IMG/VR virus record: IMGVR_UViG_3300017766_003306 | Span: 5,587 to 69,586 of that record | Origin: a virus | Lineage: Duplodnaviria; Heunggongvirae; Uroviricota; Caudoviricetes | DNA length: 64,000 nt | Direction: 5' to 3' (one strand) | Shown: one piece after another, positions 1 to 64,000 of the stretch | Position numbering within the stretch: position 1 is the first letter of the stretch | How the letters are laid out: the number at the start of each line of letters is the position of its first letter | Translations under genes and position numbers: made by a program | Notes under the pieces: model-generated | Told to the model about the DNA's origin: nothing | The model's database searches: none | The model's input: the letters and a program-made list of their open reading frames with translations, nothing else

Positions 1-61
1 TAAAGTTTACTCAGGATGATGTACTGGATGAGCTGAATCCTGATTTAGGAGGTATCGACTA

Positions 62-385
62 ATGCCTTTTAATCAGTATATCGTTGCTATCAGCACAGGT
101 TTTAGAGAGTATAGGAATACTAGGTATTATTTCTTCAAAAGCCTTACGAAAGCTAAAGCGTTTACGCATGATGTTTTAGGTAGAGGGTACTTTAGATGTA
201 CAGGCAGTATGAGCTTTGCGTTTACCCAATATGCTAAAGAGTATTCAGGTGGAAATGTTACTGGATATCTGTATAGCTTATTAGGGTGCCATGCTGTCCC
301 GTTTTATAGAAAGTTTGAGGGTAAATTACCTGAAAACGGTACAGAAATGTTATTTGAAAATGAAGTATGGAAAGTGAAAGGTTAA
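62..385 (+). CDS. hypothetical early protein
   Basis: 107-aa ORF preceded by AGGAGG RBS (49-54); + strand co-oriented block of small ORFs. Confidence 0.4.
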   Translation: MPFNQYIVAISTGFREYRNTRYYFFKSLTKAKAFTHDVLGRGYFRCTGSMSFAFTQYAKEYSGGNVTGYLYSLLGCHAVPFYRKFEGKLPENGTEMLFENEVWKVKG

Positions 386-387
386 TT

Positions 388-651
388 ATGAATAAACAAG
401 CAACGATCTTAGGTCTACCTATACATGAAAATTGTACTGTAGAAGGATTAGCAGTTTCAGCTATTTTTTCTTTAGCTATAGTTAGTCAGGAAGAACCTAT
501 TACAGACAGTCAACGGGATCTTTTTGTAGGTATTCTTAGTGAATATCTATTAACAGGTGTACCTACTACTGATCAGTATAAATGTTCAACTACGGGTCAA
601 TGTGCTACGGAGCATTTTGAAGAGTTTGCTAAAGAGGTTGATAATGAATAA
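388..651 (+). CDS. hypothetical protein
   Basis: ORF track 367..651; ATG at 388 has AAAGG RBS; stop overlaps next start (ATGA at 644-651). Confidence 0.35.
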   Translation: MNKQATILGLPIHENCTVEGLAVSAIFSLAIVSQEEPITDSQRDLFVGILSEYLLTGVPTTDQYKCSTTGQCATEHFEEFAKEVDNE

Positions 652-1207
652 TCAAGAAGATACTCAAAACTCCGCCCCTTTTTCTGATAGTTTAGAAACT
701 CTTATAGAAAAGAAAACACGCCTAGATATTCTAAAAAATTCTTTAGAGAAGAAAAAGCAAGTCCTCGATTCTAGGTATGATGCTTACTTTGAAGACGTTA
801 AGCGAGGAAACGGACAGCCTATGAATGATAAACGTAACGGACAAGCTACACTTAATCGTTGGGATAGGAAGTCTAATAGTATTAGGTCTGCTGAAGAGGC
901 TATTAAGGTTACAGAAGAAGCTATTATAAAGCATGAGTATAGGGAGAAAGCGATAGAACGCACTAAATCTATTTTACCTGCCCCTCTACTCGATAGTCTT
1001 ACTTCGGGGGATATTAGGCAATGGCACAGGTTCCCTAATTACTTCTTTGTTAAAGGGGTAGAAAAAGGTCGATTCTTTTGGGATACAAAGACTAAGTGTA
1101 TTAGGCTTAAATATATGAGTCAGATCCCTAATAAAGAACAGAAGGATCTATTTATTTCTGTTGTTCGGCAATTAGATAAAGATATTAGAGATTTAGGGGC
1201 AGAGTAG
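644..1207 (+). CDS. hypothetical protein (charged, predicted helical)
   Basis: ORF track 557..1207; likely start ATG 644 (MNNQEDTQ...) after AAAGAGG RBS. Confidence 0.4.
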   Translation: MNNQEDTQNSAPFSDSLETLIEKKTRLDILKNSLEKKKQVLDSRYDAYFEDVKRGNGQPMNDKRNGQATLNRWDRKSNSIRSAEEAIKVTEEAIIKHEYREKAIERTKSILPAPLLDSLTSGDIRQWHRFPNYFFVKGVEKGRFFWDTKTKCIRLKYMSQIPNKEQKDLFISVVRQLDKDIRDLGAE

Positions 1208-1252
1208 TTTTTCTATCGTCATATAAATAGACTAGACCTGATATATTTCTGC

Positions 1253-1281
1253 TTGACTTATTATGTATTTTGGTTTATTAT
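1253..1281 (+). promoter_or_regulatory. sigma70-like promoter TTGACT-N17-TATTAT
   Basis: -35 TTGACT 1253-1258, 17-nt spacer, -10 TATTAT 1276-1281; conserved motif TTCTATCGTCATATAAAT 1211-1228 upstream. Confidence 0.55.
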
Positions 1282-1333
1282 TATATTATGAGCTTTTGTA
1301 TAGTTCAAAAATTACACAGAAAGGTTAATTTCT

Positions 1334-1618
1334 ATGACTAAACCCATAATTGCAACGAGCTTAGAGGGGATGTCTAATTCTTCTACTCCTTACAATATGT
1401 ATAAACCTAAAACAGCTACACTATACTGGCGTGTGCATGAGAGACAGCTACTCCCTTATGAGTTTTCGGGGAGTTATGTGGACGTTCGTAGGTATGCTGA
1501 GAAGATAGCTAAGGAGCATAATTTAGTAGTTGATGAGTATGTATTCACAACGCCTAAAGCTTCTCAACCTGTTCACCCCCCTAAATCGTTTTACATTGAT
1601 TTGATTATAAAAGTATAA
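1334..1618 (+). CDS. hypothetical protein
   Basis: 94-aa ORF, AAAGG RBS, downstream of promoter. Confidence 0.4.
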   Translation: MTKPIIATSLEGMSNSSTPYNMYKPKTATLYWRVHERQLLPYEFSGSYVDVRRYAEKIAKEHNLVVDEYVFTTPKASQPVHPPKSFYIDLIIKV

Positions 1619-1630
1619 GGAAAATTAACT

Positions 1631-1882
1631 ATGGAAACTATTATCAGGTACGGAAAAGATCAGCAAACTAGAAAGTATTTTGAAACTTTAGATGAAGCTA
1701 TTAAAGAAGCGGTGTATATTTTAACGAACGAATCTACTAAACATATATACCAAGACACTAGATTAGTGACCTTTTATAGTGTTGCAGGAGGATCAGAAGG
1801 TGAGTGTATCGGGTCTTCTTTCGTAGATATTCACGGTAAACTACATAAAGTGTGTACGTTAAATATATTAAAGGTGGATTAG
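1631..1882 (+). CDS. hypothetical protein
   Basis: 83-aa ORF, AAGGAAA RBS. Confidence 0.4.
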   Translation: METIIRYGKDQQTRKYFETLDEAIKEAVYILTNESTKHIYQDTRLVTFYSVAGGSEGECIGSSFVDIHGKLHKVCTLNILKVD

Positions 1883-1883
1883 T

Positions 1884-2078
1884 ATGTTAGTTGAAGACCT
1901 TATAGAATTATTAGAAGAGTATAGGGGTTTAGAAATGCCTGTATACATCAACGGCGGAAACCCTAAACAAGTTAGAGTCGTTACAGATGTTATAGGGTTT
2001 TGTATAGAAACAGACCCTTGCAAAGAGTACATTACGGATAAAGATATTATTATTTGGGAGGATTCTGAGGATGAGTAG
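1884..2078 (+). CDS. hypothetical protein
   Basis: 64-aa ORF, GGTGGA RBS; stop overlaps ATG 2071 of next gene. Confidence 0.35.
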   Translation: MLVEDLIELLEEYRGLEMPVYINGGNPKQVRVVTDVIGFCIETDPCKEYITDKDIIIWEDSEDE

Positions 2079-2741
2079 TACACAACGCGGATATAGCCGT
2101 CATAAATCAGATTACTATGTGACCCCTGATTGGATTATTGATGAGCTATTTGATCATATTCATGAACTTTTTGAAGAACTAGACGGACGAATTGCCTTAG
2201 ACCCTTGCTCGGGGGGGGTAGCGTGAACGGTAGCTCAGTATTTTCTATGCCTTATGTTGAGGCTCTACGTCGTAACGGTTGGGAGACAGTGCATACATTA
2301 GATATTCGGCAAGACTCTTTAGCTGATATTAAGGAAGACTTCTTAACTTGGGATAACCCTGATAACATAGACTACGACTTAATAATTACAAACCCCCCGT
2401 TCTTACACGCTGAAAGCATAATCAGGAAAGCTTTAGCCTTAGTAGACTCTGAAAGTGGTAAAGTTATCATGCTACAACGGCTCAACTTCTTAGGGAGTGC
2501 AGAGAGAGACGACTTCTTCACTAAGTACCCCCCTAGTCGGATAATCGTACACGCTAAGCGTCCTTCTTTTGGGGGGATACAGCTAGAAGATGATGGGTCT
2601 ATCAACGTAACGAACAAAGGTAAGAATACTACCGATTCAATAGAGTATGCCCACTTTATTTGGGACAATACAGATAAGTCAGGAAATACGAGGTTTACTC
2701 GTATTAGGGCTGATTATTCTAAACTAAAGAAACAGAGGTAA
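2071..2741 (+). CDS. DNA methyltransferase (N6-adenine/N4-cytosine class), reading frame interrupted at a G8 homopolymer (2211-2218)
   Basis: Frame-1 ORF ATG 2071..TGA 2226 encodes MSSTQRGYSRHKSDYYVTPDWIIDELFDHIHELFEELDGRIALDPCSGGVA (AdoMet motif I-like DPCSGGG). Frame-0 ORF 2205..2741 carries catalytic motif IV (TNPPF). A 9th G would fuse both into one ~226-aa protein. Confidence 0.6.
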
Positions 2742-2743
2742 GT

Positions 2744-3037
2744 ATGCCTAAGAAAGCTAATAATTTTCAACCTTTTGAAGGAACTCATCCCCCTTATGAG
2801 ATCCCTGAAAAAAATAAACGAAACTTTGAAAAGTGGTTAAAAATATGCAGAAAGTATATGCCTGATGAGCCTATGACTTGTGAGTACGAAAAAGAAAAAG
2901 AGAGGGTGGATGAGTATTCTATTCTCTCTAATTCTTATATCGTTACTTTCGGGAGAGATAAGCTAACGTTTAAAGATGTTTTGACTTATAGAATAGGTAA
3001 CTCTAGTGTTAGCTATTATAACTGTAAACCTATTTAA
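2744..3037 (+). CDS. hypothetical protein
   Basis: 97-aa ORF immediately after MTase stop. Confidence 0.35.
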   Translation: MPKKANNFQPFEGTHPPYEIPEKNKRNFEKWLKICRKYMPDEPMTCEYEKEKERVDEYSILSNSYIVTFGRDKLTFKDVLTYRIGNSSVSYYNCKPI

Positions 3038-3083
3038 AACTTATACGATCGTATAAATACTGTATTCCGCTTTTATTCTTACT

Positions 3084-3112
3084 TGACTTTATGATTATTT
3101 TAGTCTATTATT
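3084..3112 (+). promoter_or_regulatory. sigma70-like promoter TTGACT-N17-TATTAT with upstream palindrome TATACGATCGTATA (3046-3059)
   Basis: -35 3084-3089, -10 3107-3112; ~120-nt promoter/leader cassette nearly repeated at 8200-8320. Confidence 0.55.
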
Positions 3113-3160
3113 AAAGTATGAAAACAAGTTAGTTTTCAACAATTAAACGGAGATTATTTT

Positions 3161-3784
3161 ATGCAAGAAACATTACCTAAGATTAGTTATTACGGCTTTA
3201 GACGTTACGACGAAGGCATAACAACGCCTTGGGGTGAATCTCAAGGGGGAGAGATAGTCTTTGAATACGACAACGAAACAAAAGAGAAGACTAGGGTATT
3301 AGAGCGTCATTACACAGCAGGACACGGCGGAGTAAAGGTCTATAAAGACTATCAGAAGTATCTTCCTAAAGGTCTTCGTAAGACTTGGTTAGAAGAAGAT
3401 TGTGAGTTTCCTGCTATTGCGTGGATGCCTAGAGATATATTCAAAACCTTCTATGAGACTTATAGTAGGTCAGCTATTAGTGACTCTGAGTTAGACCTAG
3501 TAATTAAAGACTGGAAAGCGTCTGTACTCAGTTGGCTCCCTGATGTTGAAAAACCTATCAAACAAACCCTTATGCCTAAACTAGAAGTAGGTATGTTTAT
3601 TAAGCTTACGACTACTAGCTACGGATTTACAGGAGAAACACCTAATACTGTTTTTCAAGTAGCAGAGACAGGCAGTCGTCTTAGGTTTTACGATAAAAGG
3701 ACAGGGCGTAAAGTTCGATTGAACGGTATTCGTAAAATCTTAAAAGAAGATAATTATACGATCGTAGAAAGTTGGGGTAGTTAA
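3161..3784 (+). CDS. hypothetical protein
   Basis: 207-aa ORF, GGAG RBS. Confidence 0.45.
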   Translation: MQETLPKISYYGFRRYDEGITTPWGESQGGEIVFEYDNETKEKTRVLERHYTAGHGGVKVYKDYQKYLPKGLRKTWLEEDCEFPAIAWMPRDIFKTFYETYSRSAISDSELDLVIKDWKASVLSWLPDVEKPIKQTLMPKLEVGMFIKLTTTSYGFTGETPNTVFQVAETGSRLRFYDKRTGRKVRLNGIRKILKEDNYTIVESWGS

Positions 3785-3952
3785 TATGGAAAAGTATTTC
3801 TGTAAACTGCCCGATTATTTTTACTCTTTTCAAGTCTATGATGTTAAGACTTTACAAGAAGCGAAGAAAGAGATTAGGCGTATGTGTGGGGGAAGACTCC
3901 CTAACGGTACAGAGTTTTGGTCTGAGTAGTTAATTAAGAAGGAGACTATATT

Positions 3953-4402
3953 ATGGGATGTGATATTCATATCGTGCAAGAGTTTAAGTATAAGGGTAAG
4001 TGGCTAGGTGCAAGACTCCTACATGGGAATAGAGATTATTCTTTCTTTGCTATTTTATGTGGCGTAAGAAAATACTATGAAACTTATGAGAATTGGAAGA
4101 GTATAGCAGAAGGCAGAGGTGTCCCAGAAGATGCAAGCGAATTGTCTAAGGCATTGAGTGAAGATTGGGGTAGTGATTTACATAGTGCAACCTACGCAAC
4201 CCCTTCAGAGATTATTCAAGCGGTAGAGTTCCTTAAAGCTCAGTTCCCTGATTTGCCCTATCTTCAACAAGATAACGGGAAGTTGTATAAGGACTTCATA
4301 GGGGTATATTACCCTAAAGAGGTTAGCGGTTTAGTTTCATTTGAAGGCGAACACCATAACCCTGACGAAGAAATTAGATATGTTATTTGGTTTGACAATT
4401 AA
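3953..4402 (+). CDS. hypothetical protein
   Basis: 149-aa ORF, AAGGAG RBS. Confidence 0.45.
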   Translation: MGCDIHIVQEFKYKGKWLGARLLHGNRDYSFFAILCGVRKYYETYENWKSIAEGRGVPEDASELSKALSEDWGSDLHSATYATPSEIIQAVEFLKAQFPDLPYLQQDNGKLYKDFIGVYYPKEVSGLVSFEGEHHNPDEEIRYVIWFDN

Positions 4403-4574
4403 GAAGGGTAAAAGTTATTATGAGTTCTAAAAAAGAAATGAAGCGTAGGTTAGATGAGATTGTGTACGAAAGACCTACTCCTACAGACAATACGTCAACC
4501 CAATTTAAAGACTCGGGGGACGGCTATAGCGGTACTCTAGCTTTGGGAGCTTTAATGTTATTACTTGCCGTAGC

Positions 4575-4838
4575 TTGTTTACTAGGGAGAGTTTAACTGT
4601 GTTTAAAGATTTTAAAATGTTCCCTGTATTTTGGGATACAGAAGCCTTATACACTATTCGTAACAAGAAAACTAATAGGGAATATAGTCATATGTACCCT
4701 ATCAAGCAAATATATAATACGGGTAGAGGTGAAATAGACTTACTCTTCGGGGATAATCATATTACTTTACGGATAACACAAGATGATTACTTTAATTGGG
4801 AAGTAAAGAAAACTAACGAGGGAGTATTGGGATGGTAA
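4575..4838 (+). CDS. hypothetical protein
   Basis: 87-aa ORF (alternative start ATG 4612). Confidence 0.3.
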   Translation: MFTRESLTVFKDFKMFPVFWDTEALYTIRNKKTNREYSHMYPIKQIYNTGRGEIDLLFGDNHITLRITQDDYFNWEVKKTNEGVLGW

Positions 4839-5110
4839 AGCCTCAACCACTTACATTCACTAAACGATGCGATCATTGCTTGTTTAGAAGTCGTAAGATT
4901 GTCGAAGATGAGAGGAAGCAAGAGATCATAGAGAATTGTATCGCTAATCAAAGTGCTTTCGTCTGTCACAAGACACACGATCTAGTATGCAAAGGGTTTG
5001 ATGACACGTTTCCGCTTGCTTCTCAAACACAAAGAATAGGTAAACGCTTAGGTCTTTGGAAGACTATTGATGAGGCTGAATACATGAAGACTAAGAAAGA
5101 AGGTAAATAA
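4832..5110 (+). CDS. hypothetical Cys-rich protein (CxxC...CHKTHDLVC, possible zinc finger)
   Basis: 92-aa ORF with 6 Cys in N-terminal 60 aa. Confidence 0.35.
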   Translation: MVKPQPLTFTKRCDHCLFRSRKIVEDERKQEIIENCIANQSAFVCHKTHDLVCKGFDDTFPLASQTQRIGKRLGLWKTIDEAEYMKTKKEGK

Positions 5111-5364
5111 TGAGCATTGTATACTTTGAAGTTGCCGATAATTTTATACTTAACTGTTCCCTAATGCCTTATATTTATTGGGGAGAAAGGAGTGTACATT
5201 TCGGTCAAACCCCTACTACTGCTCGGGCTATTGAACTGCACTCTGAAGAGATGGCTAGGAAATTATATTTAGATATTTTAGAGGCTTTAAAAGGGTCTAC
5301 TTCTCCCTATATGGGGGCAAAAGTGTTATCGTTTAGAAACTATCAAGACAAGGGAACGGTTTAA
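5110..5364 (+). CDS. hypothetical protein
   Basis: 84-aa ORF, start overlaps previous stop (TAATG). Confidence 0.35.
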   Translation: MSIVYFEVADNFILNCSLMPYIYWGERSVHFGQTPTTARAIELHSEEMARKLYLDILEALKGSTSPYMGAKVLSFRNYQDKGTV

Positions 5365-5828
5365 TTATGTACTACAAAATAACATACAACGGAGTAGAAG
5401 AACGGTTTAACTCTGTTGATAGTGCAAGTAAACGAGGCGAAGAATTGCTGAAACAGAAAGATGTAAAGTCTATTAGGGTTGAAGCTTTTGTGCATAATAG
5501 ACCAGACGCTAAGCCTGTTAGATACTACGATATGGAAAAGCCGTAAGGTAATCTCTATCGTCGTATACTTTATAGGATTAAGAGAGGGTGTAAACGTAGT
5601 GAACGTACATGAAAATAACCTTAGACTTCTCTATGAGAGCAATAAAGACAGTCCCAAACTTAGTAGGGAAGATCTTGAAGAGGCTATAAAAAGGCACGAC
5701 GAGGAAGAAGATCGGGACAGAGAAAGGACTAATTTTCAATTCTTTGCGATTATTCTAGGTTTCCCCCTTTTGGTCTTATTTGTATTTGTTATTCTAGTAT
5801 ATATACACTAGCCCCAACATAAAACACT

Positions 5829-5857
5829 TGACTTTTTGATTATTTTAGTCTATTATG
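5829..5857 (+). promoter_or_regulatory. sigma70-like promoter TTGACT-N17-TATTAT
   Basis: TTGACTTTTTGATTATTTTAGTCTATTAT nearly identical to promoter at 3084. Confidence 0.5.
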
Positions 5858-5909
5858 ATTATATACAAGCAAGTGTTTTTATTGTATAGTTTAACTTTAG
5901 GAGTAGTTT

Positions 5910-6098
5910 ATGAAAGACATTAAACAGCCCGTCCCTACTAAAGACGTGCTTAGATTAGTAAGTTTTGGCGTTGTGATTACAACGATGTTCGGGGTTGGAT
6001 ATGATGCAAGCTTTGAGCATACGCATCTTTGGGCTATGCTTGGAGTAATCGTTGGTTTATTTATTGTACTTGTTAGCTTTTGGGGAGATAGTTACTAA
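5910..6098 (+). CDS. hypothetical small membrane protein
   Basis: 62 aa, two hydrophobic helices, AGGAG RBS. Confidence 0.4.
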   Translation: MKDIKQPVPTKDVLRLVSFGVVITTMFGVGYDASFEHTHLWAMLGVIVGLFIVLVSFWGDSY

Positions 6099-6355
6099 TG
6101 CCTAAAAATAATAATCAAATTGACCTAAATAGTGCTATAGAGCGTAAGCTTAAACCTACAAAAGTAGGAGCAATCTACTTGGGTGGAGGGGAACACTTAA
6201 TTGAGTTCACATCAGGGGAAGAGATTATTACAGCTGATTATACAGGTGATTTTTGGTATGAGCAATTAAAAAGAATAAGAAAGCGAAAAAGTAATAGGGA
6301 AGTTCACGCTACAAGGCGTAAGAAAGGAAACGAAAGATGTTTAGAGAAGCAATAA
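6098..6355 (+). CDS. hypothetical basic protein
   Basis: 85-aa ORF, Lys/Arg-rich C-terminus. Confidence 0.35.
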   Translation: MPKNNNQIDLNSAIERKLKPTKVGAIYLGGGEHLIEFTSGEEIITADYTGDFWYEQLKRIRKRKSNREVHATRRKKGNERCLEKQ

Positions 6356-6367
6356 TCCCACAGGTGA

Positions 6368-6790
6368 ATGACAGTAATGCCGTTTGATGTAGCTAACGGC
6401 ATTACTGCTTATGCAGTTGGATTGTCAGGTTACTTAGTTCCAGCAGAGAAAGCTTTTGTGAACGAGCCGATCGGTGACTGGGAAGACTTTAAAGAAATTA
6501 CATTGTCCCCTAGTGCCATACTGAAACTCGCCCAAGCCCTGAATCCCCTTATCAAGGTGACTCCAAAGTTGCTTGAGGCTATGGAGAAAGCAATAGGGGC
6601 TAAGTTCTTAGGTGTTGAGCCTTGTGATTCTTTGATTCCTTTTTCAGTATGCACAGATGAGGAATACCCTTTTGATTTTGATTCTCATTTTACTGGTAAA
6701 GATTATTTGAAGAATCGATTTACGCATATAAAAGCCGATTTCCCCCTCGCTTTGCAGGTGTTGCTCGGCTTTACAGTGGAAGGTGTCTAA
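6368..6790 (+). CDS. hypothetical protein
   Basis: 140-aa ORF. Confidence 0.4.
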   Translation: MTVMPFDVANGITAYAVGLSGYLVPAEKAFVNEPIGDWEDFKEITLSPSAILKLAQALNPLIKVTPKLLEAMEKAIGAKFLGVEPCDSLIPFSVCTDEEYPFDFDSHFTGKDYLKNRFTHIKADFPLALQVLLGFTVEGV

Positions 6791-6792
6791 AG

Positions 6793-7209
6793 ATGATTAT
6801 AAAAAGTATTGATGCAATACAGGATGAAATGAACATCATTATAATTTCCTTCGAAGATAAAAATACGACAAATGATGATAGAGGATACTTTTTTTGGAGA
6901 ATGAGTAAACTTGTTAGAGATAACGCAAATAGGCACGTTGGAGAGTATATATTTAATACTTATTACCAAGAAAGTCTTAAAAAAATAAAAGAAAAATATC
7001 CTTACAAATTCCTAGAACTTGAACTGTATATCAATCGCCATGTGATGGAGATACTAGATAAAAATACTGATACTCGCCTTAACTACGCTAAATTGATAGA
7101 AAAATGTATAAGTACATTAAATGAGGAAAAAGGGGTATTACTAAACATTAGAACTTACATGAATTGCGAAGGTGATTGTGGAAAATGTAAGGTTTGTCTT
7201 AAAGAGTAA
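6793..7209 (+). CDS. hypothetical protein (C-terminal CEGDCGKCKVC cysteine cluster)
   Basis: 138-aa ORF. Confidence 0.4.
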   Translation: MIIKSIDAIQDEMNIIIISFEDKNTTNDDRGYFFWRMSKLVRDNANRHVGEYIFNTYYQESLKKIKEKYPYKFLELELYINRHVMEILDKNTDTRLNYAKLIEKCISTLNEEKGVLLNIRTYMNCEGDCGKCKVCLKE

Positions 7210-7249
7210 ACCTTTATACCTAATCTTACAACGGAAGGAGTGACGAAAG

Positions 7250-7681
7250 ATGCTAATTGAGTACGGAAGTTTCTTAATAGATGCTGATTCTATTAAATTA
7301 AGAGCGGAAGAGTGGTCGGAAAGTTACTACGAAAGAGAGTACAGCGAAGGTCAGTTAATACTAGAAGTTGACATAAAAGGATACACAAAAGACCACCCTG
7401 ATTGTGATGAGATTTATAGGGATATTTTCAATACGGAATGCGTACATCATCCTGTAGATACAAGAGAGACCTTAATAGAAGAAGACTGTAGTTCTTTTAT
7501 TGCAGATATAAACAAGCATAGATGCCCTTGCTATGTGGAGAATTGGGGATTTGATGGTCGCTTAGATTCTGCTATTTCAGATAAAGTGGGGGAAGATATT
7601 GAATACGGCAGACTCCCTGAAGTATTAAAAACGTATATAGAACTAAAAGAGTTAGTGATTGCTAAGCTTAAAGAAGGATAG
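7250..7681 (+). CDS. hypothetical protein
   Basis: 143-aa ORF, GGAGTGA RBS. Confidence 0.4.
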   Translation: MLIEYGSFLIDADSIKLRAEEWSESYYEREYSEGQLILEVDIKGYTKDHPDCDEIYRDIFNTECVHHPVDTRETLIEEDCSSFIADINKHRCPCYVENWGFDGRLDSAISDKVGEDIEYGRLPEVLKTYIELKELVIAKLKEG

Positions 7682-7686
7682 ATACT

Positions 7687-8187
7687 ATGAGTGATATTTA
7701 TTTTGAAGACTTAGAAAAATCACTAGAAAACATATATTTAGGAGACTACGGATTAAACCTCAAAATGGTAAAAGAAGATGCTTTAAGGATAAAAAATCTG
7801 TATTATGATCCTGATATAGAAATACGCAAAATGTTACTATTTTTCTTTCCTTCTCTTTTAGTATTTGATGGGGATTTCAGCATAGGTAGATTTGAGTATT
7901 TAGAAAAAAGATACCGAATAGGTTTCCTATTAGATGTCAAAGAGAAGAGAGTGTGCCAAGACTTAATAGATATGTCGGGTACGAGTATAGAAACTGCCAT
8001 AAAAAGAATATCAGAATATGCACAAGATACTTGGAACTCATCAAATCACCGACACGCACCTTTTATTGACTCCGTATTTGCGTTGATGCCCAGTCTAATG
8101 GCTGATAAGGATGGGCGTAGTATGTTTAATGTGTACGAATACTTCACCAATAAAAACGAAGTGGACAGGATTGTTTTCAGTCGTTAA
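7687..8187 (+). CDS. hypothetical protein
   Basis: 166-aa ORF. Confidence 0.4.
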   Translation: MSDIYFEDLEKSLENIYLGDYGLNLKMVKEDALRIKNLYYDPDIEIRKMLLFFFPSLLVFDGDFSIGRFEYLEKRYRIGFLLDVKEKRVCQDLIDMSGTSIETAIKRISEYAQDTWNSSNHRHAPFIDSVFALMPSLMADKDGRSMFNVYEYFTNKNEVDRIVFSR

Positions 8188-8243
8188 TTGATTGGTATAG
8201 TTTTCTATCGTCGTATAAATAACGTATTCCGATTTATTTCTGC

Positions 8244-8272
8244 TTGACTTTATGAATATAATGTTTTATAAT
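8244..8272 (+). promoter_or_regulatory. sigma70-like promoter TTGACT-N17-TATAAT
   Basis: -35 8244-8249, -10 TATAAT 8267-8272; motif TTCTATCGTCGTATAAAT 8203-8220 upstream; leader shares GAAAACAAGT(T)AGTTTTC hairpin and GGAGATTA RBS with leader at 3120-3160. Confidence 0.6.
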
Positions 8273-8320
8273 GAATACATGAAAACAAGTAGTTTTCTTA
8301 AATTAAATGGAGATTAAGTT

Positions 8321-8959
8321 ATGGGAAATCGTTTAAGCATCGGTGTTAAAGGTGCTAAAAAATCTATTTATATGCAGTGGCAAGGGGGTCGAGGTAGTCA
8401 ATTAGCGTTTTTAGATGAAGCGTTCAAACGGTATTATGAAAGCTTTGCTATGAATCATTCCCCTGATACTTTCATAGATACTTTGTACTGGACTATCTCT
8501 AATTATATGTCTGACGGTAACGTGTCTCCTTTGACTCTTTACTTGCATAATAAGCTAATTCGTACAGATCAAGATAACTGTCATATTGAAATAGATATGC
8601 CCCACGATACAGCTATGGATTGCAGACGTACTCCTGATTCTACTAGCTTAGTTGACGCTTTGCCTCAAATTAAGATCAATAGCTTCACCTACGAACAGCT
8701 TAGAGAGTCTGTCTTAGCAGGTAAAGATCGTAAGGAAGACACTACTGCTAACTATGAGTATAAAAACTATGTAGGTATTTCTGATTATTATAAAGAGTTA
8801 GAAATCGCTCAAAGGTTTTTAAATACTAGCAATTTCATTCTCCCTGAATATATGAGACCTTATCAGACAGAGTTTGTAGAGCTACTTAAGAAAATCAGGC
8901 TAGAAGGCGTTGCTGAAGCTGAGGCTAAAGTTAATAGTGCTAAGATCTTAGAGGTATAA
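8321..8959 (+). CDS. hypothetical protein
   Basis: 212-aa ORF behind repeated promoter/leader cassette. Confidence 0.45.
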   Translation: MGNRLSIGVKGAKKSIYMQWQGGRGSQLAFLDEAFKRYYESFAMNHSPDTFIDTLYWTISNYMSDGNVSPLTLYLHNKLIRTDQDNCHIEIDMPHDTAMDCRRTPDSTSLVDALPQIKINSFTYEQLRESVLAGKDRKEDTTANYEYKNYVGISDYYKELEIAQRFLNTSNFILPEYMRPYQTEFVELLKKIRLEGVAEAEAKVNSAKILEV

Positions 8960-8960
8960 A

Positions 8961-9185
8961 ATGTACAATACCGCTAAGTGGGTAGCTGTAGTTATTGGTG
9001 TATTTGTAGTTCTTGATTTAGCGTATGCGTTTCACCCCTCTACTAAACTAAAAGAGGGGGAGAGCGTAGACTTATCGCCACTAGGCATACTTACTCGAAT
9101 GTATAAAGGGTTTTTGATTATTCTTCATATCGCTTGTATTGGGTTAGTTTTGAATGTGGTCATAAGTTCTTGTTTAGGTATTTAA
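8961..9185 (+). CDS. hypothetical membrane protein
   Basis: 74 aa, two TM helices. Confidence 0.35.
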   Translation: MYNTAKWVAVVIGVFVVLDLAYAFHPSTKLKEGESVDLSPLGILTRMYKGFLIILHIACIGLVLNVVISSCLGI

Positions 9186-9211
9186 TTATTATTGAGAAAG
9201 GTTATTTTATT

Positions 9212-9442
9212 ATGGCATTAACTATTAGTCATCAATCAGCCTTATTTACAGCAGGTGTATTTTGTGTAAATACTTGTTTCACATTACAGACCCCTGACTT
9301 CACAGGGTATGCTACTACAGGGAACAGCATATTTATTGACCCTACAGATGATCGTCCTTCTAAACAATTCTTACATGAAGAATGGGATAGTGAAGGTGAA
9401 CTCGTTGATACGATGCACGCTATATACGAAGGGTTTTTTTAA
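9212..9442 (+). CDS. hypothetical protein
   Basis: ORF track 9134..9442; ATG 9212 (MALTISHQ) has GAGAAAGG RBS. Confidence 0.3.
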   Translation: MALTISHQSALFTAGVFCVNTCFTLQTPDFTGYATTGNSIFIDPTDDRPSKQFLHEEWDSEGELVDTMHAIYEGFF

Positions 9443-9487
9443 GTCTTTCTAGTTTCTGAGTTTAAGTTTTATTTCGGTGCATAATTA

Positions 9488-9520
9488 CCCCCTTAGTTTT
9501 TAGCTGAGGGGATTTTTTTA
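9488..9520 (+). terminator. rho-independent terminator ending the + strand early block
   Basis: CCCCCTTAG...CTGAGGGG hairpin followed by ATTTTTTTA. Confidence 0.55.
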
Positions 9521-9892
9521 TAAGATCTTATGAGCTTTTCTTATATTTTCCCTCAGTGAGACGCTCTGTATGCGTTGAAATGATATGCTTGCTTATGATT
9601 GAGTGAGTCTATTATTACCTCTTCATACGAGAGACTAGAGAGTGCTTAGAATGAAGGTCTATATTTTAGCTTATATATTCTCGTATAAAACAGACTGAAG
9701 CCCTTATTTACTAAGGACTTCTATCCGAAAAGCATTTAACGCTTGGTTAATCTAGTATGTTTAGCGTATGAGGGGGATTTTACACCCCCTGACCGCATTC
9801 CGTAGCTTTCTCGTATACTTTACTCGCTACAGGTCTAAGTTTCAACAGTGTTTTTTAATTAAGCTTACCCGAAGGGAGTAATTATCTTACAC

Positions 9893-9975
9893 TGCCTAGA
9901 AAGGTGTGGGTATCGAAGCCACGACACTAAGGCATTTCCGCCTCTGTTCTACCAACTGAACTAACCTTATCTATT
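9893..9975 (-). ncRNA. tRNA-like element (degenerate; canonical D-arm AGTTCAGTTGGTAGAAC and T-arm GTGGCTTCGATACCCAC, non-canonical anticodon region)
   Basis: Reverse complement of 9893-9975 folds into a partial cloverleaf; anticodon loop is irregular (6-nt or mispaired) so not called as a functional tRNA. Confidence 0.3.
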
Positions 9976-10558
9976 CTTAGTACCTGATTACATTATCATA
10001 GTATGATCGACTTGTCAACCCTTTATCTTTGTGAATTACTTGTTTCAGTGTATTATAATCCAAGCTACTAGACAGCGTTCAGATGCTCTGTGTGTAGAGG
10101 AGTATATGAGATGATTACTGCGTACTTTGAGAGTGGTTCCTACGCTCATAGAGCTTACAGTGTAGGGTGGGGTATGGATTTCTAGTTGGGTTTAGGTGTT
10201 TGGATAGGATACTCAGGGTGGTAAGGATATTGTAGGAGGAAGGTAGGGTTATCGGTAAGGGTGATTGGATATAGCGGGTAGGTATAATTGCACCAATTAG
10301 ATTTTTACTAAAATTGCGTGGATTGTAGGAACTAGGATACGCTTTGAGTTCCGTGAACTTCCCCCAAAAAATAATGTATACGACGATATAAAGAAAAAGG
10401 AGAGAAGGTATCCTCTCCTTGTACTCGATCTTTCTACTAACCACATTGCAACTACCCCTAAATACTCTATAAATAGCATTCCTACGTCTAGTATACAACG
10501 AGATTATTTTAGATATGTGCATATATTACTTCGTTAGTTTGAGTATTTTCTACTTGTA

Positions 10559-10626
10559 TGTAAAAGAACCTTGAATATGTTTACATAAGATTAAATACTT
10601 GTAAACATATTCAAGGTTCTTTTACA
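10559..10626. repeat. 27-bp perfect inverted repeat (TGTAAAAGAACCTTGAATATGTTTACA) with 14-nt spacer, just downstream of the tail-fibre gene
   Basis: arm1 10559-10585, arm2 10600-10626 exact reverse complement. Confidence 0.9.
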
Positions 10627-10670
10627 TTAGATCTTAATTAGGGTTAAATTATGAATAACTCTAAGAAGTT

Positions 10671-10691
10671 AATCCTGAATCCTGAATCCTG
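10671..10691. repeat. 3x tandem heptamer AATCCTG
   Basis: AATCCTGAATCCTGAATCCTG. Confidence 0.9.
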
Positions 10692-10723
10692 AATTAGGAA
10701 CTCGTGTCTCCCTATAATCTAGC

Positions 10724-13700
10724 CTAGAATCTAGCATCATTTTTCATAAATCTACCAATACTTGTAGAAATATGACCTATGCTAGATGCACTCCCGCCTG
10801 ATCCGTTTTGAACTGCGATGCGTTCAGCTAAGAATGTAGAAGCAGAGGGTAAGTTAGTTGTGTACGTTGATTTAACTAAAGTATCTGTTGTACCGTCTGC
10901 ATTATGCACATACGCTTCGACTACAACAGGGGAGCCGTTGTTTGCGTCGTACCCTGCACAAGCAATCTTAAGCTCTACAAGTTGAAATGCTTGAATCGCA
11001 ATACCTGTATCTACTTTCTGCAACGTACCGCTTCCTGTTCTTCTTACTGCTTGCCAGTTTACGTCATTTGTATCTTTGAATAACCCGATCATATCTGTAA
11101 TATCAGCAAGAGAATTACTTGCTAATGAGTTTACTTGACTACACATCCCTACAAATAATCTACAAGTAGCATCTAACGTAGCAGACTTCACAACATTTAT
11201 AGAGACGTTAGAGAGCGTACCGCTCACGTCTGAATTGAATGTAAACGTGTTTGCATCTACGACTGTTATTGTGTAGTTTCCGTTTGTAGATACTCCTGTA
11301 GGGAAGTGAAGCTCGTACACACCGCTACTTAATCCGTGACCTGTGACAGTAGCAGTACACGCTAATAAAGATCTGTTAAACGTCCCGCCCAATCTTTGCT
11401 GAAAGACTGTCGTAAACAAGCTCTGATACAAGAACCCTGCTGATTGCTGACTCGTTGCTGTCCCTCTATGGTATCTAGCTACTGTAGGTCTAAGACTCGC
11501 TACTAAGTTTGCAGTAGTTACGTTCTGTCCTGCTGTAGCAGACGTTAGAAGGTTAGACGCTACAGAGCTTTGATTCCCTACAGTTAGAATGTGTCTTGGG
11601 ACTGCTTGAGCAGGGCTTGCAGTAGATACTACCCCTTGACTTACTGATAAGTTTTCTTGAGCTATTGCACCGTTTAAAGATGCGATCTGTACACTTCCCC
11701 CCCATCCCCAAGAAGATCGAGTGTTTAACCCTAACCCCTCAGAAGATACAAACCCTGTAGGCACATCAGGTTCGAGTGTAGTCGTTGATCCGTAAGATTT
11801 TCTTGTGTTCTTAGGGATGAAAATAGTAAATCTACCGTTTCGATTCAGACCCAGCTCACTCTTGTTTTGAAAAGGGGCTTTAGCGTCGTACCGCTCCCCT
11901 AGACCTTCAATGAAGTTATGCCGTAAACTTATTCTGCCCCGTTTTTTTATAGAAGCTCCGTAGTATTTATTAAACTCAGGAACCCATTTTTGCTTAAATC
12001 TAAGCGTACCTTGATCATAAGTCCAAGTAATCCCTGTGTCTAACGTGCAATAGTTTCTATCATCTAATGCAGTAGTTAAGACGATCTTAGTAACAGTTAA
12101 AGCCCCTGAAGCACTACCGCTAGCTACAGTGTTGAACGTAAATGTGTTAGCATCTATGACTGTTACAATGTACTCGTCATCGACTAATAGAGCATCGTCA
12201 AAGTCTATTCTATATCTGGTATTGTTAGTCAAACCGTGGGCTACTACGTTTGCTGTGCATAGCATAGCTACTCTATTAAACGTCCCTGAAACAGTAGTTT
12301 GTAAATCTGATAATGTAGGGTAAACAGATCTCGAAGGTTTAAATACTTCTACTGAACCTATTGCAATAGTTCCTGATTCTACAGTGTTCAAAGTAGCTAC
12401 AGTAGAACTTACTACAGTTATAGGGAAGTTACCTTTAACTGCTCCCCCTGTAGGGAAGTTGACCTCATACGTTTGACCGTCTATCAAGTTATGGTTTGAA
12501 GGGAAGGTTAGCGTTGCTAAAGTCCCTGAACGACTGTAAGTTCCGTTAGATGCACCGTATCTTATGTAATGAGGAGACCCTGTTCTTTCCCCTAACTCAT
12601 CAAGACTGAATCCCCAATACGACGTAGCCCAAGTGTCTTGAGCTAAGTAAGTAATCGAGTCATCTCCTGTTGTAGGGAAGTCTGCTTCTGTAGCGAATAC
12701 AGCAGGGACGCTAGCGTGGTTGTACGCACTTGGGTAGTGGTTAGACGTTAAACAGTCAAAGAAGACAAAGTTAAGTCTGTTTGATTCCCAATACACTCTA
12801 CTCATTTGTATGTCTGTAGATCTAGCTACGATAGCCCCTTTAGGGAGTTGAGTAGAACTTATAACATCAATATCGGGGACTGTAGGGGCAGTTAAAGAAC
12901 TGTTATATCCGCAGTTCTCAAAAGTCGTGTTTCCGTCTAAAATAATTTGAGAACAGTTATCAAACTCTAAACCGTTCTCTCTAATGTTTTCCCAATACCC
13001 GCCCCAGTGGCATATCGTTGTTGAAATGATTTCAAGTCCTGAAGTGCTGAGTCTTTGGTTACTTTGGGCTTTAAATCCGTTACGGCAGTTAATGTATCTA
13101 GGGTTCCAAACGTGTATGTTAATCGCTTGGTCTACTATAATCGCATAGTTACTCATGCCTCTAATTTCAGGTTGCCATAGTGTATTTCTACCTACAGAAT
13201 CTAAAGCAGGAGACCCATCAGGGTTGTCTAAATCTCTACTCCACTTTAAGCCGTCTACTCGTTTAGTTGGGTGTAATTCTCCCCCTAACCATTCGATCGC
13301 TACACCCCCTAAATTGAAGCTCTGAGCATTAGAAGTAATACAAGCTTGACCGTCTAGCAAGGCTGACTCTGCCCATCTCAAACGGGTAGAATATCGAGAA
13401 GTCGTTATCCACTGAGTCCCTCTTGTCTCAAACAATGGGGCATTAACTGGGAAAGTACCATCAGGGAACACAATACGCTGACCTACAGACGCATTCGCTA
13501 AAGTAGTGTTTAGTAACGTAGCGTTCGCTACGCCGTCTTGCGTTAAAGCTAAAGGGGCTACAGGGGTTAATTTATTTATAGTAGTCTTGTCTGCAGGGAG
13601 CATTAAGCTTGCATTAGTCGTGCTTCCTGAAGGGATAGTTGCGTTTGTACCAGTACTACTTGTTACTATTCCATTAGTGGGTGAGGCTGTATATGCTAAG

Positions 13701-13786
13701 TTTGTAGGGGTGTTTAAAGAGATACCTCCCCCAATCTCAACTTCAACTATATTTTCTGTTAAAGTAAGCTCTAATACGTTACTCAT
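10724..13786 (-). CDS. tail fibre / tailspike protein with beta-helix-like central region and triplicated ~55-aa repeat
   Basis: 1020 aa, Ser/Thr/Asn/Gly-rich. Three internal repeats share the pattern TFNR..L.CTA.V..HGL....Y...F.........Y.ITVVDANTFTFN...SGT. C-terminal ~150 aa homologous to the C-terminus of ORF 14215..15000. Confidence 0.7.
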   Translation of the reverse strand: MSNVLELTLTENIVEVEIGGGISLNTPTNLAYTASPTNGIVTSSTGTNATIPSGSTTNASLMLPADKTTINKLTPVAPLALTQDGVANATLLNTTLANASVGQRIVFPDGTFPVNAPLFETRGTQWITTSRYSTRLRWAESALLDGQACITSNAQSFNLGGVAIEWLGGELHPTKRVDGLKWSRDLDNPDGSPALDSVGRNTLWQPEIRGMSNYAIIVDQAINIHVWNPRYINCRNGFKAQSNQRLSTSGLEIISTTICHWGGYWENIRENGLEFDNCSQIILDGNTTFENCGYNSSLTAPTVPDIDVISSTQLPKGAIVARSTDIQMSRVYWESNRLNFVFFDCLTSNHYPSAYNHASVPAVFATEADFPTTGDDSITYLAQDTWATSYWGFSLDELGERTGSPHYIRYGASNGTYSRSGTLATLTFPSNHNLIDGQTYEVNFPTGGAVKGNFPITVVSSTVATLNTVESGTIAIGSVEVFKPSRSVYPTLSDLQTTVSGTFNRVAMLCTANVVAHGLTNNTRYRIDFDDALLVDDEYIVTVIDANTFTFNTVASGSASGALTVTKIVLTTALDDRNYCTLDTGITWTYDQGTLRFKQKWVPEFNKYYGASIKKRGRISLRHNFIEGLGERYDAKAPFQNKSELGLNRNGRFTIFIPKNTRKSYGSTTTLEPDVPTGFVSSEGLGLNTRSSWGWGGSVQIASLNGAIAQENLSVSQGVVSTASPAQAVPRHILTVGNQSSVASNLLTSATAGQNVTTANLVASLRPTVARYHRGTATSQQSAGFLYQSLFTTVFQQRLGGTFNRSLLACTATVTGHGLSSGVYELHFPTGVSTNGNYTITVVDANTFTFNSDVSGTLSNVSINVVKSATLDATCRLFVGMCSQVNSLASNSLADITDMIGLFKDTNDVNWQAVRRTGSGTLQKVDTGIAIQAFQLVELKIACAGYDANNGSPVVVEAYVHNADGTTDTLVKSTYTTNLPSASTFLAERIAVQNGSGGSASSIGHISTSIGRFMKNDARF

Positions 13787-14175
13787 CGGGATACACCCTC
13801 CACTAAATTAAATGTACCCTTAACTACAGTCTCGACAATACCCCCAACATAAGTAAGTCTTATGTCGTATACGCCTTTAGTCCACGCTATAGTAGCCCAA
13901 TCATTTTGAGGGATAGATATTGTTATCGTATTAGTTTCAGAATCTACGACCGTAGAAAATGTATATAAAATAGTCTGACTTAAAGCAGTAGATCTTAGTT
14001 GCATTAATGCTGTTACGCCCGCTAAGCTCTTTACTTCTCTCGTGTCTTTATCTAGTATTCTGAGTTTAGCGACAAATGTAGACCCTCTGTAATGCTTTAT
14101 GTCTACAGTTTTTGGGACATTGTTGATTATAGACACTAAACCAATCCTCGCTAAATTAAGTAGGTACTTAATCAT
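13783..14175 (-). CDS. putative tail-fibre-associated structural protein
   Basis: 130-aa ORF translationally coupled (ATGA overlap) to the tail fibre gene. Confidence 0.4.
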   Translation of the reverse strand: MIKYLLNLARIGLVSIINNVPKTVDIKHYRGSTFVAKLRILDKDTREVKSLAGVTALMQLRSTALSQTILYTFSTVVDSETNTITISIPQNDWATIAWTKGVYDIRLTYVGGIVETVVKGTFNLVEGVSR

Positions 14176-14214
14176 AATAACACGAGGTTTATTAGTTGCT
14201 GTATTTAGTAATAT

Positions 14215-15000
14215 CTACAGAGCGAATGCGTACCCGCTTATAAAGCTGATCGTAGCAGTAGAAGCTACCGCCCCGTTCCTTACTGCTACATGAGGGGTTA
14301 CTATCGCGGTTGCTCCTGCAAGCCCTGTAGTGTGCAACGCATCATATACAACTGTCTGACTTCCATTTAAGTTAGTCTGAACGATTCTGACGTTTGTCCC
14401 TGCATTTTGGGGTAGAGAAATGATCTCTAATTGAAAAACTTGTCCTGCGGTAACAGCTATCCCTAAATCTACTTTGCTAAATGCCCCTGATCCTGTTTGT
14501 TTAGCGAAGAACCAATTAGTGTCCCCCGCTTCTTTAATCATTCCTAAGAAATCAGTCAAAGATGCTAAAGAAGCGGGAGTTGATGTATTTGAAGAAGTCC
14601 CTATGTAGTTCTCTCTTCCTGTTAATACACTAGACCCTGACGTAAAGTTTAACTCACACTTATACCCTACTGTAGAGTTATACCCTACATGAGTAGATCC
14701 TCTGTAGTTTGCTGTGTTCCCTGCTGACGCAGATGTTGTTAAAGAAGTTCTATTAAATAGTTCAGCAGGGGTAGTAGGGCTAGCGGATGCACTCACTTGA
14801 GCAAGTGTACCTCCCCCTCCAATCGTTCCCCCTAATCCTACAATAGACGCTCCGTTTGTTGCAGGAGTCATAATAAATGAGTTTCGCTTACCTATTGCCC
14901 CTGCTCTTCTTAAGTCTGTATCGTGGTTTAAAAAGTTTGTATTGATTGCATTACGAACTGCTAATCCTAAATCGCCGTTGTTTATTACTGTTGAAGGCAT
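14215..15000 (-). CDS. second tail fibre protein (shares C-terminal domain with the 1020-aa fibre)
   Basis: 261 aa; SLASLTDFLGMIKEAGDTNWFFAKQTGSGAFSKVDLGIAVTAGQVFQLEI aligns with SLADITDMIGLFKDTNDVNWQAVRRTGSGTLQKVDTGIAIQAFQLVELKI of the large fibre. Confidence 0.65.
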   Translation of the reverse strand: MPSTVINNGDLGLAVRNAINTNFLNHDTDLRRAGAIGKRNSFIMTPATNGASIVGLGGTIGGGGTLAQVSASASPTTPAELFNRTSLTTSASAGNTANYRGSTHVGYNSTVGYKCELNFTSGSSVLTGRENYIGTSSNTSTPASLASLTDFLGMIKEAGDTNWFFAKQTGSGAFSKVDLGIAVTAGQVFQLEIISLPQNAGTNVRIVQTNLNGSQTVVYDALHTTGLAGATAIVTPHVAVRNGAVASTATISFISGYAFAL

Positions 15001-15207
15001 TGTGTCATTCTCCTGATTTTAAGTCTTAGTCTACCCAAGAAGCACTATCTACCCATACGCCTGAGTCTCTCCATACTCCGTACAAGAGTATCCAACTATA
15101 GAGCGGGTTTGCTGTATCAGCAAAAGAGAATCCGCCTGAGAAAGTAAACTGGGTAAGCATTTAAACACTCCGTTATCGGGCTTTATTCACTAATAATAAC
15201 ACGGCTT

Positions 15208-15726
15208 TTATCTAGTGTGTGCATTTAATGCCTCTTGCAACAAACGCTCGAACTCTACAGGAGTCATTGGAGGTCTTCTTCTTAATGCTCGTATATTGTC
15301 TCTAACTTTTCTTATGTTTTCAGATATTTGCTTCCACCTATCTTTGATCTCTTCCTGCTCTTCATAAGCGACAAACTCTTGTTTATTTAGTTCAAAATCG
15401 TTAAGCAAACACAACACATCTAATAACTCAGAGTCAGGGGGATGTTTTTCTCTATATTTCTTAGACTTAGTTTTCGTATCGGGTTCAATTTTTTGTGTAG
15501 TCTTACATTCTAACGCACTTACCTTCTTTTCTAATTTTTCTATTTTTCTTCGTTGATCTTCTACCTCAATCCTCAACCCCTCAGTATGCCTAACTACCCC
15601 TTCTGCCGTTAATCTATCGACTTGGGGGATGCTTACGCCATAATGTTGTAGATTGTGTCTAATTATCATATGTACTTGGTTTAATTGATAAGCATTAAGC
15701 TCTTGATAACGATTTTCTGTTGTCAT
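15208..15726 (-). CDS. hypothetical protein (charged, coiled-coil)
   Basis: 172-aa ORF. Confidence 0.4.
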   Translation of the reverse strand: MTTENRYQELNAYQLNQVHMIIRHNLQHYGVSIPQVDRLTAEGVVRHTEGLRIEVEDQRRKIEKLEKKVSALECKTTQKIEPDTKTKSKKYREKHPPDSELLDVLCLLNDFELNKQEFVAYEEQEEIKDRWKQISENIRKVRDNIRALRRRPPMTPVEFERLLQEALNAHTR

Positions 15727-15750
15727 AATACCTGTCCAGCCCGTAGTTTT

Positions 15751-15936
15751 CTATATTTTTATTTTATATACATCAGCTATTCTATTTTTTATGTGGGTAG
15801 TAAGTGGCTTTCGACTTATCTCTATACACGCTATATAGCCCAAACTATACCCCAAAGCATTAGCTAATTCTCTTTGACTAATACGCCCTAACTGCCATCT
15901 AAGCTCTTTTAGTTTTGAAGCATCTTCTACTGTCAT
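15751..15936 (-). CDS. XRE-family helix-turn-helix transcriptional regulator (Cro/CI-like)
   Basis: 61 aa; LRWQLGRISQRELANALGYSLGYIACIE matches the HTH_XRE signature. Confidence 0.6.
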   Translation of the reverse strand: MTVEDASKLKELRWQLGRISQRELANALGYSLGYIACIEISRKPLTTHIKNRIADVYKIKI

Positions 15937-15938
15937 TT

Positions 15939-16163
15939 TTATAGATTCCCTGAAAGTCTATCTACTCTAAAATTATCTACGTCTATAGAGTCACAGCGTT
16001 CGCTAGGAGTTTTATCACTGTTAGAAGTTATTACTAGCAATACTAGAAAAACAGCCCCGCAAGACATCCCTAAGACAAACACTCCCCAACCTATTGTTGT
16101 TCTAAGATCTATCATCAATAATACCTTTTCATAATTACTAATAATTACCGTCAAACTCTTCAA
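15939..16163 (-). CDS. small membrane protein
   Basis: 74 aa, one TM helix (VFVLGMSCGAVFLVLLVITS). Confidence 0.35.
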   Translation of the reverse strand: MKSLTVIISNYEKVLLMIDLRTTIGWGVFVLGMSCGAVFLVLLVITSNSDKTPSERCDSIDVDNFRVDRLSGNL

Positions 16164-16296
16164 GCTCCTCTAAGTCGCAATCCGCTACAGTACTGCATTC
16201 CTTGCATACAGTTTCTTCTCCTTCTTCTGCCTCATCGACGTAGTGATCACAAGTACAGCAATAGTAAGTCTGTATAAGTTGAGATACATGATACAT

Positions 16297-16545
16297 CTAT
16301 GCTTTATACCTCAATAACGAAAGTCTATGAGATTCTAACAGCTTAGACCACCCTACATTTTGGGTAGGGCTAAACTTGGAGATATGCTGAGGGTACTTTT
16401 CTTCATACTCTTGTATAGCGTTATAGTAAGTGTCCCAAACTTTATCTTCTACTGTAGGATTATCTAAGTGATAATACTCATAAGACCATACATTAGCTTG
16501 TTTTATAGCTTCCCAGTACTCTGTTCTTGTTTCAATTACTATCAT
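16297..16545 (-). CDS. hypothetical protein
   Basis: 82-aa ORF. Confidence 0.35.
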   Translation of the reverse strand: MIVIETRTEYWEAIKQANVWSYEYYHLDNPTVEDKVWDTYYNAIQEYEEKYPQHISKFSPTQNVGWSKLLESHRLSLLRYKA

Positions 16546-16746
16546 CTACCAAATCTCCCTTACAAGTCTTTTATCTAATTCGTGCATTTTTTCTAGTGAA
16601 TCGTATTGAAACGCCCACTTAGAACCATAATGCTCGAACATTTTATCTCTCGCTTCTTTAGGGGTATTTGCATAGATTATGACCATACCTCCCCCTTGCT
16701 TCATCCCTAACGTAAAATAATGAGCGTTTGATTTTACTGTGTTCAT
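16546..16746 (-). CDS. hypothetical protein
   Basis: 66-aa ORF. Confidence 0.3.
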   Translation of the reverse strand: MNTVKSNAHYFTLGMKQGGGMVIIYANTPKEARDKMFEHYGSKWAFQYDSLEKMHELDKRLVREIW

Positions 16747-16757
16747 TTGTTTTAACC

Positions 16758-16970
16758 TTATGTATAAGATGGAGGAACTCTGACTTGAAACAAGTCAAAA
16801 AACTTCTTTGATAAGTTAGGAGTAAAAGTTCTTCTCCCTGATTCGATCAACGCTATAGTAGATCTTGAATACCCTAATTGATATGCTAATTGCTCTTGTG
16901 TAAGATTTAAAGCTACCCTAGCTTGTTTTAGCTTATCGTTAGGGTAGAAGGTTTCTGACTTTACGGACAT
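16758..16970 (-). CDS. XRE-family HTH transcriptional regulator
   Basis: 70 aa; ALNLTQEQLAYQLGYSRSTIALIESGRR canonical HTH_XRE. Confidence 0.6.
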   Translation of the reverse strand: MSVKSETFYPNDKLKQARVALNLTQEQLAYQLGYSRSTIALIESGRRTFTPNLSKKFFDLFQVRVPPSYT

Positions 16971-16973
16971 TTC

Positions 16974-17249
16974 TTAGTCTTCCTTGTAAAACTCTCTAAG
17001 AACTTTTAACTTCTTTACTTCAATCTCAATCCACTCATCCCCCATGTCAGGAATACTGGAAGAGGTGAACGAGCATTTTAAAGCTTTAGCAATCCGCTGA
17101 ATCTGCTCTAAGTTTTTGACGTGGGCTAGTCCTGAGTAGTAGTCTTTGTCCACAATGGATTGATAGATCTGACCACACTCCCACCCAAGCGTAAACGTCT
17201 CTGACTTATCTACAAAAGGTATTAGTAAGTCGTATTCGCTAGTAGTCAT
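16974..17249 (-). CDS. hypothetical protein
   Basis: 91-aa ORF. Confidence 0.35.
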   Translation of the reverse strand: MTTSEYDLLIPFVDKSETFTLGWECGQIYQSIVDKDYYSGLAHVKNLEQIQRIAKALKCSFTSSSIPDMGDEWIEIEVKKLKVLREFYKED

Positions 17250-17263
17250 TATTAAGGATTCCT

Positions 17264-17605
17264 CTATTTAACATATATTGACTTCTGAACTAATTTACCG
17301 ATAGCTTTAAACACTTTTTCAACGTCACTCTGTAGCTTTTCGTCTATTTCTGCATTCTCATCAGGGTTAGTAGTCGTTAATTTATTAGGGTTTTGTTTGT
17401 CGAATGTGTCTGTGACTAACGCTAACCCGCTTGTGTTTGAATCAGTTAAAGGGCGTAGCTTTACTTTTTTATTGTCTACACCTATAGGGGCATTGCCTTC
17501 AAGCATTGTAGAGATATTGCTTAAAGTGGCTTCTACAGCGTAGGGATTAAAAAATGCTTTTCTCGCTACATCTTCGACGACTACAGGTAAAAAGTACTTG
17601 ATCAT
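17264..17605 (-). CDS. hypothetical protein
   Basis: 113-aa ORF. Confidence 0.35.
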   Translation of the reverse strand: MIKYFLPVVVEDVARKAFFNPYAVEATLSNISTMLEGNAPIGVDNKKVKLRPLTDSNTSGLALVTDTFDKQNPNKLTTTNPDENAEIDEKLQSDVEKVFKAIGKLVQKSIYVK

Positions 17606-17623
17606 TGTAATGGATCTTTCTTT

Positions 17624-17896
17624 TTAATCTAGGAATATATCTGTTAATGCTTGCTTGAAACTCACATCGCCAAAAAGCATTATATACCCCTCTTTAAGTT
17701 TTGGATAAACATCTTTCCAATTCCAAGCTATGAACACTAATAGAGGCATTAACATTCCCCCTAAAGACATCATATAAAATATAGGCGTATACCCTAGTAA
17801 GTTGTAAGGGATTAAGCGTACTGCGTAAGTCTCTAAAGGGAGTATGACGATAAAACATATTGCCCCTCTAAGAAATAATTTTTGATATTTATCCAT
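17624..17896 (-). CDS. hypothetical membrane protein
   Basis: 90 aa, 2-3 TM helices. Confidence 0.35.
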   Translation of the reverse strand: MDKYQKLFLRGAICFIVILPLETYAVRLIPYNLLGYTPIFYMMSLGGMLMPLLVFIAWNWKDVYPKLKEGYIMLFGDVSFKQALTDIFLD

Positions 17897-18167
17897 CTGT
17901 AGTTTCTCCGTAAATCTCTTTTAATACCTTTAACTCCGCTGTATCTGTATGAAACATACAACGTTGACCTAATCCAATTTCTTTGTCTGTATAATATACG
18001 CCGTGTTGCTTTAAAAGTCTTTTTAGATCTTCAGAAAAAGCTTCATTATTGACTGCTCGTGTGAGCTGTAGTGCGTGGTTATGTATGTCTGTGTACTATT
18101 CTCAGCAACTCTCTTTTTAAGCTCGTACAAGTCGTTAAATACCTTGTCCGTTAGATTATTAGTAATC

Positions 18168-18665
18168 TTAGGCATTAGCTTCAATCCTTTCTTTTTTGTG
18201 TTCTTCTTTCTCTTCTTTTATAAAACCTTCTTGTTTTAAAAACTCACATATAACATTTAAACATTTTTTGTAATCCACTTGTCTATGCTCCATTAGATTT
18301 ATCTGAACAGGTGAATAAGTATAATCAAAACTTTTATAATTCTTAGGTCTGTGAGTAGCAAATCTTATAATCAACATTTTATCTCTTTTTACTTCCCCGC
18401 TTTTGTGTAGTTTCAGATATTTAGCTTCACTTTTTTTAGAGAAACTTACTGTAACGTCTAACTCAGGGGAGTAGGCTTTGTATAATCTGAACGCTAACTC
18501 TAAGAAGACAGGGACTTTATTATATAGCTCTTTGCTTTTTACTGCCCGTTTTACTAAATACTCCCTGTCTGCGTCTTCATTTAGTCTAAATGCTGTATCT
18601 GTTTTTCCTGACAATGCAGTCTTTACAGATATAGGCGTATATTTAGAAAACTCGTTATATGGCAT
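18168..18665 (-). CDS. hypothetical protein
   Basis: 165-aa ORF. Confidence 0.4.
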   Translation of the reverse strand: MPYNEFSKYTPISVKTALSGKTDTAFRLNEDADREYLVKRAVKSKELYNKVPVFLELAFRLYKAYSPELDVTVSFSKKSEAKYLKLHKSGEVKRDKMLIIRFATHRPKNYKSFDYTYSPVQINLMEHRQVDYKKCLNVICEFLKQEGFIKEEKEEHKKERIEANA

Positions 18666-18685
18666 AATAGCTCCTTTTTCTACGA

Positions 18686-19216
18686 TTACCTCTTCGGAGT
18701 GTGTAAGGGGACACCGTAAACCCCCCTATCTGTGAACTTCTTTAGATATTCTATTGTTTTATGATCTTCTATGTCTGCTACGATATACTGTCTGTAATTT
18801 TCTTGTAAGCGTGTAGGGTACTCGTAACCGTCGTCTTCACATACAACACAATCGTAAGGTGTAAACTCCCAAATAGGGTATCCGTCATAATCTGTACCCT
18901 TATATCTAGCTAGATCATAAGTCTTTCTATCCCCTAGATCTCTGAAAACCCATATTTTAGCGTTTTCATCTAGCCCCTTAAGAACTGCATCAGTTACTAG
19001 CACAGGAGTATTAGGATCTTTAGTTTTATTCTCTATGAGGGTATCTATAGGTATATTAAAAGTTTGTGATATTTTCCCTAAAGCGTGTATTGAAGGGTAT
19101 CTCTTTCCGTGTTCAAACTGGTGTATAGCAGGTTGAGATAGACCTACTCGTTTAGAAAACTCGTACTGAGTTAGACCTAAGCTCTCTCTAAGATGTTTTA
19201 ATTTATCGTGGATCAT
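18686..19216 (-). CDS. XRE-family HTH regulator with C-terminal domain (repressor-like)
   Basis: 176 aa; N-terminal LRESLGLTQYEFSKRVGLSQPAIHQFEHGKRYPS HTH_XRE, plus ~110-aa C-terminal domain. Confidence 0.55.
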   Translation of the reverse strand: MIHDKLKHLRESLGLTQYEFSKRVGLSQPAIHQFEHGKRYPSIHALGKISQTFNIPIDTLIENKTKDPNTPVLVTDAVLKGLDENAKIWVFRDLGDRKTYDLARYKGTDYDGYPIWEFTPYDCVVCEDDGYEYPTRLQENYRQYIVADIEDHKTIEYLKKFTDRGVYGVPLHTPKR

Positions 19217-19862
19217 TTAAAGCCCTTTCAATTCTCACCCCCTTAGTAGTAAACTTTAAAATATGCTCAAGCGTCTTACTGCAATTATTAGATCTGATAA
19301 CATTATGTTGTGTAGCATTAGGCTTAAAAACTATATCGCTAATAGATACTCGTCTCCCTTTGCTCGTAACTATTCTATCCCCTAAGTAATGATAGACGAC
19401 TGTAAGCTCTTCCCACACCTCTGTAGAAGAGTCAAATAGGTACTTAGATAAAAACTTAGACCCTTCAGGTAGACTTCGGACTAACTCTTGTGTAGCGATT
19501 ACTTCTGAATATAACGCTTCATATAATAGTTTAGTAGTCTCTCTATAGACTCTGATAAACTCGTCGTAGTCTTCTGTCATAAACTCATACGTTTCTGCTA
19601 TCTGTGCGTAGTAATGATCCATAACTTGAACTCCGTAGAGTTCAGGGCTATAGTCTACGTTCCCGTCTTCGTCTTCACTAACACTCTGTAATCGACCCGT
19701 TATAGAGACTAACGCTGTAGAAGCATCTACTGTCCCTACATAATTAAGAAAATCCTCAGTGCTTTTATTCTTTAAGAACTGGTCAGGTAACATACACGGT
19801 CTTGCTTTTTTAATTGTCATTAGAACTATCCCCTTCTGACTCTTCATCTTCTTCATCTTCAT
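19203..19862 (-). CDS. hypothetical protein
   Basis: 219-aa ORF overlapping neighbours. Confidence 0.4.
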   Translation of the reverse strand: MKMKKMKSQKGIVLMTIKKARPCMLPDQFLKNKSTEDFLNYVGTVDASTALVSITGRLQSVSEDEDGNVDYSPELYGVQVMDHYYAQIAETYEFMTEDYDEFIRVYRETTKLLYEALYSEVIATQELVRSLPEGSKFLSKYLFDSSTEVWEELTVVYHYLGDRIVTSKGRRVSISDIVFKPNATQHNVIRSNNCSKTLEHILKFTTKGVRIERALNDPR

Positions 19863-20379
19863 TTAAGTAAGATAGATTATCTGCAAACAAAGTTAAATAA
19901 GGCTCATACTTAGGGAGTTCATTCCTTACTACAAGAGGTACGCCATTAGAATACTTGCCATAATGATAAGGGCATTCATCTAAGAAGTAAGCTTTAATAT
20001 CTTCTACTAGACTCGTCGCTAGAGCGTGAGAGTATGCTTGCATAGGGGGGTTCCAAGCTGTCTCGAATCTAAGTGTAAGAACATTTGAGTTTAATTCTGT
20101 AGAAATACCAGAATCAGAAACATCCCATTTAGTACCCCAGTGTTCTAATCTCCAAGTAAGCCAACTGTATCCTCGAGGGTTTTCCTCACGCTCTTCATCT
20201 GTCATATTCGCTAATACGTCTTCTTTATATATGTGAGTCTCACTCATACTCACCCAGTCAGGCATAGGTCTAATAAGTGTTAATAACTTTTTCCCTTGTT
20301 TAATCTTATATTGAAACGCTTTCGCTTCTTCATTAGATCTAAACGTAAAATGAGCGATATTATCAATCCAGTTAGGCAT
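19810..20379 (-). CDS. hypothetical protein with acidic C-terminal tail
   Basis: 189-aa ORF; EDEEDEESEGDSSNDN tail. Confidence 0.4.
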   Translation of the reverse strand: MPNWIDNIAHFTFRSNEEAKAFQYKIKQGKKLLTLIRPMPDWVSMSETHIYKEDVLANMTDEEREENPRGYSWLTWRLEHWGTKWDVSDSGISTELNSNVLTLRFETAWNPPMQAYSHALATSLVEDIKAYFLDECPYHYGKYSNGVPLVVRNELPKYEPYLTLFADNLSYLNEDEEDEESEGDSSNDN

Positions 20380-20382
20380 TAG

Positions 20383-20574
20383 TTAATCTTCTTTCTGTTC
20401 TTTCTGTTCTTTCATAAAGTCATCCCAAAGTAAGTACATACCTACTGGCACTAAAAACCATAAGGTGGGATTAGTATTTATAATATCCGCAGACCAAATA
20501 CCCAGTTTATACCCACAACACGCTAAAAATGTACAAAATAAGAATAAAACAATAAAGCTTATGATCTTATCCAT
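20383..20574 (-). CDS. small membrane protein
   Basis: 63 aa, two TM helices. Confidence 0.35.
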   Translation of the reverse strand: MDKIISFIVLFLFCTFLACCGYKLGIWSADIINTNPTLWFLVPVGMYLLWDDFMKEQKEQKED

Positions 20575-20869
20575 TACTTACCTCGCTTTCTGTTTCTTTA
20601 TTGCTTAGACGTACTTCCCTACTAAACAGTTCGATCATTATAGCCTCTATGCCTTCTTGTGAAATGCTTGAAAAGAGAAAATAATCTTTTTTATTTAATA
20701 CTTTGTCCCACTTAATTTTGTTGCTCTTGTGGTCTACTAGGGGCTTTCCTAATAAACAAATAAACTTAAAGACCGCTACTAAGTGGTTAACTACTTTTTC
20801 GACAAAGACAACATAAATAACTCCGATCAGTAAGCTCCCTAGTATGAGTCCTAGAATTGCTAATAGCAT
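20567..20869 (-). CDS. membrane protein (N-terminal TM helix)
   Basis: 100-aa ORF. Confidence 0.35.
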   Translation of the reverse strand: MLLAILGLILGSLLIGVIYVVFVEKVVNHLVAVFKFICLLGKPLVDHKSNKIKWDKVLNKKDYFLFSSISQEGIEAIMIELFSREVRLSNKETESEVSNG

Positions 20870-20904
20870 AAACTACTTCCTTATTTGTTAGTTAAACGCT
20901 AATC

Positions 20905-20960
20905 ACGTTTTCTATGATCGTATAACTATTTTAGCATATTATATTCTTAAAGTCAAGCGT
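20905..20960 (-). promoter_or_regulatory. sigma70-like promoter (minus strand) TTGACT-N17-TAAAAT with TTCTATGATCGTATAACT motif
   Basis: reverse complement reads GCTTGACTTTAAGAATATAATATGCTAAAATAGTTATACGATCATAGAAAAC. Confidence 0.45.
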
Positions 20961-20961
20961 C

Positions 20962-21465
20962 CTAGTTACTTATTCTATGTTCGCTGATAGTGTGATGCTT
21001 CTCAAATATCTTAGGCAGATTATATTCTCTATCAGTGAAATCTTTTAATAAGTAAAAGACAGCATCTCTGCCTAAAAATAAGCCCTTTCTGTACTCTTCA
21101 TTTAAAACTAGATCTACTTGTTTTTGTACTAAAACTTTTAACTCTTCTAAAGTAGACGCAGGAATATATCTAGGGGGGAGTGAGTAGGTAGCAATGACAT
21201 TATGATCTTTATCGTAGAACTCAAGGTCACTGAAGCCGTCCAAAATCTGACCTGTCCCTTGCTTTACAATAGCTAGATCGTGATACTGTCTAGCGTCAAA
21301 TACGCAATCATAGCTATAAATACGCCCTGCATCCCACACATTAACTTGATGCCATTTTAAAGTAACGTCGTAAGACACTAACTTGTTCAGTACTCTATTT
21401 ATTTCTTCCCAGTTTTCGTGTACTCTAGGCTTATCCCCGTACAACATCTCTAAAGTAATTTCCAT
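20962..21465 (-). CDS. hypothetical protein
   Basis: 167-aa ORF directly downstream of rtcB. Confidence 0.4.
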   Translation of the reverse strand: MEITLEMLYGDKPRVHENWEEINRVLNKLVSYDVTLKWHQVNVWDAGRIYSYDCVFDARQYHDLAIVKQGTGQILDGFSDLEFYDKDHNVIATYSLPPRYIPASTLEELKVLVQKQVDLVLNEEYRKGLFLGRDAVFYLLKDFTDREYNLPKIFEKHHTISEHRISN

Positions 21466-21474
21466 TAGTCTTCT

Positions 21475-23598
21475 TTATCCTTTTATACATAATACTTGTT
21501 TTAACTTTGCGACGATTTCTACTAAGTCTTCTTGGGATCTCATCACATCTTCAATGTTTTTATACGCTGAAGGGGTCTCGTCTAGTATCTGTAAATCTGC
21601 TTTTCTACACTCAACCCCTTGAGTATCTAATGCGTGTTGCTCTAAAGAGACGAGCTTCTTTGCTTGTGTTCTACTCATTACTCTTCCTGCTCCATGCGAG
21701 CATGAACAAAAAGATTCCTCGTTACCTAGACCACGCACGATGTAAGAAGCGTTCCCCATATTTGAGGGGATAATGCCCAACTTATCTTTTTCAGCATTCA
21801 CAGCCCCTTTACGAGTCACATAGACATCTTTTCCGTAGTGTCGTTCTCTACTGACATAATTATGGTGGCAATCTACAAGCTCTACTTCTCTCGTAAACGT
21901 CAATGTAGCATCTCTCAGCTTTACTAAAACACGTCGCATCATTATGTTTCTATTCATCTGAGCATACTTCTGACACCAATCTAATGATCTTATGTATTCA
22001 TCAAAATAATTACTTTCTTCTGTGAGATAAGCTAAGTCTCTATCTACTAAAGTTATTCCCAATTGTTCCATATCTTCTTTAGCTTTGCTTATGTAGTAAG
22101 TACCTACACGATTTCCTATTCCTCTACTCCCTGAGTGCAACATAACCCAAACACATTGCTCTTCATCAATACAGATCTCTATGAAGTGATTACCTCCCCC
22201 AAGAGTCCCTAATTGCTTATAAACAGCATTGTGCGTTATGCCTGATTTTTCTTCTATGTACTCGTACCCTGATTTTAAATATAAGTTAAATTGATTAGAC
22301 ACTTTATCTTCTACTTCATCATGCTTACCGAACCCTACAGGTATAACCGATTCTAGGTCTAATCGTAGTTTTGATAAGTCATTGGGTAGATCAGAAGCCT
22401 TTAAACTCGTCTTTACCGCCTGCATTCCGCAGTTACCTGTAATAAACACATTCCCTGCACGTCTAGCTACAAAAAACCCCGAAGGGACAGTGAAACAGTA
22501 CTCTAAGCCATCAGAAGAAGGGACGAAAGTCATAGAAGTTTTAGGAGTTCCGCATATCCCTACTTTAACATCAGTATTTTTAAAAACTCTATAGTCTACT
22601 CCACTATCTCTATGGTCTATTTTCAAGTAGCTTCTATATCCTAAAGCAGACATCGCATACTGAACAAAATCCGCAGATTCTTTGTTTCTAGTGAAGTATA
22701 CTTGGTCTTTCATGTTTCCATCCCAATACATAATCTCATCTACTATTACTTTTAACTGGTCTATAGAAGCTTCCCAATAATTTAATACTTTATTAGTTGT
22801 AGGAGACGCAAACGAGAACTCAGTCACCTCTTCTTGTGTTGATATGTTGTACTCGCTGTAAGTTATCCCTGCATTACACAATAGCTCTCTGATTCTGACT
22901 TTCTTTCCGTCTTTCTTTACTCGCACTACGGCTCTTTTTGTGTTTTCATTTCGTATACACCCGTCCGCAGATACCATAACCGCTACTCTAAGCTGTGCGT
23001 CGGTCATTTCTTCAATCTTAGTAGTGATAGTAGGCGTAAAGCAGGTTAGAAATCTCCCCCTAAACCCTAAAACTAACTCTGAATGCTTCTCATATAGCTC
23101 TTGTGCAGATATACACGCATACTTAGAAAACTTATAAGACCTATCGTGCTTGTAGTATAGAACTTTATGGTCAGGACTTAGCATTTGGTCTACGCCGTAT
23201 TTTGTTCGTACATGATAAAATCCGCTAGAAGGTTTCTTTATATATCTTGTAGGGGTAACGTAGCTAGCTAGCCCTGTATCAGGAGAAAACTGCATCACTT
23301 TGGAGCCTGAATACTCAGACATTTTAACCCACCCGTTAGGAGATAGAAACTCTGTGTCTTTATCTAGGCAACCTATGTCAACCCCAACAGAAGCAGGAAT
23401 AATAGCCTTGTCAGTAGCAATAACACTCCCAACACACGCCCCTTTGCCCAAGTGGCTGTCAGGCATCGCAGAGACCCATTTATGTATGAAAGGCATATCT
23501 GCTAAGTTCTTGAGTTGTTGTAGTGCTTGATCTTCTAAAGGAACATAATCTATCCAAGCTTTGATAAGATTTCCTCTATCTGTTTTAATTAGTTTCAT
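21475..23598 (-). CDS. rtcB: RtcB RNA 3'-phosphate ligase containing an intein
   Basis: Extein motifs GGGNHFIEI, HSGSRGIG, CHHNY, SHGAGR. A 313-aa insertion (C77..N389) sits in the conserved VGVDIG|CGM site. Confidence 0.85.
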   Translation of the reverse strand: MKLIKTDRGNLIKAWIDYVPLEDQALQQLKNLADMPFIHKWVSAMPDSHLGKGACVGSVIATDKAIIPASVGVDIGCLDKDTEFLSPNGWVKMSEYSGSKVMQFSPDTGLASYVTPTRYIKKPSSGFYHVRTKYGVDQMLSPDHKVLYYKHDRSYKFSKYACISAQELYEKHSELVLGFRGRFLTCFTPTITTKIEEMTDAQLRVAVMVSADGCIRNENTKRAVVRVKKDGKKVRIRELLCNAGITYSEYNISTQEEVTEFSFASPTTNKVLNYWEASIDQLKVIVDEIMYWDGNMKDQVYFTRNKESADFVQYAMSALGYRSYLKIDHRDSGVDYRVFKNTDVKVGICGTPKTSMTFVPSSDGLEYCFTVPSGFFVARRAGNVFITGNCGMQAVKTSLKASDLPNDLSKLRLDLESVIPVGFGKHDEVEDKVSNQFNLYLKSGYEYIEEKSGITHNAVYKQLGTLGGGNHFIEICIDEEQCVWVMLHSGSRGIGNRVGTYYISKAKEDMEQLGITLVDRDLAYLTEESNYFDEYIRSLDWCQKYAQMNRNIMMRRVLVKLRDATLTFTREVELVDCHHNYVSRERHYGKDVYVTRKGAVNAEKDKLGIIPSNMGNASYIVRGLGNEESFCSCSHGAGRVMSRTQAKKLVSLEQHALDTQGVECRKADLQILDETPSAYKNIEDVMRSQEDLVEIVAKLKQVLCIKG
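22432..23370 (-). mobile_element. intein (313 aa) with LAGLIDADG-type homing endonuclease motifs, inserted at the RtcB catalytic Cys
   Basis: Starts CLDKDTEFL (block A-like), ends ...VFITGN followed by +1 Cys of CGM; internal LRVAVMVSADGC and LKVIVDEIMYWDGN resemble LAGLIDADG motifs. Confidence 0.7.
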
Positions 23599-24212
23599 AT
23601 AGTATTTTCTCCGTTTTCTGTAGAGCCTACTTCAATCTCGTACAGCCTAGTAATATATACCATAGCTTTTATGTCTTTATTGTGTATGATTCCTTCTGAG
23701 TCGTGTATTTGTATAGGTAGATTTTTATATGGTCGTAGACATTCTACTAGGTCATCTAGTGAAGTTGTTGAGTCGTCTGTATCGCTATGTTTGAGTATGA
23801 TAGTCTGCTCTTGCACACTACATATAGCTTCAAAGTTCTCTCCCGACTCTAAGACTATTAACCCGTTTCCATACTTGTCGTATAGATCTAGTAAATCTTT
23901 AACTTTCTTTATCGTTACAGGAACTCTACTAGCTTTATACCCTAAAGACTTAGAATCACTTAGTGCAGAATCAACTATATCAGTCCACAACCCCCTATCT
24001 TTAAGTTCTTTGATTATGTCTGATATTACGTATTTTGTTAGTAGTTTCTCACATTCTTGCTGTATGTTTCTTGACGCAAACCGTACTGTAAACACAACTT
24101 CAAATACGCTAATACAGTACCCTATAACTCTAGGTAAGAGTGCCGTGTTACTGTGCATTAAGATGCTCGTTAATATGCCTATCTTCTCAAATAAGTTAAA
24201 CTTAGATTTCAT
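23595..24212 (-). CDS. hypothetical protein
   Basis: 205-aa ORF, 4-nt overlap with rtcB start. Confidence 0.4.
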   Translation of the reverse strand: MKSKFNLFEKIGILTSILMHSNTALLPRVIGYCISVFEVVFTVRFASRNIQQECEKLLTKYVISDIIKELKDRGLWTDIVDSALSDSKSLGYKASRVPVTIKKVKDLLDLYDKYGNGLIVLESGENFEAICSVQEQTIILKHSDTDDSTTSLDDLVECLRPYKNLPIQIHDSEGIIHNKDIKAMVYITRLYEIEVGSTENGENTI

Positions 24213-24442
24213 AACTTCCCTAACTTTTTATTGTTTCTCAAAAACTTTACTTAATTATTATAACTTAATATATTCTAAAAGTCAAGCAGTTCAATTCTTT
24301 CTAGTATCCAATCTATCCCCCTGACTATTGAGCTGAAGACTCTAGCCTCTATAGTCCTAGAGTCATAACAACCGTTAATGCCGATCACCCCAACTAGCCA
24401 CTCCCTAAACTCTATCCGCTTGTCGTGAAAATCCTTACGCAG

Positions 24443-26224
24443 TCAGTACACCCAAGAAGCCCCAAGAGAAGGGTTTGGAACTCTAGTTGTTCGTCCGTCA
24501 CTATCTATTTGCGTTCTTATTGGATAGTCTGTTTCGCTATCTTCTTCTTGTAGATTATAAAGAACTCTAAATAAGCCAATTAAGCGGGTAGACAGACATA
24601 CAAGCTCATCTAGTGTATAAGACTCCAAGAACCCCCCAGTATGCTCTTCCCCTAATCTAGGGCTTAAGTGGCGTACTCTTAAAGCAGTGTGCCTATGTAA
24701 GTCAATTAGAAATAGACCTAAACAATTCCGCAATACTGACTCTACCTCACGTTGAGTTCCATGTGCAATCCCGATCTGTGTAAGATCACGCTCCAATAGA
24801 CGGGCATAAACATGTTCAGGTATTACTATAGGTCTATCCCCTACAGTTAGATTACTTATCTCTAAAACTTTATTCAGTATCGGCAGTCTAAGTTCTCTCC
24901 GCTCTCTTAACAGAGTAGCCCACTCCCTATACCTGCTATCTTCTTCGTCTGATGATCTTTCTTCTTGGGGTTGTTCTTGTCGATGCTGTTCGTTTCTTCT
25001 TATTTCTTCTCTGATTCTCACTTCTTCCCTATGTCTTCTAGTATCTAAATGTTCTGCTATAGATTGTCTACGATCATCACTCATGTGTACCCATTCATCT
25101 AAATCAATGTCAGCAGTGAGAACGAGAGGCTCCCCTGTTCTAGGATTAACGCCTCTGCTAAAGATTCTATGTGTATGGGGTGGCTGTAGGGTATGTCTAC
25201 TAGACCACCACGAAGTCCCTATAGCTCTTCCATTATGTGCAGTTCTCCAAACTTCATCTTCTTGTTCTGTTTGAGATATGCCCGTATTTTCCTCTTCTGT
25301 AGGTACAGATTCTAAGTACTCAAGAATAGCCCATAATATGCGAGGGTTTAAAGTGTGTAAGTTATCTAAATGCTCACCAACGCCGTATCCATCGTTCATC
25401 GCTAAAGTGTGACAATGAGGTCTATCCATAAACGCTTGACGTACCCTACTCTGTAATCTAAGGTACATTTCGTCGGAATACATATGTATGGGAAAATTAT
25501 TCCTACGATTTAATTTTAAAAACTCATCGTAATTTTCTATATTACGCGGATTCCAATTCTGTGCAAACGTTGGAGTACGTTGTCTTTCTTGCATGTCTCT
25601 CCAATATATCTCTTCTTCTTGTGTTAGTAGCGTAGAAGATTCGTCAACATACTTACCCCCCAATTCAAGCCCTTTTAGACGTTTATCTAATAACTCAAGG
25701 TAGTTTAGTTTGGGGGTTGAATTAGGCTCTATGATAGCCTTTATGAGAGATATTTGGGCTTCTGTGCAATTAGTTAGATTTCTCTTAAGGATTACCCTAC
25801 AATGCTGATCTGTACCTCTCCACACAGCAGTAATGGACTCTTCAGGTACTTCACTGATTACTTTTAGTAGCTCTAATCTAGCGATTGCGTCTCTTACTGC
25901 TTCTTCTACTGTTTCGGGAATACTGCACGGCTGTTCGGGAGAGTAAGACATGATATACTCAGGGATTTCTAAGTTTTCGATACTAGATTTTATTGTTTCA
26001 TAATACGCTTGAACTTCTGCATTGTCCCCTACCCAAATACTCTCCTGTGTGAGCATATTAGGATATAAGCTTAACACATCTAAGCAAGTAGTGTCTTCAT
26101 GTTTTTTATGGGGGATTACGTCTTCTTGCAAGCTTTCAAGTAAATATAGATTATCTTCTGAATAATCAATACTTGAAGGCTTACGTTTATCTTCTCTGTT
26201 AAACCAACCGCTAAAAGATTTCAT
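24443..26224 (-). CDS. hypothetical large acidic protein
   Basis: 593-aa ORF, Glu/Arg-rich helical stretch. Confidence 0.45.
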   Translation of the reverse strand: MKSFSGWFNREDKRKPSSIDYSEDNLYLLESLQEDVIPHKKHEDTTCLDVLSLYPNMLTQESIWVGDNAEVQAYYETIKSSIENLEIPEYIMSYSPEQPCSIPETVEEAVRDAIARLELLKVISEVPEESITAVWRGTDQHCRVILKRNLTNCTEAQISLIKAIIEPNSTPKLNYLELLDKRLKGLELGGKYVDESSTLLTQEEEIYWRDMQERQRTPTFAQNWNPRNIENYDEFLKLNRRNNFPIHMYSDEMYLRLQSRVRQAFMDRPHCHTLAMNDGYGVGEHLDNLHTLNPRILWAILEYLESVPTEEENTGISQTEQEDEVWRTAHNGRAIGTSWWSSRHTLQPPHTHRIFSRGVNPRTGEPLVLTADIDLDEWVHMSDDRRQSIAEHLDTRRHREEVRIREEIRRNEQHRQEQPQEERSSDEEDSRYREWATLLRERRELRLPILNKVLEISNLTVGDRPIVIPEHVYARLLERDLTQIGIAHGTQREVESVLRNCLGLFLIDLHRHTALRVRHLSPRLGEEHTGGFLESYTLDELVCLSTRLIGLFRVLYNLQEEDSETDYPIRTQIDSDGRTTRVPNPSLGASWVY

Positions 26225-26513
26225 GTTACTGTTCCTAAATACTTAACTTAACCCCACTAATCGCTACTCTTTTTTTCGTTTCTTAGTCTTCTATATTCTA
26301 TACTTTTAGCAATTAGCTTTTCTCTGTTTCTCTGATAATACGCCCGTTGAATAGCTTTCTACTTTTCTGTTCGATGGTATTCTCTTTGGTATGTTAAGTA
26401 GTCTTCGTAGTTCTCTTTACGCCGTTCAATAATTGTCTCTTTGTTTTTTTGGTAATACCCCTTCATGTAATTTCTCATATACTCTCTATTCTTTTCAGGG
26501 TCTTTGTATGCCA

Positions 26514-26813
26514 TTACTCTTCACCTTTCTTTAATTTAGAATCTTCGTAGTTCTTGTGTAACATCAACTTTGCTTTCACTAAATACTGTATCGTAGCTAA
26601 TAATATAAGCCCTAGAACTTGAATTACTAAAAGTACTAAAGAAATATCTAACAGCAGAAAAGTTAAAGATTTGTCTTTACTGAGCATAACTACCGACAGT
26701 AAACCTAAGATTACTACAGTAATACATAGAGATATTTCACCCCAGTTTACTAAAAAATATACAGAGAATATAGTGAGAGTGTTTCTTAATACTATAGGAA
26801 ACTTATGTGTCAT
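26514..26813 (-). CDS. membrane protein
   Basis: 99 aa, 3 TM helices. Confidence 0.35.
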   Translation of the reverse strand: MTHKFPIVLRNTLTIFSVYFLVNWGEISLCITVVILGLLSVVMLSKDKSLTFLLLDISLVLLVIQVLGLILLATIQYLVKAKLMLHKNYEDSKLKKGEE

Positions 26814-26968
26814 GTTTAGTTTACCTTTTTTTATTTTAGTGTTTTAATCTAGGCTCTACAAATACCCAAAAAACAAATACGCAGAGCAACAGCCACCCGT
26901 TATGTAAAATAAAGCTTACTATTGCAAGAAAAATTAGATATTGATTTATAGACATACGTTTTATACTC

Positions 26969-27268
26969 CTACTTACTTGCGTTCATTCTACGACGATATA
27001 AATCTTGATTATACACATATACCCACTTAGGTATGTTTAAAACGCTATCTACTTGAGGGACTAGCCACAGTAAATAAACACTAAAAAATAGTATCAAGTT
27101 TAGGGGGGAGGGGTTTATACAAGCACTTAAAAAAGACAGCGTTAGTAAGTAGCTTAATACTAGAATACCTAACCATGACCCTGTTTTATTTAAGTATAAA
27201 TACTGACCTCCGAAAAATCCTAAAAGCATCGTAAGCCTGTAAGCACAGTCTTCTGACTTTCTCTGCAT
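26969..27268 (-). CDS. membrane protein
   Basis: 99 aa, 3 TM helices. Confidence 0.35.
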   Translation of the reverse strand: MQRKSEDCAYRLTMLLGFFGGQYLYLNKTGSWLGILVLSYLLTLSFLSACINPSPLNLILFFSVYLLWLVPQVDSVLNIPKWVYVYNQDLYRRRMNASK

Positions 27269-27350
27269 ATTACTGCCTCCTAGATAAATACTCGTATTAA
27301 CTGTCGAGCATATATCTAGTATAGATCATTTAAACTATTTTGTCAAGCAA

Positions 27351-27740
27351 TTACTTTTTAAGGACTTTCTCTAAAGAGGTGATCTTGCTAGAGAGTTCTT
27401 TGTGGTGAGCGTCTACTTTTTCATGTAGTGTTATAACCGATTCGCCTATGTCGTTCACGACTATCTGATTAGTTTTCTCTGCCGACTGTAAGTCTTGTAT
27501 TTTATTCCCTAAGTCCCTAAGCTCCGCCCTCAGTAATCCTGACTCATTACTTACATACGAAGTCCACCTACCCCACCCTTCAGCAATGGGTTTCTTGATC
27601 ATCTCTATGAGTAACTGCAAGCTAGGGACTGTTAAGTATCTGAATACAAGAGCTACAACTACAATGCCCAATAACAACACGGAGCTGTTAGCAACTATTT
27701 CAAAGGCTTTACCGCCTATGCTTAATTCTTCTATGCTCAC
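27351..27740 (-). CDS. membrane-anchored coiled-coil protein
   Basis: 129 aa, N-terminal TM then heptad-like region. Confidence 0.35.
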   Translation of the reverse strand: MSIEELSIGGKAFEIVANSSVLLLGIVVVALVFRYLTVPSLQLLIEMIKKPIAEGWGRWTSYVSNESGLLRAELRDLGNKIQDLQSAEKTNQIVVNDIGESVITLHEKVDAHHKELSSKITSLEKVLKK

Positions 27741-27776
27741 TGTAGTTAGTCCTTTAATAGTAGATTGTTTTAATGG

Positions 27777-28193
27777 TTAGAAGGGTTGTGGGTCTGCCAT
27801 GAAGGTAACGGACACTCCACCTTCAGCTTTATATACAAACTCTAATTTATCTGAGATAAACGCATTTGTGAATACTGTAGGCTTACCGTCAGAATCTATG
27901 AGAGTAAGGGGCTTACTTTGGTTTTTCAGGTTTTCAAGCTTGATAGATTTAAGAATAGCGACGTTAGACTCTGTATTCGTTGCTTCGATCTTAATAGATG
28001 CAACAGCCGTAGATAAGTCGATACCTCTATTGACTGTAACGCTAGTCCCCGACGTATAAGCGGGTTGGGCTTTGAGTTCGGGGTATCCGTTATCTACAGT
28101 AACGTCTGAACCTGCTTGAAGTTCTATTACCTTACCGCCATACGCTACTGAGGCGTAGGATTTAATTGCTGATCCCATGATGATAGTCTCCAT
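27777..28193 (-). CDS. putative tail tube protein
   Basis: 138 aa, beta-rich, immediately downstream of the putative sheath gene; size and position match myovirus tube proteins. Confidence 0.45.
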   Translation of the reverse strand: METIIMGSAIKSYASVAYGGKVIELQAGSDVTVDNGYPELKAQPAYTSGTSVTVNRGIDLSTAVASIKIEATNTESNVAILKSIKLENLKNQSKPLTLIDSDGKPTVFTNAFISDKLEFVYKAEGGVSVTFMADPQPF

Positions 28194-28230
28194 TCAAGTT
28201 GCTTAAGATGTTTTGAAGCTTTATGTATGA

Positions 28231-29787
28231 TTATATGTTAAACGCCATAGCAAACGTAGATAAGCTCTCATTGAACTGACCGACGTAAGGTACTTGACCC
28301 GTAGTTCTTACAATCCCTGTCGAGATGTCAATAGTTACGTTCAAGTTATTCAAGAAGAATGATCTCTCATCGTCGCCTTCTTGCGTAAGGATAAATGGCT
28401 CTGCACTAGCTTCAATGTATACGTCTAACCAAAAAGCTCTCATAGACTGAACATTAACCATTGCACGAGAAGGGCGTATTGTACTTCCCCCTAAACGAGC
28501 CGCACCGAAGCGTTCATAAAATCTGTTATTACACAGTTTTCTAAACTCTGTTGCTTGGTCTATTTTGTTCATGCTTCTGAAAGAATCATCAGGGATACCT
28601 AAAGCGTTAGTCTTGTACGTCGTTACGCCTCGTGTAATAGTCACTCTCGAAGCATCACGAGTGTTTTGAAATACAATACCGCCCGCAGTCTCTAAAGCGT
28701 CTATTTGAAGCTTAGTATACTCGTAGCCCGCAGGGAAAGCTACTAAGGAAGGATATTGTTGATTGAAAAAGGGAAGAGACGCTAATGCTACTCCGCCATA
28801 AGCGTCGTTAATGTTAATCGTAGATACAGGAACGTAGTCAGCAATAGGTGCGTCTTGTATCAACTTTAGAGTGTTAATAGCTACAAAATCAGCAGTAGCT
28901 AACGAGGGGAGTTCACGAATCGCTACGCCTTTCCCTGAAGTATTAGATACTTTGCCAAAACAAGGGTGTACTAATACACGGCTGTTTAGGGCAGATAATG
29001 CGGTTATTTGGTTAGCGTAAGTATCTACTAAAGGCTGAATAACGTATCCGTCTAAGATGATATTCTCAGCATTAAATCTTGACTCTAACAGAGATCTAAC
29101 TAAAGAAGCATCTAATCCTTGATGGAGTAACGTATATTTATACTGAACGTTATCGGGGATAGCAGAGACAGTAGTAGAGTTTACTGTAGCATTACCCGCT
29201 CCGCCTGTTACTTCTGTTATCGTTGCACCTATTCCCGCTACGCTTCCGAATACCCCTAAGAACGTAGAGTTAAGCTCTGTTCCTAATTGGGTAGAAGTGA
29301 GGGTTAATGTTGCAGATGACTTAGATAATGAGAAAGGTAAATCTATGAATGCTCCTGCGTAAGCAGATTCTACTAAAGTAGCTAAAGCCGTAGCTGTAGT
29401 TCCTTTAGGTACGAATACATCTCTTGTACCATTGAAAGCACTTCCAACTACTACTTTCAAAGTACCTTCTTCTGTAGACGTACCTGAGAACTCAATAGTC
29501 CCAGTAGATGCAGAAGCCCCCGACGTAGGCTCTGTTACGGGTATGATATCAATTCTACTCTTAGTGTTGATTGCTCTAATACGCTTATACATCGTAGCAA
29601 TCATAGATTTTCTACCAAATAAAGCGTTTACTACGTTCACATCAGTTAAGTTAGGGTACAAAGTATTCGCTGTAGCTGTCCCTGAAGATAGGAAAGAGCC
29701 AATAAGTAAGATATTCTGAGGGCTGTTTACAGTTACAGGAGTCTCTCCGATAATAGTTTGCGTAAACTTGGGTCGTGTTGAACTCAT
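28231..29787 (-). CDS. putative tail sheath protein
   Basis: 518 aa; N-terminal pattern TVNSPQNILLIGSFLSSGTA...NALFG resembles sheath N-termini (T4 gp18-like); followed by tube-sized ORF. Confidence 0.5.
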   Translation of the reverse strand: MSSTRPKFTQTIIGETPVTVNSPQNILLIGSFLSSGTATANTLYPNLTDVNVVNALFGRKSMIATMYKRIRAINTKSRIDIIPVTEPTSGASASTGTIEFSGTSTEEGTLKVVVGSAFNGTRDVFVPKGTTATALATLVESAYAGAFIDLPFSLSKSSATLTLTSTQLGTELNSTFLGVFGSVAGIGATITEVTGGAGNATVNSTTVSAIPDNVQYKYTLLHQGLDASLVRSLLESRFNAENIILDGYVIQPLVDTYANQITALSALNSRVLVHPCFGKVSNTSGKGVAIRELPSLATADFVAINTLKLIQDAPIADYVPVSTININDAYGGVALASLPFFNQQYPSLVAFPAGYEYTKLQIDALETAGGIVFQNTRDASRVTITRGVTTYKTNALGIPDDSFRSMNKIDQATEFRKLCNNRFYERFGAARLGGSTIRPSRAMVNVQSMRAFWLDVYIEASAEPFILTQEGDDERSFFLNNLNVTIDISTGIVRTTGQVPYVGQFNESLSTFAMAFNI

Positions 29788-29935
29788 CTCGTATATCCTC
29801 TTATTCTCTATTTTACCATCTAAGCATCTCTGAGTTAGATGTTTAATCCTATTTGCATTATACAGAGTATTTGTCTGTTTTTTGCAATTAGATTTTAAAA
29901 TAGGGTATTAAAGAATTATACGGTCGTATAAACTT

Positions 29936-30595
29936 TTAGATTCCTGATTCTCTATGTTCGTCTGATTCTGTCAATGATGATTTGATATTGTCTCTCTCGT
30001 ACATTAAATATCCGTCTGTTTTCATTAGTGTTACTAGATAGCGTAGATCAGCACCCGTTAATTGGTTATTTAATTTGTCAGAGTCGCACTTAGCTACTAC
30101 ATAATGAAAGCCTTTTTTAGTAGTGGTCACAAGTAAGACTTCTACGTTTAAACGCTCTAATATAGCTTCTAGCTTGTTTACAACAATAATACTTTGAGAA
30201 TCTACGTCAAGCAAGAAAGCGTTACGCTGTCTAAACTTCAATAATTCAGATTTTGGTATAGAAAGTAAGCTTCTAGGGGAAATGTCTGTAGTTGTATTAG
30301 TTAGAAGAGTTACATAAGATTTAGTTATTTCAGAAATAACGCCCCTAGTGAGTAACGAGTAATTGTAATCTACATAAATACGCAAGTCTCCTGAGACTCT
30401 TCCGCTATCTATAATCGCTTCACATATAGCGATAGATTTAGATAATTCTTCTTCTGTTTTATTGGCTGAATAGTATAAGTTTTGATATTTATTGACAGAT
30501 CTATTTATAAGCTCTACGCTTATTATAGAATCTCCGTCTCCGAATCCTAAATGGTTTATAACATATTCTTCATAACTATCATATTTTGGTTTCAT
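29936..30595 (-). CDS. hypothetical protein
   Basis: 219-aa ORF. Confidence 0.4.
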   Translation of the reverse strand: MKPKYDSYEEYVINHLGFGDGDSIISVELINRSVNKYQNLYYSANKTEEELSKSIAICEAIIDSGRVSGDLRIYVDYNYSLLTRGVISEITKSYVTLLTNTTTDISPRSLLSIPKSELLKFRQRNAFLLDVDSQSIIVVNKLEAILERLNVEVLLVTTTKKGFHYVVAKCDSDKLNNQLTGADLRYLVTLMKTDGYLMYERDNIKSSLTESDEHRESGI

Positions 30596-30615
30596 GTTTA
30601 ATTCCTGAATTAAAA

Positions 30616-30689
30616 TGCCCCGTACAAGACTCGAACTTGTGACGTTCCGCTTAGAAGGCGGATATTCTATCCATCTGAATTAACGAGGC
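30616..30689 (-). tRNA. tRNA-Arg (anticodon TCT)
   Basis: Cloverleaf GCCTCGT/ACGGGGC acceptor, anticodon loop CTTCTAA, T-loop TTCGAGT. Confidence 0.8.
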
Positions 30690-30703
30690 GTAAAAATAAA
30701 AAA

Positions 30704-30776
30704 TGCCCAAGACAGGATTTGAACCTGTGCATTTCTTGCTTACAAGGCAAGTGCCTTACCGCTTGGCTACTTGGGC
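30704..30776 (-). tRNA. tRNA-Thr (anticodon TGT)
   Basis: Acceptor GCCCAAG/CTTGGGC, anticodon loop CTTGTAA, T-loop TTCAAAT. Confidence 0.8.
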
Positions 30777-30781
30777 AAAAA

Positions 30782-30854
30782 CGCCTTCACCGAGATTTGA
30801 ACTCGGGTTACTACCGTGACAAGGTAGCGTCCTAGACCACTAGACGACAAAGGC
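30782..30854 (-). tRNA. tRNA-Asp (anticodon GTC)
   Basis: Anticodon stem CTACC/GGTAG, loop TTGTCAC, T-arm CCGAG-TTCAAAT-CTCGG; acceptor has two G-U pairs. Confidence 0.7.
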
Positions 30855-31064
30855 ATAAAAGGTGCTAGTTTCAGTTGACTCAGCCACTAGCAAACACGTC
30901 AGGTTTTACATCTATGAAGACGAGAGCCTATGTCCGCTCTAAGACACTCAGCACCCTAAGTCGAATGTTATCTGAGATTTTGTTTGACTCACTTACAAGT
31001 TACAATAAGTGAGTAGCTGAGCGTAATTGAAATCGGGATCGCCAACAACAATATGCCCTAAGTA

Positions 31065-31136
31065 TTGCACTACCTAGAATCGAACTAGGGCATGGGTGAA
31101 TATGAGCCACCTGCTTTACCTCTTAGCTATAGTGCA
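31065..31136 (-). tRNA. tRNA-Met (anticodon CAT; Met or lysidine-Ile cannot be distinguished)
   Basis: Acceptor TGCACTA/TAGTGCA, anticodon loop CTCATAT, T-arm CCTAG-TTCGATT-CTAGG. Confidence 0.65.
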
Positions 31137-31146
31137 GTATAAAAAA

Positions 31147-31228
31147 TGCGTAGGGTTAGATTTGAACTAACGTATCACTAGGAGTCAGATTTACAGTCTG
31201 ATGTCTTTAACCACTCGACCACCTACGC
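31147..31228 (-). tRNA. tRNA-Tyr (anticodon GTA), long variable arm
   Basis: Acceptor GCGTAGG/CCTACGC, anticodon loop CTGTAAA. Confidence 0.8.
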
Positions 31229-31243
31229 ATATTTTAAAAAAAT

Positions 31244-31332
31244 CGGGTAGTGTAGGATTTGAACCTACGGAGGTTTTTACACCTCGCTAGTTTTCAAGAC
31301 TAGAGCCATAAACCGAACTCGACCAACTACCC
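31244..31332 (-). tRNA. tRNA-Ser (anticodon TGA), long variable arm
   Basis: Acceptor GGGTAGT/ACTACCC, anticodon loop CTTGAAA, variable arm GAGGTGTAAAAACCTCC. Confidence 0.8.
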
Positions 31333-31353
31333 ATCAAAGCAAACTTATTAAAC

Positions 31354-31500
31354 GTTCTACTTATCGGGGTACTTTCAGTTTTTATCCTTTCCGAGCCACA
31401 GATTAAATAAATACAACAAGAACACATTGCTCAGACTCCTTCAGTAGCGACACTGACCCCCTCCTCGCGGTTTTTCTCTCAGTACCCCGATAAGTAGAAC
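31354..31500. repeat. 20-bp perfect inverted repeat (GTTCTACTTATCGGGGTACT) flanking a 107-nt segment inside the tRNA cluster
   Basis: arm1 31354-31373, arm2 31481-31500 exact reverse complement. Confidence 0.85.
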
Positions 31501-31537
31501 TATTTTTATTTTCAAAGAACGAATAATTAAGTAAGTA

Positions 31538-31611
31538 TGCTTCGTACAAGACTCGAACTTGTGACCCGCTCCTTATGAGGAAGATGCTCTAACCAACTGA
31601 GCTAACGAAGC
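31538..31611 (-). tRNA. tRNA-Met/Ile2-like (anticodon CAT)
   Basis: GCTTCGTTAGCTCAGTTGGTTAGAGC... acceptor GCTTCGT/ACGAAGC, anticodon loop CTCATAA, T-loop TTCGAGT. Confidence 0.75.
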
Positions 31612-31628
31612 ACTTACTTATTGTATGC

Positions 31629-32366
31629 TTACTTAGGCATGATCTGCGTAAGTGTTGATCCATTACCCATAACTTGAGGCATTTTCCCGTCCCACTTATC
31701 AAGAAACTTCTCTTGAATTAGAGCAGGATTTTTGAGTAGGGCTTTAGCACGAAGCGTCAAAGCTTGAGCATTAGCACGTTCTACGTTGACTCGGTTACGG
31801 GCTGTAGCCTCTTCAATCTCAGCTTTTTGTTTCTCTTCAATAGCTTCTTGAAGCTTGTCTGAGAACTTAGTTCCTGTGAACATTAAAGACTCAACTAAGA
31901 TTAAGCCGTTTAGTTTACTACGAAGACCTACTAAAGTATTCTCACGAACAATATCTCTTTTAGATACAAGCTCGTAAGCTGTAAACTTGCTAGCAGACGA
32001 TTTTAAAGCGTCTAACAGTTTGGGTTGAAGTAGTGTTTGAAACGCATCCCCTTGATAATCTTTAAAAATAGGGATTACAGAAACATCGGGAATCTTGTAA
32101 GTAACGCTTAAGTCCATAGAGACCGTTTGCATATCTCTTGTCTGTACTTGAGTTTCTAATGCGACAGTCGTTTGACGTATGACAAAATCTTCTACACGTT
32201 CTAAAAATGGGTTATAAGTGTAAAATCCCTCTTTCAACAAATTAGGTGAAACTACGCCTTGTGCGACTTTCACGCCACGCTCGCCCACTTCAATCGTCCC
32301 AAAGCACCCTGTTGTCATAAAAGGGGTCAATGCGATTAAGCATAATAATGCCCAATAATTCTTCAT
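31629..32366 (-). CDS. SPFH/band-7 (prohibitin-like) family lipoprotein
   Basis: 245 aa; signal peptide with lipobox LTPFMTTGC; SPFH core followed by coiled-coil (EEKQKAEIEEATARNRVNVERANAQAL). Confidence 0.65.
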   Translation of the reverse strand: MKNYWALLCLIALTPFMTTGCFGTIEVGERGVKVAQGVVSPNLLKEGFYTYNPFLERVEDFVIRQTTVALETQVQTRDMQTVSMDLSVTYKIPDVSVIPIFKDYQGDAFQTLLQPKLLDALKSSASKFTAYELVSKRDIVRENTLVGLRSKLNGLILVESLMFTGTKFSDKLQEAIEEKQKAEIEEATARNRVNVERANAQALTLRAKALLKNPALIQEKFLDKWDGKMPQVMGNGSTLTQIMPK

Positions 32367-32369
32367 AAA

Positions 32370-32498
32370 TTACTTTCCTTTTTTCTTATTCTTGTTAATT
32401 AAGTATATAGCGATAATTAACGCTAATAATATCAACGCCCAAAAGTGAGAAGCGAAGAACTGTAGATATTTTAAACCTACATAAGCTCCATACTGCAT
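32370..32498 (-). CDS. small membrane protein upstream of SPFH gene
   Basis: ~43-aa ORF (MQYGAYVGLKYLQFFASHFWALILLALIIAIYLINKNKKKGK), co-oriented, 3 nt from SPFH start. Confidence 0.3.
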   Translation of the reverse strand: MQYGAYVGLKYLQFFASHFWALILLALIIAIYLINKNKKKGK

Positions 32499-32539
32499 AC
32501 TTTCTGCTCCTTAATCTGTACTGTGTGAGACTTGCTCTC

Positions 32540-32575
32540 ACTTATTACATAATACACTAATATAAATGCTAAGTC
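32540..32575 (-). promoter_or_regulatory. sigma70-like promoter (minus strand) TTGACT-N17-TATTAT
   Basis: reverse complement GCTTGACTTAGCATTTATATTAGTGTATTATG. Confidence 0.45.
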
Positions 32576-32621
32576 AAGCATTTTTTATAAGGTTTTTATT
32601 TTAATTTTTATATCGCCATAT

Positions 32622-32660
32622 AAAAAAGAAGCACTGTTTACGGTGCTTCTTTTGTTTTAT
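32622..32660. terminator. bidirectional rho-independent terminator
   Basis: AAGAAGCAC-TGTTTACG-GTGCTTCTT hairpin flanked by A-run and T-run. Confidence 0.6.
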
Positions 32661-32675
32661 AGAGTTTAGATATAT

Positions 32676-33098
32676 TTAGATCTTTTCTAAGATAAAGTCT
32701 TCTGAATCTTTGTAGTCTTCTAAGAAGCGTCTATGCTCAGAATCAGCGTCTAACACTAGGGGTTTGTTATGCTCAAACGTTAAGCTGTAGTGTGCGAAAG
32801 ACACTGCGGGTCTTAGATCACCGATATATGTAGCTTTTACTAAGGAGCTGACTGCTGATAATCTTTGAGCTTCTTTGTCTAGTGTTTCTTCTTGGGTAAC
32901 TACGGCTTTACCTACTTCAGAAGATAATACTGTAGAGGCTGTTACTTTAGCTACTTCAGGAGTTTCTTTAAGTGTTTCTTCGGGAGTTTCTACTGTAGAA
33001 GTCTCTGCTTCTACGTTTAAGATCTGAGAAGCGATCTCATCTGACTTAACGTCTACCTCTGCTTTAGCTGTAGCGTTTTTTGTTACTTTTACTACCAT
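32676..33098 (-). CDS. hypothetical acidic protein
   Basis: 140-aa ORF. Confidence 0.4.
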   Translation of the reverse strand: MVVKVTKNATAKAEVDVKSDEIASQILNVEAETSTVETPEETLKETPEVAKVTASTVLSSEVGKAVVTQEETLDKEAQRLSAVSSLVKATYIGDLRPAVSFAHYSLTFEHNKPLVLDADSEHRRFLEDYKDSEDFILEKI

Positions 33099-33157
33099 TT
33101 TCTTTATCTCCTCTTCTTAATAAGTATTTGTGTCTGTAACATTTTCTCTAACATATT

Positions 33158-33769
33158 TTAATAGATTGTAAATATGGGGTGTGCATGACCTTTAACGTCT
33201 GAGTTTACCCCTATAGCATTATCCGTTATTGCTGTGTATTTAAGATCGTGATAATGCCCCTCATCTACACTTGTTCTTCCTGTATATGTTTGACCCGTTT
33301 CAGGGTCTATTTGTATTATGAATGAATGCGTATGACCGCTAACTTCTTCCGTTATGCCACAAATTACAGCAGGGCATTCTACAGCTACTTGCTTTTCTTC
33401 TGATAAGCACATGAACTGAGCTGAGTACGCAGTTCTTTTACCTGAAATAATTGATTGCCACGCACTCTTAGATTCTATGTGTAGTCCTAATATCCAAGAA
33501 TCTTTAGGGTAGATTGGGTGATCATAGTCTACATAAAAGGACTCTGTAGGGAAGGCGGTAGTTGAGTTATTATCGTGATCTAAATCTATCCACGCTTCCC
33601 CTTGCATAAAAGCAGGCAAGAACTCGATTGCCATTTTTTTCAATACTTCGGGAGTAAAGTATTGACCCGCAGAGCTTAGTATGTTTGCATAAGCTACCGC
33701 ACCGTATATGATTTGCTTAGCTTCATCATAGTGTGCCTGTTCTATCGTTAATTTTGTTGAGGGGGGCAT
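33158..33769 (-). CDS. hypothetical His-rich protein (possible head maturation/scaffold-associated)
   Basis: 203 aa; GHTHSF, GHYHD, GHAHP motifs; lies in the head-module position downstream of the putative portal. Confidence 0.35.
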   Translation of the reverse strand: MPPSTKLTIEQAHYDEAKQIIYGAVAYANILSSAGQYFTPEVLKKMAIEFLPAFMQGEAWIDLDHDNNSTTAFPTESFYVDYDHPIYPKDSWILGLHIESKSAWQSIISGKRTAYSAQFMCLSEEKQVAVECPAVICGITEEVSGHTHSFIIQIDPETGQTYTGRTSVDEGHYHDLKYTAITDNAIGVNSDVKGHAHPIFTIY

Positions 33770-33837
33770 ACTAGACTCCTAAGACTTTATCTCGTCGACG
33801 TTATATAGTCTTATTCTACTATACAAGCTTGATTTGA

Positions 33838-34599
33838 TTAACTGGCAATACTTAAAGTGTCTTGCTTCTTTTTAGATGCTCTACTATCAGGGAGGGGCTT
33901 AGCGTAGAATCCTTGTCTAGCTAATTTTTGATCTTTCAAGTAAGCTACAACTTCTTTAAACTTTAAGAAAGTAGCTAATTTTTCACGAACTATAGGAACA
34001 GCCCCTTGAGGCTCTCTACCTTTTAAGACAGCTAAAACATAGATACAGCCTTGTTGATAGAGCTTTTTGTGTCCGTCTGTATAGTTATATTCTTTTTTAC
34101 TTTCCCCTGTTTTAGAAATCTCAGATCTAGTATCATGTCCTAATAAAGCAACGTGATTATTTTGTTTTGACTTTCCCGTTACGCCTGTGAGCGTCTCGCT
34201 GTTCAAGTTCATCTCTTTAGTGAATAGCTCAGCTAGAAGAGATCTAGGAACATCTACTTTGGGGAACTGAGAAGCGACGTGGTAAAAGTATCGTGTGCGT
34301 CTAGCGGATTTATTTATAATATCGGGAGTATCTGAGCTATATGTATTTGTGTTGACCGCTTGTAAGTAAGCATACGCTAATTCTAGCAGATCGTCATGTA
34401 CTGTACAGTAGTCTCGTGGGTGATTCTCTCTGCTTTGGACTCTTAAGTACCCACAAGAATAGCCCGTAAGCTCTTCGAGTTCTTGATACTTAAGCTTTAA
34501 TCCGAGTACGAGGAGATGAGCTATTTCGTTTGGAGTTAGGTCTTCTACGTCTTTAGATTCTATGCCACTATATTTGTCTGTATATCTAGTCTTCACCAT
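33838..34599 (-). CDS. hypothetical protein
   Basis: 253-aa ORF. Confidence 0.4.
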   Translation of the reverse strand: MVKTRYTDKYSGIESKDVEDLTPNEIAHLLVLGLKLKYQELEELTGYSCGYLRVQSRENHPRDYCTVHDDLLELAYAYLQAVNTNTYSSDTPDIINKSARRTRYFYHVASQFPKVDVPRSLLAELFTKEMNLNSETLTGVTGKSKQNNHVALLGHDTRSEISKTGESKKEYNYTDGHKKLYQQGCIYVLAVLKGREPQGAVPIVREKLATFLKFKEVVAYLKDQKLARQGFYAKPLPDSRASKKKQDTLSIAS

Positions 34600-34710
34600 C
34601 TGTTAATATCCTATTATTGTCCTGTTATTAGTTTATTTTTGCCAGTTTTATCTAGTTCATAGATATTGTACTATAAAATAGATAAAAAGTAAAGAATATA
34701 AATAATTCTT

Positions 34711-36852
34711 TTATATATGGGGTTGCTTTGGAGCTTGTTTAGGTAATGGAGTAACAGCATCTTTAGCGGGAGTGTTTGCGGGGTTCATGTTTGGATCTGT
34801 AGCTTCTGTAGGAGTATTACGTTCTACTGGTTTATTTATTGGTGTAGTACCGTAAGGCTCGGGGAAGGCTTGGAAGTCCATATCTATAGCCGTGTTCAAA
34901 GCTTTTACTGCCATATTAGGGCTTACGCCCCCCATTCTATATGCTGTCTCAAAAATAGACATAAGCTCAATCTTGTCAAAGTGATTAAACGCATTAAACA
35001 CGATCTTACAAGTTCTATCTTTCAGCCCTATATGCTTGAGAAGTACGTTGTTTATAAAGTCTTCTAAAGATCTTCTGTAGGGTTTAAAGATTTGATCTTC
35101 TGCCATCTGAATAGCTGAGTGGCTAGTAGCACGGTTATAATCTGCTGACTGACCTAACAAGATAGGGGGAAGTCTGAAAGCTTGTCTAATTTGAGTCTCA
35201 CATTTTTTAACGTAATCCCCAAATAACAACTCTTTACGCTCAACATCATTAAGCTTTACGAACTCTACTTTACCATTTCTTGCAGGGGCATTGCCTTCAA
35301 GCTCTTTAGTTGTGATCCCCATCTGTGAGCGGGTTACAGCTCTTAGCATGAGTATCTTACTTGGCTTAGCATGATTTCCGCCTCTATTAGACATTTGCCG
35401 TCTTAATTGCTCAATGTCCCCTCTGCTATATTTCATGTCAGACATTAAGATTGCTAAACTGGGGATTAAGTTTTCTTTAAATGTCTCTAAGTTTATAGAC
35501 TCAGCTTCAATCTGACCTATAATACTAGCCATTTGGTTTGCCCATATAGGCTCCCCATAGCTCGTAGAATCGTCGATGTCTCTGTAGTGATACAATTCTT
35601 CTGCAATGTCTTTTTTGTTTGTTGTCGGTAGTCCAGAGTACTTGTCTATAATCTCAGGACTTCCCCATTCTACGAAGAACTGTTTATGTCTATAGACACT
35701 ATCAGAGCTAGTCGCTTGCTGATTCTTACCGCCCATTTTATAATACTCAGGCTTCTCCCATAAGTACCGTTTGTAAGATTTTTCTCTTTTAATCTTTCTT
35801 ACAGACCCGCCCCTGATTATCTCATCCTCTACACGCATGATAGATTCTTCTTTGAGTACTCTAACTTGGGTACAAGGAACTCTATACGCTTCGAGTAATA
35901 TCTTATTCTTTGATGAATCTGTAAAGTATCTAAACCCGACAAAGAACTCGTTAAAGCTCTGATAATCACATACAAGCTCTTCTAAGAACTCAGAAAACGA
36001 TACGTTGTAGCTTATGTTTGCTAAGTATTCTTCGAGTATGTCTACTTCTTTTTTTACATTAGGGGGTAAGTCTACAGTAGGGTCTACGTCTCGTTTCTGT
36101 ATAGATACACCTCCCCCTACAATGTTAGATACCATAGCGTCGATACAGGGTCTAAGGGAGGGGCTAGACTTTATAAGGGTCTGCAGTTTCTTGGGGTCGT
36201 AAGTTCTTTTTCTTAAGCCATGCGTTGCTGTCAGTACTCCGTCATAGTCTAAGTCAGTCCACTTCTCGCTATCTAAGTCGTAGTATTTAGATATATCAGA
36301 TTTTAATTTAGTGTCAGGGGTCTCTACTTTTTGCTTTATATTTATTCTATTTAAGATTTTTGAATACTCATCGTCGATCTTATTCAGTAATCTAGGAATA
36401 GCTAATTGCTTGATCGACTCTGATTTTGGAGTAGTGTCGTCAACCTTACTAGACTGTAGAACCTCTTTGACAGCTTTAGATAATTCGTCTTTTCGCCACT
36501 GTGCGATAGTCTCAGCAGGAAGTAATCTACTCACGGTGACTTGAACTTCTACGCTAGGCTCAATTTCGTTACTATTTTCATCTAAGATTGGATCTGTGTA
36601 TAAGATCTCTGATCTATGAACCCTACCCCTGTCTAGTAGGGGAGTATTGTCCCCTTCAATAGATTGACTGTCGTCTAAGTATTCTTCCTCAGTCAAAGCT
36701 CTATAATTACCTATTACCCGCTCTTGCTCGGCTACTATGTCTTGTAGCTCTTCTATATGGGCTTGAGTAGTAGTGTTGATTTCTACGGTTTGTGAAGAGT
36801 TAGGCTTATTCTTCTTGCGGTTTATTTTCATTTTCAGTATGTTCCGATTCAT
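34711..36852 (-). CDS. putative portal / head morphogenesis protein
   Basis: 713 aa, in the terminase-proximal position; Pro/Thr-rich low-complexity C-terminal tail; no motif-level proof. Confidence 0.35.
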   Translation of the reverse strand: MNRNILKMKINRKKNKPNSSQTVEINTTTQAHIEELQDIVAEQERVIGNYRALTEEEYLDDSQSIEGDNTPLLDRGRVHRSEILYTDPILDENSNEIEPSVEVQVTVSRLLPAETIAQWRKDELSKAVKEVLQSSKVDDTTPKSESIKQLAIPRLLNKIDDEYSKILNRINIKQKVETPDTKLKSDISKYYDLDSEKWTDLDYDGVLTATHGLRKRTYDPKKLQTLIKSSPSLRPCIDAMVSNIVGGGVSIQKRDVDPTVDLPPNVKKEVDILEEYLANISYNVSFSEFLEELVCDYQSFNEFFVGFRYFTDSSKNKILLEAYRVPCTQVRVLKEESIMRVEDEIIRGGSVRKIKREKSYKRYLWEKPEYYKMGGKNQQATSSDSVYRHKQFFVEWGSPEIIDKYSGLPTTNKKDIAEELYHYRDIDDSTSYGEPIWANQMASIIGQIEAESINLETFKENLIPSLAILMSDMKYSRGDIEQLRRQMSNRGGNHAKPSKILMLRAVTRSQMGITTKELEGNAPARNGKVEFVKLNDVERKELLFGDYVKKCETQIRQAFRLPPILLGQSADYNRATSHSAIQMAEDQIFKPYRRSLEDFINNVLLKHIGLKDRTCKIVFNAFNHFDKIELMSIFETAYRMGGVSPNMAVKALNTAIDMDFQAFPEPYGTTPINKPVERNTPTEATDPNMNPANTPAKDAVTPLPKQAPKQPHI

Positions 36853-37759
36853 TATCTGATTGCATTTTCTTTATTCTATCACGATATAATTCTTTATCTG
36901 AGATTCGTAAAGCTTTTATCTCTTTGTGTGCCTCTACAGCTTCTTCTAGTAGTATATCTAAATCAACGTCTGAATAGTCTTCGGGATTATCGCTTATTTC
37001 AGAAATTAGGATAGAAGAATCATAAGTATTGCTTGTCCCTATAGCTAGATAATGTACTGCCCTCCAAACAGCTAACGCAGTAAAGTGGGAGATTGCAAGC
37101 TCTTTAGAGGAGCAATAGCTTAGAGCGACTTCGTATTTTGGCATATAGTGAGATCTAGGCATAGAACACATATACACACCCGATTCAGAGGGATTATAGC
37201 AAGATTTATTTGTAAGCATAGAGGGGTTTATATGTGATCTTATATTGTCATAGACTGCATTGAATAGCATACTGCATTCTAGCTCTACTTGTTTAGGTCT
37301 CTTTGCTTGCTTAGACTCTCTATCGCATAGGGGTATTATAGAGTAGGGTATCTCATATAATTGGTAAAACTTTTCCCACTTCTCGGGAAAGGAATGTAAT
37401 ATGCTTTGCCTTGTTAGTGGGTGTATTCCATCAAGAAATCGTATAAGGGTTGCCCGCTCTTGTCTGTTTAGTTTTAACTGGGTGAGCAAGTGAAGATAAT
37501 ATAAGCACCAGTATATTTCTTCTCTTGACACCCCCGACATGAGTGTAGAGTTCTTCATAATCTTACAAAAGTGATTAGTTGCCGTGTCGAAAGTTTTATC
37601 TAATGCCGTTACATTCTTCTGACCTCGCCTCTGAGTGTGTAGTTGTCTAGCTACTAGCAAAGACTCTACAGCACACGCAAAGTAAGTATCTCTTCCAAGC
37701 ATTTGATATATAAGTTGTCCCCTAAAATAGTGAGCATATTTATTATTCGACTTTGACAT
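36806..37759 (-). CDS. hypothetical protein (first gene after the deazaguanine operon; overlaps portal start)
   Basis: 317-aa ORF. Confidence 0.4.
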   Translation of the reverse strand: MSKSNNKYAHYFRGQLIYQMLGRDTYFACAVESLLVARQLHTQRRGQKNVTALDKTFDTATNHFCKIMKNSTLMSGVSREEIYWCLYYLHLLTQLKLNRQERATLIRFLDGIHPLTRQSILHSFPEKWEKFYQLYEIPYSIIPLCDRESKQAKRPKQVELECSMLFNAVYDNIRSHINPSMLTNKSCYNPSESGVYMCSMPRSHYMPKYEVALSYCSSKELAISHFTALAVWRAVHYLAIGTSNTYDSSILISEISDNPEDYSDVDLDILLEEAVEAHKEIKALRISDKELYRDRIKKMQSDNESEHTENENKPQEE

Positions 37760-37766
37760 ATATACA

Positions 37767-38480
37767 CTAACCCTGCATTATTTTATATCCAGTCCCAAAG
37801 CACTCGTTCAAGAGTGCGTACCTGTCCCCCAGCTCCGTTAATTTAGACATCCCTAAGTAAACATGAGAGACACTCTTTTTCTTTATGGATCCTAAAAACA
37901 TAGTAATCGTTCGTATGTCTTCTGCATTATTTGGGTGAAATATAAACGAGTCTGCCCGTTTTAAGATTCTCACATTGTACGCTTTTAGAGTATTTTCTAG
38001 GTTTGCCTTGTCTATAGGATCTTCTAAGATGCTCGGATATGTACATATAGATAATCTAGTCGTGTTTGTTTCTAATAATCTAAATAGCGACTCTGTGAGC
38101 GTTTCTTTCCCCGAGAATGAGATGTTTATCAGAAACTTAGATCTTTCTGTGAATGTAAATAATAGTTTGTAGACATAATCTAAATTAGTTGGGGGTACGT
38201 CCCAAACAATATCTATATGTGCTAACCCTCTACCGTATCGACCGCACCACTCTTTTATGTCTTCGATTAAGTATTCGATTGATGTCTCGGGTATAAGTAG
38301 AGAGTTATTGAGCTGTCTATCTATTAACGAGTTGAAGAACCCTCCCCCATAGTCCTCTTTGTTGATCACGGAGTAATCTATTATTTTATCCGCTAACTCT
38401 GAGAAGGAAAGCTGTAAGCAGGGTGTCCCTATAAATGTCGGTACTGAGGTGAAGTCTCTTTTTACGTTAGTTAAGTACAT
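37767..38480 (-). CDS. TGT/DpdA-family-like protein (second, divergent paralog)
   Basis: 237 aa; N-terminal VPTFIGT resembles TGT PxFMPVGT; DYGGGFF resembles TGT DSGGFQ substrate motif. Confidence 0.35.
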   Translation of the reverse strand: MYLTNVKRDFTSVPTFIGTPCLQLSFSELADKIIDYSVINKEDYGGGFFNSLIDRQLNNSLLIPETSIEYLIEDIKEWCGRYGRGLAHIDIVWDVPPTNLDYVYKLLFTFTERSKFLINISFSGKETLTESLFRLLETNTTRLSICTYPSILEDPIDKANLENTLKAYNVRILKRADSFIFHPNNAEDIRTITMFLGSIKKKSVSHVYLGMSKLTELGDRYALLNECFGTGYKIMQG

Positions 38481-39267
38481 CGAGATTTGAATCTCCTAGA
38501 TCTTCGTTTGCTGATTGGTAATGTGCATAAGTTGCGTTTATCTTGGCTATGAAATCTTCTAGTTTGAACTTCCTTGTTCTTGCAGTTTCCCGATCTAGCG
38601 ACGCTACAGTATCGTTATACAAGCCTTCATCAAAAGTATATAGTGTCAGTGTGTATTTTTTAGAGGCTGTTTGTGTTTCGGAGTTTGCTGTAGTGAAGTC
38701 GCTTAAATCTGTATGATTTTCAGAAATTAAAGAATCCTCTAAATCAGATGAATCATAAGATAAATCTGAACCCTCAAGCATATCTAAATCTAACATATCA
38801 TAGGGTAGTATATCTGATAAGTATTCAGACGAATTAGTCTGTAGTAGCTCAGTTAGCAAAGAGTCTAGCTTAGAGCTGTCGTTATTAAAGCGTATTTCGT
38901 TTGTCTGTAATGCTACTTTTTTAGCTGTAGCTAGATCAACTTCCCCTAAATTACATACGGGAGCTTCTGTATGCCCTAATTCTTGCAAAGCTACTAATCT
39001 ATGATTACCATTAACTACTTCAAGTTTTAATTTACCCTTAGAATCTTTTACTTCACGAACGATTAAGTTCTGAACACACCCATTTTCTTCTATGCTCTTT
39101 TTAAGCTGAGTCATATATTTTTCATTGTCTTCTTTGTAGTTCCATTCAGCCTTAATTAACTGATCTAAAGGTACATAAGCGTATCCGTTAGCTACTCTAC
39201 CCTCTGTTAAGCTCATCTGCACTGCCCTTTCCGACATTATTTTTCCATTGACCCTCTTACTTCGCAT
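38467..39267 (-). CDS. ParB-like nuclease domain protein (paralog 2)
   Basis: 266 aa; AEWNYKEDNEKYM...LEVVNGNHRLVALQELGH...ALQTNEIRFNNDSSKLDSLL, paralogous to ORF 43176..43952. Confidence 0.6.
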   Translation of the reverse strand: MRSKRVNGKIMSERAVQMSLTEGRVANGYAYVPLDQLIKAEWNYKEDNEKYMTQLKKSIEENGCVQNLIVREVKDSKGKLKLEVVNGNHRLVALQELGHTEAPVCNLGEVDLATAKKVALQTNEIRFNNDSSKLDSLLTELLQTNSSEYLSDILPYDMLDLDMLEGSDLSYDSSDLEDSLISENHTDLSDFTTANSETQTASKKYTLTLYTFDEGLYNDTVASLDRETARTRKFKLEDFIAKINATYAHYQSANEDLGDSNLDVLN

Positions 39268-39617
39268 ATCTCTCCGTATAGTGAGCTTTTATAAGCCCTA
39301 GATAACTGACTATCGACTAGCTTATCTGCTTGATGATATAGCTGTTTGAGGACTCTGATCTTTGCTAGCTTTGTTAAGCTCTCTTTGTACTCTTTTAGCT
39401 TTTTTCTATCGTCGTATAAGTTAGAGACTATTCTGGAGACCGATATTCCAATCCCTGTGATTGTTACTTTAGATGATTCTCTCAACTTCTTAATCACTCT
39501 GCATTGTATGTAGTAGTGAGGGACTCGTCTTAGTTTCGCTACTGCATAAGAACTTGGAGTGAGTGAGTTGTACACCTCTTCTTCGGAGTCAAATGTTTGC
39601 ATCTTTTCTATACCCAA
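39237..39617 (-). CDS. hypothetical basic protein
   Basis: 126-aa ORF inside the operon. Confidence 0.35.
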   Translation of the reverse strand: MGIEKMQTFDSEEEVYNSLTPSSYAVAKLRRVPHYYIQCRVIKKLRESSKVTITGIGISVSRIVSNLYDDRKKLKEYKESLTKLAKIRVLKQLYHQADKLVDSQLSRAYKSSLYGEICEVRGSMEK

Positions 39618-39657
39618 TAATTATACCAACGCCCATATAAAAAGTCAAGGGGTCAAG

Positions 39658-40422
39658 TTAATATATATTTATATATTTGTGAGTTTGTATAGATACTTTA
39701 TACCCTTTTTTCTTAGCATAGTCTATGCACAGATTTGTAGCCTTCTCTGATTGTGAGATGGGTTGTAGCCATATTGGAGTTTCGTGTCTAAATCTATGTG
39801 TAGCTAAAAACTCTTCTAAGTTCTCTAAATCCCTAAGAGACCCTACAGGCATTTTAATCTCATCTATTAAATTACACATAGAAGGATTAAAGGACTTTCC
39901 GCCCGCCATTCCTATTTTCGGAGAGAGGGTTATAAAGCAGTTTTGTCTTAGATACGCATACGTTTTATCTAACAGCTTAGACGTTCCGCTTGTCTCTATT
40001 TGTATTCTAGGTCTATAAGTAGCAGATCTACAGCTCTTTATTCCCTCTATAATGCTGATTAAAGAGTCTTGATGCTGAGGATCTTCTTGTAGAGGCTCAC
40101 CGCCTGTTATTACAAAGTGCGATATTTTAGATGTATCTGAGTTTGCTACTCTACCTGCTAAGTCTTTCCCAAACTTATTCTCATACTGCCACTCTACTTG
40201 TATAGCTAACTTCTCTCTATTCAGTACGCTTAGTAGATCTTCATAGGTATTCACTGAGATGATATTTTGAGGCTGGGTATTGCTATCCCAAACATCCCAA
40301 CTAAACTTAGTGTCACAAAAACTACATCCTACCCCACACCCTTGAGTTCTAATGAATATCGCAGGGGTTCCCGTAAATGTAGCTTCGCCTTGTATCGTTT
40401 CAAATATCTCTGTTAAGTACAT
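39658..40422 (-). CDS. queE: 7-carboxy-7-deazaguanine synthase (radical SAM)
   Basis: 254 aa; N-terminal FETIQGEATFTGTPAIFIRTQGCGVGCSFCDTK matches the QueE Cx14CxxC-type cluster region. Confidence 0.75.
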   Translation of the reverse strand: MYLTEIFETIQGEATFTGTPAIFIRTQGCGVGCSFCDTKFSWDVWDSNTQPQNIISVNTYEDLLSVLNREKLAIQVEWQYENKFGKDLAGRVANSDTSKISHFVITGGEPLQEDPQHQDSLISIIEGIKSCRSATYRPRIQIETSGTSKLLDKTYAYLRQNCFITLSPKIGMAGGKSFNPSMCNLIDEIKMPVGSLRDLENLEEFLATHRFRHETPIWLQPISQSEKATNLCIDYAKKKGYKVSIQTHKYINIY

Positions 40423-40424
40423 TA

Positions 40425-40889
40425 TTATTTTCTCCCTAGAAATATCGCTGAATTAGAGCCATGCTCAAATACTTCTACTGAATCTAAGCGGACGTTTGTT
40501 TTATATTTATCATTGTATTTGGGTAAAATTACTGTGTTTATATGGTCGTAGGCATATTCTGCAAAAGCTTCACACCCTACTTTAGGGAAAATTACTACTT
40601 TAGCTAAACCTAAGTTTTCTAACTCTAATATCTTCCCTAGCTTAGTATCAGACTTAGAGACTGCTAATGTGTGATCGAAAGTCTCTTTTAAGAATGCTTT
40701 AACGTCCTTTAACTCCCCAAAAGAAATTACCCAATTTCTATGATCCAGCGTATCGGACGTGAATGTAATCTTAAATCCTAAAGCGTATCCGTGTAATAAG
40801 CTACAGTGATCGGGGGATGCTTTTTCTTGTCTGAAGCAACAAGAAAAGCCGAGATCGTTTCCGTATGTTTTAACAACTGCGTAAGACAT
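40425..40889 (-). CDS. queD: 6-carboxy-5,6,7,8-tetrahydropterin synthase (PTPS family)
   Basis: 154 aa; DHCSLLHGYALGF (CxxxHGH-type Zn motif) and ETFDHTLAV (DHH-like). Confidence 0.65.
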   Translation of the reverse strand: MSYAVVKTYGNDLGFSCCFRQEKASPDHCSLLHGYALGFKITFTSDTLDHRNWVISFGELKDVKAFLKETFDHTLAVSKSDTKLGKILELENLGLAKVVIFPKVGCEAFAEYAYDHINTVILPKYNDKYKTNVRLDSVEVFEHGSNSAIFLGRK

Positions 40890-40902
40890 ATTATGCTTGT
40901 TC

Positions 40903-41955
40903 CTATTTTTTTTGAGTATTGCTTATTGCGAGAAGTAGGTCATTCGTAAATTGACCCCACCCACTTATTTTACTATTTTGTTTCAGTAGATCAGGCAACT
41001 GTCCCCAGTTATCTAGCTCTATCAAAGACCCTAACCCCTTACCTCTATGCTTCTTCAAGACTTTATAGCCTTTATCTTCTTTACAGATGACTACAGTTTT
41101 ACATAAAGCTAATGCTTCTAAGCACACCATGCCGTAAGTCTCTTGTACGCTAGGAAGAACTACGATGTCTATAGATCTAAGCCATGCAAAGTATTCAGGT
41201 CTATTCATCATGTGCATATTATCTTCCCCGCTTCTAGGGAGTTTTATCTCTAAATTGTAGCTGTCTTTAAGCTCATGTATTACTGTAGAGCCTTTCTCAT
41301 CACACTGTCGAGATACATACCCAACGACTAAATCGGGGGACTTTCCTGTTCCACAATAATTATCTATAACATCTACGGGAAACGGAATCACTTTAGCTTT
41401 CTCAATCATAGCACTTGCTGACGATAAGCCTATAGCCTTCTCTAAGTACCTGTAACACATATCTCTATGCTCTAAAGTAGCGAATATGGGTATTACATTT
41501 TCTCTAATGATGTCATAGACTTGACCTAAAGCTAACGATCTAGCCTCTTCGCTCTTTGTCAAAGCATCGTTTTCATCCCATAATCCTGAATGATATAGCA
41601 CATAATGAGTAGGTAAGTTATTGGGCATCCCCACTGCCCGCCGTAAGTAAAGATCATCTATTGATCCTATAAGCGAATATAGCCCATCTAAGTGTATGAA
41701 ATTATCTGTGCTTGTGTATGCTGAACCCGTACCTTGTTTTACGTCTAGTAGCTCATGTAAGCACTCTAACTTATGGTTTATGTATTCTTCTATAGGCAAA
41801 AAAGCATCCCCCGCAATTAAGGGTTTATGGTACTCCGCTTTTGCCCCTAAAGGAGTGAAGTTTTCTTTTATTGTTTCTGATCCATGAACATAAGAGAACC
41901 AGTCAGAAGTGTACCTAGAATCTACAGGTAAAATCGGTATGATGTAATTTACCAT
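40903..41955 (-). CDS. GT4-family (GT-B fold) glycosyltransferase
   Basis: 350 aa; C-terminal IDIVVLPSVQETYGMVCLEALALCKTVVIC with EX7E motif. Confidence 0.65.
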   Translation of the reverse strand: MVNYIIPILPVDSRYTSDWFSYVHGSETIKENFTPLGAKAEYHKPLIAGDAFLPIEEYINHKLECLHELLDVKQGTGSAYTSTDNFIHLDGLYSLIGSIDDLYLRRAVGMPNNLPTHYVLYHSGLWDENDALTKSEEARSLALGQVYDIIRENVIPIFATLEHRDMCYRYLEKAIGLSSASAMIEKAKVIPFPVDVIDNYCGTGKSPDLVVGYVSRQCDEKGSTVIHELKDSYNLEIKLPRSGEDNMHMMNRPEYFAWLRSIDIVVLPSVQETYGMVCLEALALCKTVVICKEDKGYKVLKKHRGKGLGSLIELDNWGQLPDLLKQNSKISGWGQFTNDLLLAISNTQKK

Positions 41956-41985
41956 AAGTTTAGTCCTTTTTATGCTTTTAGTATA

Positions 41986-42360
41986 CTATGTGTAATCTCT
42001 CGTGAATGTTGTCTCTGAACCACATTCTCCATCTTCTGATACTTCGATCTTAAATATAGAATAACCTACATCACTCAGAGAGTTCTTCAAGAATCTAGCG
42101 ATAGACTCACAAGACTCTTCTCTTGGCTCATCAAAGTATCCGTTCATAGCCAGTTTGCAATCTTTTAGTAATGTATGAAACTCTACTTGCCTATTAGAGT
42201 GAGATACTCTAGCCCAAACCTTAAACTTAAATAAGTGTCTGTGGTACTGATCTAAGTACGCTACTTCGTGGGGAGCATTCTCCCATCTATGAAATCCCTC
42301 TAGGCTGAATGTAACCCAAATAGTTTCAGACTCGACATCACTTTTAAATTGATTTATCAT
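41986..42360 (-). CDS. PTPS-like T-fold protein (QueD paralog lacking the catalytic Cys)
   Basis: 124 aa; TFSLEGFHRW / HRHLFKFKVW / EFHTLLKDCK align positionally with QueD FxFxAAHRL / HGHxFxVxL / DFAELK blocks. Confidence 0.35.
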   Translation of the reverse strand: MINQFKSDVESETIWVTFSLEGFHRWENAPHEVAYLDQYHRHLFKFKVWARVSHSNRQVEFHTLLKDCKLAMNGYFDEPREESCESIARFLKNSLSDVGYSIFKIEVSEDGECGSETTFTRDYT

Positions 42361-42361
42361 C

Positions 42362-43195
42362 TTATCGTCCTCCTCCGCCCATTCTCTCTACCCTCCGTGC
42401 GTGTACTGCATTAACATAGTTTTCGTAAGCTTTTATAACCCGTGTATTGTACTTGATCCTAGTCGTAAATCCGAGAGGGCATCTGTCTACGCCTGACTCC
42501 CTACGCTCTGTGGGTTGACACTGTATACCCCTTACTGGATCTATCCTTAACTTGTTCCCAAAAGCCGTGTACTGAGCTAAGCTAGAAGCGTCTACGCTAT
42601 CGGGGAAGCATCTTATAATCAAGTCGTGCCTAGAACATCCTAGAATGTGTATCTTAGTCTCTTCAGGTATGAGATTTCTAATTGTTTTGTAGATCTTAAT
42701 AAAGTCTTCTCTGCCTTCTTTCGTTAGCATAGGTAAGCCTAAAGACGATATAGAGATGTAATTGTCTGAAGCTTCTGTAATTTCTTGGATTAAGCTTGCA
42801 GACATATCAGGTCTAATTATTCCCGCAACGGGTACACCGTTTGCTTTCATTCGGGCTGTATTTTCTAACCACTGAGAATATCTGCCTTGATCTACAGTCA
42901 TTACGACGTTGTAGTAGTCTTTGTTTCTATGGTAGTAGTCGCACAAGTCGTCAACCTCTACCATCTTCCCATGCTTTCTAGCTGTGAATACCCCCGAGTC
43001 TAGCATAAATCTAAAGTCAAACCCTTCAGGTATATTAGAGCTTTCAAGTATTTTTAAAATGTAGGGGTCTACCCCCGATACGGCATCTTTTCTGTTCCAG
43101 TACGAAAGCAGGTTGCTTATTCCTGCTTCTAAGCAGTGAGTTATTACATTTGGATCCCAACTGCTTGAATAGTATTTAAACATTGATAGTCTCAT
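42362..43195 (-). CDS. dpdA: DpdA-like DNA-guanine transglycosylase (TGT family)
   Basis: 277 aa; FMLDSGVFTARKHG (TGT DSGGFQ-type motif), Cys/His cluster in C-terminal third; embedded among preQ0-pathway genes. Confidence 0.6.
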   Translation of the reverse strand: MRLSMFKYYSSSWDPNVITHCLEAGISNLLSYWNRKDAVSGVDPYILKILESSNIPEGFDFRFMLDSGVFTARKHGKMVEVDDLCDYYHRNKDYYNVVMTVDQGRYSQWLENTARMKANGVPVAGIIRPDMSASLIQEITEASDNYISISSLGLPMLTKEGREDFIKIYKTIRNLIPEETKIHILGCSRHDLIIRCFPDSVDASSLAQYTAFGNKLRIDPVRGIQCQPTERRESGVDRCPLGFTTRIKYNTRVIKAYENYVNAVHARRVERMGGGGR

Positions 43196-43952
43196 CTAAC
43201 TTTTCTGAGTTTTCTACACTCTCTGTAGATACCGATTGTTCGGGATTGTAGTCTTGGTGAGCTTTTAAAACTCGTAGCAAGTCATCCATACTGAAAGTAA
43301 TTTTTCCGACGTTTTTCTGTATGCCTAATGCGTGAAATACGACTCTTATCTCTTCTAAAGTAAATGACTCTTCTGTGTATAGAGATAGGTTATATTGAGA
43401 AACGGAAGGGGTATAGTTTTCAGTTTCGTAAGTCTTGTCTACGTCTTGGGACTCGTCGAATAAATACGCATCGTCTACAGATATATCTAAAGAAACGTCT
43501 GATAGCATTTCCATAACAGAATCGAGTTCTTGCTGTTTAAATGGCAAGAAAGACAACGTGTCCGCTGTACCCTCTTCACTGCTTAAAATATCCATAAGTA
43601 AGCTGTCGAGCTTAGATCTATCAGTAGCAAACCTAGTCTCATTAGTTGAGATGGCTATTTGTTTTGCTTTTTCGAGAGAGATTTTGCCTAAGTTATAACA
43701 GTGTACTTTGTTATACCCTAAAGTAGTGAATGCTTCTAGCCTATGATTACCGTTTACGACTTCGTATAAGCCATCATCAAGCTCTCGAATAATGATCGAC
43801 TCAACTTGACCATTGTTTTTGATATTAGATACAAGCTTTTTCATAAGCTGTGCATCCTGTTTTTTGTAGTTCCATTCAGCTGATACTAATTTCTCTGGGT
43901 TAATATCTGCCCACCCAATAGGTAATGATGCTGTCATTATATAGCTCCCCAC
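43176..43952 (-). CDS. ParB-like nuclease domain protein (paralog 1, DpdB-like context)
   Basis: 258 aa; LYEVVNGNHRLEAF... ParB/Srx N-domain signature; directly upstream of dpdA-like gene. Confidence 0.6.
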   Translation of the reverse strand: MGSYIMTASLPIGWADINPEKLVSAEWNYKKQDAQLMKKLVSNIKNNGQVESIIIRELDDGLYEVVNGNHRLEAFTTLGYNKVHCYNLGKISLEKAKQIAISTNETRFATDRSKLDSLLMDILSSEEGTADTLSFLPFKQQELDSVMEMLSDVSLDISVDDAYLFDESQDVDKTYETENYTPSVSQYNLSLYTEESFTLEEIRVVFHALGIQKNVGKITFSMDDLLRVLKAHQDYNPEQSVSTESVENSEKLDETINV

Positions 43953-43966
43953 TATGTTTATATTTT

Positions 43967-44599
43967 CTACGACCGTATACTTGTTAAGAACTCGTCTTTA
44001 AGCCCTTGATTTTCTTTTACTTCGTCTGATACTTTACTTGTGACTGTAGTGCTACTCGTATTGTTTACGCCCCTCCAACTCATGCAAGTATGTATAGCTT
44101 CGATATGTACGATCAAGGCGGAAGGATTCAGTATTTGGATAAGGTACTCAAAGATCTGAGAAGTAAGCTCTTCCTGTATTTGAGGTCTACGAGCATAGTA
44201 ATCGACTATACGAGCAAACTTAGATAGCCCTAATGTATTTTCTTTTGGGATGTACCCGATATGACACTTACCTAAAATAGGGGCGAAGTGATGGCTACAC
44301 ATAGATTTAAGTTCTATGTTCTTTACAACGACTAACTGATCTGCTTTCCCTACGTTTGGGAACACAGTTATTTTAGGGGGGTCTGTAAATCTTCCTGCAC
44401 ACACTTCATGTAAGTACATTTTAGACATACGCTTAGCTGTTTCATTAGTGTTATGATCTTGTGCTGTGTCTATTTCTAGCACGTCCAGCACTCTCTGAAA
44501 CGCTGATTCAAGCTCTCTTAGCTTATACCCTGTTTCGCTCTGTTTTAGCACTCGTAGATGCTCATTTGATTTATTTGGCATTCTGAGGTTCCTTCGCAA
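43967..44599 (-). CDS. folE: GTP cyclohydrolase I
   Basis: 210 aa; SMCSHHFAPILGKCHIGYIP...LGLSKFARIVDYYARRPQIQEELT matches FolE catalytic core (CEHH..GK.HIAYIP). Confidence 0.8.
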   Translation of the reverse strand: MRRNLRMPNKSNEHLRVLKQSETGYKLRELESAFQRVLDVLEIDTAQDHNTNETAKRMSKMYLHEVCAGRFTDPPKITVFPNVGKADQLVVVKNIELKSMCSHHFAPILGKCHIGYIPKENTLGLSKFARIVDYYARRPQIQEELTSQIFEYLIQILNPSALIVHIEAIHTCMSWRGVNNTSSTTVTSKVSDEVKENQGLKDEFLTSIRS

Positions 44600-44849
44600 C
44601 TAAAGGCGTAAAATACTCTAACATCCCAAAAACAGCTATTGAGTGCAAGTCTGCGGGGTCTTTACCCATCTGTTCATATAGTTTAGGGGATAGTCGGGAT
44701 GCGTTTGCTTGGTTTATTTTTATTGATAGTTCAGGAGGGAGTCGTTTAAACTTGCTAGCCATAGCTATAGCTTTTGTATAGTCGCCCACTAGCATCGCTT
44801 CTCTTATTTTTTCTGTCTTAGTTGTTTGTAGCATCAACGAATCTTTCAA
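44571..44849 (-). CDS. hypothetical protein
   Basis: 92-aa ORF between terL and folE. Confidence 0.35.
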   Translation of the reverse strand: MKDSLMLQTTKTEKIREAMLVGDYTKAIAMASKFKRLPPELSIKINQANASRLSPKLYEQMGKDPADLHSIAVFGMLEYFTPLVAKEPQNAK

Positions 44850-44929
44850 AGTTATATGAATGAGTTTATATACTTAAGTTTAGCACATTGTGTATAAAAA
44901 GTAAATAGTTTTTACAATGATTTGAACAA

Positions 44930-46891
44930 CTAAACAAACTCTCCGTCTTCCTCAAAATCGTCATCTTCATAATCTTCATAGTCCGCATTTTCTTCCATTC
45001 TAGCTTTAGCGAACGGGTTAGCTAATATCATCATAGCCTCCCTACTCTGTAATGCGTTTGAGACTGCTCCACACACTGCGTCGGCTAAATCCTTTGATCC
45101 GCTAGGTAAGTGGTCTATCTTTACTTTAGATCCCGCTGTAAGCTCTACAAGCTGTGTAAGCTCTTTTAGAAGTATCTCATTGTAGGGTAGACGTACACGC
45201 CCTTCATATATAGCAGTTCTCAAGTTTTGATAGTGTACTGGGTCTCTGTCTACAGATAAAGTCTCTGCTATAATCCCTTCGCCTCTTAAGATAGTCAACG
45301 ATTCAAGACTTTGATAACTATCATAAGTTACTTTTCCTATCGTTAAGCCTTGATCTCGTTTTAGTTTCGTGATTAGTTTTCTAGGCTTAGAAATATCTAC
45401 AGGGTATACTTGTGAAGGCTCTATGCTGTACACATAATCGACCGTTATTATCGGCTTCATCTCTCCGCCTACACCCTTAACCCCCGAAACGTGTGCCATT
45501 GCTTGAGCTGTTCTATCCCCTGTATGGGATAAGTCAGTATGAAAGTATCTAGGTAATTGTTTGTTAGGGATTTCACCGCAGATGACAGGGTAGTGATGCC
45601 CCCCTTCTGTGTAGACTTGAACGACATAGTTATCTACTTCTGAAAGTTTAGGGAGCGTGTAGTCTATGCACTCGTATAGACGACTAGGAAGAGTTAGGTA
45701 AGACGAACTTCCCGCTGTCGTTATCCCCGCGTGATCTCGTTGTGCTGTAAGGGGATTTGTTTCAAATGAAAGTCTGTATTCGTTAGGAATATCTACGACG
45801 ATAGAATCTTTAACCCCGTCTTCATCATCTTCTAGTATCTTGGGTTCTACTGTTTTGCTACCGCATTGAAATCTAAATGTACCTGTCGTAAATAGATTTT
45901 TAGGGGCGACTTCCCATTTTGTTTTTCGTCTATATCGCCAAACTAAGTTCGACTTTGTAGCCTTTAAAGAATTGTGTACCCCCTCAATAAAGTCCTCTTC
46001 ATAGTTGGGTGAAGAGCATAAATCTATTCCCCCAAAAGATAAGGAGTCTGTAATAAATCGAGACTCATATCGTTTTCTCATAGTGTCGAATAATTTATCC
46101 GCGTGGTTAAATCGTCTTTCTCCATGATCCGCCCGTCTTGATTCTTCTACAACATCAAAGAAGTTCGCCTCATCTATAACGCCGTAAACGATAGCTAAAG
46201 ACAATAAAGCACTCGGTTCTAGTGAGTGTGCCATCATTAGCTCGATATTGTTAGAAAGCTGAATACTCGTTGTCTTTTCTTTTTTATATGTCACTGTCTC
46301 TTTGAAGAAGGGGATCTCTTTAAATAGTTGGTAAATGGGTTTATAGATTTGGGTCTCAGTAATGGAAGGTTTAGCACTGATCAAATAAATGAGCATGGGA
46401 AAGTTAGAGTCTAACCCTTTATAGATAAAGTGAGGCGTATTAAAACAACATAATGTAGTTAAGATGAATAAGGCTTTAGTTACGACACAGTAAGACTTAC
46501 CCGTACCTAATGTACTGTTATTGATGTCGATAGCGGGCATAGGAACGCCTGACATAATATGCGGGCAAGAGATGGCAATATCTTTTCTAACTTCTTCCCA
46601 AAAGTTAAGTCTTCCCCCTAAATACTCGTCGTTGTCTATAAACTCGTCTATTGTGGGAGGTATTCTATTTGCTAGCATTAGCATCTTAAAGTAGTCGGCA
46701 TTATCGTGATCGAGTAGTTGCTTAAACGCATATTCACAATATCTAGCAGTCTGTATGTTTCCGTAAGCTTCATTAAAGTTTATTTGACGCTCTAATTCAT
46801 TTAGCATCTTTATTCTATTAGCTTCTGTAGAGTTACGCACAGTGCTTAACAAAAGATCTAAGTCTTTTGAGAATCTATTGTTTTTCCTCAC
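44930..46891 (-). CDS. terL: terminase large subunit
   Basis: 653 aa; Walker A STLGTGKSY, Walker B VIDEANFF, C-terminal nuclease region with SKDLADAV; acidic tail. Confidence 0.8.
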   Translation of the reverse strand: MRKNNRFSKDLDLLLSTVRNSTEANRIKMLNELERQINFNEAYGNIQTARYCEYAFKQLLDHDNADYFKMLMLANRIPPTIDEFIDNDEYLGGRLNFWEEVRKDIAISCPHIMSGVPMPAIDINNSTLGTGKSYCVVTKALFILTTLCCFNTPHFIYKGLDSNFPMLIYLISAKPSITETQIYKPIYQLFKEIPFFKETVTYKKEKTTSIQLSNNIELMMAHSLEPSALLSLAIVYGVIDEANFFDVVEESRRADHGERRFNHADKLFDTMRKRYESRFITDSLSFGGIDLCSSPNYEEDFIEGVHNSLKATKSNLVWRYRRKTKWEVAPKNLFTTGTFRFQCGSKTVEPKILEDDEDGVKDSIVVDIPNEYRLSFETNPLTAQRDHAGITTAGSSSYLTLPSRLYECIDYTLPKLSEVDNYVVQVYTEGGHHYPVICGEIPNKQLPRYFHTDLSHTGDRTAQAMAHVSGVKGVGGEMKPIITVDYVYSIEPSQVYPVDISKPRKLITKLKRDQGLTIGKVTYDSYQSLESLTILRGEGIIAETLSVDRDPVHYQNLRTAIYEGRVRLPYNEILLKELTQLVELTAGSKVKIDHLPSGSKDLADAVCGAVSNALQSREAMMILANPFAKARMEENADYEDYEDDDFEEDGEFV

Positions 46892-47618
46892 TGTTTTGTT
46901 TTTCCCCTATCCCTTCTTTGACTACCGCTTTAAGTATATCAAATACACGAGAAGCTTCTATCTGCCCTTGAGTCAATCCCGTATCTCCAACAGGCTTGTG
47001 CTTAGAGATCAACTCTAAGTTTCTTTGACCTGTCTTTACTACTTCGTTCATGGTGAGTATAGCATCTTTTTGGGACTTAGAAAGCCCCCCACTCTTCTTA
47101 GATTCTTTCATATCAGTAGCTATATTAGAAAATAGATTTACTGCTACATGGTCTAAATAGGATTGAGAACGCTGTAACGCTCCACATACATCGTATGTCT
47201 TAGCTTCATTTTTTATTTTGTGTTCGATAATTTCAAAAAGTAATTGCGTAAAATCGTAATCTAACCCTAAACCCTTCGATACTAATAAAGGCTTAAGACC
47301 TTTCAATCTTTGATCAGCTACTTTATCTAACAAGTTATGCAAGCACACAATGTCGCCATGCTCATCTCTCAGCTTAAGCGTTGCTTGTCTGACCCCTTGC
47401 TGTTGCTTAGAGAGTGCATCATCAGTAGCTAACTTTTCAGCATCTATAAAATCTTCACACAGTTTTGTACAGATCTCAGCAGTCTCGGGGGATTGTCTAT
47501 CTCCATAGATACTATCAACTAAAGCACTCGATATTTGAGTGATTCTAGGGTATCTATAGGTTCTGTTTGTGGGTGTTAATTTTGAAGGTTTTTTAGGTTT
47601 GTTATTGAAGTGGAACAT
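46875..47618 (-). CDS. putative terminase small subunit
   Basis: 247 aa immediately upstream of and overlapping terL; position-based only. Confidence 0.3.
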   Translation of the reverse strand: MFHFNNKPKKPSKLTPTNRTYRYPRITQISSALVDSIYGDRQSPETAEICTKLCEDFIDAEKLATDDALSKQQQGVRQATLKLRDEHGDIVCLHNLLDKVADQRLKGLKPLLVSKGLGLDYDFTQLLFEIIEHKIKNEAKTYDVCGALQRSQSYLDHVAVNLFSNIATDMKESKKSGGLSKSQKDAILTMNEVVKTGQRNLELISKHKPVGDTGLTQGQIEASRVFDILKAVVKEGIGEKQNSEEKQ

Positions 47619-47693
47619 TGTAGCCTCTCAAAAGGGTTGGGCAGGCTATCAACGTAGCCCACCCAAGTTTGTTTTTTGTGTATTGTAGCTTTA

Positions 47694-49046
47694 TTATACT
47701 ACAAGAGGTTGAGATGCAATATCAGCACGATCTTCTACAGTAAGTCTTTCTTCGTAGTGGATGTCGACATTGAAACGACGCTCTACCGCTTCTAGGATTT
47801 CTGTAAGCGATCCTGTTGTAAATACACTCTCAGCATCCGAGCCGTTAATGTAGTTCTCACAGAGCTGTACAAGCACCATAGAATCAAGACGGTTGTCGGT
47901 AGAGATGTTCATAGGAGACGCATCGGCAATCAACTGTTTAGCTTGCTCAAATACTTGCACTTCTTCAGGGAAGAGCTTAATCTTAACAGCCGTCATATTG
48001 ATAGCTTGTACTTCATTCACAGGCTTGATTTTCTCATCAGTAAACGAAGAGTCTTGGTCAAAGTCTTCTTTAAGAGATTCTTTGAACTTCTCTAAATCTT
48101 CAACACTCGAAATCGCTCTAGCTCTCTCTAACAAGACATCAGCATTCTCATTAGAGATGTGATTCACCATAGCATATAAACGAGTAATACCTAAATTACC
48201 TGCTTGCTCTACTGTAACGCCCGCAGAAGAGAACGCTACATAAACTTGCATATCTCGATACAATTTTACTTTTTTATATTCTGTAATGCCTGTTTCTTCA
48301 TTTGTGAGCCAGTCTAAGAATGTAGGAGTCCCAAACTTTGTGTAGCCCTTCTCTTTCGCCCACTCGATATGTTCGCCATTCTCTAAAGCCCCTACTAAGG
48401 CTCCTCCGAAAGCGAAAGCAGATTGGTTTTTCTGTTCAAGCATTGCTTTACCGACAGCTAACCATGACCCTTTTTCTTTACGCAAGTCTGTCATGTATTG
48501 CTCTTCTACACGATGCAAAGCTTCTACTCTATCTGTCCCTTTAATCTTACGAGAATAGAGATCGGATACGGCGTGTTCTACATCACTTTGAGCATCATTT
48601 TCAGGAGTAGAGAAGAACGTATGTTTAGCTAAACTCCACAAGCCTTCAATAGTTGAAAACTTAGATTCTAAGTCTTTTACTTTCTTAGGGTTGCCTAACG
48701 ACTCAGGAGACACAGCTTCAAACGTAACTTCACTAGACGTTGATTTTTGAAATCCAACAATGATAGAATCTTCATTGATTGTCTCTACTGCATATACTCC
48801 ACAACCAGTCACTAATTTTTGTTTTTTATTCAAAACAGTGTTTTCGCCGTAGCCCACAAACGTGTAGCATTTACCAATTTCGATAGCTTGTTTAGTTGTA
48901 CCTTGAGCTAAATCTGCTACTGCACCCTCTAAAGACGATTCATCTACATTAGCTTCAACAGTTCCAGTAATTAAAGTTGCATGTGTCAGGTCGATAGTGA
49001 CCTCCGTACTATTTTCAATTTTAGTACTTTTTTTCTTCTTAGACAT
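47694..49046 (-). CDS. hypothetical protein
   Basis: 450-aa ORF. Confidence 0.45.
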   Translation of the reverse strand: MSKKKKSTKIENSTEVTIDLTHATLITGTVEANVDESSLEGAVADLAQGTTKQAIEIGKCYTFVGYGENTVLNKKQKLVTGCGVYAVETINEDSIIVGFQKSTSSEVTFEAVSPESLGNPKKVKDLESKFSTIEGLWSLAKHTFFSTPENDAQSDVEHAVSDLYSRKIKGTDRVEALHRVEEQYMTDLRKEKGSWLAVGKAMLEQKNQSAFAFGGALVGALENGEHIEWAKEKGYTKFGTPTFLDWLTNEETGITEYKKVKLYRDMQVYVAFSSAGVTVEQAGNLGITRLYAMVNHISNENADVLLERARAISSVEDLEKFKESLKEDFDQDSSFTDEKIKPVNEVQAINMTAVKIKLFPEEVQVFEQAKQLIADASPMNISTDNRLDSMVLVQLCENYINGSDAESVFTTGSLTEILEAVERRFNVDIHYEERLTVEDRADIASQPLVV

Positions 49047-49225
49047 TGTATGTCTCCTGTATACGTTATTGATTAAGGTAAAGAGCCTTGACTTTTTTAA
49101 GTCGTTCTCTGTTCGTATTCTAATATATTAAACTTATAAAGTCAATAGTTTTTAATCCCATTTTAAAAAGCTTAATGAAATTAGATGTTTTCTATGACGA
49201 TATACTAAATCTATATAGTAAGGAT

Positions 49226-49735
49226 TCAAGCTTTTGATCTTAGTGTCTTTTGTAGTTCTGCGTTTGTGGGGATGTAACAGTACAAGCCATTTTTAGGAAA
49301 CTTAACAGATTTTAAATATAGTTGGAACTTATCGTACAAACTATCAATATCTTCTATGCCTGATTCAAGAGTTCTACTACTACCCTTGTAAGAGGATAAA
49401 GAAACTAATTGCCCTCTCTCTATTGAACTCATTACAGAATTGTATAGAGAATCAGATAAGCCCTTTTCGTTAAATATAAAAGACTCATTTCTATAAGCAA
49501 TGAACTTGTCACAACTTAATATGTGCATTGCTAAATTGATGTACTCTCTAAAACTTACAATCTTCCCTCTATTAGTTTTTATGTATCTCTCTAATAATGA
49601 TCTACAAAATGTAGAGAGCTTACACGCCCTCCAAGTATCTACTGTTTTAGTTGCGTACATAAAAGAGTGATCTGAGAGGGGGGATATTCCCCCAACACGC
49701 TTTAAAAAGTCAACCGCTGTACTTTTTTTTGTCAT
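49226..49735 (-). CDS. hypothetical protein
   Basis: 169-aa ORF; first gene of the minus-strand block. Confidence 0.4.
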   Translation of the reverse strand: MTKKSTAVDFLKRVGGISPLSDHSFMYATKTVDTWRACKLSTFCRSLLERYIKTNRGKIVSFREYINLAMHILSCDKFIAYRNESFIFNEKGLSDSLYNSVMSSIERGQLVSLSSYKGSSRTLESGIEDIDSLYDKFQLYLKSVKFPKNGLYCYIPTNAELQKTLRSKA

Positions 49736-50084
49736 TTTTTTATCTGCCTTTGTAGTTTAAGATGAGCTTGAGTTAAGTATAGCAGACTGTAAAGCGTTGT
49801 CAAGTCTGGGTTTTAGCGAAAACCGCAACTATAATGTCATAGACTAGAACTAGCAATTATATCTGAGACTCTTCCCCATGTATCTTCAGTTTATCTATGT
49901 CTCGTCTATATAAAGATATTGAGCATGACTTCTTTGTATTATAACTTTTAGATTACCGACGCTCCGCTTTTTCAAAAAAATCCAACGGGAAATACATTGA
50001 AAAGATTAAAACGAGTAAATTAAACAGAGAATAAGAAAAAGAGTTGAAGCAACTCTCAAAGGGTTAGAGTTTCGCTCGGCGGGC

Positions 50085-50113
50085 TTGACTTTATGTATTT
50101 AATATGTTATTAT
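50085..50113 (+). promoter_or_regulatory. sigma70-like promoter TTGACT-N17-TATTAT
   Basis: -35 50085-50090, -10 50108-50113. Confidence 0.5.
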
Positions 50114-50179
50114 GAATCATATACAGACGTTTTAAATAAGTACTTGCTTTTTTGTTTCTTGTGTTGTATTATGACTATA

Positions 50180-50260
50180 CGTTCAAGGAAACTAAGACAA
50201 GAAATACTATATTATTTTAAGATTTTGTCTTGTAGTATCTTGTCTTAGTTTCTTTGAACG
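50180..50260. repeat. 22-bp inverted repeat (1 mismatch) CGTTCAAGGAAACTAAGACAAG with 37-nt spacer at the strand-switch region
   Basis: arm1 50180-50201, arm2 50239-50260. Confidence 0.8.
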
Positions 50261-50271
50261 GTAACTGAGCA

Positions 50272-52137
50272 ATGTGCTACAAGACTCCTTTTTTTATGTC
50301 TTGTGTCGCTAACGAGCTTAAAGAAGGAACTACTACGATGTTTAAACAGATTGAAGGATTAGGTAAACGCCCCGCTCACTATAAAGTAGGGGTTAGGGAG
50401 ATTAAAATTAAGGCAGATAATGGGGCTGTTTACAACTTCGATAAATCTATGTCTAAAGAGTATGTCGCTTTTCGTTCAGGGGTTTTCGGTAAATCTATTA
50501 CTAAGACTGTCGTAGATGGGGTAGGCGGAGAAATGACTTCTGCGTTTGTAGAAGAGTTTAAGCTTATGATGCTCTACGTCCTTGCTGTTAAGCCTGACCA
50601 GTTTAGAGAGTTAATAGCTAATGTCAGAAATCAGAGAGAAGGATACCTAACGATGTATGACTTCTACACTGCGTTATTGGGTTTAGGTGCTGATGCTTTC
50701 TACTTTAGATTCAATTTGTGGGGGCAGAGATGGGCTACCCTGTTTGAAGATACTGAATTGAGTATTTCAGACTCTAACCCTAGAGTACTGAGCCGTGCAG
50801 GGCGTAAAATGGGTATTCCTTATGCGGGAAGACCTCGGCATTTGAGCATCCACCACCTCTTCAATCTTAGAGAGCGTCACGTATTGAGATCTGCTTATTG
50901 GTCTACAATAGGGACTGGAAAGTTATTAGGGTATTCTATCGACAAAGCATCTATTATGGAGATGGCGTGGAAACCGCTAACTATGGGGAATACGAACCCG
51001 AACTACCCAGTCTATCGTACTAAGATTGAGTCATTACTAGATAATGCAGAGAAGCACACTCCAAGAATACTAAGAAGAGTGAGTACTGTTGAATCGCAAG
51101 CGTTGAAAGAGAAGGGTTGGGAATCCGCTTGGTTTGAGGGGATCTCTCCAAATAGAAAGAATAACTACTGCCAGTATATTCCTTCATGCTTAGATGAATA
51201 CAGATCAGTTCAAAGACTTAGACATTCTATCGTAGATTTAACAGATAATATGATTAGCTTCTACAAAACAGACAGTCATGCCCCTGAGACTCATGTACTG
51301 TTTGACTACAGCCACTTGTATTTTAATCTAGGTAAGCAACTCTTCAAACGCCCTGAATACGGGCATAACGAGCTTATACGCCCCTCTAAATGGAAAGATA
51401 CGCTCAAAGGCGTAGACCATAAAACAGTAGATAAGATTTATACGGCTGTAGAAAGCGTTGGGGGATTTGTAATGCCTTGCCCGTGGCATGAAGACGAGAT
51501 TTTAGCATCTGCCATTGATTTCTTATCTGCTAATAAGCCATGGTTAGACTTATTTTATAGACGTGAGACGCTAGGGAAGCGGGACAGAGAAGTCTTTAAT
51601 ATCAAACACGATGAGCTTCTACAGTCACAAGCATATTACTCTGAGCTTAATGTAGCTTACGAAGACGAAGATTATTTTTCTGAAAGCTTAGCAGAGCCTA
51701 TATACTCTCGCTACTGCAACTTCTTTAATGCCTCTAAAGTGCCTATGTTATTAGGTACTTCCCCAATAGTCGCTAAGCGTAGGGAGGTTTGGGCGTTACT
51801 TGCCCGATCTGTTGAGCATTTTACTAGATATATGCTCTCTAATACTTCAAAGCTTTTGAACAATTTACACAATCTTCCACAGTTATTGCAAGGTCTAGTC
51901 ACTACAATCTCAGCAACCGAGAAGCTCACACAGTTAAACAATATAAGTATCTTAAGGAGATTACTAGATGGAGTTCAAAGCCAAGAAGAACGGGACTCAG
52001 AAGGGTTACAGAAGAGAATCGAAGAGTGTGAAAGCCGAACCTTTCTCGAAGGTCGTTCTATCCGAGAAGCCCTCGCATACGCACGAGAAAACTTGGCATA
52101 CTATGAGGGGACTGGACTTGCCTCAGCAGGATGTTGA
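50272..52137 (+). CDS. hypothetical large protein
   Basis: 621-aa ORF (alternative start ATG 50338 with AAGGAA RBS). Confidence 0.45.
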   Translation: MCYKTPFFMSCVANELKEGTTTMFKQIEGLGKRPAHYKVGVREIKIKADNGAVYNFDKSMSKEYVAFRSGVFGKSITKTVVDGVGGEMTSAFVEEFKLMMLYVLAVKPDQFRELIANVRNQREGYLTMYDFYTALLGLGADAFYFRFNLWGQRWATLFEDTELSISDSNPRVLSRAGRKMGIPYAGRPRHLSIHHLFNLRERHVLRSAYWSTIGTGKLLGYSIDKASIMEMAWKPLTMGNTNPNYPVYRTKIESLLDNAEKHTPRILRRVSTVESQALKEKGWESAWFEGISPNRKNNYCQYIPSCLDEYRSVQRLRHSIVDLTDNMISFYKTDSHAPETHVLFDYSHLYFNLGKQLFKRPEYGHNELIRPSKWKDTLKGVDHKTVDKIYTAVESVGGFVMPCPWHEDEILASAIDFLSANKPWLDLFYRRETLGKRDREVFNIKHDELLQSQAYYSELNVAYEDEDYFSESLAEPIYSRYCNFFNASKVPMLLGTSPIVAKRREVWALLARSVEHFTRYMLSNTSKLLNNLHNLPQLLQGLVTTISATEKLTQLNNISILRRLLDGVQSQEERDSEGLQKRIEECESRTFLEGRSIREALAYARENLAYYEGTGLASAGC

Positions 52138-53059
52138 GAAGCATTCTTTAGTTGATCACATAGATTTAGAAGAAGTAAAAACTAAGCTAAGACTTATGGG
52201 CTACGGTGATCTACCTGAGTATTTAGGTGAGCAATTTGTAAACTCATTTCTCCCCCTCTTACTTGATAGAGTAGATTACTCAGACCCTAAAGCTGTCCCT
52301 ATTGAGTCTTTTATTGCAAGCATAGGAGTCATTATGACTCATTCAAAGCGTAGTAATAGACGGACAGGCAAGTACTTCTATACAAATACAGAGATTAAAC
52401 GATTAGCAGGAAAATATAGAGCTAACTTCTCAGAATGCTTGTCTATCTATAAAAAAGCGGGATATACGTTTTGGTCTTTATTTGACTTCGTTTGTGGGTA
52501 TCAATTTTCCCATTACTTGTATAGCATTCAGTTTCATGGACGTAGTTTTTATCCACTCAATAAAGGCTATATAACTTTGATGAGAGAATACTTACGCTTA
52601 CAGCTTACAGACACTATGCCTGACTTTGAACCTCGACCTAAGTTCTGTAGTCTTAACCCACACTTACATATCTTTGATACGACAGAAATACAGTTAGACC
52701 TACTTTTTGACCCTGAGTATGTAAGACGACTTACAGCAAATCTACCGTACTTCAATAAACTTAACCCAAAAACATTGTCTATCTATCAAACAACGTCACT
52801 TAAAGGTAATGATTTAAAAGCATTCATCATAGAGAATACAAACATAGAACACTATGCAAAGCCTCAAGTACCGTTTCATAGAACGATAAGAGATTCTTTC
52901 GTCTCTGAGTGTATTATTCCTTACGTCGATGAACAATACTTAGATGAAACTAGATCTATAGAACTAGACCATTTAAAAGAAAGACTTTCTACGGCGATAG
53001 AAAAAGCAAACAGTGCTGAAAAGCCTTTGCACAATATGATTTTCTTAGATGTTTCATAA
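52103..53059 (+). CDS. hypothetical protein
   Basis: ORF track 51968..53059 overlaps previous gene; first ATG at 52103. Confidence 0.4.
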   Translation: MRGLDLPQQDVEKHSLVDHIDLEEVKTKLRLMGYGDLPEYLGEQFVNSFLPLLLDRVDYSDPKAVPIESFIASIGVIMTHSKRSNRRTGKYFYTNTEIKRLAGKYRANFSECLSIYKKAGYTFWSLFDFVCGYQFSHYLYSIQFHGRSFYPLNKGYITLMREYLRLQLTDTMPDFEPRPKFCSLNPHLHIFDTTEIQLDLLFDPEYVRRLTANLPYFNKLNPKTLSIYQTTSLKGNDLKAFIIENTNIEHYAKPQVPFHRTIRDSFVSECIIPYVDEQYLDETRSIELDHLKERLSTAIEKANSAEKPLHNMIFLDVS

Positions 53060-53070
53060 TATCTATTAGC

Positions 53071-53099
53071 TTGACAAAATTATTTCAATACTCTATAAT
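53071..53099 (+). promoter_or_regulatory. consensus sigma70 promoter TTGACA-N17-TATAAT
   Basis: exact -35 and -10 hexamers with 17-nt spacer. Confidence 0.65.
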
Positions 53100-53170
53100 G
53101 AGTACATAGATTGTTTACTTGACTTTTTAAGTATTACAATCTCGTTATTTTATTTAATGTTTAGGAGCAG

Positions 53171-55114
53171 GTGATGAGCTTACATTCGATTAACAAGCAT
53201 TTTTTTGACAATGATATTTTCGTAGCAATCAAGACAAGAGAGCATCAATCTATTGAAGAGCAATTGTTTGAGCGGGTGAAGAGTATAAACGATGTCGTAT
53301 TTAAAACAAGTGGATCTAAAGTAGATTTTGTTGTTTATGCTAATGGTTGGTTTAGAATGACCGAGAACCATTTTAAAAAAGATACTTACATTGAAGCCTT
53401 AAGCCTACGTCAAACCTCAGACATATACCCAACTAAAAACATAAGCCAAGATTTAAAAGATGAAGCTGATTATTTAATGTCTCACCCTCAAGGCACTGCC
53501 AATGATGGTGCATCTGCATTGCTCGCAGGCGTACAGCCTACAGGATCAAATGCGTCTTCGGGGGTTAAAAGACCCATTGACTTGTCTGTAGATACTATCT
53601 ATCTAATCCCTTGGGCTAGCAAAGACATTGATAATGCAGTAATAGAGAGATCTCTTGCTAACCTTCATAGTATTATTTCGGGGTCTAGTCGTGTGTATGG
53701 AGGTAAAAAAGTACCGTGCAAGCACTTGTTCGTATTTTTAATGGCGGAAGATGAAACATTGCCCGCAAAGATCGGTGAGCGTTTCTCTATAATTACTACA
53801 GATTTATGCAGTGATGAAGAGCGTAAAGCGTTAGCTGAGAGCTTATTATTTAACAAAGCTCTCGTAGATAATACGCTTAAAAAAGTAGATATGGGTTTAA
53901 AGGATAAAGAGACTCCTAAAGCTAGAGAGGCTACTCTAAAAGCTGTAAAATTAGCTTTGCTAGATATGAAGGCGGGTCTTAAGGGGGATATGTTATTAGA
54001 TAAAGTTGTCAGAGCTACACGAGGCATGACGACTAAAGAACTCAAAATCACTATAAGTACTTTGAGGTGGATTATTACTTCTCAGATTCACCCCAATAAT
54101 ACCCCCATGTCTATTACTTCAGCCCAAGACATCGTAGATTTTGTACAAAAAGAAAAAATCTCGATCGTAAACAAGTGTAGTGCTTTAATGTTTATGAAGA
54201 GTCAAGACTCGTCAGATGTTGGGGGTCTAGGAGAGATTAAGAAGTTTATCGAACGTAAAAAACATTGCTACAGTCCTGAAGCAGGTAAGTTTGGATTGTC
54301 TCGACCCAAAGGTATCACTGTTGCGGGTATCTCAGGTACGGGTAAGAGTTTGATCGCTACTGTATTATCTAAAGAATTAGGTATCCCTGCTGTTCGATTA
54401 GATGTGAGTAAGCTCTTTGATAAGCACGTTGGATCTAGTGAAAGCAATACAGGCAAAGCTTTAGAGATGATTAAAGAACTTGCCCCTATCGTCGTATTCG
54501 TAGATGAAGTAGAAAAAGCGTTTGCGGGTATTGGGTCTAGTGGGGATAGTGGTGTTGGGACTAAAGTCTTCGGTAGCTTCTTGACTGCTATGCAAGAGAA
54601 TAACGACTTAGGTATATTTTGGGTATTCTCTGCTAACGACATCTCAGGACTCCCTACAGAGTTGACTCGTAAAGGGCGTATTGATGAAGTCTTCGGTGTA
54701 GGGTTCCCTACTCGATCAGAAGTTTTAGAAGTGCTTAAAATCCACTTACGCAAGCGTAAGTATGACCCTGAAAAGCTTTCTTCAAATATGCTTAACGCTA
54801 TTGTAGAATTATTGACAGTCCCTAATAAGTTTGTACCTGCTGAGATTGAGCATATCGTAGAGGAAGCGATGCTGACTAGCTTTATTGACAATCGTAGCGA
54901 ATTACAGCTTGAAGACTTTAGAGACGCTATCTTAAGCACTAAGCCTATCTCTGTTACAAGCAAAGAAAAGTGTGAAGAGATCATTAGATGGATTACGACT
55001 CACGCTCGACCTGCAAGTAAGGAAGTAGGTGTAATCAGCTCTAATCTTATCCCACTCACCGATCTTATCGTTGAAGATGAAGATACTGATATGTTCCCAC
55101 AAGGTGCTATTTAA
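53171..55114 (+). CDS. AAA+ ATPase (classic AAA clade) with ~370-aa N-terminal extension
   Basis: Walker A GISGTGKS, Walker B VVFVDEVEKA, second region of homology-like segment downstream. Confidence 0.65.
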   Translation: MMSLHSINKHFFDNDIFVAIKTREHQSIEEQLFERVKSINDVVFKTSGSKVDFVVYANGWFRMTENHFKKDTYIEALSLRQTSDIYPTKNISQDLKDEADYLMSHPQGTANDGASALLAGVQPTGSNASSGVKRPIDLSVDTIYLIPWASKDIDNAVIERSLANLHSIISGSSRVYGGKKVPCKHLFVFLMAEDETLPAKIGERFSIITTDLCSDEERKALAESLLFNKALVDNTLKKVDMGLKDKETPKAREATLKAVKLALLDMKAGLKGDMLLDKVVRATRGMTTKELKITISTLRWIITSQIHPNNTPMSITSAQDIVDFVQKEKISIVNKCSALMFMKSQDSSDVGGLGEIKKFIERKKHCYSPEAGKFGLSRPKGITVAGISGTGKSLIATVLSKELGIPAVRLDVSKLFDKHVGSSESNTGKALEMIKELAPIVVFVDEVEKAFAGIGSSGDSGVGTKVFGSFLTAMQENNDLGIFWVFSANDISGLPTELTRKGRIDEVFGVGFPTRSEVLEVLKIHLRKRKYDPEKLSSNMLNAIVELLTVPNKFVPAEIEHIVEEAMLTSFIDNRSELQLEDFRDAILSTKPISVTSKEKCEEIIRWITTHARPASKEVGVISSNLIPLTDLIVEDEDTDMFPQGAI

Positions 55115-55120
55115 AATTGC

Positions 55121-55149
55121 TTGACAATTTAAACATTATACTTTATAAT
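55121..55149 (+). promoter_or_regulatory. consensus sigma70 promoter TTGACA-N17-TATAAT
   Basis: GCTTGACAATTTAAACATTATACTTTATAAT. Confidence 0.65.
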
Positions 55150-55199
55150 AGAAGAATACAGCTTAAGAATAAGCAACTATGCAGTAAAGGTAATTAACT

Positions 55200-56135
55200 G
55201 TGATTCCATATAGCACATTCGATACTCTAAAAAGTGTATCATTCTTAGTAGGAAATACTATAGGAGTCTTGCTAGACAAGACTACAGCTAGGCAAGGGGA
55301 GCCTGTACTCATTCAAATAAAGCCTACGATTGTCTATATTAAACCCGATGGAAACAAAGGCTACTACACGCCCCCAAATAAGTTCCTTACACAAGAGCTT
55401 AAAGCAAAGATTACGCCTGTGTTATCTTCTCATACAGTGTCGTTATTCTGCGATGCTTGGAAGAATGAAGAGCATACTGTACGGCATAGAATGAGAGAGC
55501 GTGGGGCTGTTTATGATATTCTTGGAGATATTTCAATCCCCATGCACTCTATGACGCTATCTATCAAGTCCCCTGTGTACATTATTCATAGAATCAGCAT
55601 TGTAAGAAAAAACAAGAATCTATCTGCTATAAGCGTTCTCAAAAGTCGTACCCCTTTTTCTAGCATGACAGAAGGATCTCAGTATACGATCGTCACGCGG
55701 TGTAGTAACTCTGATGACTTTAAGATACTTGCAGGGTATAAAGTAGGGCTTATGAGAGACCTTACTGCTAATGTTAGGAAGTCAGAGGATACTCTTGTTA
55801 CTAAGTTTGGGGGCATTCAGGGACGATTTGTTTCTTACGATACAGCCCGCAAAGAGAGACTAATTCTACCTAATGGGGGACAATACATTACAGACCCCTC
55901 AGAGATTCCGTTCTTACACGCACATATCATAGACAATAGAGAGAAGCTCGAAGTCACCCCCGATATGTTTAATGAGTCAGTTAGCAGTGCTAAAGCTAAA
56001 TCTACTGTTGATGAAGCAATTATCAATCCTTTACTGTTTAGCGATAGCCCTACTAAGTCTCGCAAGAAAAAACCTAAAGAAGAAGATACCGACAGCTTCT
56101 TCCCTATGTTAATGTCGGATAATGGAGTGTATTAA
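55200..56135 (+). CDS. hypothetical protein
   Basis: 311-aa ORF, GTG start after AAGG. Confidence 0.4.
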   Translation: MIPYSTFDTLKSVSFLVGNTIGVLLDKTTARQGEPVLIQIKPTIVYIKPDGNKGYYTPPNKFLTQELKAKITPVLSSHTVSLFCDAWKNEEHTVRHRMRERGAVYDILGDISIPMHSMTLSIKSPVYIIHRISIVRKNKNLSAISVLKSRTPFSSMTEGSQYTIVTRCSNSDDFKILAGYKVGLMRDLTANVRKSEDTLVTKFGGIQGRFVSYDTARKERLILPNGGQYITDPSEIPFLHAHIIDNREKLEVTPDMFNESVSSAKAKSTVDEAIINPLLFSDSPTKSRKKKPKEEDTDSFFPMLMSDNGVY

Positions 56136-56137
56136 CT

Positions 56138-56665
56138 ATGAGTCATACAACTACTTTTAGTGACCTTAAAATCACTAATGTAATAGCCCTTCAAAATGCT
56201 GTAGCTTTGTTGAGGAACTTATTTAACATCAACTGTGAATTATTAGTGAATGAAAACGCTAAAATGTATTACGCTGAACAAGCTTTGCATAACGGCAAAC
56301 CTTATGATTATGTTCTAAGAATGCCTAAATCAAAGTACGATGTAGCGTTTGCTTGGGACGATACTAAAACAGAACTAAATGTATATTATGATTCGTTTGG
56401 GGGTCATGTTCGTAGAGTTCTTGGGTACAGCTCTGAAGAAATGGCGGGCTTTATGAATAAGCTAAAACAAGCTTGTGAAGCTAATGGTCTCACAGCCGTT
56501 GATGAAGCTACTGCTCAGCAAGTAGACTTATCTAAATTGCTCACAGCATATCAAGCAGGAGTAACTCTGAACGGTCTAACGGAGCAAGGGTACACAATTA
56601 CGGACGATAATATCTCGTTTCAAGATGGTGTAGTAGAGTTTGAAGTTGACGTGTGCTTAGTTTAA
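56138..56665 (+). CDS. hypothetical protein
   Basis: 175-aa ORF. Confidence 0.4.
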   Translation: MSHTTTFSDLKITNVIALQNAVALLRNLFNINCELLVNENAKMYYAEQALHNGKPYDYVLRMPKSKYDVAFAWDDTKTELNVYYDSFGGHVRRVLGYSSEEMAGFMNKLKQACEANGLTAVDEATAQQVDLSKLLTAYQAGVTLNGLTEQGYTITDDNISFQDGVVEFEVDVCLV

Positions 56666-56725
56666 TTAGCACACGAATATATTATTAAATTAAATTATTA
56701 AAAATAAAGACTGGAGGTCATACTA

Positions 56726-56929
56726 ATGGCAAAAATTAAGTTGTCGATTCTACCTTTAGGGTTAGGTACGATTACGAATGTTGAAGGAGTATCGGGGAGT
56801 TCTTGTACTGCGGTTACAGCAGTTTTAGATAAGGCTTTAGCTGAGATGTCTCGTACAAATAACGTAGAGCATACTCAAGAGTACTACGAGGCAGACGATA
56901 AAGAAGTCTTAGGGGAGATTGTGAGCTAA
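56726..56929 (+). CDS. hypothetical protein
   Basis: 67-aa ORF, GGAGG RBS. Confidence 0.35.
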   Translation: MAKIKLSILPLGLGTITNVEGVSGSSCTAVTAVLDKALAEMSRTNNVEHTQEYYEADDKEVLGEIVS

Positions 56930-57325
56930 ATGAGCAATACAAACGAACGCCCCCCTGTAAACAAAATTAAACAGAAAATCTTTGCATCGTTTATGGGGGT
57001 TACAAGTCTTATGCCTACAAGAGACTTAGAGCATATTACAGGCTCTGATAATCTTTTTGAGATGATGAATAATCCCGCTCTCCCTGACGTAAACTTACGC
57101 CGAGTCACTAACATAGACTTAGTAGACTCTCCCGACCCTAACGAGAGTAGAAAAGTTTGGGTATGTCGTGTAGGCGATCTGTATATGCAGAAAGACTTTT
57201 CAGGGTTAGGTAAATTAGAAACAGCTCAAACATTCTTAAAAAGATCTGATGCGATTGACTATGAGATTCAGTATATTCAAAAAGGAAATGTTGTAGTTAT
57301 TGGCGATCAGTCTTATGCTTACTAG
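56930..57325 (+). CDS. hypothetical protein
   Basis: 131-aa ORF. Confidence 0.4.
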   Translation: MSNTNERPPVNKIKQKIFASFMGVTSLMPTRDLEHITGSDNLFEMMNNPALPDVNLRRVTNIDLVDSPDPNESRKVWVCRVGDLYMQKDFSGLGKLETAQTFLKRSDAIDYEIQYIQKGNVVVIGDQSYAY

Positions 57326-57350
57326 CAGTTTATATTAGAGAATTATTTGC

Positions 57351-57380
57351 TTGACAAGATTATTTTAGTATGTTACAGTA
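57351..57380 (+). promoter_or_regulatory. sigma70-like promoter TTGACA-N17-TACAGT
   Basis: GCTTGACAAGATTATTTTAGTATGTTACAGT. Confidence 0.4.
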
Positions 57381-57424
57381 AGAGTAATCGAGAAACGATT
57401 AACAAAACGATAAGGAGTCACAAA

Positions 57425-57982
57425 GTGACAATAAACAATATAGTAAGTGAGATCAACTCACAACGATTAGAAGCGGAATTAGAGACTCTTACGAGTACTC
57501 AGGGTGCAGTGCAAGAAGTTGTAGAGGTTAAAGAGTCTGAGGAAGATTTGACTCGTAAAAACTTAGAGCTTCAAATACAAGCTATTGAAAGTATTAGATC
57601 CGACTACTTGACAGCTCTCGATAGTTATGAGAAAGCTATTGCAGATGCAGAAGCTCAATTTAAGCCTATTAAAGACCACATGGAAAGTCTAAAGACTATT
57701 GCTTTAGGTCTTTATAAGTCTTTACCCGTAACGTCCCATAAAGCTACTGAACGTTTTGGCAATGTAGTATTCAAACGTAAAGCGGGGCGTAAATCAAAGA
57801 CCTACGATGTAGCCCGAGTTTATACAGCATTAGTTGGAGCTGACGGAGATACGACTAAGTTCTTCAATTCTGTATCTGTTGGTGTTACTAAAATCTCTAG
57901 CTATATGTCAGATGCGGAGCAGTTTGCTTTAGGTCTATACACTGTTAGTCAAGATATTTCTACGACGATAGAATGCGAATAA
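57425..57982 (+). CDS. hypothetical coiled-coil protein
   Basis: Track ORF 57347..57982 begins inside the promoter; GTG 57425 preceded by AAGGAG RBS is the likely start. Confidence 0.4.
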   Translation: MTINNIVSEINSQRLEAELETLTSTQGAVQEVVEVKESEEDLTRKNLELQIQAIESIRSDYLTALDSYEKAIADAEAQFKPIKDHMESLKTIALGLYKSLPVTSHKATERFGNVVFKRKAGRKSKTYDVARVYTALVGADGDTTKFFNSVSVGVTKISSYMSDAEQFALGLYTVSQDISTTIECE

Positions 57983-57991
57983 TAGCACAAA

Positions 57992-59050
57992 ATGAACAAA
58001 GAATCACTACTGCACGTTATGAATATCTTAGGTATGAAAGTTCATGCTTTTAATGGTAATTGGGCTAGTACGATTTGCCCTTTCGCTAGCGTAACTCATT
58101 CTAAAGGGTACGATAGTAAGCCTAGCTTCGGCATATCTTTTTATGATAACAAAGTCAGTGGGTATAATTGCTTCTCATGCCATCAGAAGGGAACACTAAG
58201 TAGGCTCCCTTCTGATCTTTACAGCTCTAAAGTAACTGATGATCTTATAGAGTCTGCTAAGCTTTCTAAGATGATTAGAGACTTAGAAGGGCATAACGCT
58301 AGTTCTTTAATCATAACGTGTAAAGATGTCTTACCTACAAATGATGAAGTATTTGATTCTGAGTTTACTATCAGTAAGAACCCGTTTCCCGATCCTTTCA
58401 AGTCTAAGCTTGCATCTAATTACCTACTCAGCAGAAACATAACTAAAAATGTTAGCGATTATTTAGATTTAGGATATTCCCACAAAGAACTTAGGATAGT
58501 TTTTCCGATTAAAAACTCGGAAGGTACTATTAAGGGATTCACTTCTCGTTTATGTATATCTACAGAGCAAGGACAAGTTCTTGCACATACGCTAAGTGAG
58601 ATGTCTTTCTTAAAGAAGATCGTAAACACTAAGGGTCTATCTAAAGAAGTATGTGTTTTAGGGATAGAACACGTTGAGCCTAATTCTAAAATTGTTGTAG
58701 TTGAGGGATTATTTGGGTATGCTTCGTTGCAGGCTCTAAAGCTAAAACACAACTTAGCTATAAGCCCTGTCGCTACGTTAGGTAGTAGTGTTTCTGTAGA
58801 TCAAGCAAAACTTATATCTTCTAAAAGCTCACAAGTCTGCCTCATGTTTGACCCCGATTCTGCGGGATTGTTAGGTACAGAGAAAGCGACTAAGCTATTC
58901 ATTAACGAGATAGGCATATATCCTAGAGTGTTTGATTGGAATAGAGCTACGACTGCTGATGTAGATTATGTATCAATAGATGACTTAGAGAGGGGGGGAG
59001 TGTTAAAGAGAGAAGCGTCTAGTAACATACACGCAAGAGTATTATTTTAA
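57992..59050 (+). CDS. DnaG-like DNA primase (CHC2 zinc finger + TOPRIM)
   Basis: CPFASVTHSKGYDSKPSFGISF...YNCFSCHQKG zinc-binding motif; VVVEG and MFDPDSAG TOPRIM-like acidic motifs. Confidence 0.6.
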   Translation: MNKESLLHVMNILGMKVHAFNGNWASTICPFASVTHSKGYDSKPSFGISFYDNKVSGYNCFSCHQKGTLSRLPSDLYSSKVTDDLIESAKLSKMIRDLEGHNASSLIITCKDVLPTNDEVFDSEFTISKNPFPDPFKSKLASNYLLSRNITKNVSDYLDLGYSHKELRIVFPIKNSEGTIKGFTSRLCISTEQGQVLAHTLSEMSFLKKIVNTKGLSKEVCVLGIEHVEPNSKIVVVEGLFGYASLQALKLKHNLAISPVATLGSSVSVDQAKLISSKSSQVCLMFDPDSAGLLGTEKATKLFINEIGIYPRVFDWNRATTADVDYVSIDDLERGGVLKREASSNIHARVLF

Positions 59051-59100
59051 TTGCATACAAGTAGTATGCGTAACATCTCACGATAGGAGACAAGATAATT

Positions 59101-60204
59101 ATGAACTTCTTTGATACAGCTATGAAACAAGCGGAAGCTTTTAACGAGCAAGCCCAACAAAACTCGGGCGGGTATGGAAGTGAACTCATTAGAAACAGCC
59201 AAATGCGTTTTGGTTTAGCGGTTCAAGGTAAAAAAGGCGATTTGGGTAGTGTTTACGACATTATCATTTTAGATCATTTTGATGCCAAGACTGTATCTAA
59301 TATGCCTATGTTCTTTGAAGCTGATCTATTTGATAAACTTCAAAACATAAATACTAAGACAAGAGCGTACACATTCACTACTGATGTCGTTGATGGGAAC
59401 GATCCTAAAATCTTAGAATACAATAGAGCTATTAAGCAGTTGTTAGGTAACGTAGAGCGTCTACCACAACTAAGAGGAACGTATTACTTATCTATTCTTG
59501 CGTTGAACTACCCAACGTTTGCCAAGAAAGAGGGTGAGCCTAAGACTGCACATAGACGTATGTTGCTCCCCATCTCATCTAAGAATGCTACAGATGGTAA
59601 ATGGTTTCTTGCGTTACAGTCCGCTATTGAGAAGTATGGTACTCTTCGTGGGGTCAAGTTTAGACTTTCTCGGAGTTCTGAAAACACAAGCCCCAAAATT
59701 GGCACGTTCGAGATGATTCCTTCCTGTGCCTATTCTGACCATAAGCCTGTAACTATTCCCGACCCCAAAAATCCGTCTAAGAAGACTGTAGTAAAGACTA
59801 CAGAACAACACGCTAAAGTTCCTGAATCTCAACTAGCGAAGTATGCGTGTACTGAGCTAGCTAAAAAAGATGGGACAGTGTACCGTAAAGCAGGAGAGAA
59901 CCTTGAGCCTTTCGACTATAAGAAAGTCCTCAAGCCCGTAACTGTAGCTGATCTTAAAGAAATGTTCCCTCTTAATTTCAGTGGCGATAAGGGCGGTAAT
60001 CAGACTACTGCTGATCTTTCTAGTGATGAAGCTTTAGATTTCTTGCTAAGCGAGATCGACGAGTCTCCAAGCACTGACTTCTCAGAAGATCCCGCAGAAG
60101 CTCTCGCCTTACTCGGTGAAGTCACAGAAGATACTCCTACTGTAGTCTTGTCTAATCCCGATGATCCATTCTCTACTCCCTATGTAGATGAAGACGACGA
60201 GTAA
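59101..60204 (+). CDS. putative ssDNA-binding protein (acidic C-terminal tail)
   Basis: 367 aa ending DDPFSTPYVDEDDE; sits between primase and helicase. Confidence 0.3.
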   Translation: MNFFDTAMKQAEAFNEQAQQNSGGYGSELIRNSQMRFGLAVQGKKGDLGSVYDIIILDHFDAKTVSNMPMFFEADLFDKLQNINTKTRAYTFTTDVVDGNDPKILEYNRAIKQLLGNVERLPQLRGTYYLSILALNYPTFAKKEGEPKTAHRRMLLPISSKNATDGKWFLALQSAIEKYGTLRGVKFRLSRSSENTSPKIGTFEMIPSCAYSDHKPVTIPDPKNPSKKTVVKTTEQHAKVPESQLAKYACTELAKKDGTVYRKAGENLEPFDYKKVLKPVTVADLKEMFPLNFSGDKGGNQTTADLSSDEALDFLLSEIDESPSTDFSEDPAEALALLGEVTEDTPTVVLSNPDDPFSTPYVDEDDE

Positions 60205-60271
60205 ATTATAAAAAACAATAAGCTCGGGCAGGGAACTACTCTGCCCGATTATCCCCTAGAAAGGCACACTT

Positions 60272-61792
60272 ATGTCGACTGAGCAAATAAACTCTATACA
60301 TTGCGTCATCTCTGATTCTGTTTATATTATAGCGTCTAAGGGCATTGTAGATTCTTTTGTAAATAATTGCTTCAAGCACGATTTAGAGTTTGCCCCTAAA
60401 TACTCCCAAACTTTCGGAAACATGGAACAGGCAGAGAACGTACAATGCTACTCTGTACATAGAGCGAATAAAGATACCTCTAACCCTGTTTATTTCGTAA
60501 AGATTCCTGTTGCTTATGGTTTAGAGTTTATTGAAAAGCTTAAAGCAAGCAAGCTGAGCATCCCTGTAACAGTATCAGATAAGCGATATAATAAAGTTCA
60601 TCCCGAATTCGACAAACTTGTTCCTAAACAGATAAACTTAAGTCATCCAAAAGCTCATCCGTGCCAAAAAGTCTTAGTCCCTGCGGTAATTAAAATGCTC
60701 GAAGAGAAGTCTACGGCATTCTTAAAAGCGGGTACGGGATTAGGCAAGAGTCCTATGTCTCTGTATATTGCAAAGCATTTCAAAACAAGGACTTTAGTAG
60801 TCACTCACAGACAAAAACTTTTAAACATCTTTAAAGATACTTGTATAGACCCTAAAAACGGGTTAGGCGTATTACCTAAAGACTTAGGGTATATTTATCA
60901 AGGGGAAGAAAACTTAGAAGCCCCGATTGTCATCTCTACAATACAAAGCATTTTATCTCTTATGAAGAATAAGCCTGTAAACTACTTGCACGATATGTTT
61001 GGGTTTATTATTTTTGACGAGTGCGATACGCTAGGAGCTAAAGAGTTTTCAAGAGTCATGTCTATGATCAATGCGGGTAAAGTTCTAGGGATGACAGCTA
61101 CAGTAAGTAGGGGGGACGGTCTTGAGGGCGTGTTCTTAAGCTACTTCGGAAAGAAGAATATCGTAGAAGCTAGCTCAGACGCTCTTCCTATGAAGCTCGT
61201 TGTTTCAGATGTTATAACACAACTACACCCCCAACTACTAAGCCCCCTACTCTTTGATAAAGCAATCGTAAGAAATAAGACGTTCTTAGATCATGCAGGT
61301 AAATTAGGAAAGATGCTCTATGACAAGGGAAGATATACTGTTGTCTTTGCTAAGCAAAAACGGACGCTTTTAGAGTACAAGCAGAGACTTATAGACTTAG
61401 GCGTTCCTATTCGTGATATTGGCGATTACTTTGGAGAGCCTGCCCTATCAGACGGAATACCCCCACATCTACTTTCTATCGCCGTAGAAAAAAAGCCTAC
61501 AGAGTATTTTAAAGCTGTAGAGAAACACGCTAGGATAATCCTTGCTACTTATGGCATGATGAGTAGGGGTGTAAGTATCGAACACTTAGATGCGGGTATA
61601 AGTTTAACAGAAGTTTCGGATATGACTCAACCCTTTGGTAGAGTACGAAGACCACCACCTGTAGGTAAAATTAAGCCTTTAGCTATTTGGTATATATTCA
61701 GGCACACTAATATAAAACATAGTACGTCTAGGATAGGTAAGATTATAGAGAAGTGTAGGACTGATTCTAATATAATTGTTGTAGAGAAATAA
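60272..61792 (+). CDS. SF2 DNA helicase
   Basis: Walker A AGTGLGKS, Walker B IIFDECDTL, C-terminal helicase domain. Confidence 0.6.
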   Translation: MSTEQINSIHCVISDSVYIIASKGIVDSFVNNCFKHDLEFAPKYSQTFGNMEQAENVQCYSVHRANKDTSNPVYFVKIPVAYGLEFIEKLKASKLSIPVTVSDKRYNKVHPEFDKLVPKQINLSHPKAHPCQKVLVPAVIKMLEEKSTAFLKAGTGLGKSPMSLYIAKHFKTRTLVVTHRQKLLNIFKDTCIDPKNGLGVLPKDLGYIYQGEENLEAPIVISTIQSILSLMKNKPVNYLHDMFGFIIFDECDTLGAKEFSRVMSMINAGKVLGMTATVSRGDGLEGVFLSYFGKKNIVEASSDALPMKLVVSDVITQLHPQLLSPLLFDKAIVRNKTFLDHAGKLGKMLYDKGRYTVVFAKQKRTLLEYKQRLIDLGVPIRDIGDYFGEPALSDGIPPHLLSIAVEKKPTEYFKAVEKHARIILATYGMMSRGVSIEHLDAGISLTEVSDMTQPFGRVRRPPPVGKIKPLAIWYIFRHTNIKHSTSRIGKIIEKCRTDSNIIVVEK

Positions 61793-61797
61793 AGATT

Positions 61798-62259
61798 ATG
61801 GTAGTTGAGTTGAGAACATATCAAGCAATAGCAGATCTTCAAGACTATTCTAAGCCTAGTCAGAAATTGCGTATTATATCTTTAGAAATTATAGGCGTAG
61901 ATATGATAGCTTACTTATCCGCTATCCCTCCACACCTTCGTAAGCTCATTTCTAAAGCTTACGATGAAGGCACAATACCTAAACCGATTTTCTATCGCAG
62001 TATAACATTAGACGGAGAGATTTACCCTCTCACTAATGCTTCTTGGTACGAAGTGCCTAAATCGTTAAGTAAGTCGGAATTAGCTTGTTTAGATAAATAT
62101 CAGCTTATTCCTATCATTTCGATTATAGAGCTTACATCTGTTTTGACTGTAATGAAGAGAACTAAAACGTCGGAGGATATTTATCTGTCAGTAATAGCGA
62201 AGAGGTTAAGTAAAGTGTATGAGTCAGTTGCACATAATAGAAGTTCCTATAGGTCGTAG
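61798..62259 (+). CDS. hypothetical protein
   Basis: 153-aa ORF. Confidence 0.35.
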   Translation: MVVELRTYQAIADLQDYSKPSQKLRIISLEIIGVDMIAYLSAIPPHLRKLISKAYDEGTIPKPIFYRSITLDGEIYPLTNASWYEVPKSLSKSELACLDKYQLIPIISIIELTSVLTVMKRTKTSEDIYLSVIAKRLSKVYESVAHNRSSYRS

Positions 62260-62704
62260 ATTTGTAGGTCATACTTACAAATGCACAAGAACGTCGAATG
62301 CTTGGGTTAATAATGAGCGTATAAAGCGTGAGTATGTCCTAGCACAAGAAGAGTCTAATTTAGAACACTTAGAGTACATGGTTGAGTTCAAAGCGTTTAT
62401 GGAAGAAAAGGAGATCGAGGAGATGGTTAAGAAAGAAGCGAGTAATAAAGTTACTTGGCATATCGGGTATGTAGGTACAACATCGGGTATGACGTTGAAC
62501 TTGCAAAACTACGAATCCGCTAAAGCAGAGTCTTATGTTTGCTTACCTATTCCAGTAAGAATGGAGAATGGGGAGATTTCAGAAGAGCAAGTAAAAGAAG
62601 CTCACGAAAGGGCAGTAGCTCTTATTGGGACGCTACACGATTCTGTAGCTGAGCAATTAACGGCGACAGTTAATCAGGTCGTATCTAGCAGAAGAGGGGT
62701 CTAA
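62219..62704 (+). CDS. hypothetical protein
   Basis: 161-aa ORF. Confidence 0.35.
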   Translation: MSQLHIIEVPIGRRFVGHTYKCTRTSNAWVNNERIKREYVLAQEESNLEHLEYMVEFKAFMEEKEIEEMVKKEASNKVTWHIGYVGTTSGMTLNLQNYESAKAESYVCLPIPVRMENGEISEEQVKEAHERAVALIGTLHDSVAEQLTATVNQVVSSRRGV

Positions 62705-62709
62705 GTATT

Positions 62710-63411
62710 ATGATGAGTAAATTAAATGCCGAACAAGCTTACAAAGTTTTAAAGTTTATGTTCTTAGAGAGTGTTATTGATAAAGATCTAGCAGTGTTTA
62801 GAGATAAACTACTTACGAGTATATCTAAAGATGTAGTAAATACATTATGCGATTGGGATGCAAAAAAGTACTTCAACCCTGATAGCCCGATCATGGTTGA
62901 CGCTATCGGAGTTATCTTAACTGGTAGTCATTCAGAACGAGAAGTAGGGAGAGCCTTATTCTCCACCCCTCTTCGTGTTCCTGCTGTAGGCTCGGCTAAG
63001 TCAGAATATGTCGGGGAAGCGATGAAAGTAAGGCATAAAACATATAATGATCAAGGCGTAGAGATGACTTCTGAAGCGTATCTATTACGAGTACGCTCTG
63101 ATAAATTATACTCAGAAGAAGGAAGCCCTTACAAGTTCTCTAAAGCGACTAATAAGATCCTTAAAGATACTTTAGCGTATAAGGCTGATTTAGAGAAGTC
63201 TAAAGATGAAGCTAGAAACTTATTAAAGTATTATACAGGGAAGGCTTTTACGACGATACAGAAAGAAGACCCTTACTTGCATGATGTTATTACAGAAGTT
63301 TTAGGAACAGTCAAGAAAGAATCCCCTGTCCCCGATAATTTAGCAGACATCGTAAATGCTTCTAAGACTATTCAAGTCCCTAAACTTAAACGCTTAGAGT
63401 CTAAGAGCTAA
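62710..63411 (+). CDS. hypothetical protein
   Basis: 233-aa ORF. Confidence 0.4.
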   Translation: MMSKLNAEQAYKVLKFMFLESVIDKDLAVFRDKLLTSISKDVVNTLCDWDAKKYFNPDSPIMVDAIGVILTGSHSEREVGRALFSTPLRVPAVGSAKSEYVGEAMKVRHKTYNDQGVEMTSEAYLLRVRSDKLYSEEGSPYKFSKATNKILKDTLAYKADLEKSKDEARNLLKYYTGKAFTTIQKEDPYLHDVITEVLGTVKKESPVPDNLADIVNASKTIQVPKLKRLESKS

Positions 63412-63453
63412 GATCTATCAATACATACAGCACTAACTAGAAGGTTAAACACA

Positions 63454-64000
63454 ATGGCAAAGAAAGAAGTTCTATCTACAAAGGAACACGCAAAAGCTAT
63501 AGTAGATAAGATCCGTGAAAATATGTCTAATATATCAGCGTTATCCGCAAGCGATAATACGATGACGGGAAGAATACCGACAGGAATACTCCCTATAGAT
63601 CGTGCATTGCATGGTGGAATATCTGAGGGTAAACTGCACATCTTCGCAGGAAATCAGCACGGCGGAAAGTCTACTACTATGATGTCTCTTGTTGGGGAGT
63701 TTCACAAAAAGTACCCCGAAAAGTTAGCTGTCTTGATAGACTCTGAGAGTGCTTTTCCTCAGAAAGAAGGAGATAAGAAATCGTGGGCAGAGCATCTAGG
63801 CATTGATTTAGAGCGTCTTATTATCTTAGATGGGGCAAACAATGCGGAAGCAGTAGCGGACGCAGTAGATGCAGTATGTCAAGACCTTACAGTTGGTCTA
63901 GTCGTCATTGATAGTATTGCTACTCTTTCTTCTACTGTATCGTTAGAAGAGTCTGCTAGCCAAGCAACTTATGCGGGGGCTTCTAAAGCAATACATAGGC
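63454..64000 (+). CDS. RecA/UvsX-like recombinase (5' partial, runs off window)
   Basis: ATG 63454 after AAGG RBS; IPTGILPIDRALHGGISEGKLHIFAGNQHGGKSTTMMSLVG matches RecA N-terminal/Walker A region; no stop before window end. Confidence 0.7.
   Translation, partial: MAKKEVLSTKEHAKAIVDKIRENMSNISALSASDNTMTGRIPTGILPIDRALHGGISEGKLHIFAGNQHGGKSTTMMSLVGEFHKKYPEKLAVLIDSESAFPQKEGDKKSWAEHLGIDLERLIILDGANNAEAVADAVDAVCQDLTVGLVVIDSIATLSSTVSLEESASQATYAGASKAIHR

What the first reader, a model, noticed from the sequence alone, without database searches (positions are those of the whole stretch)
1211..49206. Conserved 18-bp near-palindromic motif TTCTATCGTCGTATAAAT recurring at 12 or more intergenic sites
Close variants occur at 1211 (TTCTATCGTCATATAAAT), 3046 (perfect palindrome TATACGATCGTATA), 5566, 8203, 10376 (reverse), 20905, 26993 (TTCTACGACGATATAAAT), 29926, 36873, 43968 and 49189. 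Weaker copies lie at 9655 and 9820. The motif is always intergenic, usually 20-30 bp upstream of a TTGACT -35 box or next to gene starts on either strand. The core TATCGTCGTATA/TATACGACGATA has dyad symmetry typical of a dimeric regulator operator. Three XRE HTH regulators are encoded in the window.
Basis: seen in the sequence. Interest (0 to 1): 0.55.

Follow-up and report, generated by a model that had tools for sequence, protein, structure and literature searches.

The report
Dispersed 16-bp regulator-binding motif in phage
A 16-base, partly palindromic DNA word (TTMTAYSGYCGTAKAA) recurs at 23 places in this fragment of an uncultured tailed phage. It lies mostly just upstream of genes but often inside the preceding gene, which is the pattern expected for the docking sites of one phage-wide gene regulator: real, but an ordinary kind of feature.

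Summary
The motif is real and far beyond chance. The degenerate core TTMTAYNNNCGTAKA has 16 distinct exact sites against 0.13 expected. A weight matrix finds 23 sites at ≥15 bits against 0.33 expected. TACGACGATA is the most frequent 10-mer in the window.

The description needs correcting. Only three sites lie 23-24 nt upstream of a TTGACT box, and those three belong to a ~140-bp duplicated early-promoter cassette. Only the outer arms are palindromic.

Placement is still non-random. Sixteen of 23 sites lie within 180 nt upstream of a start codon (25% expected, P≈9e-6). They form two groups, at 24-50 nt and at 110-177 nt. Eight lie within 15 nt of the upstream stop codon, two abut terminators and two sit at +1 of promoters. 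There is no orientation bias.

Best reading: dispersed operator or roadblock sites of one dimeric, sequence-specific phage regulator. This resembles P1 C1 operators, mycobacteriophage stoperators and RK2 KorB sites. The three XRE HTH proteins are the only recognisable candidates. The two ParB_N-like proteins are acidic, lack an HTH and belong to a 7-deazaguanine DNA-modification cluster. The binder is unproven, and no relatives exist for comparison.

The parts
1211..1226 (+). Motif site TTCTATCGTCATATAA. It starts 3 nt after the stop of ORF 557-1207 and 42 nt before the TTGACT -35 at 1253. Part of an early-promoter cassette.
   Evidence: 24.2 bits
3041..3056 (.). Perfect 16-bp palindrome TTATACGATCGTATAA. 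It starts 3 nt after the stop of ORF 2744-3037 and 42 nt before the -35 at 3083. Part of an early-promoter cassette.
3754..3769 (-). Site TTCTACGATCGTATAA in the last 30 nt of ORF 3161-3784. It ends 16 nt before the ATG of small ORF 3786-3929.
   Evidence: 22.0 bits
5553..5568 (+). Site CTCTATCGTCGTATAC. It starts 6 nt after the stop of ORF 5367-5546 and ends about 30 nt before the RBS and GTG of the next gene.
   Evidence: 22.0 bits
8203..8218 (+). Consensus site TTCTATCGTCGTATAA. It starts 15 nt after the stop of ORF 7687-8187 and 41 nt before the -35 at 8244. Part of an early-promoter cassette.
   Evidence: 27.5 bits
10376..10391 (-). Site TTATATCGTCGTATAC. It directly follows the T-tract of the terminator hairpin at 10397-10420(-), inside the ORF-poor region 9443-10723.
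   Evidence: 25.4 bits
13942..13957 (-). Site TTCTACGGTCGTAGAT inside ORF 13783-14175(-). Its centre is 163 nt upstream of the start of the 1020-aa gene 10724-13786.
   Evidence: 22.4 bits
20910..20925 (+). Site TTCTATGATCGTATAA. It lies just downstream of the minus-strand promoter TTGACT-17-TAAAAT (called), with an overlapping TATAAT read in the sequence. The site centre is near +3. This is the first promoter of the operon that contains the three XRE genes.
   Evidence: 22.8 bits
23725..23740 (+). Site TTATATGGTCGTAGAC inside ORF 23595-24212(-). Its centre is 134 nt upstream of the start of the RtcB gene (23598).
   Evidence: 25.2 bits
26986..27001 (-). Site TTATATCGTCGTAGAA. It starts 6 nt downstream of TGTGTATAAT, lies in the last 33 nt of ORF 26969-27268, and ends 30 nt before the ATG of the 39-aa membrane ORF 26836-26955.
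   Evidence: 24.8 bits
29916..29931 (.). Near-palindromic site TTATACGGTCGTATAA in intergenic DNA. Its centre is 136 nt upstream of the start of the tail-sheath gene (29787).
   Evidence: 22.6 bits
32608..32623 (+). Site TTATATCGCCATATAA. It abuts the bidirectional terminator hairpin at 32624-32653. The dyad centre is 38.5 nt upstream of the first base of the -35 (TTGACT-17-TATTAT at 32577, minus strand).
   Evidence: 21.9 bits
39404..39419 (+). Site TTCTATCGTCGTATAA inside ORF 39237-39617(-). Its centre is 144 nt upstream of the start of ParB_N-like gene 38467-39267.
   Evidence: 24.6 bits
40538..40553 (+). Site TTATATGGTCGTAGGC inside the QueD-like ORF 40425-40889(-). It overlaps the -35 of a 9/12 promoter-like site at 40540(-). 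Its centre is 123 nt upstream of the QueE start.
   Evidence: 21.6 bits
43965..43980 (+). Site TTCTACGACCGTATAC. It overlaps the stop codon of FolE (43967-44599) and ends 27 nt before the ATG (43937) of ParB_N-like gene 1.
   Evidence: 20.6 bits
44185..44200 (-). Weaker site TACTATGCTCGTAGAC inside FolE.
   Evidence: 17.2 bits
45791..45806 (-). Site TTCTATCGTCGTAGAT deep inside the 653-aa ORF 44930-46891(-). No nearby start codon.
   Evidence: 23.0 bits
49190..49205 (-). Site GTATATCGTCATAGAA in intergenic DNA. The dyad centre is 52.5 nt upstream of the first base of the -35 (TTGACT-17-TAGAAT at 49145, minus strand).
   Evidence: 17.4 bits
51438..51453 (-). Site TTCTACAGCCGTATAA inside ORF 50272-52137(+). 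It ends 18 nt before an in-frame GGGGGA RBS-like sequence and an ATG at 51472, which opens a CPWH zinc-finger (primase-like) segment.
   Evidence: 21.9 bits
52987..53002 (-). Site TTCTATCGCCGTAGAA inside the 3' end of ORF 51968-53059(+). It ends 68 nt upstream of the perfect-consensus promoter TTGACA-17-TATAAT at 53071.
   Evidence: 27.1 bits
57958..57973 (-). Site TTCTATCGTCGTAGAA. It ends 6 nt before the stop codon of ORF 57347-57982 and 18 nt before the ATG of primase gene 57992-59050. It overlaps a 9/12 promoter-like site, TAGTCA-17-TAGAAT.
   Evidence: 25.8 bits
61474..61489 (+). Site TTCTATCGCCGTAGAA inside helicase ORF 60272-61792(+).
   Evidence: 27.1 bits
61990..62005 (+). Site TTCTATCGCAGTATAA inside ORF 61798-62259(+).
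   Evidence: 20.5 bits
36874..36889 (-). Marginal site TTATATCGTGATAGAA, ending 21 nt before the portal start codon (36852). Membership is uncertain.
   Evidence: 12.6 bits; about 1.8 hits at ≥11 bits expected by chance
18686..19216 (-). Candidate binder (inferred, not shown): a 176-aa protein with an N-terminal XRE/RstR-like HTH and a C-terminal domain of unknown function.
16758..16970 (-). Candidate binder (inferred): a 70-aa basic XRE HTH protein, pI 9.9.
15751..15936 (-). Candidate binder (inferred): a 61-aa basic HTH protein, pI 9.7.

Best explanation
The 16-bp word tTTMTAYSGYCGTAKAAa is the recognition site of one sequence-specific DNA-binding protein, most likely a phage-encoded HTH dimer. 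Its two subunits would read the symmetric outer arms, TTMTA and TAKAA, whose centres lie about one helical turn apart. The 23 or more sites form a genome-wide regulon.

Binding at sites that overlap +1 or the -35 of promoters would block initiation. These are 20910, 26984, 40538 and 57956. Binding at sites in gene junctions, just past stop codons or terminators, or 110-177 nt upstream of the next gene would either act as a roadblock to read-through transcription or modulate the downstream promoter.

The likeliest binders are the three XRE-family HTH proteins. They are encoded in the operon that starts at the motif-bearing promoter near 20.95 kb, which would make the circuit autoregulatory.

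Shown: the existence of the motif, its statistics, its anatomy and its placement. Inferred: protein binding, the sign of regulation and the identity of the binder. The confidence of 0.6 is for 'binding site of a sequence-specific regulator of gene expression'. That an XRE protein of this window is the binder I put at about 0.3.
For: - Over-representation is extreme, and the core is the top 10-mer in the window.
- The outer arms are complementary in 14 to 23 of 23 sites. On average 5.1 of 8 position pairs are palindromic, against 2.0 in random 16-mers.
- Orientation is mixed relative to transcription and to strand, as expected for a symmetric binder.
- Nine of 23 centres lie in the 12.5% of the window that is non-coding (P=1e-3).
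- Sixteen of 23 lie within 180 nt upstream of a start codon, against 25% expected (P=9e-6). Six lie at 15-60 nt (P=2.5e-3) and ten at 105-180 nt (P=4e-5).
- Two sites sit immediately downstream of good -10 elements, and two overlap weaker promoter-like sites.
- Sites inside ORFs match the consensus as well as intergenic ones: 7 exact matches to the degenerate pattern against 0.13 expected for the whole window. This shows selection on the DNA word itself.
- Three XRE HTH proteins are encoded. Two are small and basic, and one is RstR-like.
- No other DNA-binding family was found among about 75 ORFs scanned.
Against: - There is no experimental or comparative link between the motif and any protein.
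- The phage has no relatives in any collection searched, so co-variation of binder and site could not be tested.
- The inner 6 bp are asymmetric, and 15 of 23 sites share the non-palindromic left half TATCG (read from the site list). This is unusual for a simple homodimer.
- No site lies within the 7 kb that holds the XRE genes. The nearest is the operon promoter, 1.7 kb upstream.
- About half of the strong consensus promoters (4392, 5828, 24285, 27346, 39648, 49803, 50085, 55121) have no site.
- Six sites lie more than 200 nt from any start codon.
- The position windows used were chosen after seeing the data.
Confidence: 0.6

Rival explanations
1. The motif is a parS/OB-like site for the two phage ParB_N-like proteins. 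They would act as KorB-like or Noc-like clamps, or as a loading site for the DpdA 7-deazaguanine DNA-modification machinery.
For: - The motif is a 16-bp near-palindrome, dispersed and often inside genes, like parS, Noc-binding sites and KorB OB sites.
- Sites lie directly upstream of both ParB_N-like genes. Site 43965 ends 27 nt before the ATG of one, and the centre of site 39404 is 144 nt before the other.
- The AF2 model of ParB-like 1 aligns over about 145-150 columns with Noc, ParB and KorB N-terminal plus DNA-binding-domain structures.
Against: - Pfam and NCBIfam match only the N-terminal ParB domain, and no HTH model hits.
- The segment that corresponds to the ParB DNA-binding domain is strongly acidic: 3 K/R against 13 D/E in residues 106-160. 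Overall pI is 4.5-4.7, and the C-terminus is predicted to be disordered.
- The box II motif is GNHR rather than GERR.
- Homologues at 45-58% identity lie inside deazaguanine clusters of unrelated phages, next to the likely DpdA gene. Those loci show no such repeated motif.
Confidence: 0.05
2. The motif is a site for a host protein, such as a global transcription factor or a nucleoid-associated protein, which the phage exploits.
For: - The site geometry is a 16-bp word with 5-bp arms flanking 6 central bp, which resembles CRP/FNR-type sites (own knowledge).
- In the three early cassettes the dyad centre lies about 69.5 nt upstream of the inferred transcription start, a class I activator-like position.
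- The host is unknown, so this cannot be excluded.
Against: - The motif matches no operator consensus that I could recall (own knowledge, not a database test).
- Distances to the -35 vary: 34.5, 34.5, 33.5, 38.5, 52.5 and 76.5 nt, derived from the coordinates. They are not in helical phase.
- The promoters concerned already match the sigma-70 consensus closely and should not need an activator.
- A literature search for the core words returned only unrelated primer sequences.
Confidence: 0.1
3. The motif is itself a promoter element for a phage-modified or phage-encoded RNA polymerase or sigma factor, that is, a middle or late promoter.
For: - The motif is enriched upstream of start codons.
- The right arm resembles a -10 element or the T4 late box. 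TATAAATA occurs at 1211, 3041 and 8203, and TAGAAT at 26984 and 57956.
Against: - Orientation relative to the direction of transcription is roughly 12 forward to 11 reverse.
- Both arms are equally conserved.
- In three cases the motif lies 41-42 nt upstream of a separate near-consensus sigma-70 promoter, and in two cases downstream of one.
Confidence: 0.05
4. The motif is a DNA-level site unrelated to transcription: a target for site-specific nicking, recombination, replication priming, condensation or packaging.
For: - Ten sites lie deep inside ORFs, and six lie more than 200 nt from any start codon.
- Average spacing is about one site per 2.8 kb along all modules.
- Two sites lie directly upstream of the two primase-like coding segments, 51472 and 57992.
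Against: The enrichment just upstream of genes and at promoter +1 positions is not predicted by this reading. No nickase or recombinase could be tied to the motif. The only nuclease domain found is a small LHH/HNH ORF at 17264-17605.
Confidence: 0.1
5. The motif is only a by-product of duplicated sequence, namely copies of a longer repeat.
For: The sites at 1211, 3041 and 8203 lie in about 140-bp homologous promoter and 5'UTR cassettes. A fourth cassette, at 5775-5912, carries a decayed copy.
Against: The other 20 sites share no flanking similarity beyond about 21 nt (family D4). Information content falls to background within 1-2 nt of the 16-mer.
Confidence: 0.02

Closest known systems
Stoperators and operators of cluster A mycobacteriophage repressors (L5 gp71, Bxb1, TipsytheTRex)
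   Same: More than 20 copies of one short word are spread over the whole phage genome. They occur both at promoters and in short gaps between genes. They are proposed to block initiation and elongation respectively (PMC9283540). Here there are 23 sites, many of them at gene junctions or just past stop codons.
   Different: Stoperators are 13-bp asymmetric sites bound by a monomer, and their orientation correlates strictly with transcription (PMC9283540). Here the site is 16 bp with symmetric arms, shows no orientation bias, and about 10 sites lie deep in ORFs. No lysogeny module is seen in the window.
Phage P1 C1 repressor operators (own knowledge: a ~94-kb myovirus with 17-bp operators at many dispersed loci)
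   Same: A large tRNA-carrying myovirus-type genome in which many widely dispersed copies of one operator control unlinked operons.
   Different: P1 operators are asymmetric and overlap promoters. Here only 2-4 sites overlap promoter elements. No C1 homologue was detected, although this was not specifically searched.
RK2 KorB OB operators, ParB-parS sites and Noc-binding sites
   Same: The site is a palindrome-like word of similar length. Copies are dispersed, lie at variable distances from promoters and some lie inside genes. ParB_N-fold proteins are encoded, and the model matches KorB, Noc and ParB structures over about 145-150 columns.
   Different: The ParB_N-like proteins here lack a detectable HTH and are acidic where ParB binds DNA. 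They travel with DpdA/queuosine-pathway genes in other phages.
Cro/CI-type (XRE family) operators of lambdoid phages and CTXphi RstR
   Same: The site is dyad-symmetric and 14-18 bp long, with arms one helical turn apart. XRE HTH proteins are encoded, one with its best match to the RstR family (55 bits, below the 80-bit cut-off). Two sites overlap promoter +1.
   Different: The sites are not clustered in a divergent immunity region beside the regulator gene. There are 23 or more dispersed sites, many of them intragenic, and the centre of the site is asymmetric.

Membership tests
Cro/CI-type (XRE) repressor operator set | Dyad-symmetric site of about 14-18 bp | tested here: inconclusive
   The outer arms are symmetric: pairs 1/16, 2/15, 4/13 and 5/12 are complementary in 14 to 23 of 23 sites. 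The inner three pairs are complementary in only 8-9 of 23.
Cro/CI-type (XRE) repressor operator set | Sites overlap core promoter elements | tested here: inconclusive
   This is clear at 20910 and 26984. It is possible at the weak promoter-like sites overlapping 40538 and 57956. It is not so at the other 19 sites.
Cro/CI-type (XRE) repressor operator set | Operators are clustered next to the regulator gene | tested here: not met
   No site lies between 13957 and 20910. The XRE genes lie at 15.7-19.2 kb, and the nearest site is at the operon promoter.
Cro/CI-type (XRE) repressor operator set | An XRE protein binds the site | not testable with these tools
   This needs EMSA or DAP-seq. The HTH of the 176-aa XRE protein has no homologues for a co-variation test.
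Mycobacteriophage-type stoperators | More than 20 copies dispersed over the genome | tested here: met
   There are 23 sites in 64 kb.
Mycobacteriophage-type stoperators | Asymmetric 13-mer whose orientation follows the direction of transcription | tested here: not met
   The site is 16 bp with symmetric arms, and orientation is about 12 forward to 11 reverse.
Mycobacteriophage-type stoperators | Located at promoters and in short intergenic gaps | tested here: inconclusive
   Thirteen of 23 sites lie in intergenic DNA or within about 30 nt of a gene end. Ten lie deeper in ORFs.
ParB-parS / KorB-OB / Noc-NBS | A ParB-family protein with an HTH DNA-binding domain is encoded | tested here: not met
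   Only the ParB_N domain is detected. The segment equivalent to the DNA-binding domain is acidic, pI is 4.5-4.7, and the C-terminus has low pLDDT.
ParB-parS / KorB-OB / Noc-NBS | Palindromic site of 13-16 bp, in several copies, some inside genes | tested here: met
Phage-specific promoter (middle or late) motif | Constant orientation and constant distance to transcription or gene starts | tested here: not met
   Orientation is mixed. Distances to start codons range from 24 to 950 nt, and the motif lies upstream of some sigma-70-type promoters and downstream of others.

The most novel reading that the evidence does not exclude
An apparently virulent, 7-deazaguanine-modified freshwater myovirus uses a symmetric, orientation-independent, stoperator-like system. 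One regulator would bind 30 or more sites placed at gene boundaries and inside genes, to insulate or shut off transcription units genome-wide. The regulator may read the modified DNA. A less likely variant is that the sites are loading points for the ParB_N/DpdA modification machinery.
Probability: 0.2. Interest if true: 0.6.

Novelty: new member of a known kind. Interest (0 to 1): 0.35.

Why it matters
If the motif is the site of a single regulator, it defines the largest regulon of a phage lineage that has no cultured or sequenced relatives. It gives a direct handle for dissecting that phage's transcription programme, because the PWM and 23 mapped sites are available. It would also be a case of genome-wide site placement that extends into coding DNA. 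That raises the question of how a regulator reads DNA that is probably 7-deazaguanine-modified at the conserved CG core.

As it stands, the finding is a typical conserved regulatory word in a phage genome. It is useful for annotation but not surprising to a specialist.

Tried and rejected
**Looking for relatives, to test conservation of the motif or co-variation of binder and site**
- Megablast of 32 kb of the window against 50,697 phage records found no hit.
- tblastn with the portal protein gave at most 26% identity.
- IMG/VR scans with the portal, ParB-like and XRE-176 proteins gave only L047. It shares the C-terminal domain of XRE-176, not its HTH, and shows no motif enrichment.
- A 5.8-billion-protein search with the portal returned only the protein itself and one hit at 25% identity.
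- The HTH of XRE-176 returned nothing.
- A genome-contig scan with XRE-176 returned nothing.

**Fetching the rest of the 101-kb source contig**
- This failed. Only identical short contigs from JGI 3300005662 and ENA ERZ27247881 were returned.

**Motif scans of public collections**
- IMG/VR gave 46 single chance hits.
- The one multi-hit locus, L107, is an ORF-free tandem satellite unrelated to the phage.

**Other leads**
- A literature search for the core words returned only primers.
- The ParB/parS idea was followed and largely rejected.
- A link to the DpdA recognition sequence was considered. The partial bacterial DpdA motif CxGCxG (PMC10164549) does not fit TCGTCG, and a 16-bp target once per 3 kb would be useless for anti-restriction.
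- An RNA-level hairpin was rejected because the major class, TATCGTCGTA, cannot fold.
- A fixed helical phase relative to the -35 was rejected because the distances are 33.5 to 76.5 nt.

Full report
**Context.** The window is part of an uncultured tailed phage with about 38% G+C. It encodes a tail sheath, a portal, an RtcB ligase, a helicase and a primase, and seven tRNAs. Genes fall into three blocks. Block 1 (1-9442, plus strand) holds small genes of unknown function behind strong sigma-70-type promoters. Block 2 (about 10.7-49.7 kb, minus strand) and block 3 (50.3-63.4 kb, plus strand, replication genes) make up the rest. The phage has no close relative. There is no megablast hit among 50,697 phage records. 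The portal is at most 26% identical to any isolate. Nothing related is in IMG/VR. In 5.8 billion proteins the portal finds only itself, on a 101,459-bp JGI contig, and one hit at 25% identity. Identical short contigs exist in JGI sample 3300005662 and ENA ERZ27247881.

- The 10-mer TATCGTCGTA occurs 9 times against my own estimate of about 0.5, and is the most frequent 10-mer in the window.
- The degenerate core TTMTAYNNNCGTAKA has 16 distinct exact sites against 0.13 expected.
- An 18-nt weight matrix separates 23 sites (17.2-27.5 bits) from a few marginal ones (≤12.9 bits). Simulated sequence gives 0.33 hits at ≥15 bits, and 21 of 23 leave-one-out scores are ≥15 bits.

Site 36873 is marginal at 12.6 bits. 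Sites 9655 and 9820 are at noise level.

**Anatomy.** The consensus is t-TTMTAYSGYCGTAKAA-a. T4, A5, T12 and A13 are invariant, and C10 is present in 22 of 23 sites. The outer arms are complementary: pairs 1/16, 2/15, 4/13 and 5/12 match in 14, 21, 23 and 23 of 23 sites. The inner six bases are not symmetric. Fifteen sites share the left half TATCG and six have TACGR. One site, 3041, is a perfect 16-bp palindrome. Information falls to background within 1-2 nt of the 16-mer. The "near-palindrome" description is therefore only half right.

**Where the sites are.** The claim "always intergenic" is wrong.
- Placement is still far from random. Nine centres lie in the 12.5% of the window that is non-coding (P=1e-3).
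- With the small ORFs 3786-3929, 5367-5546 and 26836-26955 added, 16 of 23 centres lie within 180 nt upstream of a start codon, against 25% expected (P=9e-6).
- These form two groups: six at 24-50 nt and ten at 110-177 nt. The windows were chosen after seeing the data.
- Eight sites lie within 15 nt of the stop codon of the upstream gene: 1211, 3041, 3752, 5553, 8203, 26984, 43965 and 57956.
- Two directly abut strong terminator hairpins, at 10397-10420 and 32624-32653.
- Site 51436 lies 18 nt before an in-frame RBS-like sequence and an ATG at 51472, which opens a CPWH zinc-finger segment.
- Orientation relative to transcription is mixed, about 12 to 11.

**Relation to promoters.** Among about 15 strong sense promoters, seven have a site within 120 nt.
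- At 1211, 3041 and 8203 the motif starts 41-42 nt before TTGACT.
- These three belong to a ~140-bp homologous cassette made of motif, A/T-rich stretch, -35, -10, 5'UTR and RBS. A fourth copy at 5775-5912 has a decayed motif, and the core promoter recurs at 50083.
- The genes behind the 3041 and 8203 cassettes are unrelated to each other.
The other 20 share nothing beyond about 21 nt.
- At 20910 and 26984 the site lies immediately downstream of a good -10, at about +1 to +20, where a bound protein would block RNA polymerase.
- At 40538 and 57956 the site overlaps weaker promoter-like sequences.
- Elsewhere, the distances from dyad centre to -35 are 38.5, 52.5 and 76.5 nt. These are not in helical phase with the 34.5 nt of the cassettes.
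- Eight strong promoters have no site.

**Who binds it?** The three XRE HTH ORFs are real.
- One is a 176-aa protein with an RstR/434-like HTH and a C-terminal domain. That domain also occurs, with a different N-terminus, in one IMG/VR phage.
- The other two are small basic proteins of 70 and 61 aa.
- All three lie in the operon that starts at the motif-bearing promoter near 20.95 kb, so autoregulation is plausible.
- No other DNA-binding family turned up among about 75 ORFs scanned.

I followed one alternative in depth. The window carries a 7-deazaguanine DNA-modification cluster. It holds FolE, a TGT/DpdA-like protein, a group 1 glycosyltransferase, QueD, QueE and two paralogous ParB_N-like proteins. 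Motif sites lie directly upstream of both ParB_N-like genes. Against this idea:
- These proteins match only the N-terminal ParB domain.
- They are acidic (pI 4.5-4.7), including the segment equivalent to the ParB DNA-binding domain.
- Their C-terminus is predicted to be disordered.
- Their homologues lie inside deazaguanine clusters of unrelated phages that lack any such repeated word.

They are better read as accessory proteins of the modification pathway, by analogy with bacterial DpdB (PMC10164549), than as the motif binder.

**Most likely mechanism.** The sites are docking sites for one dimeric, sequence-specific regulator that reads the two outer arms on one face of the helix.
- At promoter-overlapping sites it would repress initiation.
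- At gene-junction, post-terminator and upstream intragenic sites it would act as a roadblock or insulator, or would modulate the downstream promoter.
- This works like the dispersed operator sets of phage P1 C1, the operators and stoperators of cluster A mycobacteriophages (PMC9283540), and the KorB OB sites of RK2.
- It is not a member of any of these families. The stoperator hallmarks (asymmetric 13-mer, orientation dependence) were tested and not met. The ParB-HTH requirement is not met. The classical clustered Cro/CI arrangement is not met.
- Existence, statistics, anatomy and placement are shown. Protein binding, the sign of regulation and the identity of the binder are inferred.

**Limits.** There are no relatives, so no conservation or co-variation test was possible. 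The other ~37 kb of the contig could not be fetched. The one metagenome motif scan was swamped by chance single hits. The host is unknown.

**Verdict.** This is a new member of a known kind of feature, of moderate to low interest.

Noticed in passing
window 38467-44599 (minus strand): A 7-deazaguanine DNA-modification cluster. It holds FolE (43967-44599), ParB_N-like 1 (43176-43937), a TGT/DpdA-like protein (42362-43195), a 124-aa unknown, a group 1 glycosyltransferase (40903-41955), QueD (40425-40889), QueE (39658-40422), a 126-aa unknown and ParB_N-like 2 (38467-39267). No QueC was seen in the window. This suggests a carboxy-deazaguanine or a glycosylated derivative rather than preQ0.
   Followed up: partly
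L051 6675-10621; L053 5939-10675: Homologues of the ParB_N-like protein (45-58% identity over the N-terminal half) lie at the end of QueD/QueE/FolE(/QueC)/DpdA-like clusters in unrelated phage contigs. One cluster again includes a glycosyltransferase. This points to a conserved accessory role, analogous to DpdB, in phage deazaguanine modification.
   Followed up: partly
window 9443-10723: A 1.3-kb stretch between the convergent gene blocks has no convincing ORF. It contains a perfect 28-nt inverted repeat with a 14-nt spacer at 10558-10627, just downstream of the 1020-aa gene. It could be an origin, a cruciform or a large terminator. Rfam gave only spurious miRNA-hairpin hits.
   Followed up: partly
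window 1195-1336, 3025-3163, 5775-5912, 8187-8323; core promoter also at 50083-50117 and 53115-53142: A family of about 140-bp early promoter and 5'UTR cassettes (TTGACTTTATGA...TATTAT...ATGAAAACAAGT...GGAGATTA) is placed in front of unrelated genes.
   Followed up: partly
window 50272-52137 and 51968-53059: The 621-aa ORF contains an in-frame GGGGGA RBS-like sequence and an ATG at 51472. This opens a CPWHEDE zinc-finger segment of primase type, so there may be an internal start or a fused gene. The ORF also overlaps the next ORF by 170 nt. A second primase-like gene lies at 57992-59050.
   Followed up: no
window 21475-23598 (minus strand): The RtcB ligase ORF is 707 aa. Residues ~57-401 match PHROG profiles of unrelated proteins (PhoH-like, ribonucleotide reductase). 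This pattern is typical of a shared intein insertion.
   Followed up: no
window 30616-31612 (minus strand): A cluster of seven tRNA genes: Arg-TCT, Thr-TGT, Asp-GTC, Met-CAT (two copies), Tyr-GTA and Ser-TGA.
   Followed up: no
window 18686-19216; L047 9776-10306: The C-terminal ~100 aa of the 176-aa XRE protein is 56% identical to a protein of the same length in an IMG/VR contig, but the N-termini are unrelated. The domain therefore looks like a swappable module.
   Followed up: partly
window 16297-16545, 17264-17605, 31629-32366, 26836-27268: Other small annotations: a DNA-ligase Nlig-Ia-like 82-aa ORF, an LHH/HNH nuclease, an SPFH/Band 7 protein, and a TM2-domain protein followed by a 39-aa hydrophobic ORF (possibly a lysis or membrane module).
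   Followed up: no
L107 3600-3960: This metagenome contig was pulled in by the motif scan. It carries an ORF-free tandem repeat of about 105 bp containing TTTCTACGAYGATAGAA. It looks like a eukaryote-type satellite and is unrelated to the phage.
   Followed up: yes

What the first reader, a model, noticed from the sequence alone, without database searches (positions are those of the whole stretch)
2071..2741. DNA methyltransferase gene broken by a G8 homopolymer: candidate phase-variable or recoded MTase
A 51-codon ORF carrying the AdoMet-binding motif ends 9 nt after a run of eight G (2211-2218). The downstream frame carries the NPPF catalytic motif. Nine G would give one continuous ~226-aa methyltransferase. 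Poly-G tracts of this length are classic slipped-strand phase-variation switches and also sites of +1 ribosomal frameshifting. A homopolymer sequencing error is the trivial alternative.
Basis: seen in the sequence. Interest (0 to 1): 0.55.

Follow-up and report, generated by a model that had tools for sequence, protein, structure and literature searches.

The report
Phage methyltransferase gene switched off at poly-G
A phage DNA methyltransferase gene is split by a one-base shortfall in a run of eight G, and related phages carry runs of different length at the same codons, some in frame and some not, so this is most likely a natural slippage-prone on/off site, a known kind of switch, caught here in the off state.

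Summary
G8 lies at 2211-2218. A 51-codon ORF (2071-2226) ends 9 nt after it. The other frame runs open to 2741. Adding one G gives a 223-aa protein that matches PHROG 799 (DNA methyltransferase, E=1e-43) without a break across the junction and folds confidently as a class I SAM methyltransferase.

The same G8 appears in three assemblies from three sources (Logan, ENA, JGI). No G9 version was found among 5.8 billion protein clusters.

The main new result is comparative. The run encodes the Gly-Gly-Gly of the AdoMet-binding loop. Most relatives use mixed GGN codons there and are intact. Four separate branches carry poly-G at exactly these codons:
- this window: G8, out of frame
- L001: G8, in frame
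- L037: G11, out of frame
- a third lineage: G7 in frame in at least six contigs, G8 out of frame in four, and one in-frame allele otherwise identical over 560 nt

Recoding is not supported. The window needs a -1 shift, not +1. No stimulatory RNA structure was found, and the broken relatives need shifts in different directions.

Best reading: a real off allele at a slipped-strand indel hotspot. Switching rate and any adaptive value are untested. This is a new member of a known kind, of moderate interest.

The parts
2071..2741 (+). Whole interrupted orphan DNA methyltransferase gene. It would encode 223 aa if the run were G9.
   Evidence: The joined translation matches PHROG 799 'DNA methyltransferase' at E=1.2e-43 over residues 1-203. 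AF2 model: pLDDT 85.9, pTM 0.85. Foldseek finds class I SAM methyltransferases, including adenine DNA methyltransferases M.BseCI, PacII, BsaXI and EcoKI M. Relatives at 65-73% identity are intact proteins of 200-210 aa, mostly 207.
2071..2226 (+). ORF-A: N-terminal 51 codons carrying the AdoMet-binding motif I (LDPCSGG), ended early by TGA at 2224-2226.
   Evidence: PHROG 799 E=9.6e-9 on its own. L43, D44, P45, G48 and G49 are invariant or nearly invariant in the 43-sequence family alignment.
2211..2218 (+). G8 homopolymer. It comprises the last base of TCG (Ser) plus the codons for the Gly-Gly-Gly of motif I, one G short of the in-frame length (G9).
   Evidence: It is the only G or C run of 8 or more in the window. 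The homologous codons carry G8 in frame in L001, G11 out of frame in L037, and G7 in frame or G8 out of frame in lineage 3.
2223..2741 (+). ORF-B: the C-terminal 172 codons as called from GTG 2223. The frame is open from TTG 2205. It holds the rest of the methyltransferase fold.
   Evidence: PHROG 799 E=5e-32. The same 172-aa product (P0001/P0121) was called in three assemblies. The GTG start overlaps the ORF-A stop (GTGA).
2391..2402 (+). Motif IV, the catalytic NPPF (AAC CCC CCG TTC), which itself contains a C6 run.
   Evidence: N108, P109, P110 and F111 are invariant in alignment A1. The C6 run is listed.

Best explanation
This is a genuine orphan, phage-encoded amino-methyltransferase gene. 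It is most likely an N6-adenine DNA methyltransferase, with motif I ahead of NPPF. In the sequenced population the genome carries it in an OFF configuration, because the poly-G run encoding the Gly-Gly-Gly of the AdoMet-binding loop is one G short (G8 instead of G9).

The run is a slipped-strand mispairing hotspot. During phage DNA replication the nascent and template strands can misalign within the run, adding or removing a G. This toggles the frame between a full-length enzyme and a 51-aa stub. Phage lysates would then hold a mixture of methylating and non-methylating genomes.

Shown here:
- the gene's identity
- the break at the run
- agreement of three assemblies on G8
- recurrent length polymorphism at the same codons in other branches of the family, with both frames represented

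Inferred:
- that the change arises by replication slippage and is reversible at high frequency in this phage
- that the mixture is useful, for example protection from host restriction when ON and avoidance of methylation-dependent restriction or methylation cost when OFF
For: 1. Gene identity and a single break are established. All 25 invariant and 30 nearly invariant family positions are retained in the joined protein. ORF-B stays open for 172 or more codons in a 38% GC genome, so there is no further decay.
2. G8 is identical in Logan SRR10520205 (101-kb contig), ENA ERZ27247881 (k141 contig) and JGI 3300005662. No 223-aa version exists among 5.8 billion clusters.
3. The same codons carry poly-G in other branches.
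   - L001 reads GCA+G8 and is in frame.
   - L037 reads GCT+G11 and is out of frame, giving 52 aa plus 159/165 aa.
   - Lineage 3 reads GCT+G8 and is out of frame in four JGI contigs from 3300036940, 3300035102 and 3300043112.
   - Lineage 3 also reads GCT+G7 and is in frame in contigs from 3300043118, 3300043039, ERZ27245808, ERZ27247962 and SRR34871448.
   - The G7 allele L152 differs from the G8 alleles at 0 of 560 other positions. L062 differs by 2 synonymous and 0 non-synonymous changes.
4. L001 is 89-91% identical to L002, L017 and L018, which use GGC GGT GGC. The tracts therefore lie on separate branches.
5. Among distinct alleles, 3 of 7 with a G run of 7 or more in the first 210 nt are frame-broken, against 1 of about 95-100 without such a run (Fisher p=8e-4, but see the bias noted under evidence against).
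6. Tract lengths of 7-11 G match known phase-variable tracts. C. jejuni tracts have a modal length of 9 (PMC3401435 abstract). Fletchervirus receptor-binding genes carry 7-11 G, and T2/T4 contingency loci are described in bioRxiv 10.1101/2025.10.21.683753.
Against: - Only G8 was seen in this phage's own lineage. All copies are 100% identical and may come from overlapping read sets, so no length heterogeneity is shown for this tract.
- Consensus assemblies say nothing about switching rate.
- GGG is the commonest Gly codon here (31%). About one GGG-GGG pair among the window's 10 Gly triples is expected by chance, so nothing shows selection for the tract.
- The same gene family also decays in ordinary ways: TT to T in L021, an internal deletion in P0124, and replacement by another methyltransferase in L013. 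The methyltransferase is therefore often dispensable, and an OFF allele could simply be loss.
- The enrichment statistic is biased by how the window and L037 were found. Without them, p=0.10.
Confidence: 0.6

Rival explanations
1. Ordinary gene loss. The G9-to-G8 deletion is a real but non-adaptive inactivating mutation in a dispensable accessory gene. The poly-G run is just the most mutable spot, and the gene is on its way to decay.
For: Relatives show other inactivations: a TT-to-T frameshift before NPPF in L021, an out-of-frame internal deletion in P0124, and replacement leaving a 42-aa remnant in L013. Only the OFF state is seen in this lineage. Tract formation is compatible with codon usage alone.
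Against: There is no second lesion. All invariant residues are kept and 172 codons stay open. In lineage 3, ON and OFF alleles coexist across samples with identical coding sequence, which fits recent or recurrent switching better than one-way decay. A G8 run reverts easily, so 'loss' at such a site is inherently reversible.
Confidence: 0.2
2. Sequencing or assembly artefact. The true genome has G9 and the gene is intact.
For: Homopolymers are the classic site of length miscalls. The joined protein is perfectly conserved. The three assemblies are 100% identical over 2.3-5.7 kb and could rest on the same or related read sets.
Against: Three pipelines (Logan, an ENA k141 assembly, JGI) give the same G8. 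No G9 product exists among 5.8 billion clusters. No other long ORF in the window is broken at its G7, C7 or T7-8 runs. In lineage 3 the G7 and G8 states are reproducible and sample-specific across about 10 contigs, so such differences are real in these data sets. From general knowledge, reversible-terminator sequencing rarely miscalls a G8 in the majority of reads.
Confidence: 0.1
3. Recoding. The G8 template is the normal state, and full-length enzyme is made by -1 ribosomal slippage on G_GGG_GGG (2211-2217) or by RNA-polymerase stuttering on the run.
For: G_GGG_GGG formally fits X_XXY_YYZ, and both tRNA-Gly can re-pair perfectly in the -1 frame. The zero-frame stop follows closely. A catalytic enzyme needs only a little product. 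OFF alleles stay intact.
Against: No downstream stimulatory structure was found (z=+1.07; 172 of 200 shuffles fold at least as well), and no upstream SD-like element is evident. About 95-100 homologous alleles are single ORFs. The broken ones need different shifts: window -1, L037 -1, lineage 3 +1. In-frame alleles of the same sequence exist, so the break is not a conserved design.
Confidence: 0.07
4. Split enzyme. The 51-aa and 172-aa products are both made, coupled through the GTGA overlap at 2223-2226, and they reassemble into an active methyltransferase.
For: Stop and start overlap in GTGA, and gene callers predict both ORFs.
Against: The break cuts the glycine loop of the SAM pocket between strand 1 and its helix. 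The other OFF alleles break at slightly different points with different restart codons. No relative is conserved as two ORFs.
Confidence: 0.03

Closest known systems
Hypermutable poly-G tracts of Campylobacter Fletchervirus phages (Sorensen et al. 2021, Cell Rep 35:109214, as described in bioRxiv 10.1101/2025.10.21.683753)
   Same: A phage genome carries a 7-11 G run inside an ORF, and length changes switch the gene product on or off, giving mixed progeny.
   Different: Those tracts lie in receptor-binding protein genes and were shown experimentally to vary. Here the gene is a DNA methyltransferase, the phage is uncultured, and variation is shown only between related metagenomic contigs, not within this phage.
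Phage contingency loci in T2 agt and T4 rIIA (Gomez, Barrick, Waters, bioRxiv 10.1101/2025.10.21.683753)
   Same: Homopolymer runs of 6 or more in phage ORFs give reversible frameshifts by polymerase slippage. One affected gene (agt) is a DNA-modification enzyme that matters for evading host defence.
   Different: Those runs are in coliphages, with mutation frequencies measured from reads and reversion assays. Here there is a single poly-G in the SAM-binding motif and no rate measurement.
Poly-G tract in a methylase gene of Bordetella phage BPP-1 (Liu et al. 2004, as cited in bioRxiv 10.1101/2025.10.21.683753; original not held)
   Same: A poly-G run inside a phage-encoded DNA methylase gene.
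   Different: It is a different methylase family and phage. I could not read the original paper, so the position and frame states cannot be compared.
Bacterial phase-variable methyltransferases: Type III mod phasevarions, C. jejuni cj0031 Type IIG poly-G (PMC4889913), N. gonorrhoeae Type I M.NgoAV (PMC9577141)
   Same: Repeat-driven frameshifts turn a DNA methyltransferase on and off. Poly-G runs of about 8-10 are typical.
   Different: Those are chromosomal, usually part of restriction-modification systems, and act through altered host gene expression. This one is a small (223-aa) orphan phage enzyme with no adjacent nuclease recognised, and its presumed role is protecting phage DNA.
Programmed -1 frameshifting (dnaX-type: slippery heptamer plus stimulators)
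   Same: A perfect homopolymeric heptamer lies at the frame junction.
   Different: No stimulator was found, the break is not conserved, and in-frame alleles exist in relatives.

Membership tests
Repeat-mediated contingency (phase-variable) locus | Homopolymer or short repeat inside the ORF, long enough to slip (G/C run of about 7 or more) | tested here: met
   G8 at 2211-2218 lies inside the coding sequence, 47 codons from the start.
Repeat-mediated contingency (phase-variable) locus | Changing the repeat number by one unit switches between full-length and truncated product | tested here: met
   G8 gives a 51-aa stub. G9 gives a 223-aa protein with a continuous family match.
Repeat-mediated contingency (phase-variable) locus | Repeat-length polymorphism among closely related genomes or within a population | tested here: inconclusive
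   In this lineage only G8 is seen, in three assemblies. In a sister lineage the feature is met: G7 and G8 alleles are otherwise identical over 560 nt. Other branches carry G8 and G11.
Repeat-mediated contingency (phase-variable) locus | High-frequency, reversible switching measured in a population | not testable with these tools
   This needs raw reads or a cultured phage.
Programmed -1 ribosomal frameshift site | Slippery heptamer X_XXY_YYZ in the zero frame | tested here: met
   G_GGG_GGG at 2211-2217.
Programmed -1 ribosomal frameshift site | Stimulatory RNA structure downstream, or an SD-like element upstream | tested here: not met
   Folding of 2195-2320 gives z=+1.07, and 172 of 200 shuffles fold at least as well. 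No SD-like element is seen in the 26 nt upstream.
Programmed -1 ribosomal frameshift site | Frameshift site and two-frame arrangement conserved among homologues | tested here: not met
   About 95-100 distinct alleles are single ORFs. The three broken poly-G alleles need -1, -1 and +1.
Amino-methyltransferase of DNA (N6-adenine/N4-cytosine type, class I SAM fold) | Motif I glycine loop and motif IV (D/N/S)PP(Y/F) | tested here: met
   LDPCSGG(G) and NPPF are present, and both are invariant or nearly so in alignment A1.
Amino-methyltransferase of DNA (N6-adenine/N4-cytosine type, class I SAM fold) | Rossmann-like SAM methyltransferase fold | tested here: met
   AF2 pLDDT 85.9, pTM 0.85. Foldseek top hits are SAM methyltransferases, including M.BseCI, PacII, BsaXI and EcoKI M, at E=1e-5 to 7e-4.
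Amino-methyltransferase of DNA (N6-adenine/N4-cytosine type, class I SAM fold) | Passes a curated family threshold (Pfam or NCBIfam) | tested here: not met
   Pfam Eco57I scores 17.4 bits against a cutoff of 25.3, and MTS 12.1 against 23. NCBIfam gives only E values of 0.02 or worse. No PDB sequence hit was found for the protein, and the family profile gave only marginal hits (best E=0.002). Only PHROG 799 is significant.
Amino-methyltransferase of DNA (N6-adenine/N4-cytosine type, class I SAM fold) | DNA as substrate, a defined target sequence and a defined modified base | not testable with these tools
   Structural neighbours also include tRNA and rRNA methyltransferases such as TrmM and TlyA. 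The DNA assignment rests on PHROG and GenBank annotations of homologues.

The most novel reading that the evidence does not exclude
A family of small orphan methyltransferases in environmental phages has repeatedly evolved a poly-G run in the codons of its SAM-binding glycine loop. The phages use it as a heritable, reversible switch, so every burst contains both methylated and unmethylated genomes. This hedges between hosts with classical restriction-modification systems and hosts with methylation-dependent restriction. It would be a phage-side counterpart of bacterial phase-variable methyltransferases.
Probability: 0.3. Interest if true: 0.65.

Novelty: new member of a known kind. Interest (0 to 1): 0.45.

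Why it matters
Phage-encoded methyltransferases are a main route around host restriction. They can also expose the phage to defences that target modified DNA. A built-in mutational toggle in such a gene would let one phage lineage keep both options open.

Contingency loci in phages have only recently been proposed, for T-even phages and for Campylobacter phage receptor-binding genes. This finding extends the idea to an anti-restriction enzyme in uncultured phages, which are possibly freshwater phages of Bacteroidota (a weak inference). The comparative data give a concrete and testable set of natural ON and OFF alleles.

For annotation, it is a reminder that a split methyltransferase at a G run should be flagged as a possible phase-variable gene. 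It should not be silently repaired or labelled a pseudogene.

Tried and rejected
- **Nucleotide search for the phage.** Megablast of 1800-3100, 1-25000 and 25001-50000 against 50,697 phage records found no relative, only a tRNA-Ser match. No close cultured phage is available.
- **Curated family and structure searches.** Pfam, NCBIfam and PDB sequence searches gave only sub-threshold or irrelevant hits. Classification rests on PHROG 799, the motifs and the predicted fold.
- **Search with the N-terminal stub.** A protein-database search with the 51-aa stub, meant to count other N-terminal fragments, returned only itself. One of three searches was wasted.
- **Metagenome scan.** It returned no near-identical copy of this phage, so G-length variation in this lineage could not be tested.
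- **Other IMG/VR pattern hits.** Most hits to GAYCCNTGYNNN+G8 are chance. Their upstream frames are closed and they are not this family.
- **Recoding and sequencing error.** Both were considered and given low weight, for the reasons in the rival explanations.
- **Selection for the tract.** This was rejected as unproven. Codon usage alone predicts about one GGG-GGG among the window's ten Gly triples.
- **Original BPP-1 paper.** Liu et al. 2004 is not held in the library.

Full report
**1. The observation**

The window reads ...GAC CCT TGC TCG GGG GGG GTA GCG TGA... G8 lies at 2211-2218.
- ORF-A (2071-2226, 51 aa) ends LDPCSGGVA*.
- The frame one base back is open from 2205 to 2741 and contains NPPF at 2391-2402.
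- One more G would give TCG GGG GGG GGT AGC GTG AAC, that is ...DPCSGGGSVNG..., and a 223-aa protein.
- A ribosome would have to slip -1, not +1, to achieve the same.

G8 is the only G or C run of 8 or more in the 64 kb, which is 38% GC. Such a run is not improbable on its own. The expected count is 0.13, and 10 of 100 shuffles hold at least one.

**2. What the gene is**

The joined protein matches PHROG 799 (DNA methyltransferase) at E=1.2e-43 over residues 1-203. The match runs straight through the junction, and each half also matches alone.

tblastn finds 485 phage records, all below 60% identity (best about 41%). The 40 listed match as single pieces, and many are annotated as DNA methyltransferase.

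Curated libraries do not place the protein. Pfam Eco57I scores 17.4 bits against a cutoff of 25.3, NCBIfam gives only weak hits, and there is no PDB sequence match.

A 43-sequence alignment shows motif I (L43 D44 P45 G48 G49) and motif IV (N108 P109 P110 F111) as invariant or nearly so. The window's protein keeps every invariant position.

The AF2 model is confident (pLDDT 85.9, pTM 0.85). Its nearest solved folds are class I SAM methyltransferases. They include adenine DNA methyltransferases (M.BseCI, PacII, BsaXI, EcoKI M) and tRNA m6A enzymes.

It is therefore a small amino-methyltransferase with motif I ahead of NPPF. No nuclease was recognised among its neighbours, which are small ORFs of unknown function.

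The surrounding genome looks like a myovirus of roughly 100 kb. It carries a tail sheath, portal, primase, helicase, RtcB and seven tRNAs.

**3. Is G8 real?**

The same two ORFs (51 aa and 172 aa) and the same G8 occur in three assemblies. These are a 101-kb Logan contig (SRR10520205), an ENA k141 contig (ERZ27247881) and a JGI contig (3300005662). All are 100% identical to the window.

The protein collection also records the 172-aa product on a 99,915-bp JGI contig. No 223-aa version exists among 5.8 billion clusters.

Other long ORFs in the window are not interrupted at their G7, C7 or T7-8 runs.

An artefact is therefore unlikely. It cannot be excluded, because the assemblies may share reads and I could not see the reads.

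**4. Comparative evidence**

Relatives at 65-73% identity are intact proteins of 200-210 aa, mostly 207. Nearly all write the three glycines with mixed codons, such as GGC GGT GGC or GGT GGC GGT.

Four separate branches instead have poly-G at exactly these codons:

| Branch | Sequence at the site | Frame state |
|---|---|---|
| Window | TCG+G7 (G8) | out of frame |
| L001 | GCA+G8 | in frame |
| L037 (Logan SRR32678484, 62-69% identical) | GCT+G11 | out of frame: 52 aa plus a 159/165-aa remainder |
| Lineage 3 (about 50% identical, motif DPCAGGD) | GCT+G8 | out of frame, four JGI contigs from three listed samples |
| Lineage 3 | GCT+G7 | in frame, contigs from at least five other samples |

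- L001 is 89-91% identical to L002, L017 and L018, which lack the run. The tracts therefore sit on separate branches.
- One in-frame lineage 3 allele (L152) is identical to the out-of-frame alleles at all 560 other positions compared.
- Another in-frame allele (L062) differs from them by two synonymous changes only.

Natural ON and OFF alleles that differ only in the number of G therefore exist in this family at this site.

Counting distinct alleles, 3 of 7 with a G run of 7 or more near the 5' end are broken, against 1 of about 95-100 without one. The nominal p is 8e-4. It weakens to 0.10 if the two alleles found because they were broken are removed.

**5. Mechanism**

The simplest account is replication slippage in the run, giving gains or losses of one G (two in L037) that toggle the reading frame. 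The tract lengths seen (7-11) match those of established phase-variable tracts:
- A modal length of 9 in C. jejuni (PMC3401435 abstract).
- Runs of 7-11 G in Fletchervirus receptor-binding genes.
- Measured slippage in T2/T4 contingency loci (bioRxiv 10.1101/2025.10.21.683753). The same preprint notes a poly-G tract in a methylase gene of Bordetella phage BPP-1.

Reversibility, rate and adaptive value in this phage are inferred, not shown.

**6. Rivals**

*Recoding.* G_GGG_GGG is formally a perfect slippery heptamer. Against recoding:
- The downstream RNA folds no better than shuffles (z=+1.07).
- The two-frame arrangement is not conserved.
- The broken alleles need shifts in different directions.
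- In-frame versions of the same sequence exist.

Low-level spontaneous slippage may still leak some enzyme.

*Plain decay.* The family is also inactivated in ordinary ways: TT to T in L021, an internal deletion in P0124, and replacement by a different SPPY-type methyltransferase in L013. GGG is the commonest Gly codon here (31%), so the tract needs no selection to arise. Against one-way decay, there is no second lesion, and ON and OFF alleles with identical coding sequence coexist in lineage 3.

*Split enzyme.* This is unlikely, because the break cuts the SAM-binding loop.

**7. Verdict**

The recoding idea has the wrong direction and no support.

This is a new member of a known kind: a repeat-driven on/off switch in a methyltransferase, and a homopolymer contingency locus in a phage.

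Its moderate interest comes from three points:
- The poly-G recurs in the cofactor-binding motif across several phage lineages.
- Natural ON and OFF alleles are available for testing.
- The raw-read test is straightforward and would be decisive.

Noticed in passing
window 2071-2741: The methyltransferase gene holds 4 of the window's 21 G or C runs of 6 or more: G8 at 2211, C6 at 2393 (inside NPPF), C6 at 2528 (YPP) and G6 at 2571 (FGG). About 0.22 are expected for its length (Poisson p about 8e-5). Relatives L017 and L018 have C7 at the YPP site. These could be further slippage sites in the same gene.
   Followed up: partly
window 2575-2625 (residues about 169-185 of the joined protein): The window's protein has a roughly 16-aa insertion (IQLEDDGSINVTNKGKN) relative to the 207-aa relatives, which read GGTSSTDS there. 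It lies in a loop modelled with lower confidence.
   Followed up: no
L013 5001-5800 (IMGVR_UViG_3300032283_000637): A relative keeps only the first 40-42 codons of this methyltransferase (88% identical). A different methyltransferase with an SPPY motif follows in another frame. The locus appears to be a swap point for methyltransferase cassettes.
   Followed up: partly
L021 1590-1625 (Ga0209668_10077305), and protein P0124: There are independent inactivations of the same gene family. L021 has a TT-to-T frameshift just before NPPF. P0124 is a 101-aa product in which the N-terminus is fused out of frame to the 3' region by an internal deletion.
   Followed up: partly
L046 8534-8553, L051 1791-1810, L052 7250-7269 (IMG/VR contigs, minus/minus/plus strand): Three related viral contigs from another phage group carry GTTGACCCTTGC followed by G11, G12 and G11, just upstream of an ORF beginning GATEIIAQARAGLS... 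This is another length-variable poly-G, unrelated to the methyltransferase.
   Followed up: no
L118 1560-1567 and L119 1559-1567 (Melainabacteria and Gastranaerophilales MAGs): Distant family members (28-30% identical) have in-frame G8 and G9 runs about 10 codons upstream of motif I, encoding EGGV and RGGV.
   Followed up: partly
window 21475-23598 (- strand): A 707-aa ORF combines a PhoH-like ATPase match (residues 72-401) with an RtcB tRNA-ligase match (residues 390-707). This is an unusual fusion or insertion, and it lies near a tRNA cluster.
   Followed up: no
window 30616-31612 (- strand): A cluster of seven tRNA genes: Arg-TCT, Thr-TGT, Asp-GTC, Met-CAT (twice), Tyr-GTA and Ser-TGA. There is no tRNA-Gly.
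   Followed up: no
L065 (Bacteroidota MAG contig JBKDBI010000254.1) and L100 (Chitinophagaceae MAG): The closest genome-collection relative of the methyltransferase (71% identical) sits on a 44-kb contig binned with a Bacteroidota MAG. This is a weak hint at the host group, and the window's 38% GC is compatible with it.
   Followed up: no

Follow-up and report, generated by a model that had tools for sequence, protein, structure and literature searches.

The conserved metal-binding loop of a phage RtcB RNA ligase, encoded on the minus strand of the window analyzed here (a 64,000-nucleotide stretch of caudoviral DNA), is split by an insert of several hundred residues that ends in Gly-Asn, while the textbook intein C-terminus is His-Asn. 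This raises the questions of what the insert is, whether an active ligase could be obtained from such a gene and how the unusual end is to be understood.

The interrupted rtcB gene

The gene consists of one reading frame without interruption that encodes 707 aa (79.9 kDa). Its parts and the neighbouring tRNA genes are as follows:

21475..23598, minus strand: RtcB precursor gene, N-extein, intein and C-extein in one frame (ORF list)
23371..23598, minus strand: N-extein, aa 1-76, ending in ...IPASVGVDIG (PDB-sequence alignment and tblastn)
22432..23370, minus strand: intein, aa 77-389, from Cys1 (Cys77) to Asn313 (Asn389)
23047..23370, minus strand: HINT N-terminal lobe, intein residues 1-108 (family alignment and profile match to 6zgq)
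22561..23046, minus strand: double-motif LAGLIDADG homing endonuclease domain, intein residues ~109-270
22432..22560, minus strand: HINT C-terminal lobe, intein residues 271-313 (family alignment)
21475..22431, minus strand: C-extein, aa 390-707, and stop codon (P. horikoshii RtcB alignment, motif coordinates and tblastn)
30616..31612, minus strand: seven tRNA genes (ARAGORN)

The match of the precursor to the Pfam RtcB family (PF01139; E=2.9e-117) was split into two stretches, and the protein from which the insert had been removed in silico matched in a single stretch covering profile positions 1-426 (E=5.4e-123; 411.8 bits vs a cutoff of 27). This spliced product comprises 394 aa with a calculated mass of 44.19 kDa, in line with the size of about 44 kDa that the first-pass annotation had expected for spliced RtcB. 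The four hallmark motifs it had named were all located in the translation, at aa 467-472 (GGGNHF), 488-493 (HSGSRG), 577-580 (CHHN) and 634-639 (SHGAGR), with GVDIG at aa 72-76. The first three of these C-extein motifs contain the ligand/active-site His residues, while SHGAGR contains the guanylylated His. The six residues of the P. horikoshii RtcB active site are all kept: D74, C77, H158, H175, H266 and H322 (spliced numbering) correspond to the metal ligands Asp95, Cys98, His203, His234 and His329 and to the guanylylated His404, respectively (roles in P. horikoshii RtcB from PMC9745838). Against NCBIfam PRK09588, the E. coli-type RtcB equivalog, the score of 168.7 bits was below the cutoff of 407; judged by these profiles, the protein is a member of the RtcB family outside that equivalog. 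The exact 707-aa protein was absent from the database record on identity look-up.

The proposed boundaries of the insert were confirmed in the translation. It spans exactly 313 aa (35.7 kDa), starts with CLDKDTEF and ends with ITGN, followed by Cys390 (codon 22429..22431). Alignment of the N-extein, which contributes the metal ligand Asp74, to the PDB sequences 1uc2 and 2epg stops at DI(G/N)C, and tblastn matches from intein-less homologues to the window stop at 23368 and resume at 22431. The empty site obtained by splicing in silico reads ATTCCTGCTTCTGTTGGGGTTGACATAGGT^TGCGGAATGCAGGCGGTAAAGACG. Cys390 has a double role, since it occupies the position of the +1 splice nucleophile and is also the Mn-bridging Cys of RtcB, aligning with P. 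horikoshii Cys98, which bridges both manganese ions (PMC9745838) and is a published splice junction (PMC4150793). The insertion thus lies exactly at the catalytic cysteine, as had been claimed, and the suggested comparison with the archaeal RtcB intein site led to the same point. The insert parts Asp74 and Cys390, a pair of metal ligands with a spacing of three residues in all RtcB enzymes, and the ligase can thus be active only after splicing. With 39.1% GC, the intein does not differ from its surroundings, and there is no compositional sign of recent arrival.

A cluster of seven tRNAs had been noted about 7 kb from rtcB. ARAGORN detected seven genes (Arg-TCT, Thr-TGT, Asp-GTC, Met-CAT, Tyr-GTA, Ser-TGA and Met-CAT) on the rtcB strand, 7.0 kb from the rtcB start. 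A scan of ten neighbouring ORFs detected no RNA-repair partners (archease, kinase/phosphatase or other ligases). Given what is generally known of RtcB in phages (PMC7824862) and the 7-kb proximity, a role of this RtcB in tRNA repair appears plausible.

Fold and family of the insert

Sequence models could not settle the identity of the insert, and relatives and a predicted structure were therefore used for its recognition. The alignment to Pfam Hint/intein models that had been proposed as a check failed, as the insert alone matched no Hint or intein family even at E<=10, and the match to LAGLIDADG_3 was sub-threshold (18.0 bits vs a cutoff of 22.5, E=0.0035). A Pfam match of the insert to a tailspike domain was spurious. 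In the predicted structure (pLDDT 94.7, pTM 0.91), on the other hand, the insert displays the HINT fold as well as the fold of known LAGLIDADG enzymes; the module is thus HINT plus LAGLIDADG by structure prediction, and the missing Pfam Hint match is a gap in the models, not a missing fold.

In the N-terminal lobe, block A (CLDKDTEFLSPNG) and block B (GVDQMLSPDHKVLY, 23155..23196) were recognized, the latter conforming to the (T/S)xxH intein motif through SPDH at intein residues 65-68 (Ser65 and His68). The C-terminal lobe contains block F (LEYCFTVPSGFFVARR, 22459..22506), with Cys292 (precursor Cys368) at position F:4, and block G (NVFITGN, 22432..22452), with Thr311-Gly312-Asn313. The junction residues typical of inteins are present as Cys77 (position 1), Asn389 (C-terminal) and Cys390 (+1). 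Both LAGLIDADG-like motifs reported earlier were found on predicted helices that terminate in an acidic residue with Gly after it: RVAVMVSADG (aa 204-213, 22960..22989; Asp136, helix 124-136) and IVDEIMYWDG (aa 285-294, 22717..22746; Asp217, helix 203-216).

A profile built from eight related inserts matched this ORF (E=1e-136) with no other convincing match in the 64-kb window, and thus no second copy was detected there by this search. Elsewhere the full-length module was also found in phage genes for PhoH-like proteins, terminase large subunit, primase/helicase, RNA ligase and exonuclease V. By tblastn, 363 GenBank phage records contained the module, 199 of them at full length. While a word-indexed protein search returned 6 matches with the insert alone and 34 with a profile of eight phage inteins, an exhaustive HMMER search returned 3469 cluster representatives, which places the family size at no less than 3469 clusters at 50% identity. 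The insertion context was nearly always G|[CST]G, the +1 residue being C, S or T in 165 of 167 relatives. Recurrence across unrelated host proteins suggests that the module is mobile. A related fragment (L023) appears to be truncated after block B, so that decay does occur in the intein lineage.

Within RtcB itself, 12 relatives from IMG/VR exhibited an uninterrupted ...VGVD(I/L)G-CGM... loop and no intein, with extein identities of 55-60% (computed for eight of the 12). Intein-carrying RtcB genes had exteins 33-54% and inteins 35-52% identical to those of the window gene. Carriers are thus less similar in their exteins than intein-less relatives, and the distribution is patchy; this presence/absence polymorphism was observed among distant RtcB homologues. 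When the gene was compared with GenBank phages at the DNA level, only short patches of 65-84% identity and no close relative were returned, the portal protein was at most 26% identical to that of any GenBank phage, and the IMG/VR contigs with the closest RtcB shared synteny with the window only in rtcB itself. With the predicted HINT and LAGLIDADG fold, the occurrence of the module in unrelated hosts and the nearest RtcB homologues lacking it, the original identification of a LAGLIDADG-type intein in a phage RtcB is upheld.

Inteins occur repeatedly in RtcB, and 27 cases have been counted in bacteria and 10 in archaea (PMC4760082). The intein of P. horikoshii RtcB (PH1602) and the other archaeal/bacterial RtcB inteins sit, like the window intein, in RtcB directly before the Mn-bridging Cys, but P. 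horikoshii-type inteins reside in cells, whereas the host here is a phage. The 'intein-containing RtcB' models NF052663 and NF038162 of NCBIfam scored 463.5 (cutoff 1050) and 159.6 (cutoff 1150), and these matches fell mostly on the exteins, which indicates that the window intein is unlike the inteins on which the models are based. Judged by these two models, it probably belongs to a lineage other than the archaeal and bacterial RtcB inteins. RtcB inteins of its own family were observed in phages PS119XW (Pseudomonas), JBP901, BCP8-2 and BMBsp2 (Bacillus) and Lederberg (Corynebacterium). These have the same architecture, the same site (VGVDIG|C...ITGN|CGM) and 42-46% identity over the full length (tblastn). 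The phages are unrelated to the window phage, and their exteins are just 35-54% identical to those of the window gene. The GenBank records examined name these genes RtcB or RNA ligase and list no intein feature. Inteins in RtcB-like ligases have also been described for actinobacteriophages (bioRxiv 10.1101/2025.01.02.630785).

Beyond RtcB, the closest solved relative is the AceL NrdHF intein (6zgq), to which the profile match (E=2.5e-7) spanned block B. Common to both are Ser65/His68, a B:12 residue other than Trp, an F:4 Cys with a Pro-Gly kink after it, and a Thr-Gly-Asn end (PMC7891396). AceL NrdHF differs in that it starts with Ala, is a proven class 3 intein, is naturally split, has a separate GIY-YIG endonuclease gene and resides in an RNR beta subunit; the window intein, by contrast, is unsplit, has retained Cys1 and contains a LAGLIDADG domain. 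The mycobacteriophage Bethlehem RDF (phosphoesterase) intein shares Cys1, the spacing of 21 residues from the block-F Cys to the terminal Asn, Thr-Gly-Asn, a LAGLIDADG insert and a similar size (317 aa). It is only distantly related in sequence: a two-sequence search gave E=8e-5 and aligned no more than the motif regions. Its host protein is a different one, and its +1 residue is Ser instead of Cys. The endonuclease-containing inteins PI-SceI, PI-PfuI and TliVMA exhibited 11-16% sequence identity to the window intein; they end in His-Asn, are larger (366-537 residues in solved chains) and come from archaea and yeast.

Splicing residues and the Gly-Asn end

In the family alignment, the residues expected to act in splicing were nearly invariant: C1 in 183/183, S/T65 in 176/186, H68 in 185/186, C292 in 176/179, R303 in 177/178, T/S311 in 175/177, G312 in 170/177 and N313 in 175/175 members. 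The LAGLIDADG aspartates followed the same pattern (D136 in 180/182, D217 in 173/181). Among the 167 full-length relatives, the penultimate residue was Gly in 160 and the first residue Cys in 166. The window intein keeps every one of the family-conserved splicing and endonuclease residues. [quoted passage not shown]

A penultimate His is common in inteins but not defining. The description of the Gly-Asn terminus as atypical stands with respect to the textbook end, but not within this clade, where Gly is the norm. Experimental precedents exist: with its Gly-Asn end, the Bethlehem RDF intein achieves complete splicing, which the G316H exchange slows (PMC5050341), and AceL NrdHF splices efficiently with the same end, while G145H abolishes splicing (PMC7891396). 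Splicing without a penultimate His is thus documented (PMC5050341, PMC7891396, PMC4031507). Since Gly is found in nearly all aligned members of the clade and two Gly-Asn inteins splice in experiment, the Gly-Asn end is a conserved signature of the clade; it does not point to decay, and it is not new.

We consider it highly probable that the product of the gene is a phage 3'-phosphate/5'-OH RNA ligase (RtcB) that is made as an inactive precursor, with a HINT intein and nested LAGLIDADG domain placed before the metal-bridging Cys. Fold, family, insertion site, patchy distribution and conservation of catalytic residues form the established part of this explanation, and splicing as well as homing-endonuclease activity of the window intein are predicted from its sequence. 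Based on the conserved residues, the default reading is the standard class 1 route. It would begin with an N-to-S acyl shift at Cys77, assisted by Ser141 and His144 of block B (intein S65 and H68), followed by transthioesterification that would pass the N-extein to Cys390. Cyclisation of Asn389 would then free the 35.7-kDa intein, and an S-to-N shift would restore the ...VGVDIG-CGM... loop and with it an active 44.2-kDa RtcB. Histidines at F:13 and G:6 usually assist the cyclisation of Asn. As both are absent here, this step would need a substitute, probably a basic residue in place of His; candidates are the Lys at B:11, whose counterpart in AceL NrdHF is Arg69, and Arg303, which hardly varies in the family. 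During co-infection, the endonuclease would be expected to cut an intein-less rtcB near ...GTTGACATAGGT^TGCGGAATG..., and recombinational repair would then copy the intein into the cut allele (homing).

Another route, which we regard as unlikely, would be class-3-like or dual, with Cys368 (F:4) attacking the N-terminal junction or relaying a branched thioester and Cys1 being redundant or regulatory, for example as a partner in a redox-sensitive disulfide. C292 (176/179) lies at the position of the class 3 branch-point Cys and is accompanied by the Thr at G:5 (T/S in 175/177), and AceL NrdHF, class 3 by biochemistry, shares S65/H68, the non-Trp B:12, Thr-Gly-Asn and the lack of His at F:13 and G:6 (PMC7891396). 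[quoted passage not shown] The definition of class 3 furthermore demands that no N-terminal nucleophile be present (PMC2807308, PMC7891396), whereas the window intein has Cys1, and its presence in 183/183 relatives argues that it is needed, as in class 1. Among inteins in general, only one residue is more frequent at F:4 than Cys, which is hence not proof of class 3 (PMC4031507), and the related Bethlehem RDF intein was handled as class 1 by Kelley et al. (PMC5050341).

The clade combines the Cys1 of class 1 with a class-3-type set (Cys F:4, Thr G:5, Gly-Asn and no assisting His), and its closest solved relative is proven class 3. If the class-3-like route were nevertheless correct, which we doubt, the three junction cysteines (Cys1, F:4 and the Mn-binding Cys+1) could render maturation of the ligase redox-sensitive. 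According to Tori and Perler, class 3 inteins reportedly diverged from standard phage inteins. With such a route, the combination would bear on this origin, i.e. on divergence from standard phage inteins versus convergence (PMC7664689).

It is even less probable that the intein has decayed and no longer splices for want of a penultimate His, leaving no active RtcB and the gene as a relic. Such decay would fit the Gly-Asn end, the missing block-F His, the failure of the Pfam intein models on the insert and the apparent truncation of the related fragment L023. However, the 707-codon frame is intact, and the family-conserved splicing and endonuclease residues as well as the RtcB active-site residues are all kept. 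The Gly-Asn end is also found in family members within terminase and primase/helicase genes, the products of which are essential to the phage. Restoring the His harms splicing in two Gly-Asn inteins (PMC5050341, PMC7891396).

The reading of the insert as a lineage-specific accessory domain of 313 aa that lacks a Hint fold and is retained in mature RtcB can practically be dismissed, as its sole support is the lack of a Pfam Hint match, while the insert has a predicted intein fold, starts with Cys and ends with Asn|Cys, separates Asp74 from Cys390, recurs in many unrelated proteins and is missing from the closest RtcB homologues.

Meaning for phage inteins

In annotation, the gene should be entered as RtcB with an intein and a mature product of 44 kDa, not as a 707-aa fusion protein. 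RtcB inteins, those of phages included, have already been published, and the gene is an ordinary addition to a large phage intein family. The clade to which it belongs is huge, mostly phage-borne and recognizable by the signature Cys1...YCF...TGN, and it moves among G|[CST]G sites in P-loop ATPases and in the metal loop of RtcB. The Pfam Hint models missed the one member scanned, and the GenBank phage records examined contain no intein feature for it. Fast-splicing relatives of the clade with a Gly-Asn end are useful as protein-ligation tools.

The split rtcB gene

The ORF at 21475..23598 (minus strand) forms one reading frame of 707 codons. Its translated N-terminus is RtcB-like and closes with ...IPASVGVDIG directly before an insert of 313 residues (CLDKDTEF... 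to ...NVFITGN), after which the protein resumes with CGMQAVK... and continues up to the stop codon. Translation bore out the insert boundaries proposed in the first-pass annotation, and the RtcB and LAGLIDADG-like motifs that it named were all located where it had placed them.

22432..23370, minus strand: insert (intein), protein residues 77-389
22429..22431, minus strand: codon of Cys390, the first residue after the insert

The 707-aa precursor matched Pfam RtcB in two stretches, while in silico removal of the 313 residues gave a single, higher-scoring stretch spanning profile positions 1-426 (411.8 bits, E=5.4e-123). The spliced protein computed in this way (394 aa, 44.19 kDa) agrees with the ~44 kDa expected previously. 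In an alignment to solved RtcB structures, the VGVDIG-C end of the N-extein fell on GYDIN-C98 of P. horikoshii, which places the +1 Cys on C98 and the insert, as proposed, at the catalytic cysteine. The GGGNHF, HSGSRG, CHHN and SHGAGR blocks aligned with Asn202/His203, His234, His329/Asn330 and His404, respectively. With VGVDIG-C in this register the insert parts ligand Asp74 from the bridging Cys, and we infer that the active site cannot form in the unspliced precursor.

The start of rtcB shares 4 nt with the stop of an upstream 205-aa ORF (ATGA, 23595..23598), and a 167-aa ORF begins 10 nt past the rtcB stop (21465..21475). The three genes look co-transcribed; a Pfam scan of both neighbors returned no match for either.

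Nature and spread of the insert

As initially annotated, the insert represents an intein of the LAGLIDADG endonuclease type, a reading settled by its mobility across varied host genes, its predicted structure and conserved splicing and endonuclease blocks. The AlphaFold2 model, with 29 sequences as input, reached a pLDDT of 94.7 and a pTM of 0.91. In the family alignment Cys1 was kept in all 183 relatives, the His of block B, (S/T)xxH, in 185/186, the two LAGLIDADG aspartates in 180/182 and 173/181, the Cys of block F (YCF..P.G) in 176/179 and a nearly invariant Arg in 177/178, and the C-terminus read (T/S)-G-N (Gly in 170/177, Asn in 175/175). The suggested check against Pfam intein/Hint models came out negative: no Hint-type family matched the insert even at E<=10, and LAGLIDADG_3 scored 18.0 bits, below its cutoff of 22.5.

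A tblastn search of GenBank phages with the insert matched 363 records, 199 of them at full length. Matches resided in RtcB genes of Pseudomonas phage PS119XW, Bacillus phages JBP901, BCP8-2 and BMBsp2 and Corynebacterium phage Lederberg, as well as in genes for PhoH-like proteins, terminase large subunit, primase/helicase, 'RNA ligase', exonuclease V and ribonucleotide reductase. An exhaustive HMMER search of 1.84 billion representatives recovered 3469 proteins at E<=1e-3 and 508 at E<=1e-30, with both module position and host protein length variable, and the family comprises at least 3469 50%-identity clusters. The annotation tables of seven GenBank phage records examined held no intein feature, which together with the missing Pfam recognition constitutes an annotation gap.

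One protein (P0055, 1170 aa) holds two family members, at residues 148-450 (after EGE|C, ending ...VCGN|C) and 605-928 (in the P-loop GSG|SGKS, ending ...ITGN|S). Mobile elements are stacked within essential genes of two phages: the terminase large subunit of Escherichia phage 19-1-2 (L005, 2411-5987) is annotated as three pieces, of which the first contains a family intein and the later ones flank an HNH homing endonuclease gene, and in Pseudomonas phage KIL1 (L006, 1430-4231 and 4862-5957) primase/helicase and DNA polymerase are each annotated as a two-piece join.

The distribution among RtcB genes was patchy. In the closest RtcB relatives the site was empty: all twelve RtcB genes from an IMG/VR scan were contiguous at ...VGVD(I/L)G-CGM... 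with no insert, and extein identity to the RtcB of the window, computed for eight of them, was 55-60%. Their alignments to the window (tblastn) stopped at 23368 and resumed at 22431, the predicted intein junctions; an ambiguity of one codon is expected here, since Cys stands at both junctions. Intein-bearing RtcB proteins had exteins only 33-54% and inteins 35-52% identical to those of the window, and the best intein match (52%, in protein P0035) was accompanied by an extein identity of 33%; such a mismatch is what horizontal homing produces. Neither flanking synteny with the window nor a close relative of its phage in GenBank was found. For the N-extein and first ~69 intein residues (23164..23565), the nearest relative known is a contig (ENA ERZ25073596 NODE_62167; L023, 1-2528) with 66% amino-acid identity. 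This likeness ends just past block B, where the sequence of the ORF becomes unrelated, and HTH_8 and cytidylyltransferase-like genes come next; given a coverage of only 2.4x, the contig either carries the remnant of a truncated intein or is chimeric through assembly.

The Gly-Asn terminus and the splicing route

The Gly-Asn end had been called atypical, which is correct relative to the textbook His-Asn but not within the clade, where Gly-Asn is the rule. All complete relatives inspected by eye ended in (I/V/L/M)(T/S)GN, and the penultimate residue among full-length matches was Gly in 160/167 and His in only three. Mycobacteriophage class 1 inteins often are without the penultimate His (Kelley et al., PMC5050341). 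The Bethlehem RDF intein (AY500153, phosphoesterase gene; 317 aa, G316-N317) resembles that of the window in its ...WC(L)xVP.G...LTGN|S pattern and in the 21 residues from block-F Cys to terminal Asn; it splices to completion, while G316H leads to precursor accumulation (PMC5050341). Similarly, the AceL NrdHF intein, with a Thr-Gly-Asn end and both assisting histidines absent, needs only minutes to splice and is inactivated by G145H (PMC7891396). The behavior of these two inteins renders the Gly-Asn junction compatible with efficient splicing, for which it may even be tuned. It is a clade signature experimentally known to work in other inteins.

The evidence best supports splicing by the standard class 1 route, with LAGLIDADG-mediated homing thereafter. 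Of the three residues that mark class 3, the clade does have two, Cys at F:4 and Thr at G:5, alongside an invariant Cys1, which could suggest a class-3-like or dual route. However, class 3 inteins are defined by having no nucleophile at the N-terminus (PMC2807308, PMC7891396), Cys ranks second in frequency at F:4 among inteins overall (PMC4031507), and the invariance of Cys1 argues for its use. Such a route is thus unlikely, and the intein is filed as class 1 by definition.

Insertion site and phage context

The insert occupies the classic RtcB intein site, the same as in archaeal RtcB. Inteins recur in RtcB, with 27 cases in bacteria and 10 in archaea (PMC4760082), and a recent list of actinobacteriophage inteins includes those of RtcB-like ligases (bioRxiv 10.1101/2025.01.02.630785). 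Two NCBIfam models are named 'intein-containing RtcB family protein'; their proteins share the site with the window but carry different inteins, and the protein of the window scored far under both cutoffs (463.5 vs 1050; 159.6 vs 1150). Within the family, the residue preceding the intein was Gly in 149/167 relatives and the one following was Cys, Ser or Thr, usually with Gly next. Since the G|[C/S/T]G context is common to P-loops (AAG|SGKS, xTG|SGKT, DMG|TGKT) and RtcB (DIG|CGM), the RtcB metal loop is similar, at the junction, to the glycine-rich loop of Walker A, which may account for the arrival of a P-loop-seeking intein lineage in RtcB; a comparable 'extein switching' idea has been discussed (bioRxiv 10.1101/2025.01.02.630785). 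The intein of the window is a genuine, well-formed mobile element that is probably active, and it occupies the canonical catalytic-Cys site of its phage RtcB.

The phage itself belongs to a poorly sampled lineage. It encodes tail sheath and portal proteins (28231..29787, 34711..36852) and is therefore myovirus-like; no GenBank phage has a portal more than 26% identical to its own, and five of ten large ORFs had no PHROG match. The reported seven-tRNA cluster about 7 kb from rtcB was recovered on the same strand.

10724..13786: 1020-aa ORF, no PHROG match
24443..26224: 593-aa charged ORF, no PHROG match
30616..31612, minus strand: seven tRNA genes, 7.0 kb from rtcB

The cluster contains two tRNA-Met(CAT) genes, of which one may encode an initiator tRNA or the precursor of tRNA-Ile2, and immediately upstream lies a gene for an SPFH/Band 7 family protein (31629..32366, minus strand; Pfam 6.7e-26). 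Phage Lederberg (L003, 2285-5449) provides a second example of rtcB near tRNA genes, its intein-bearing rtcB abutting a tRNA-Leu gene, with an HNH endonuclease gene also directly after. A scan of ten neighboring ORFs in the window found no other RNA-repair genes. The general view of phage RtcB enzymes is that they repair tRNAs cleaved by ribonucleases of the host (PMC7824862), and a tRNA-repair role may reasonably be inferred for the RtcB of the window.
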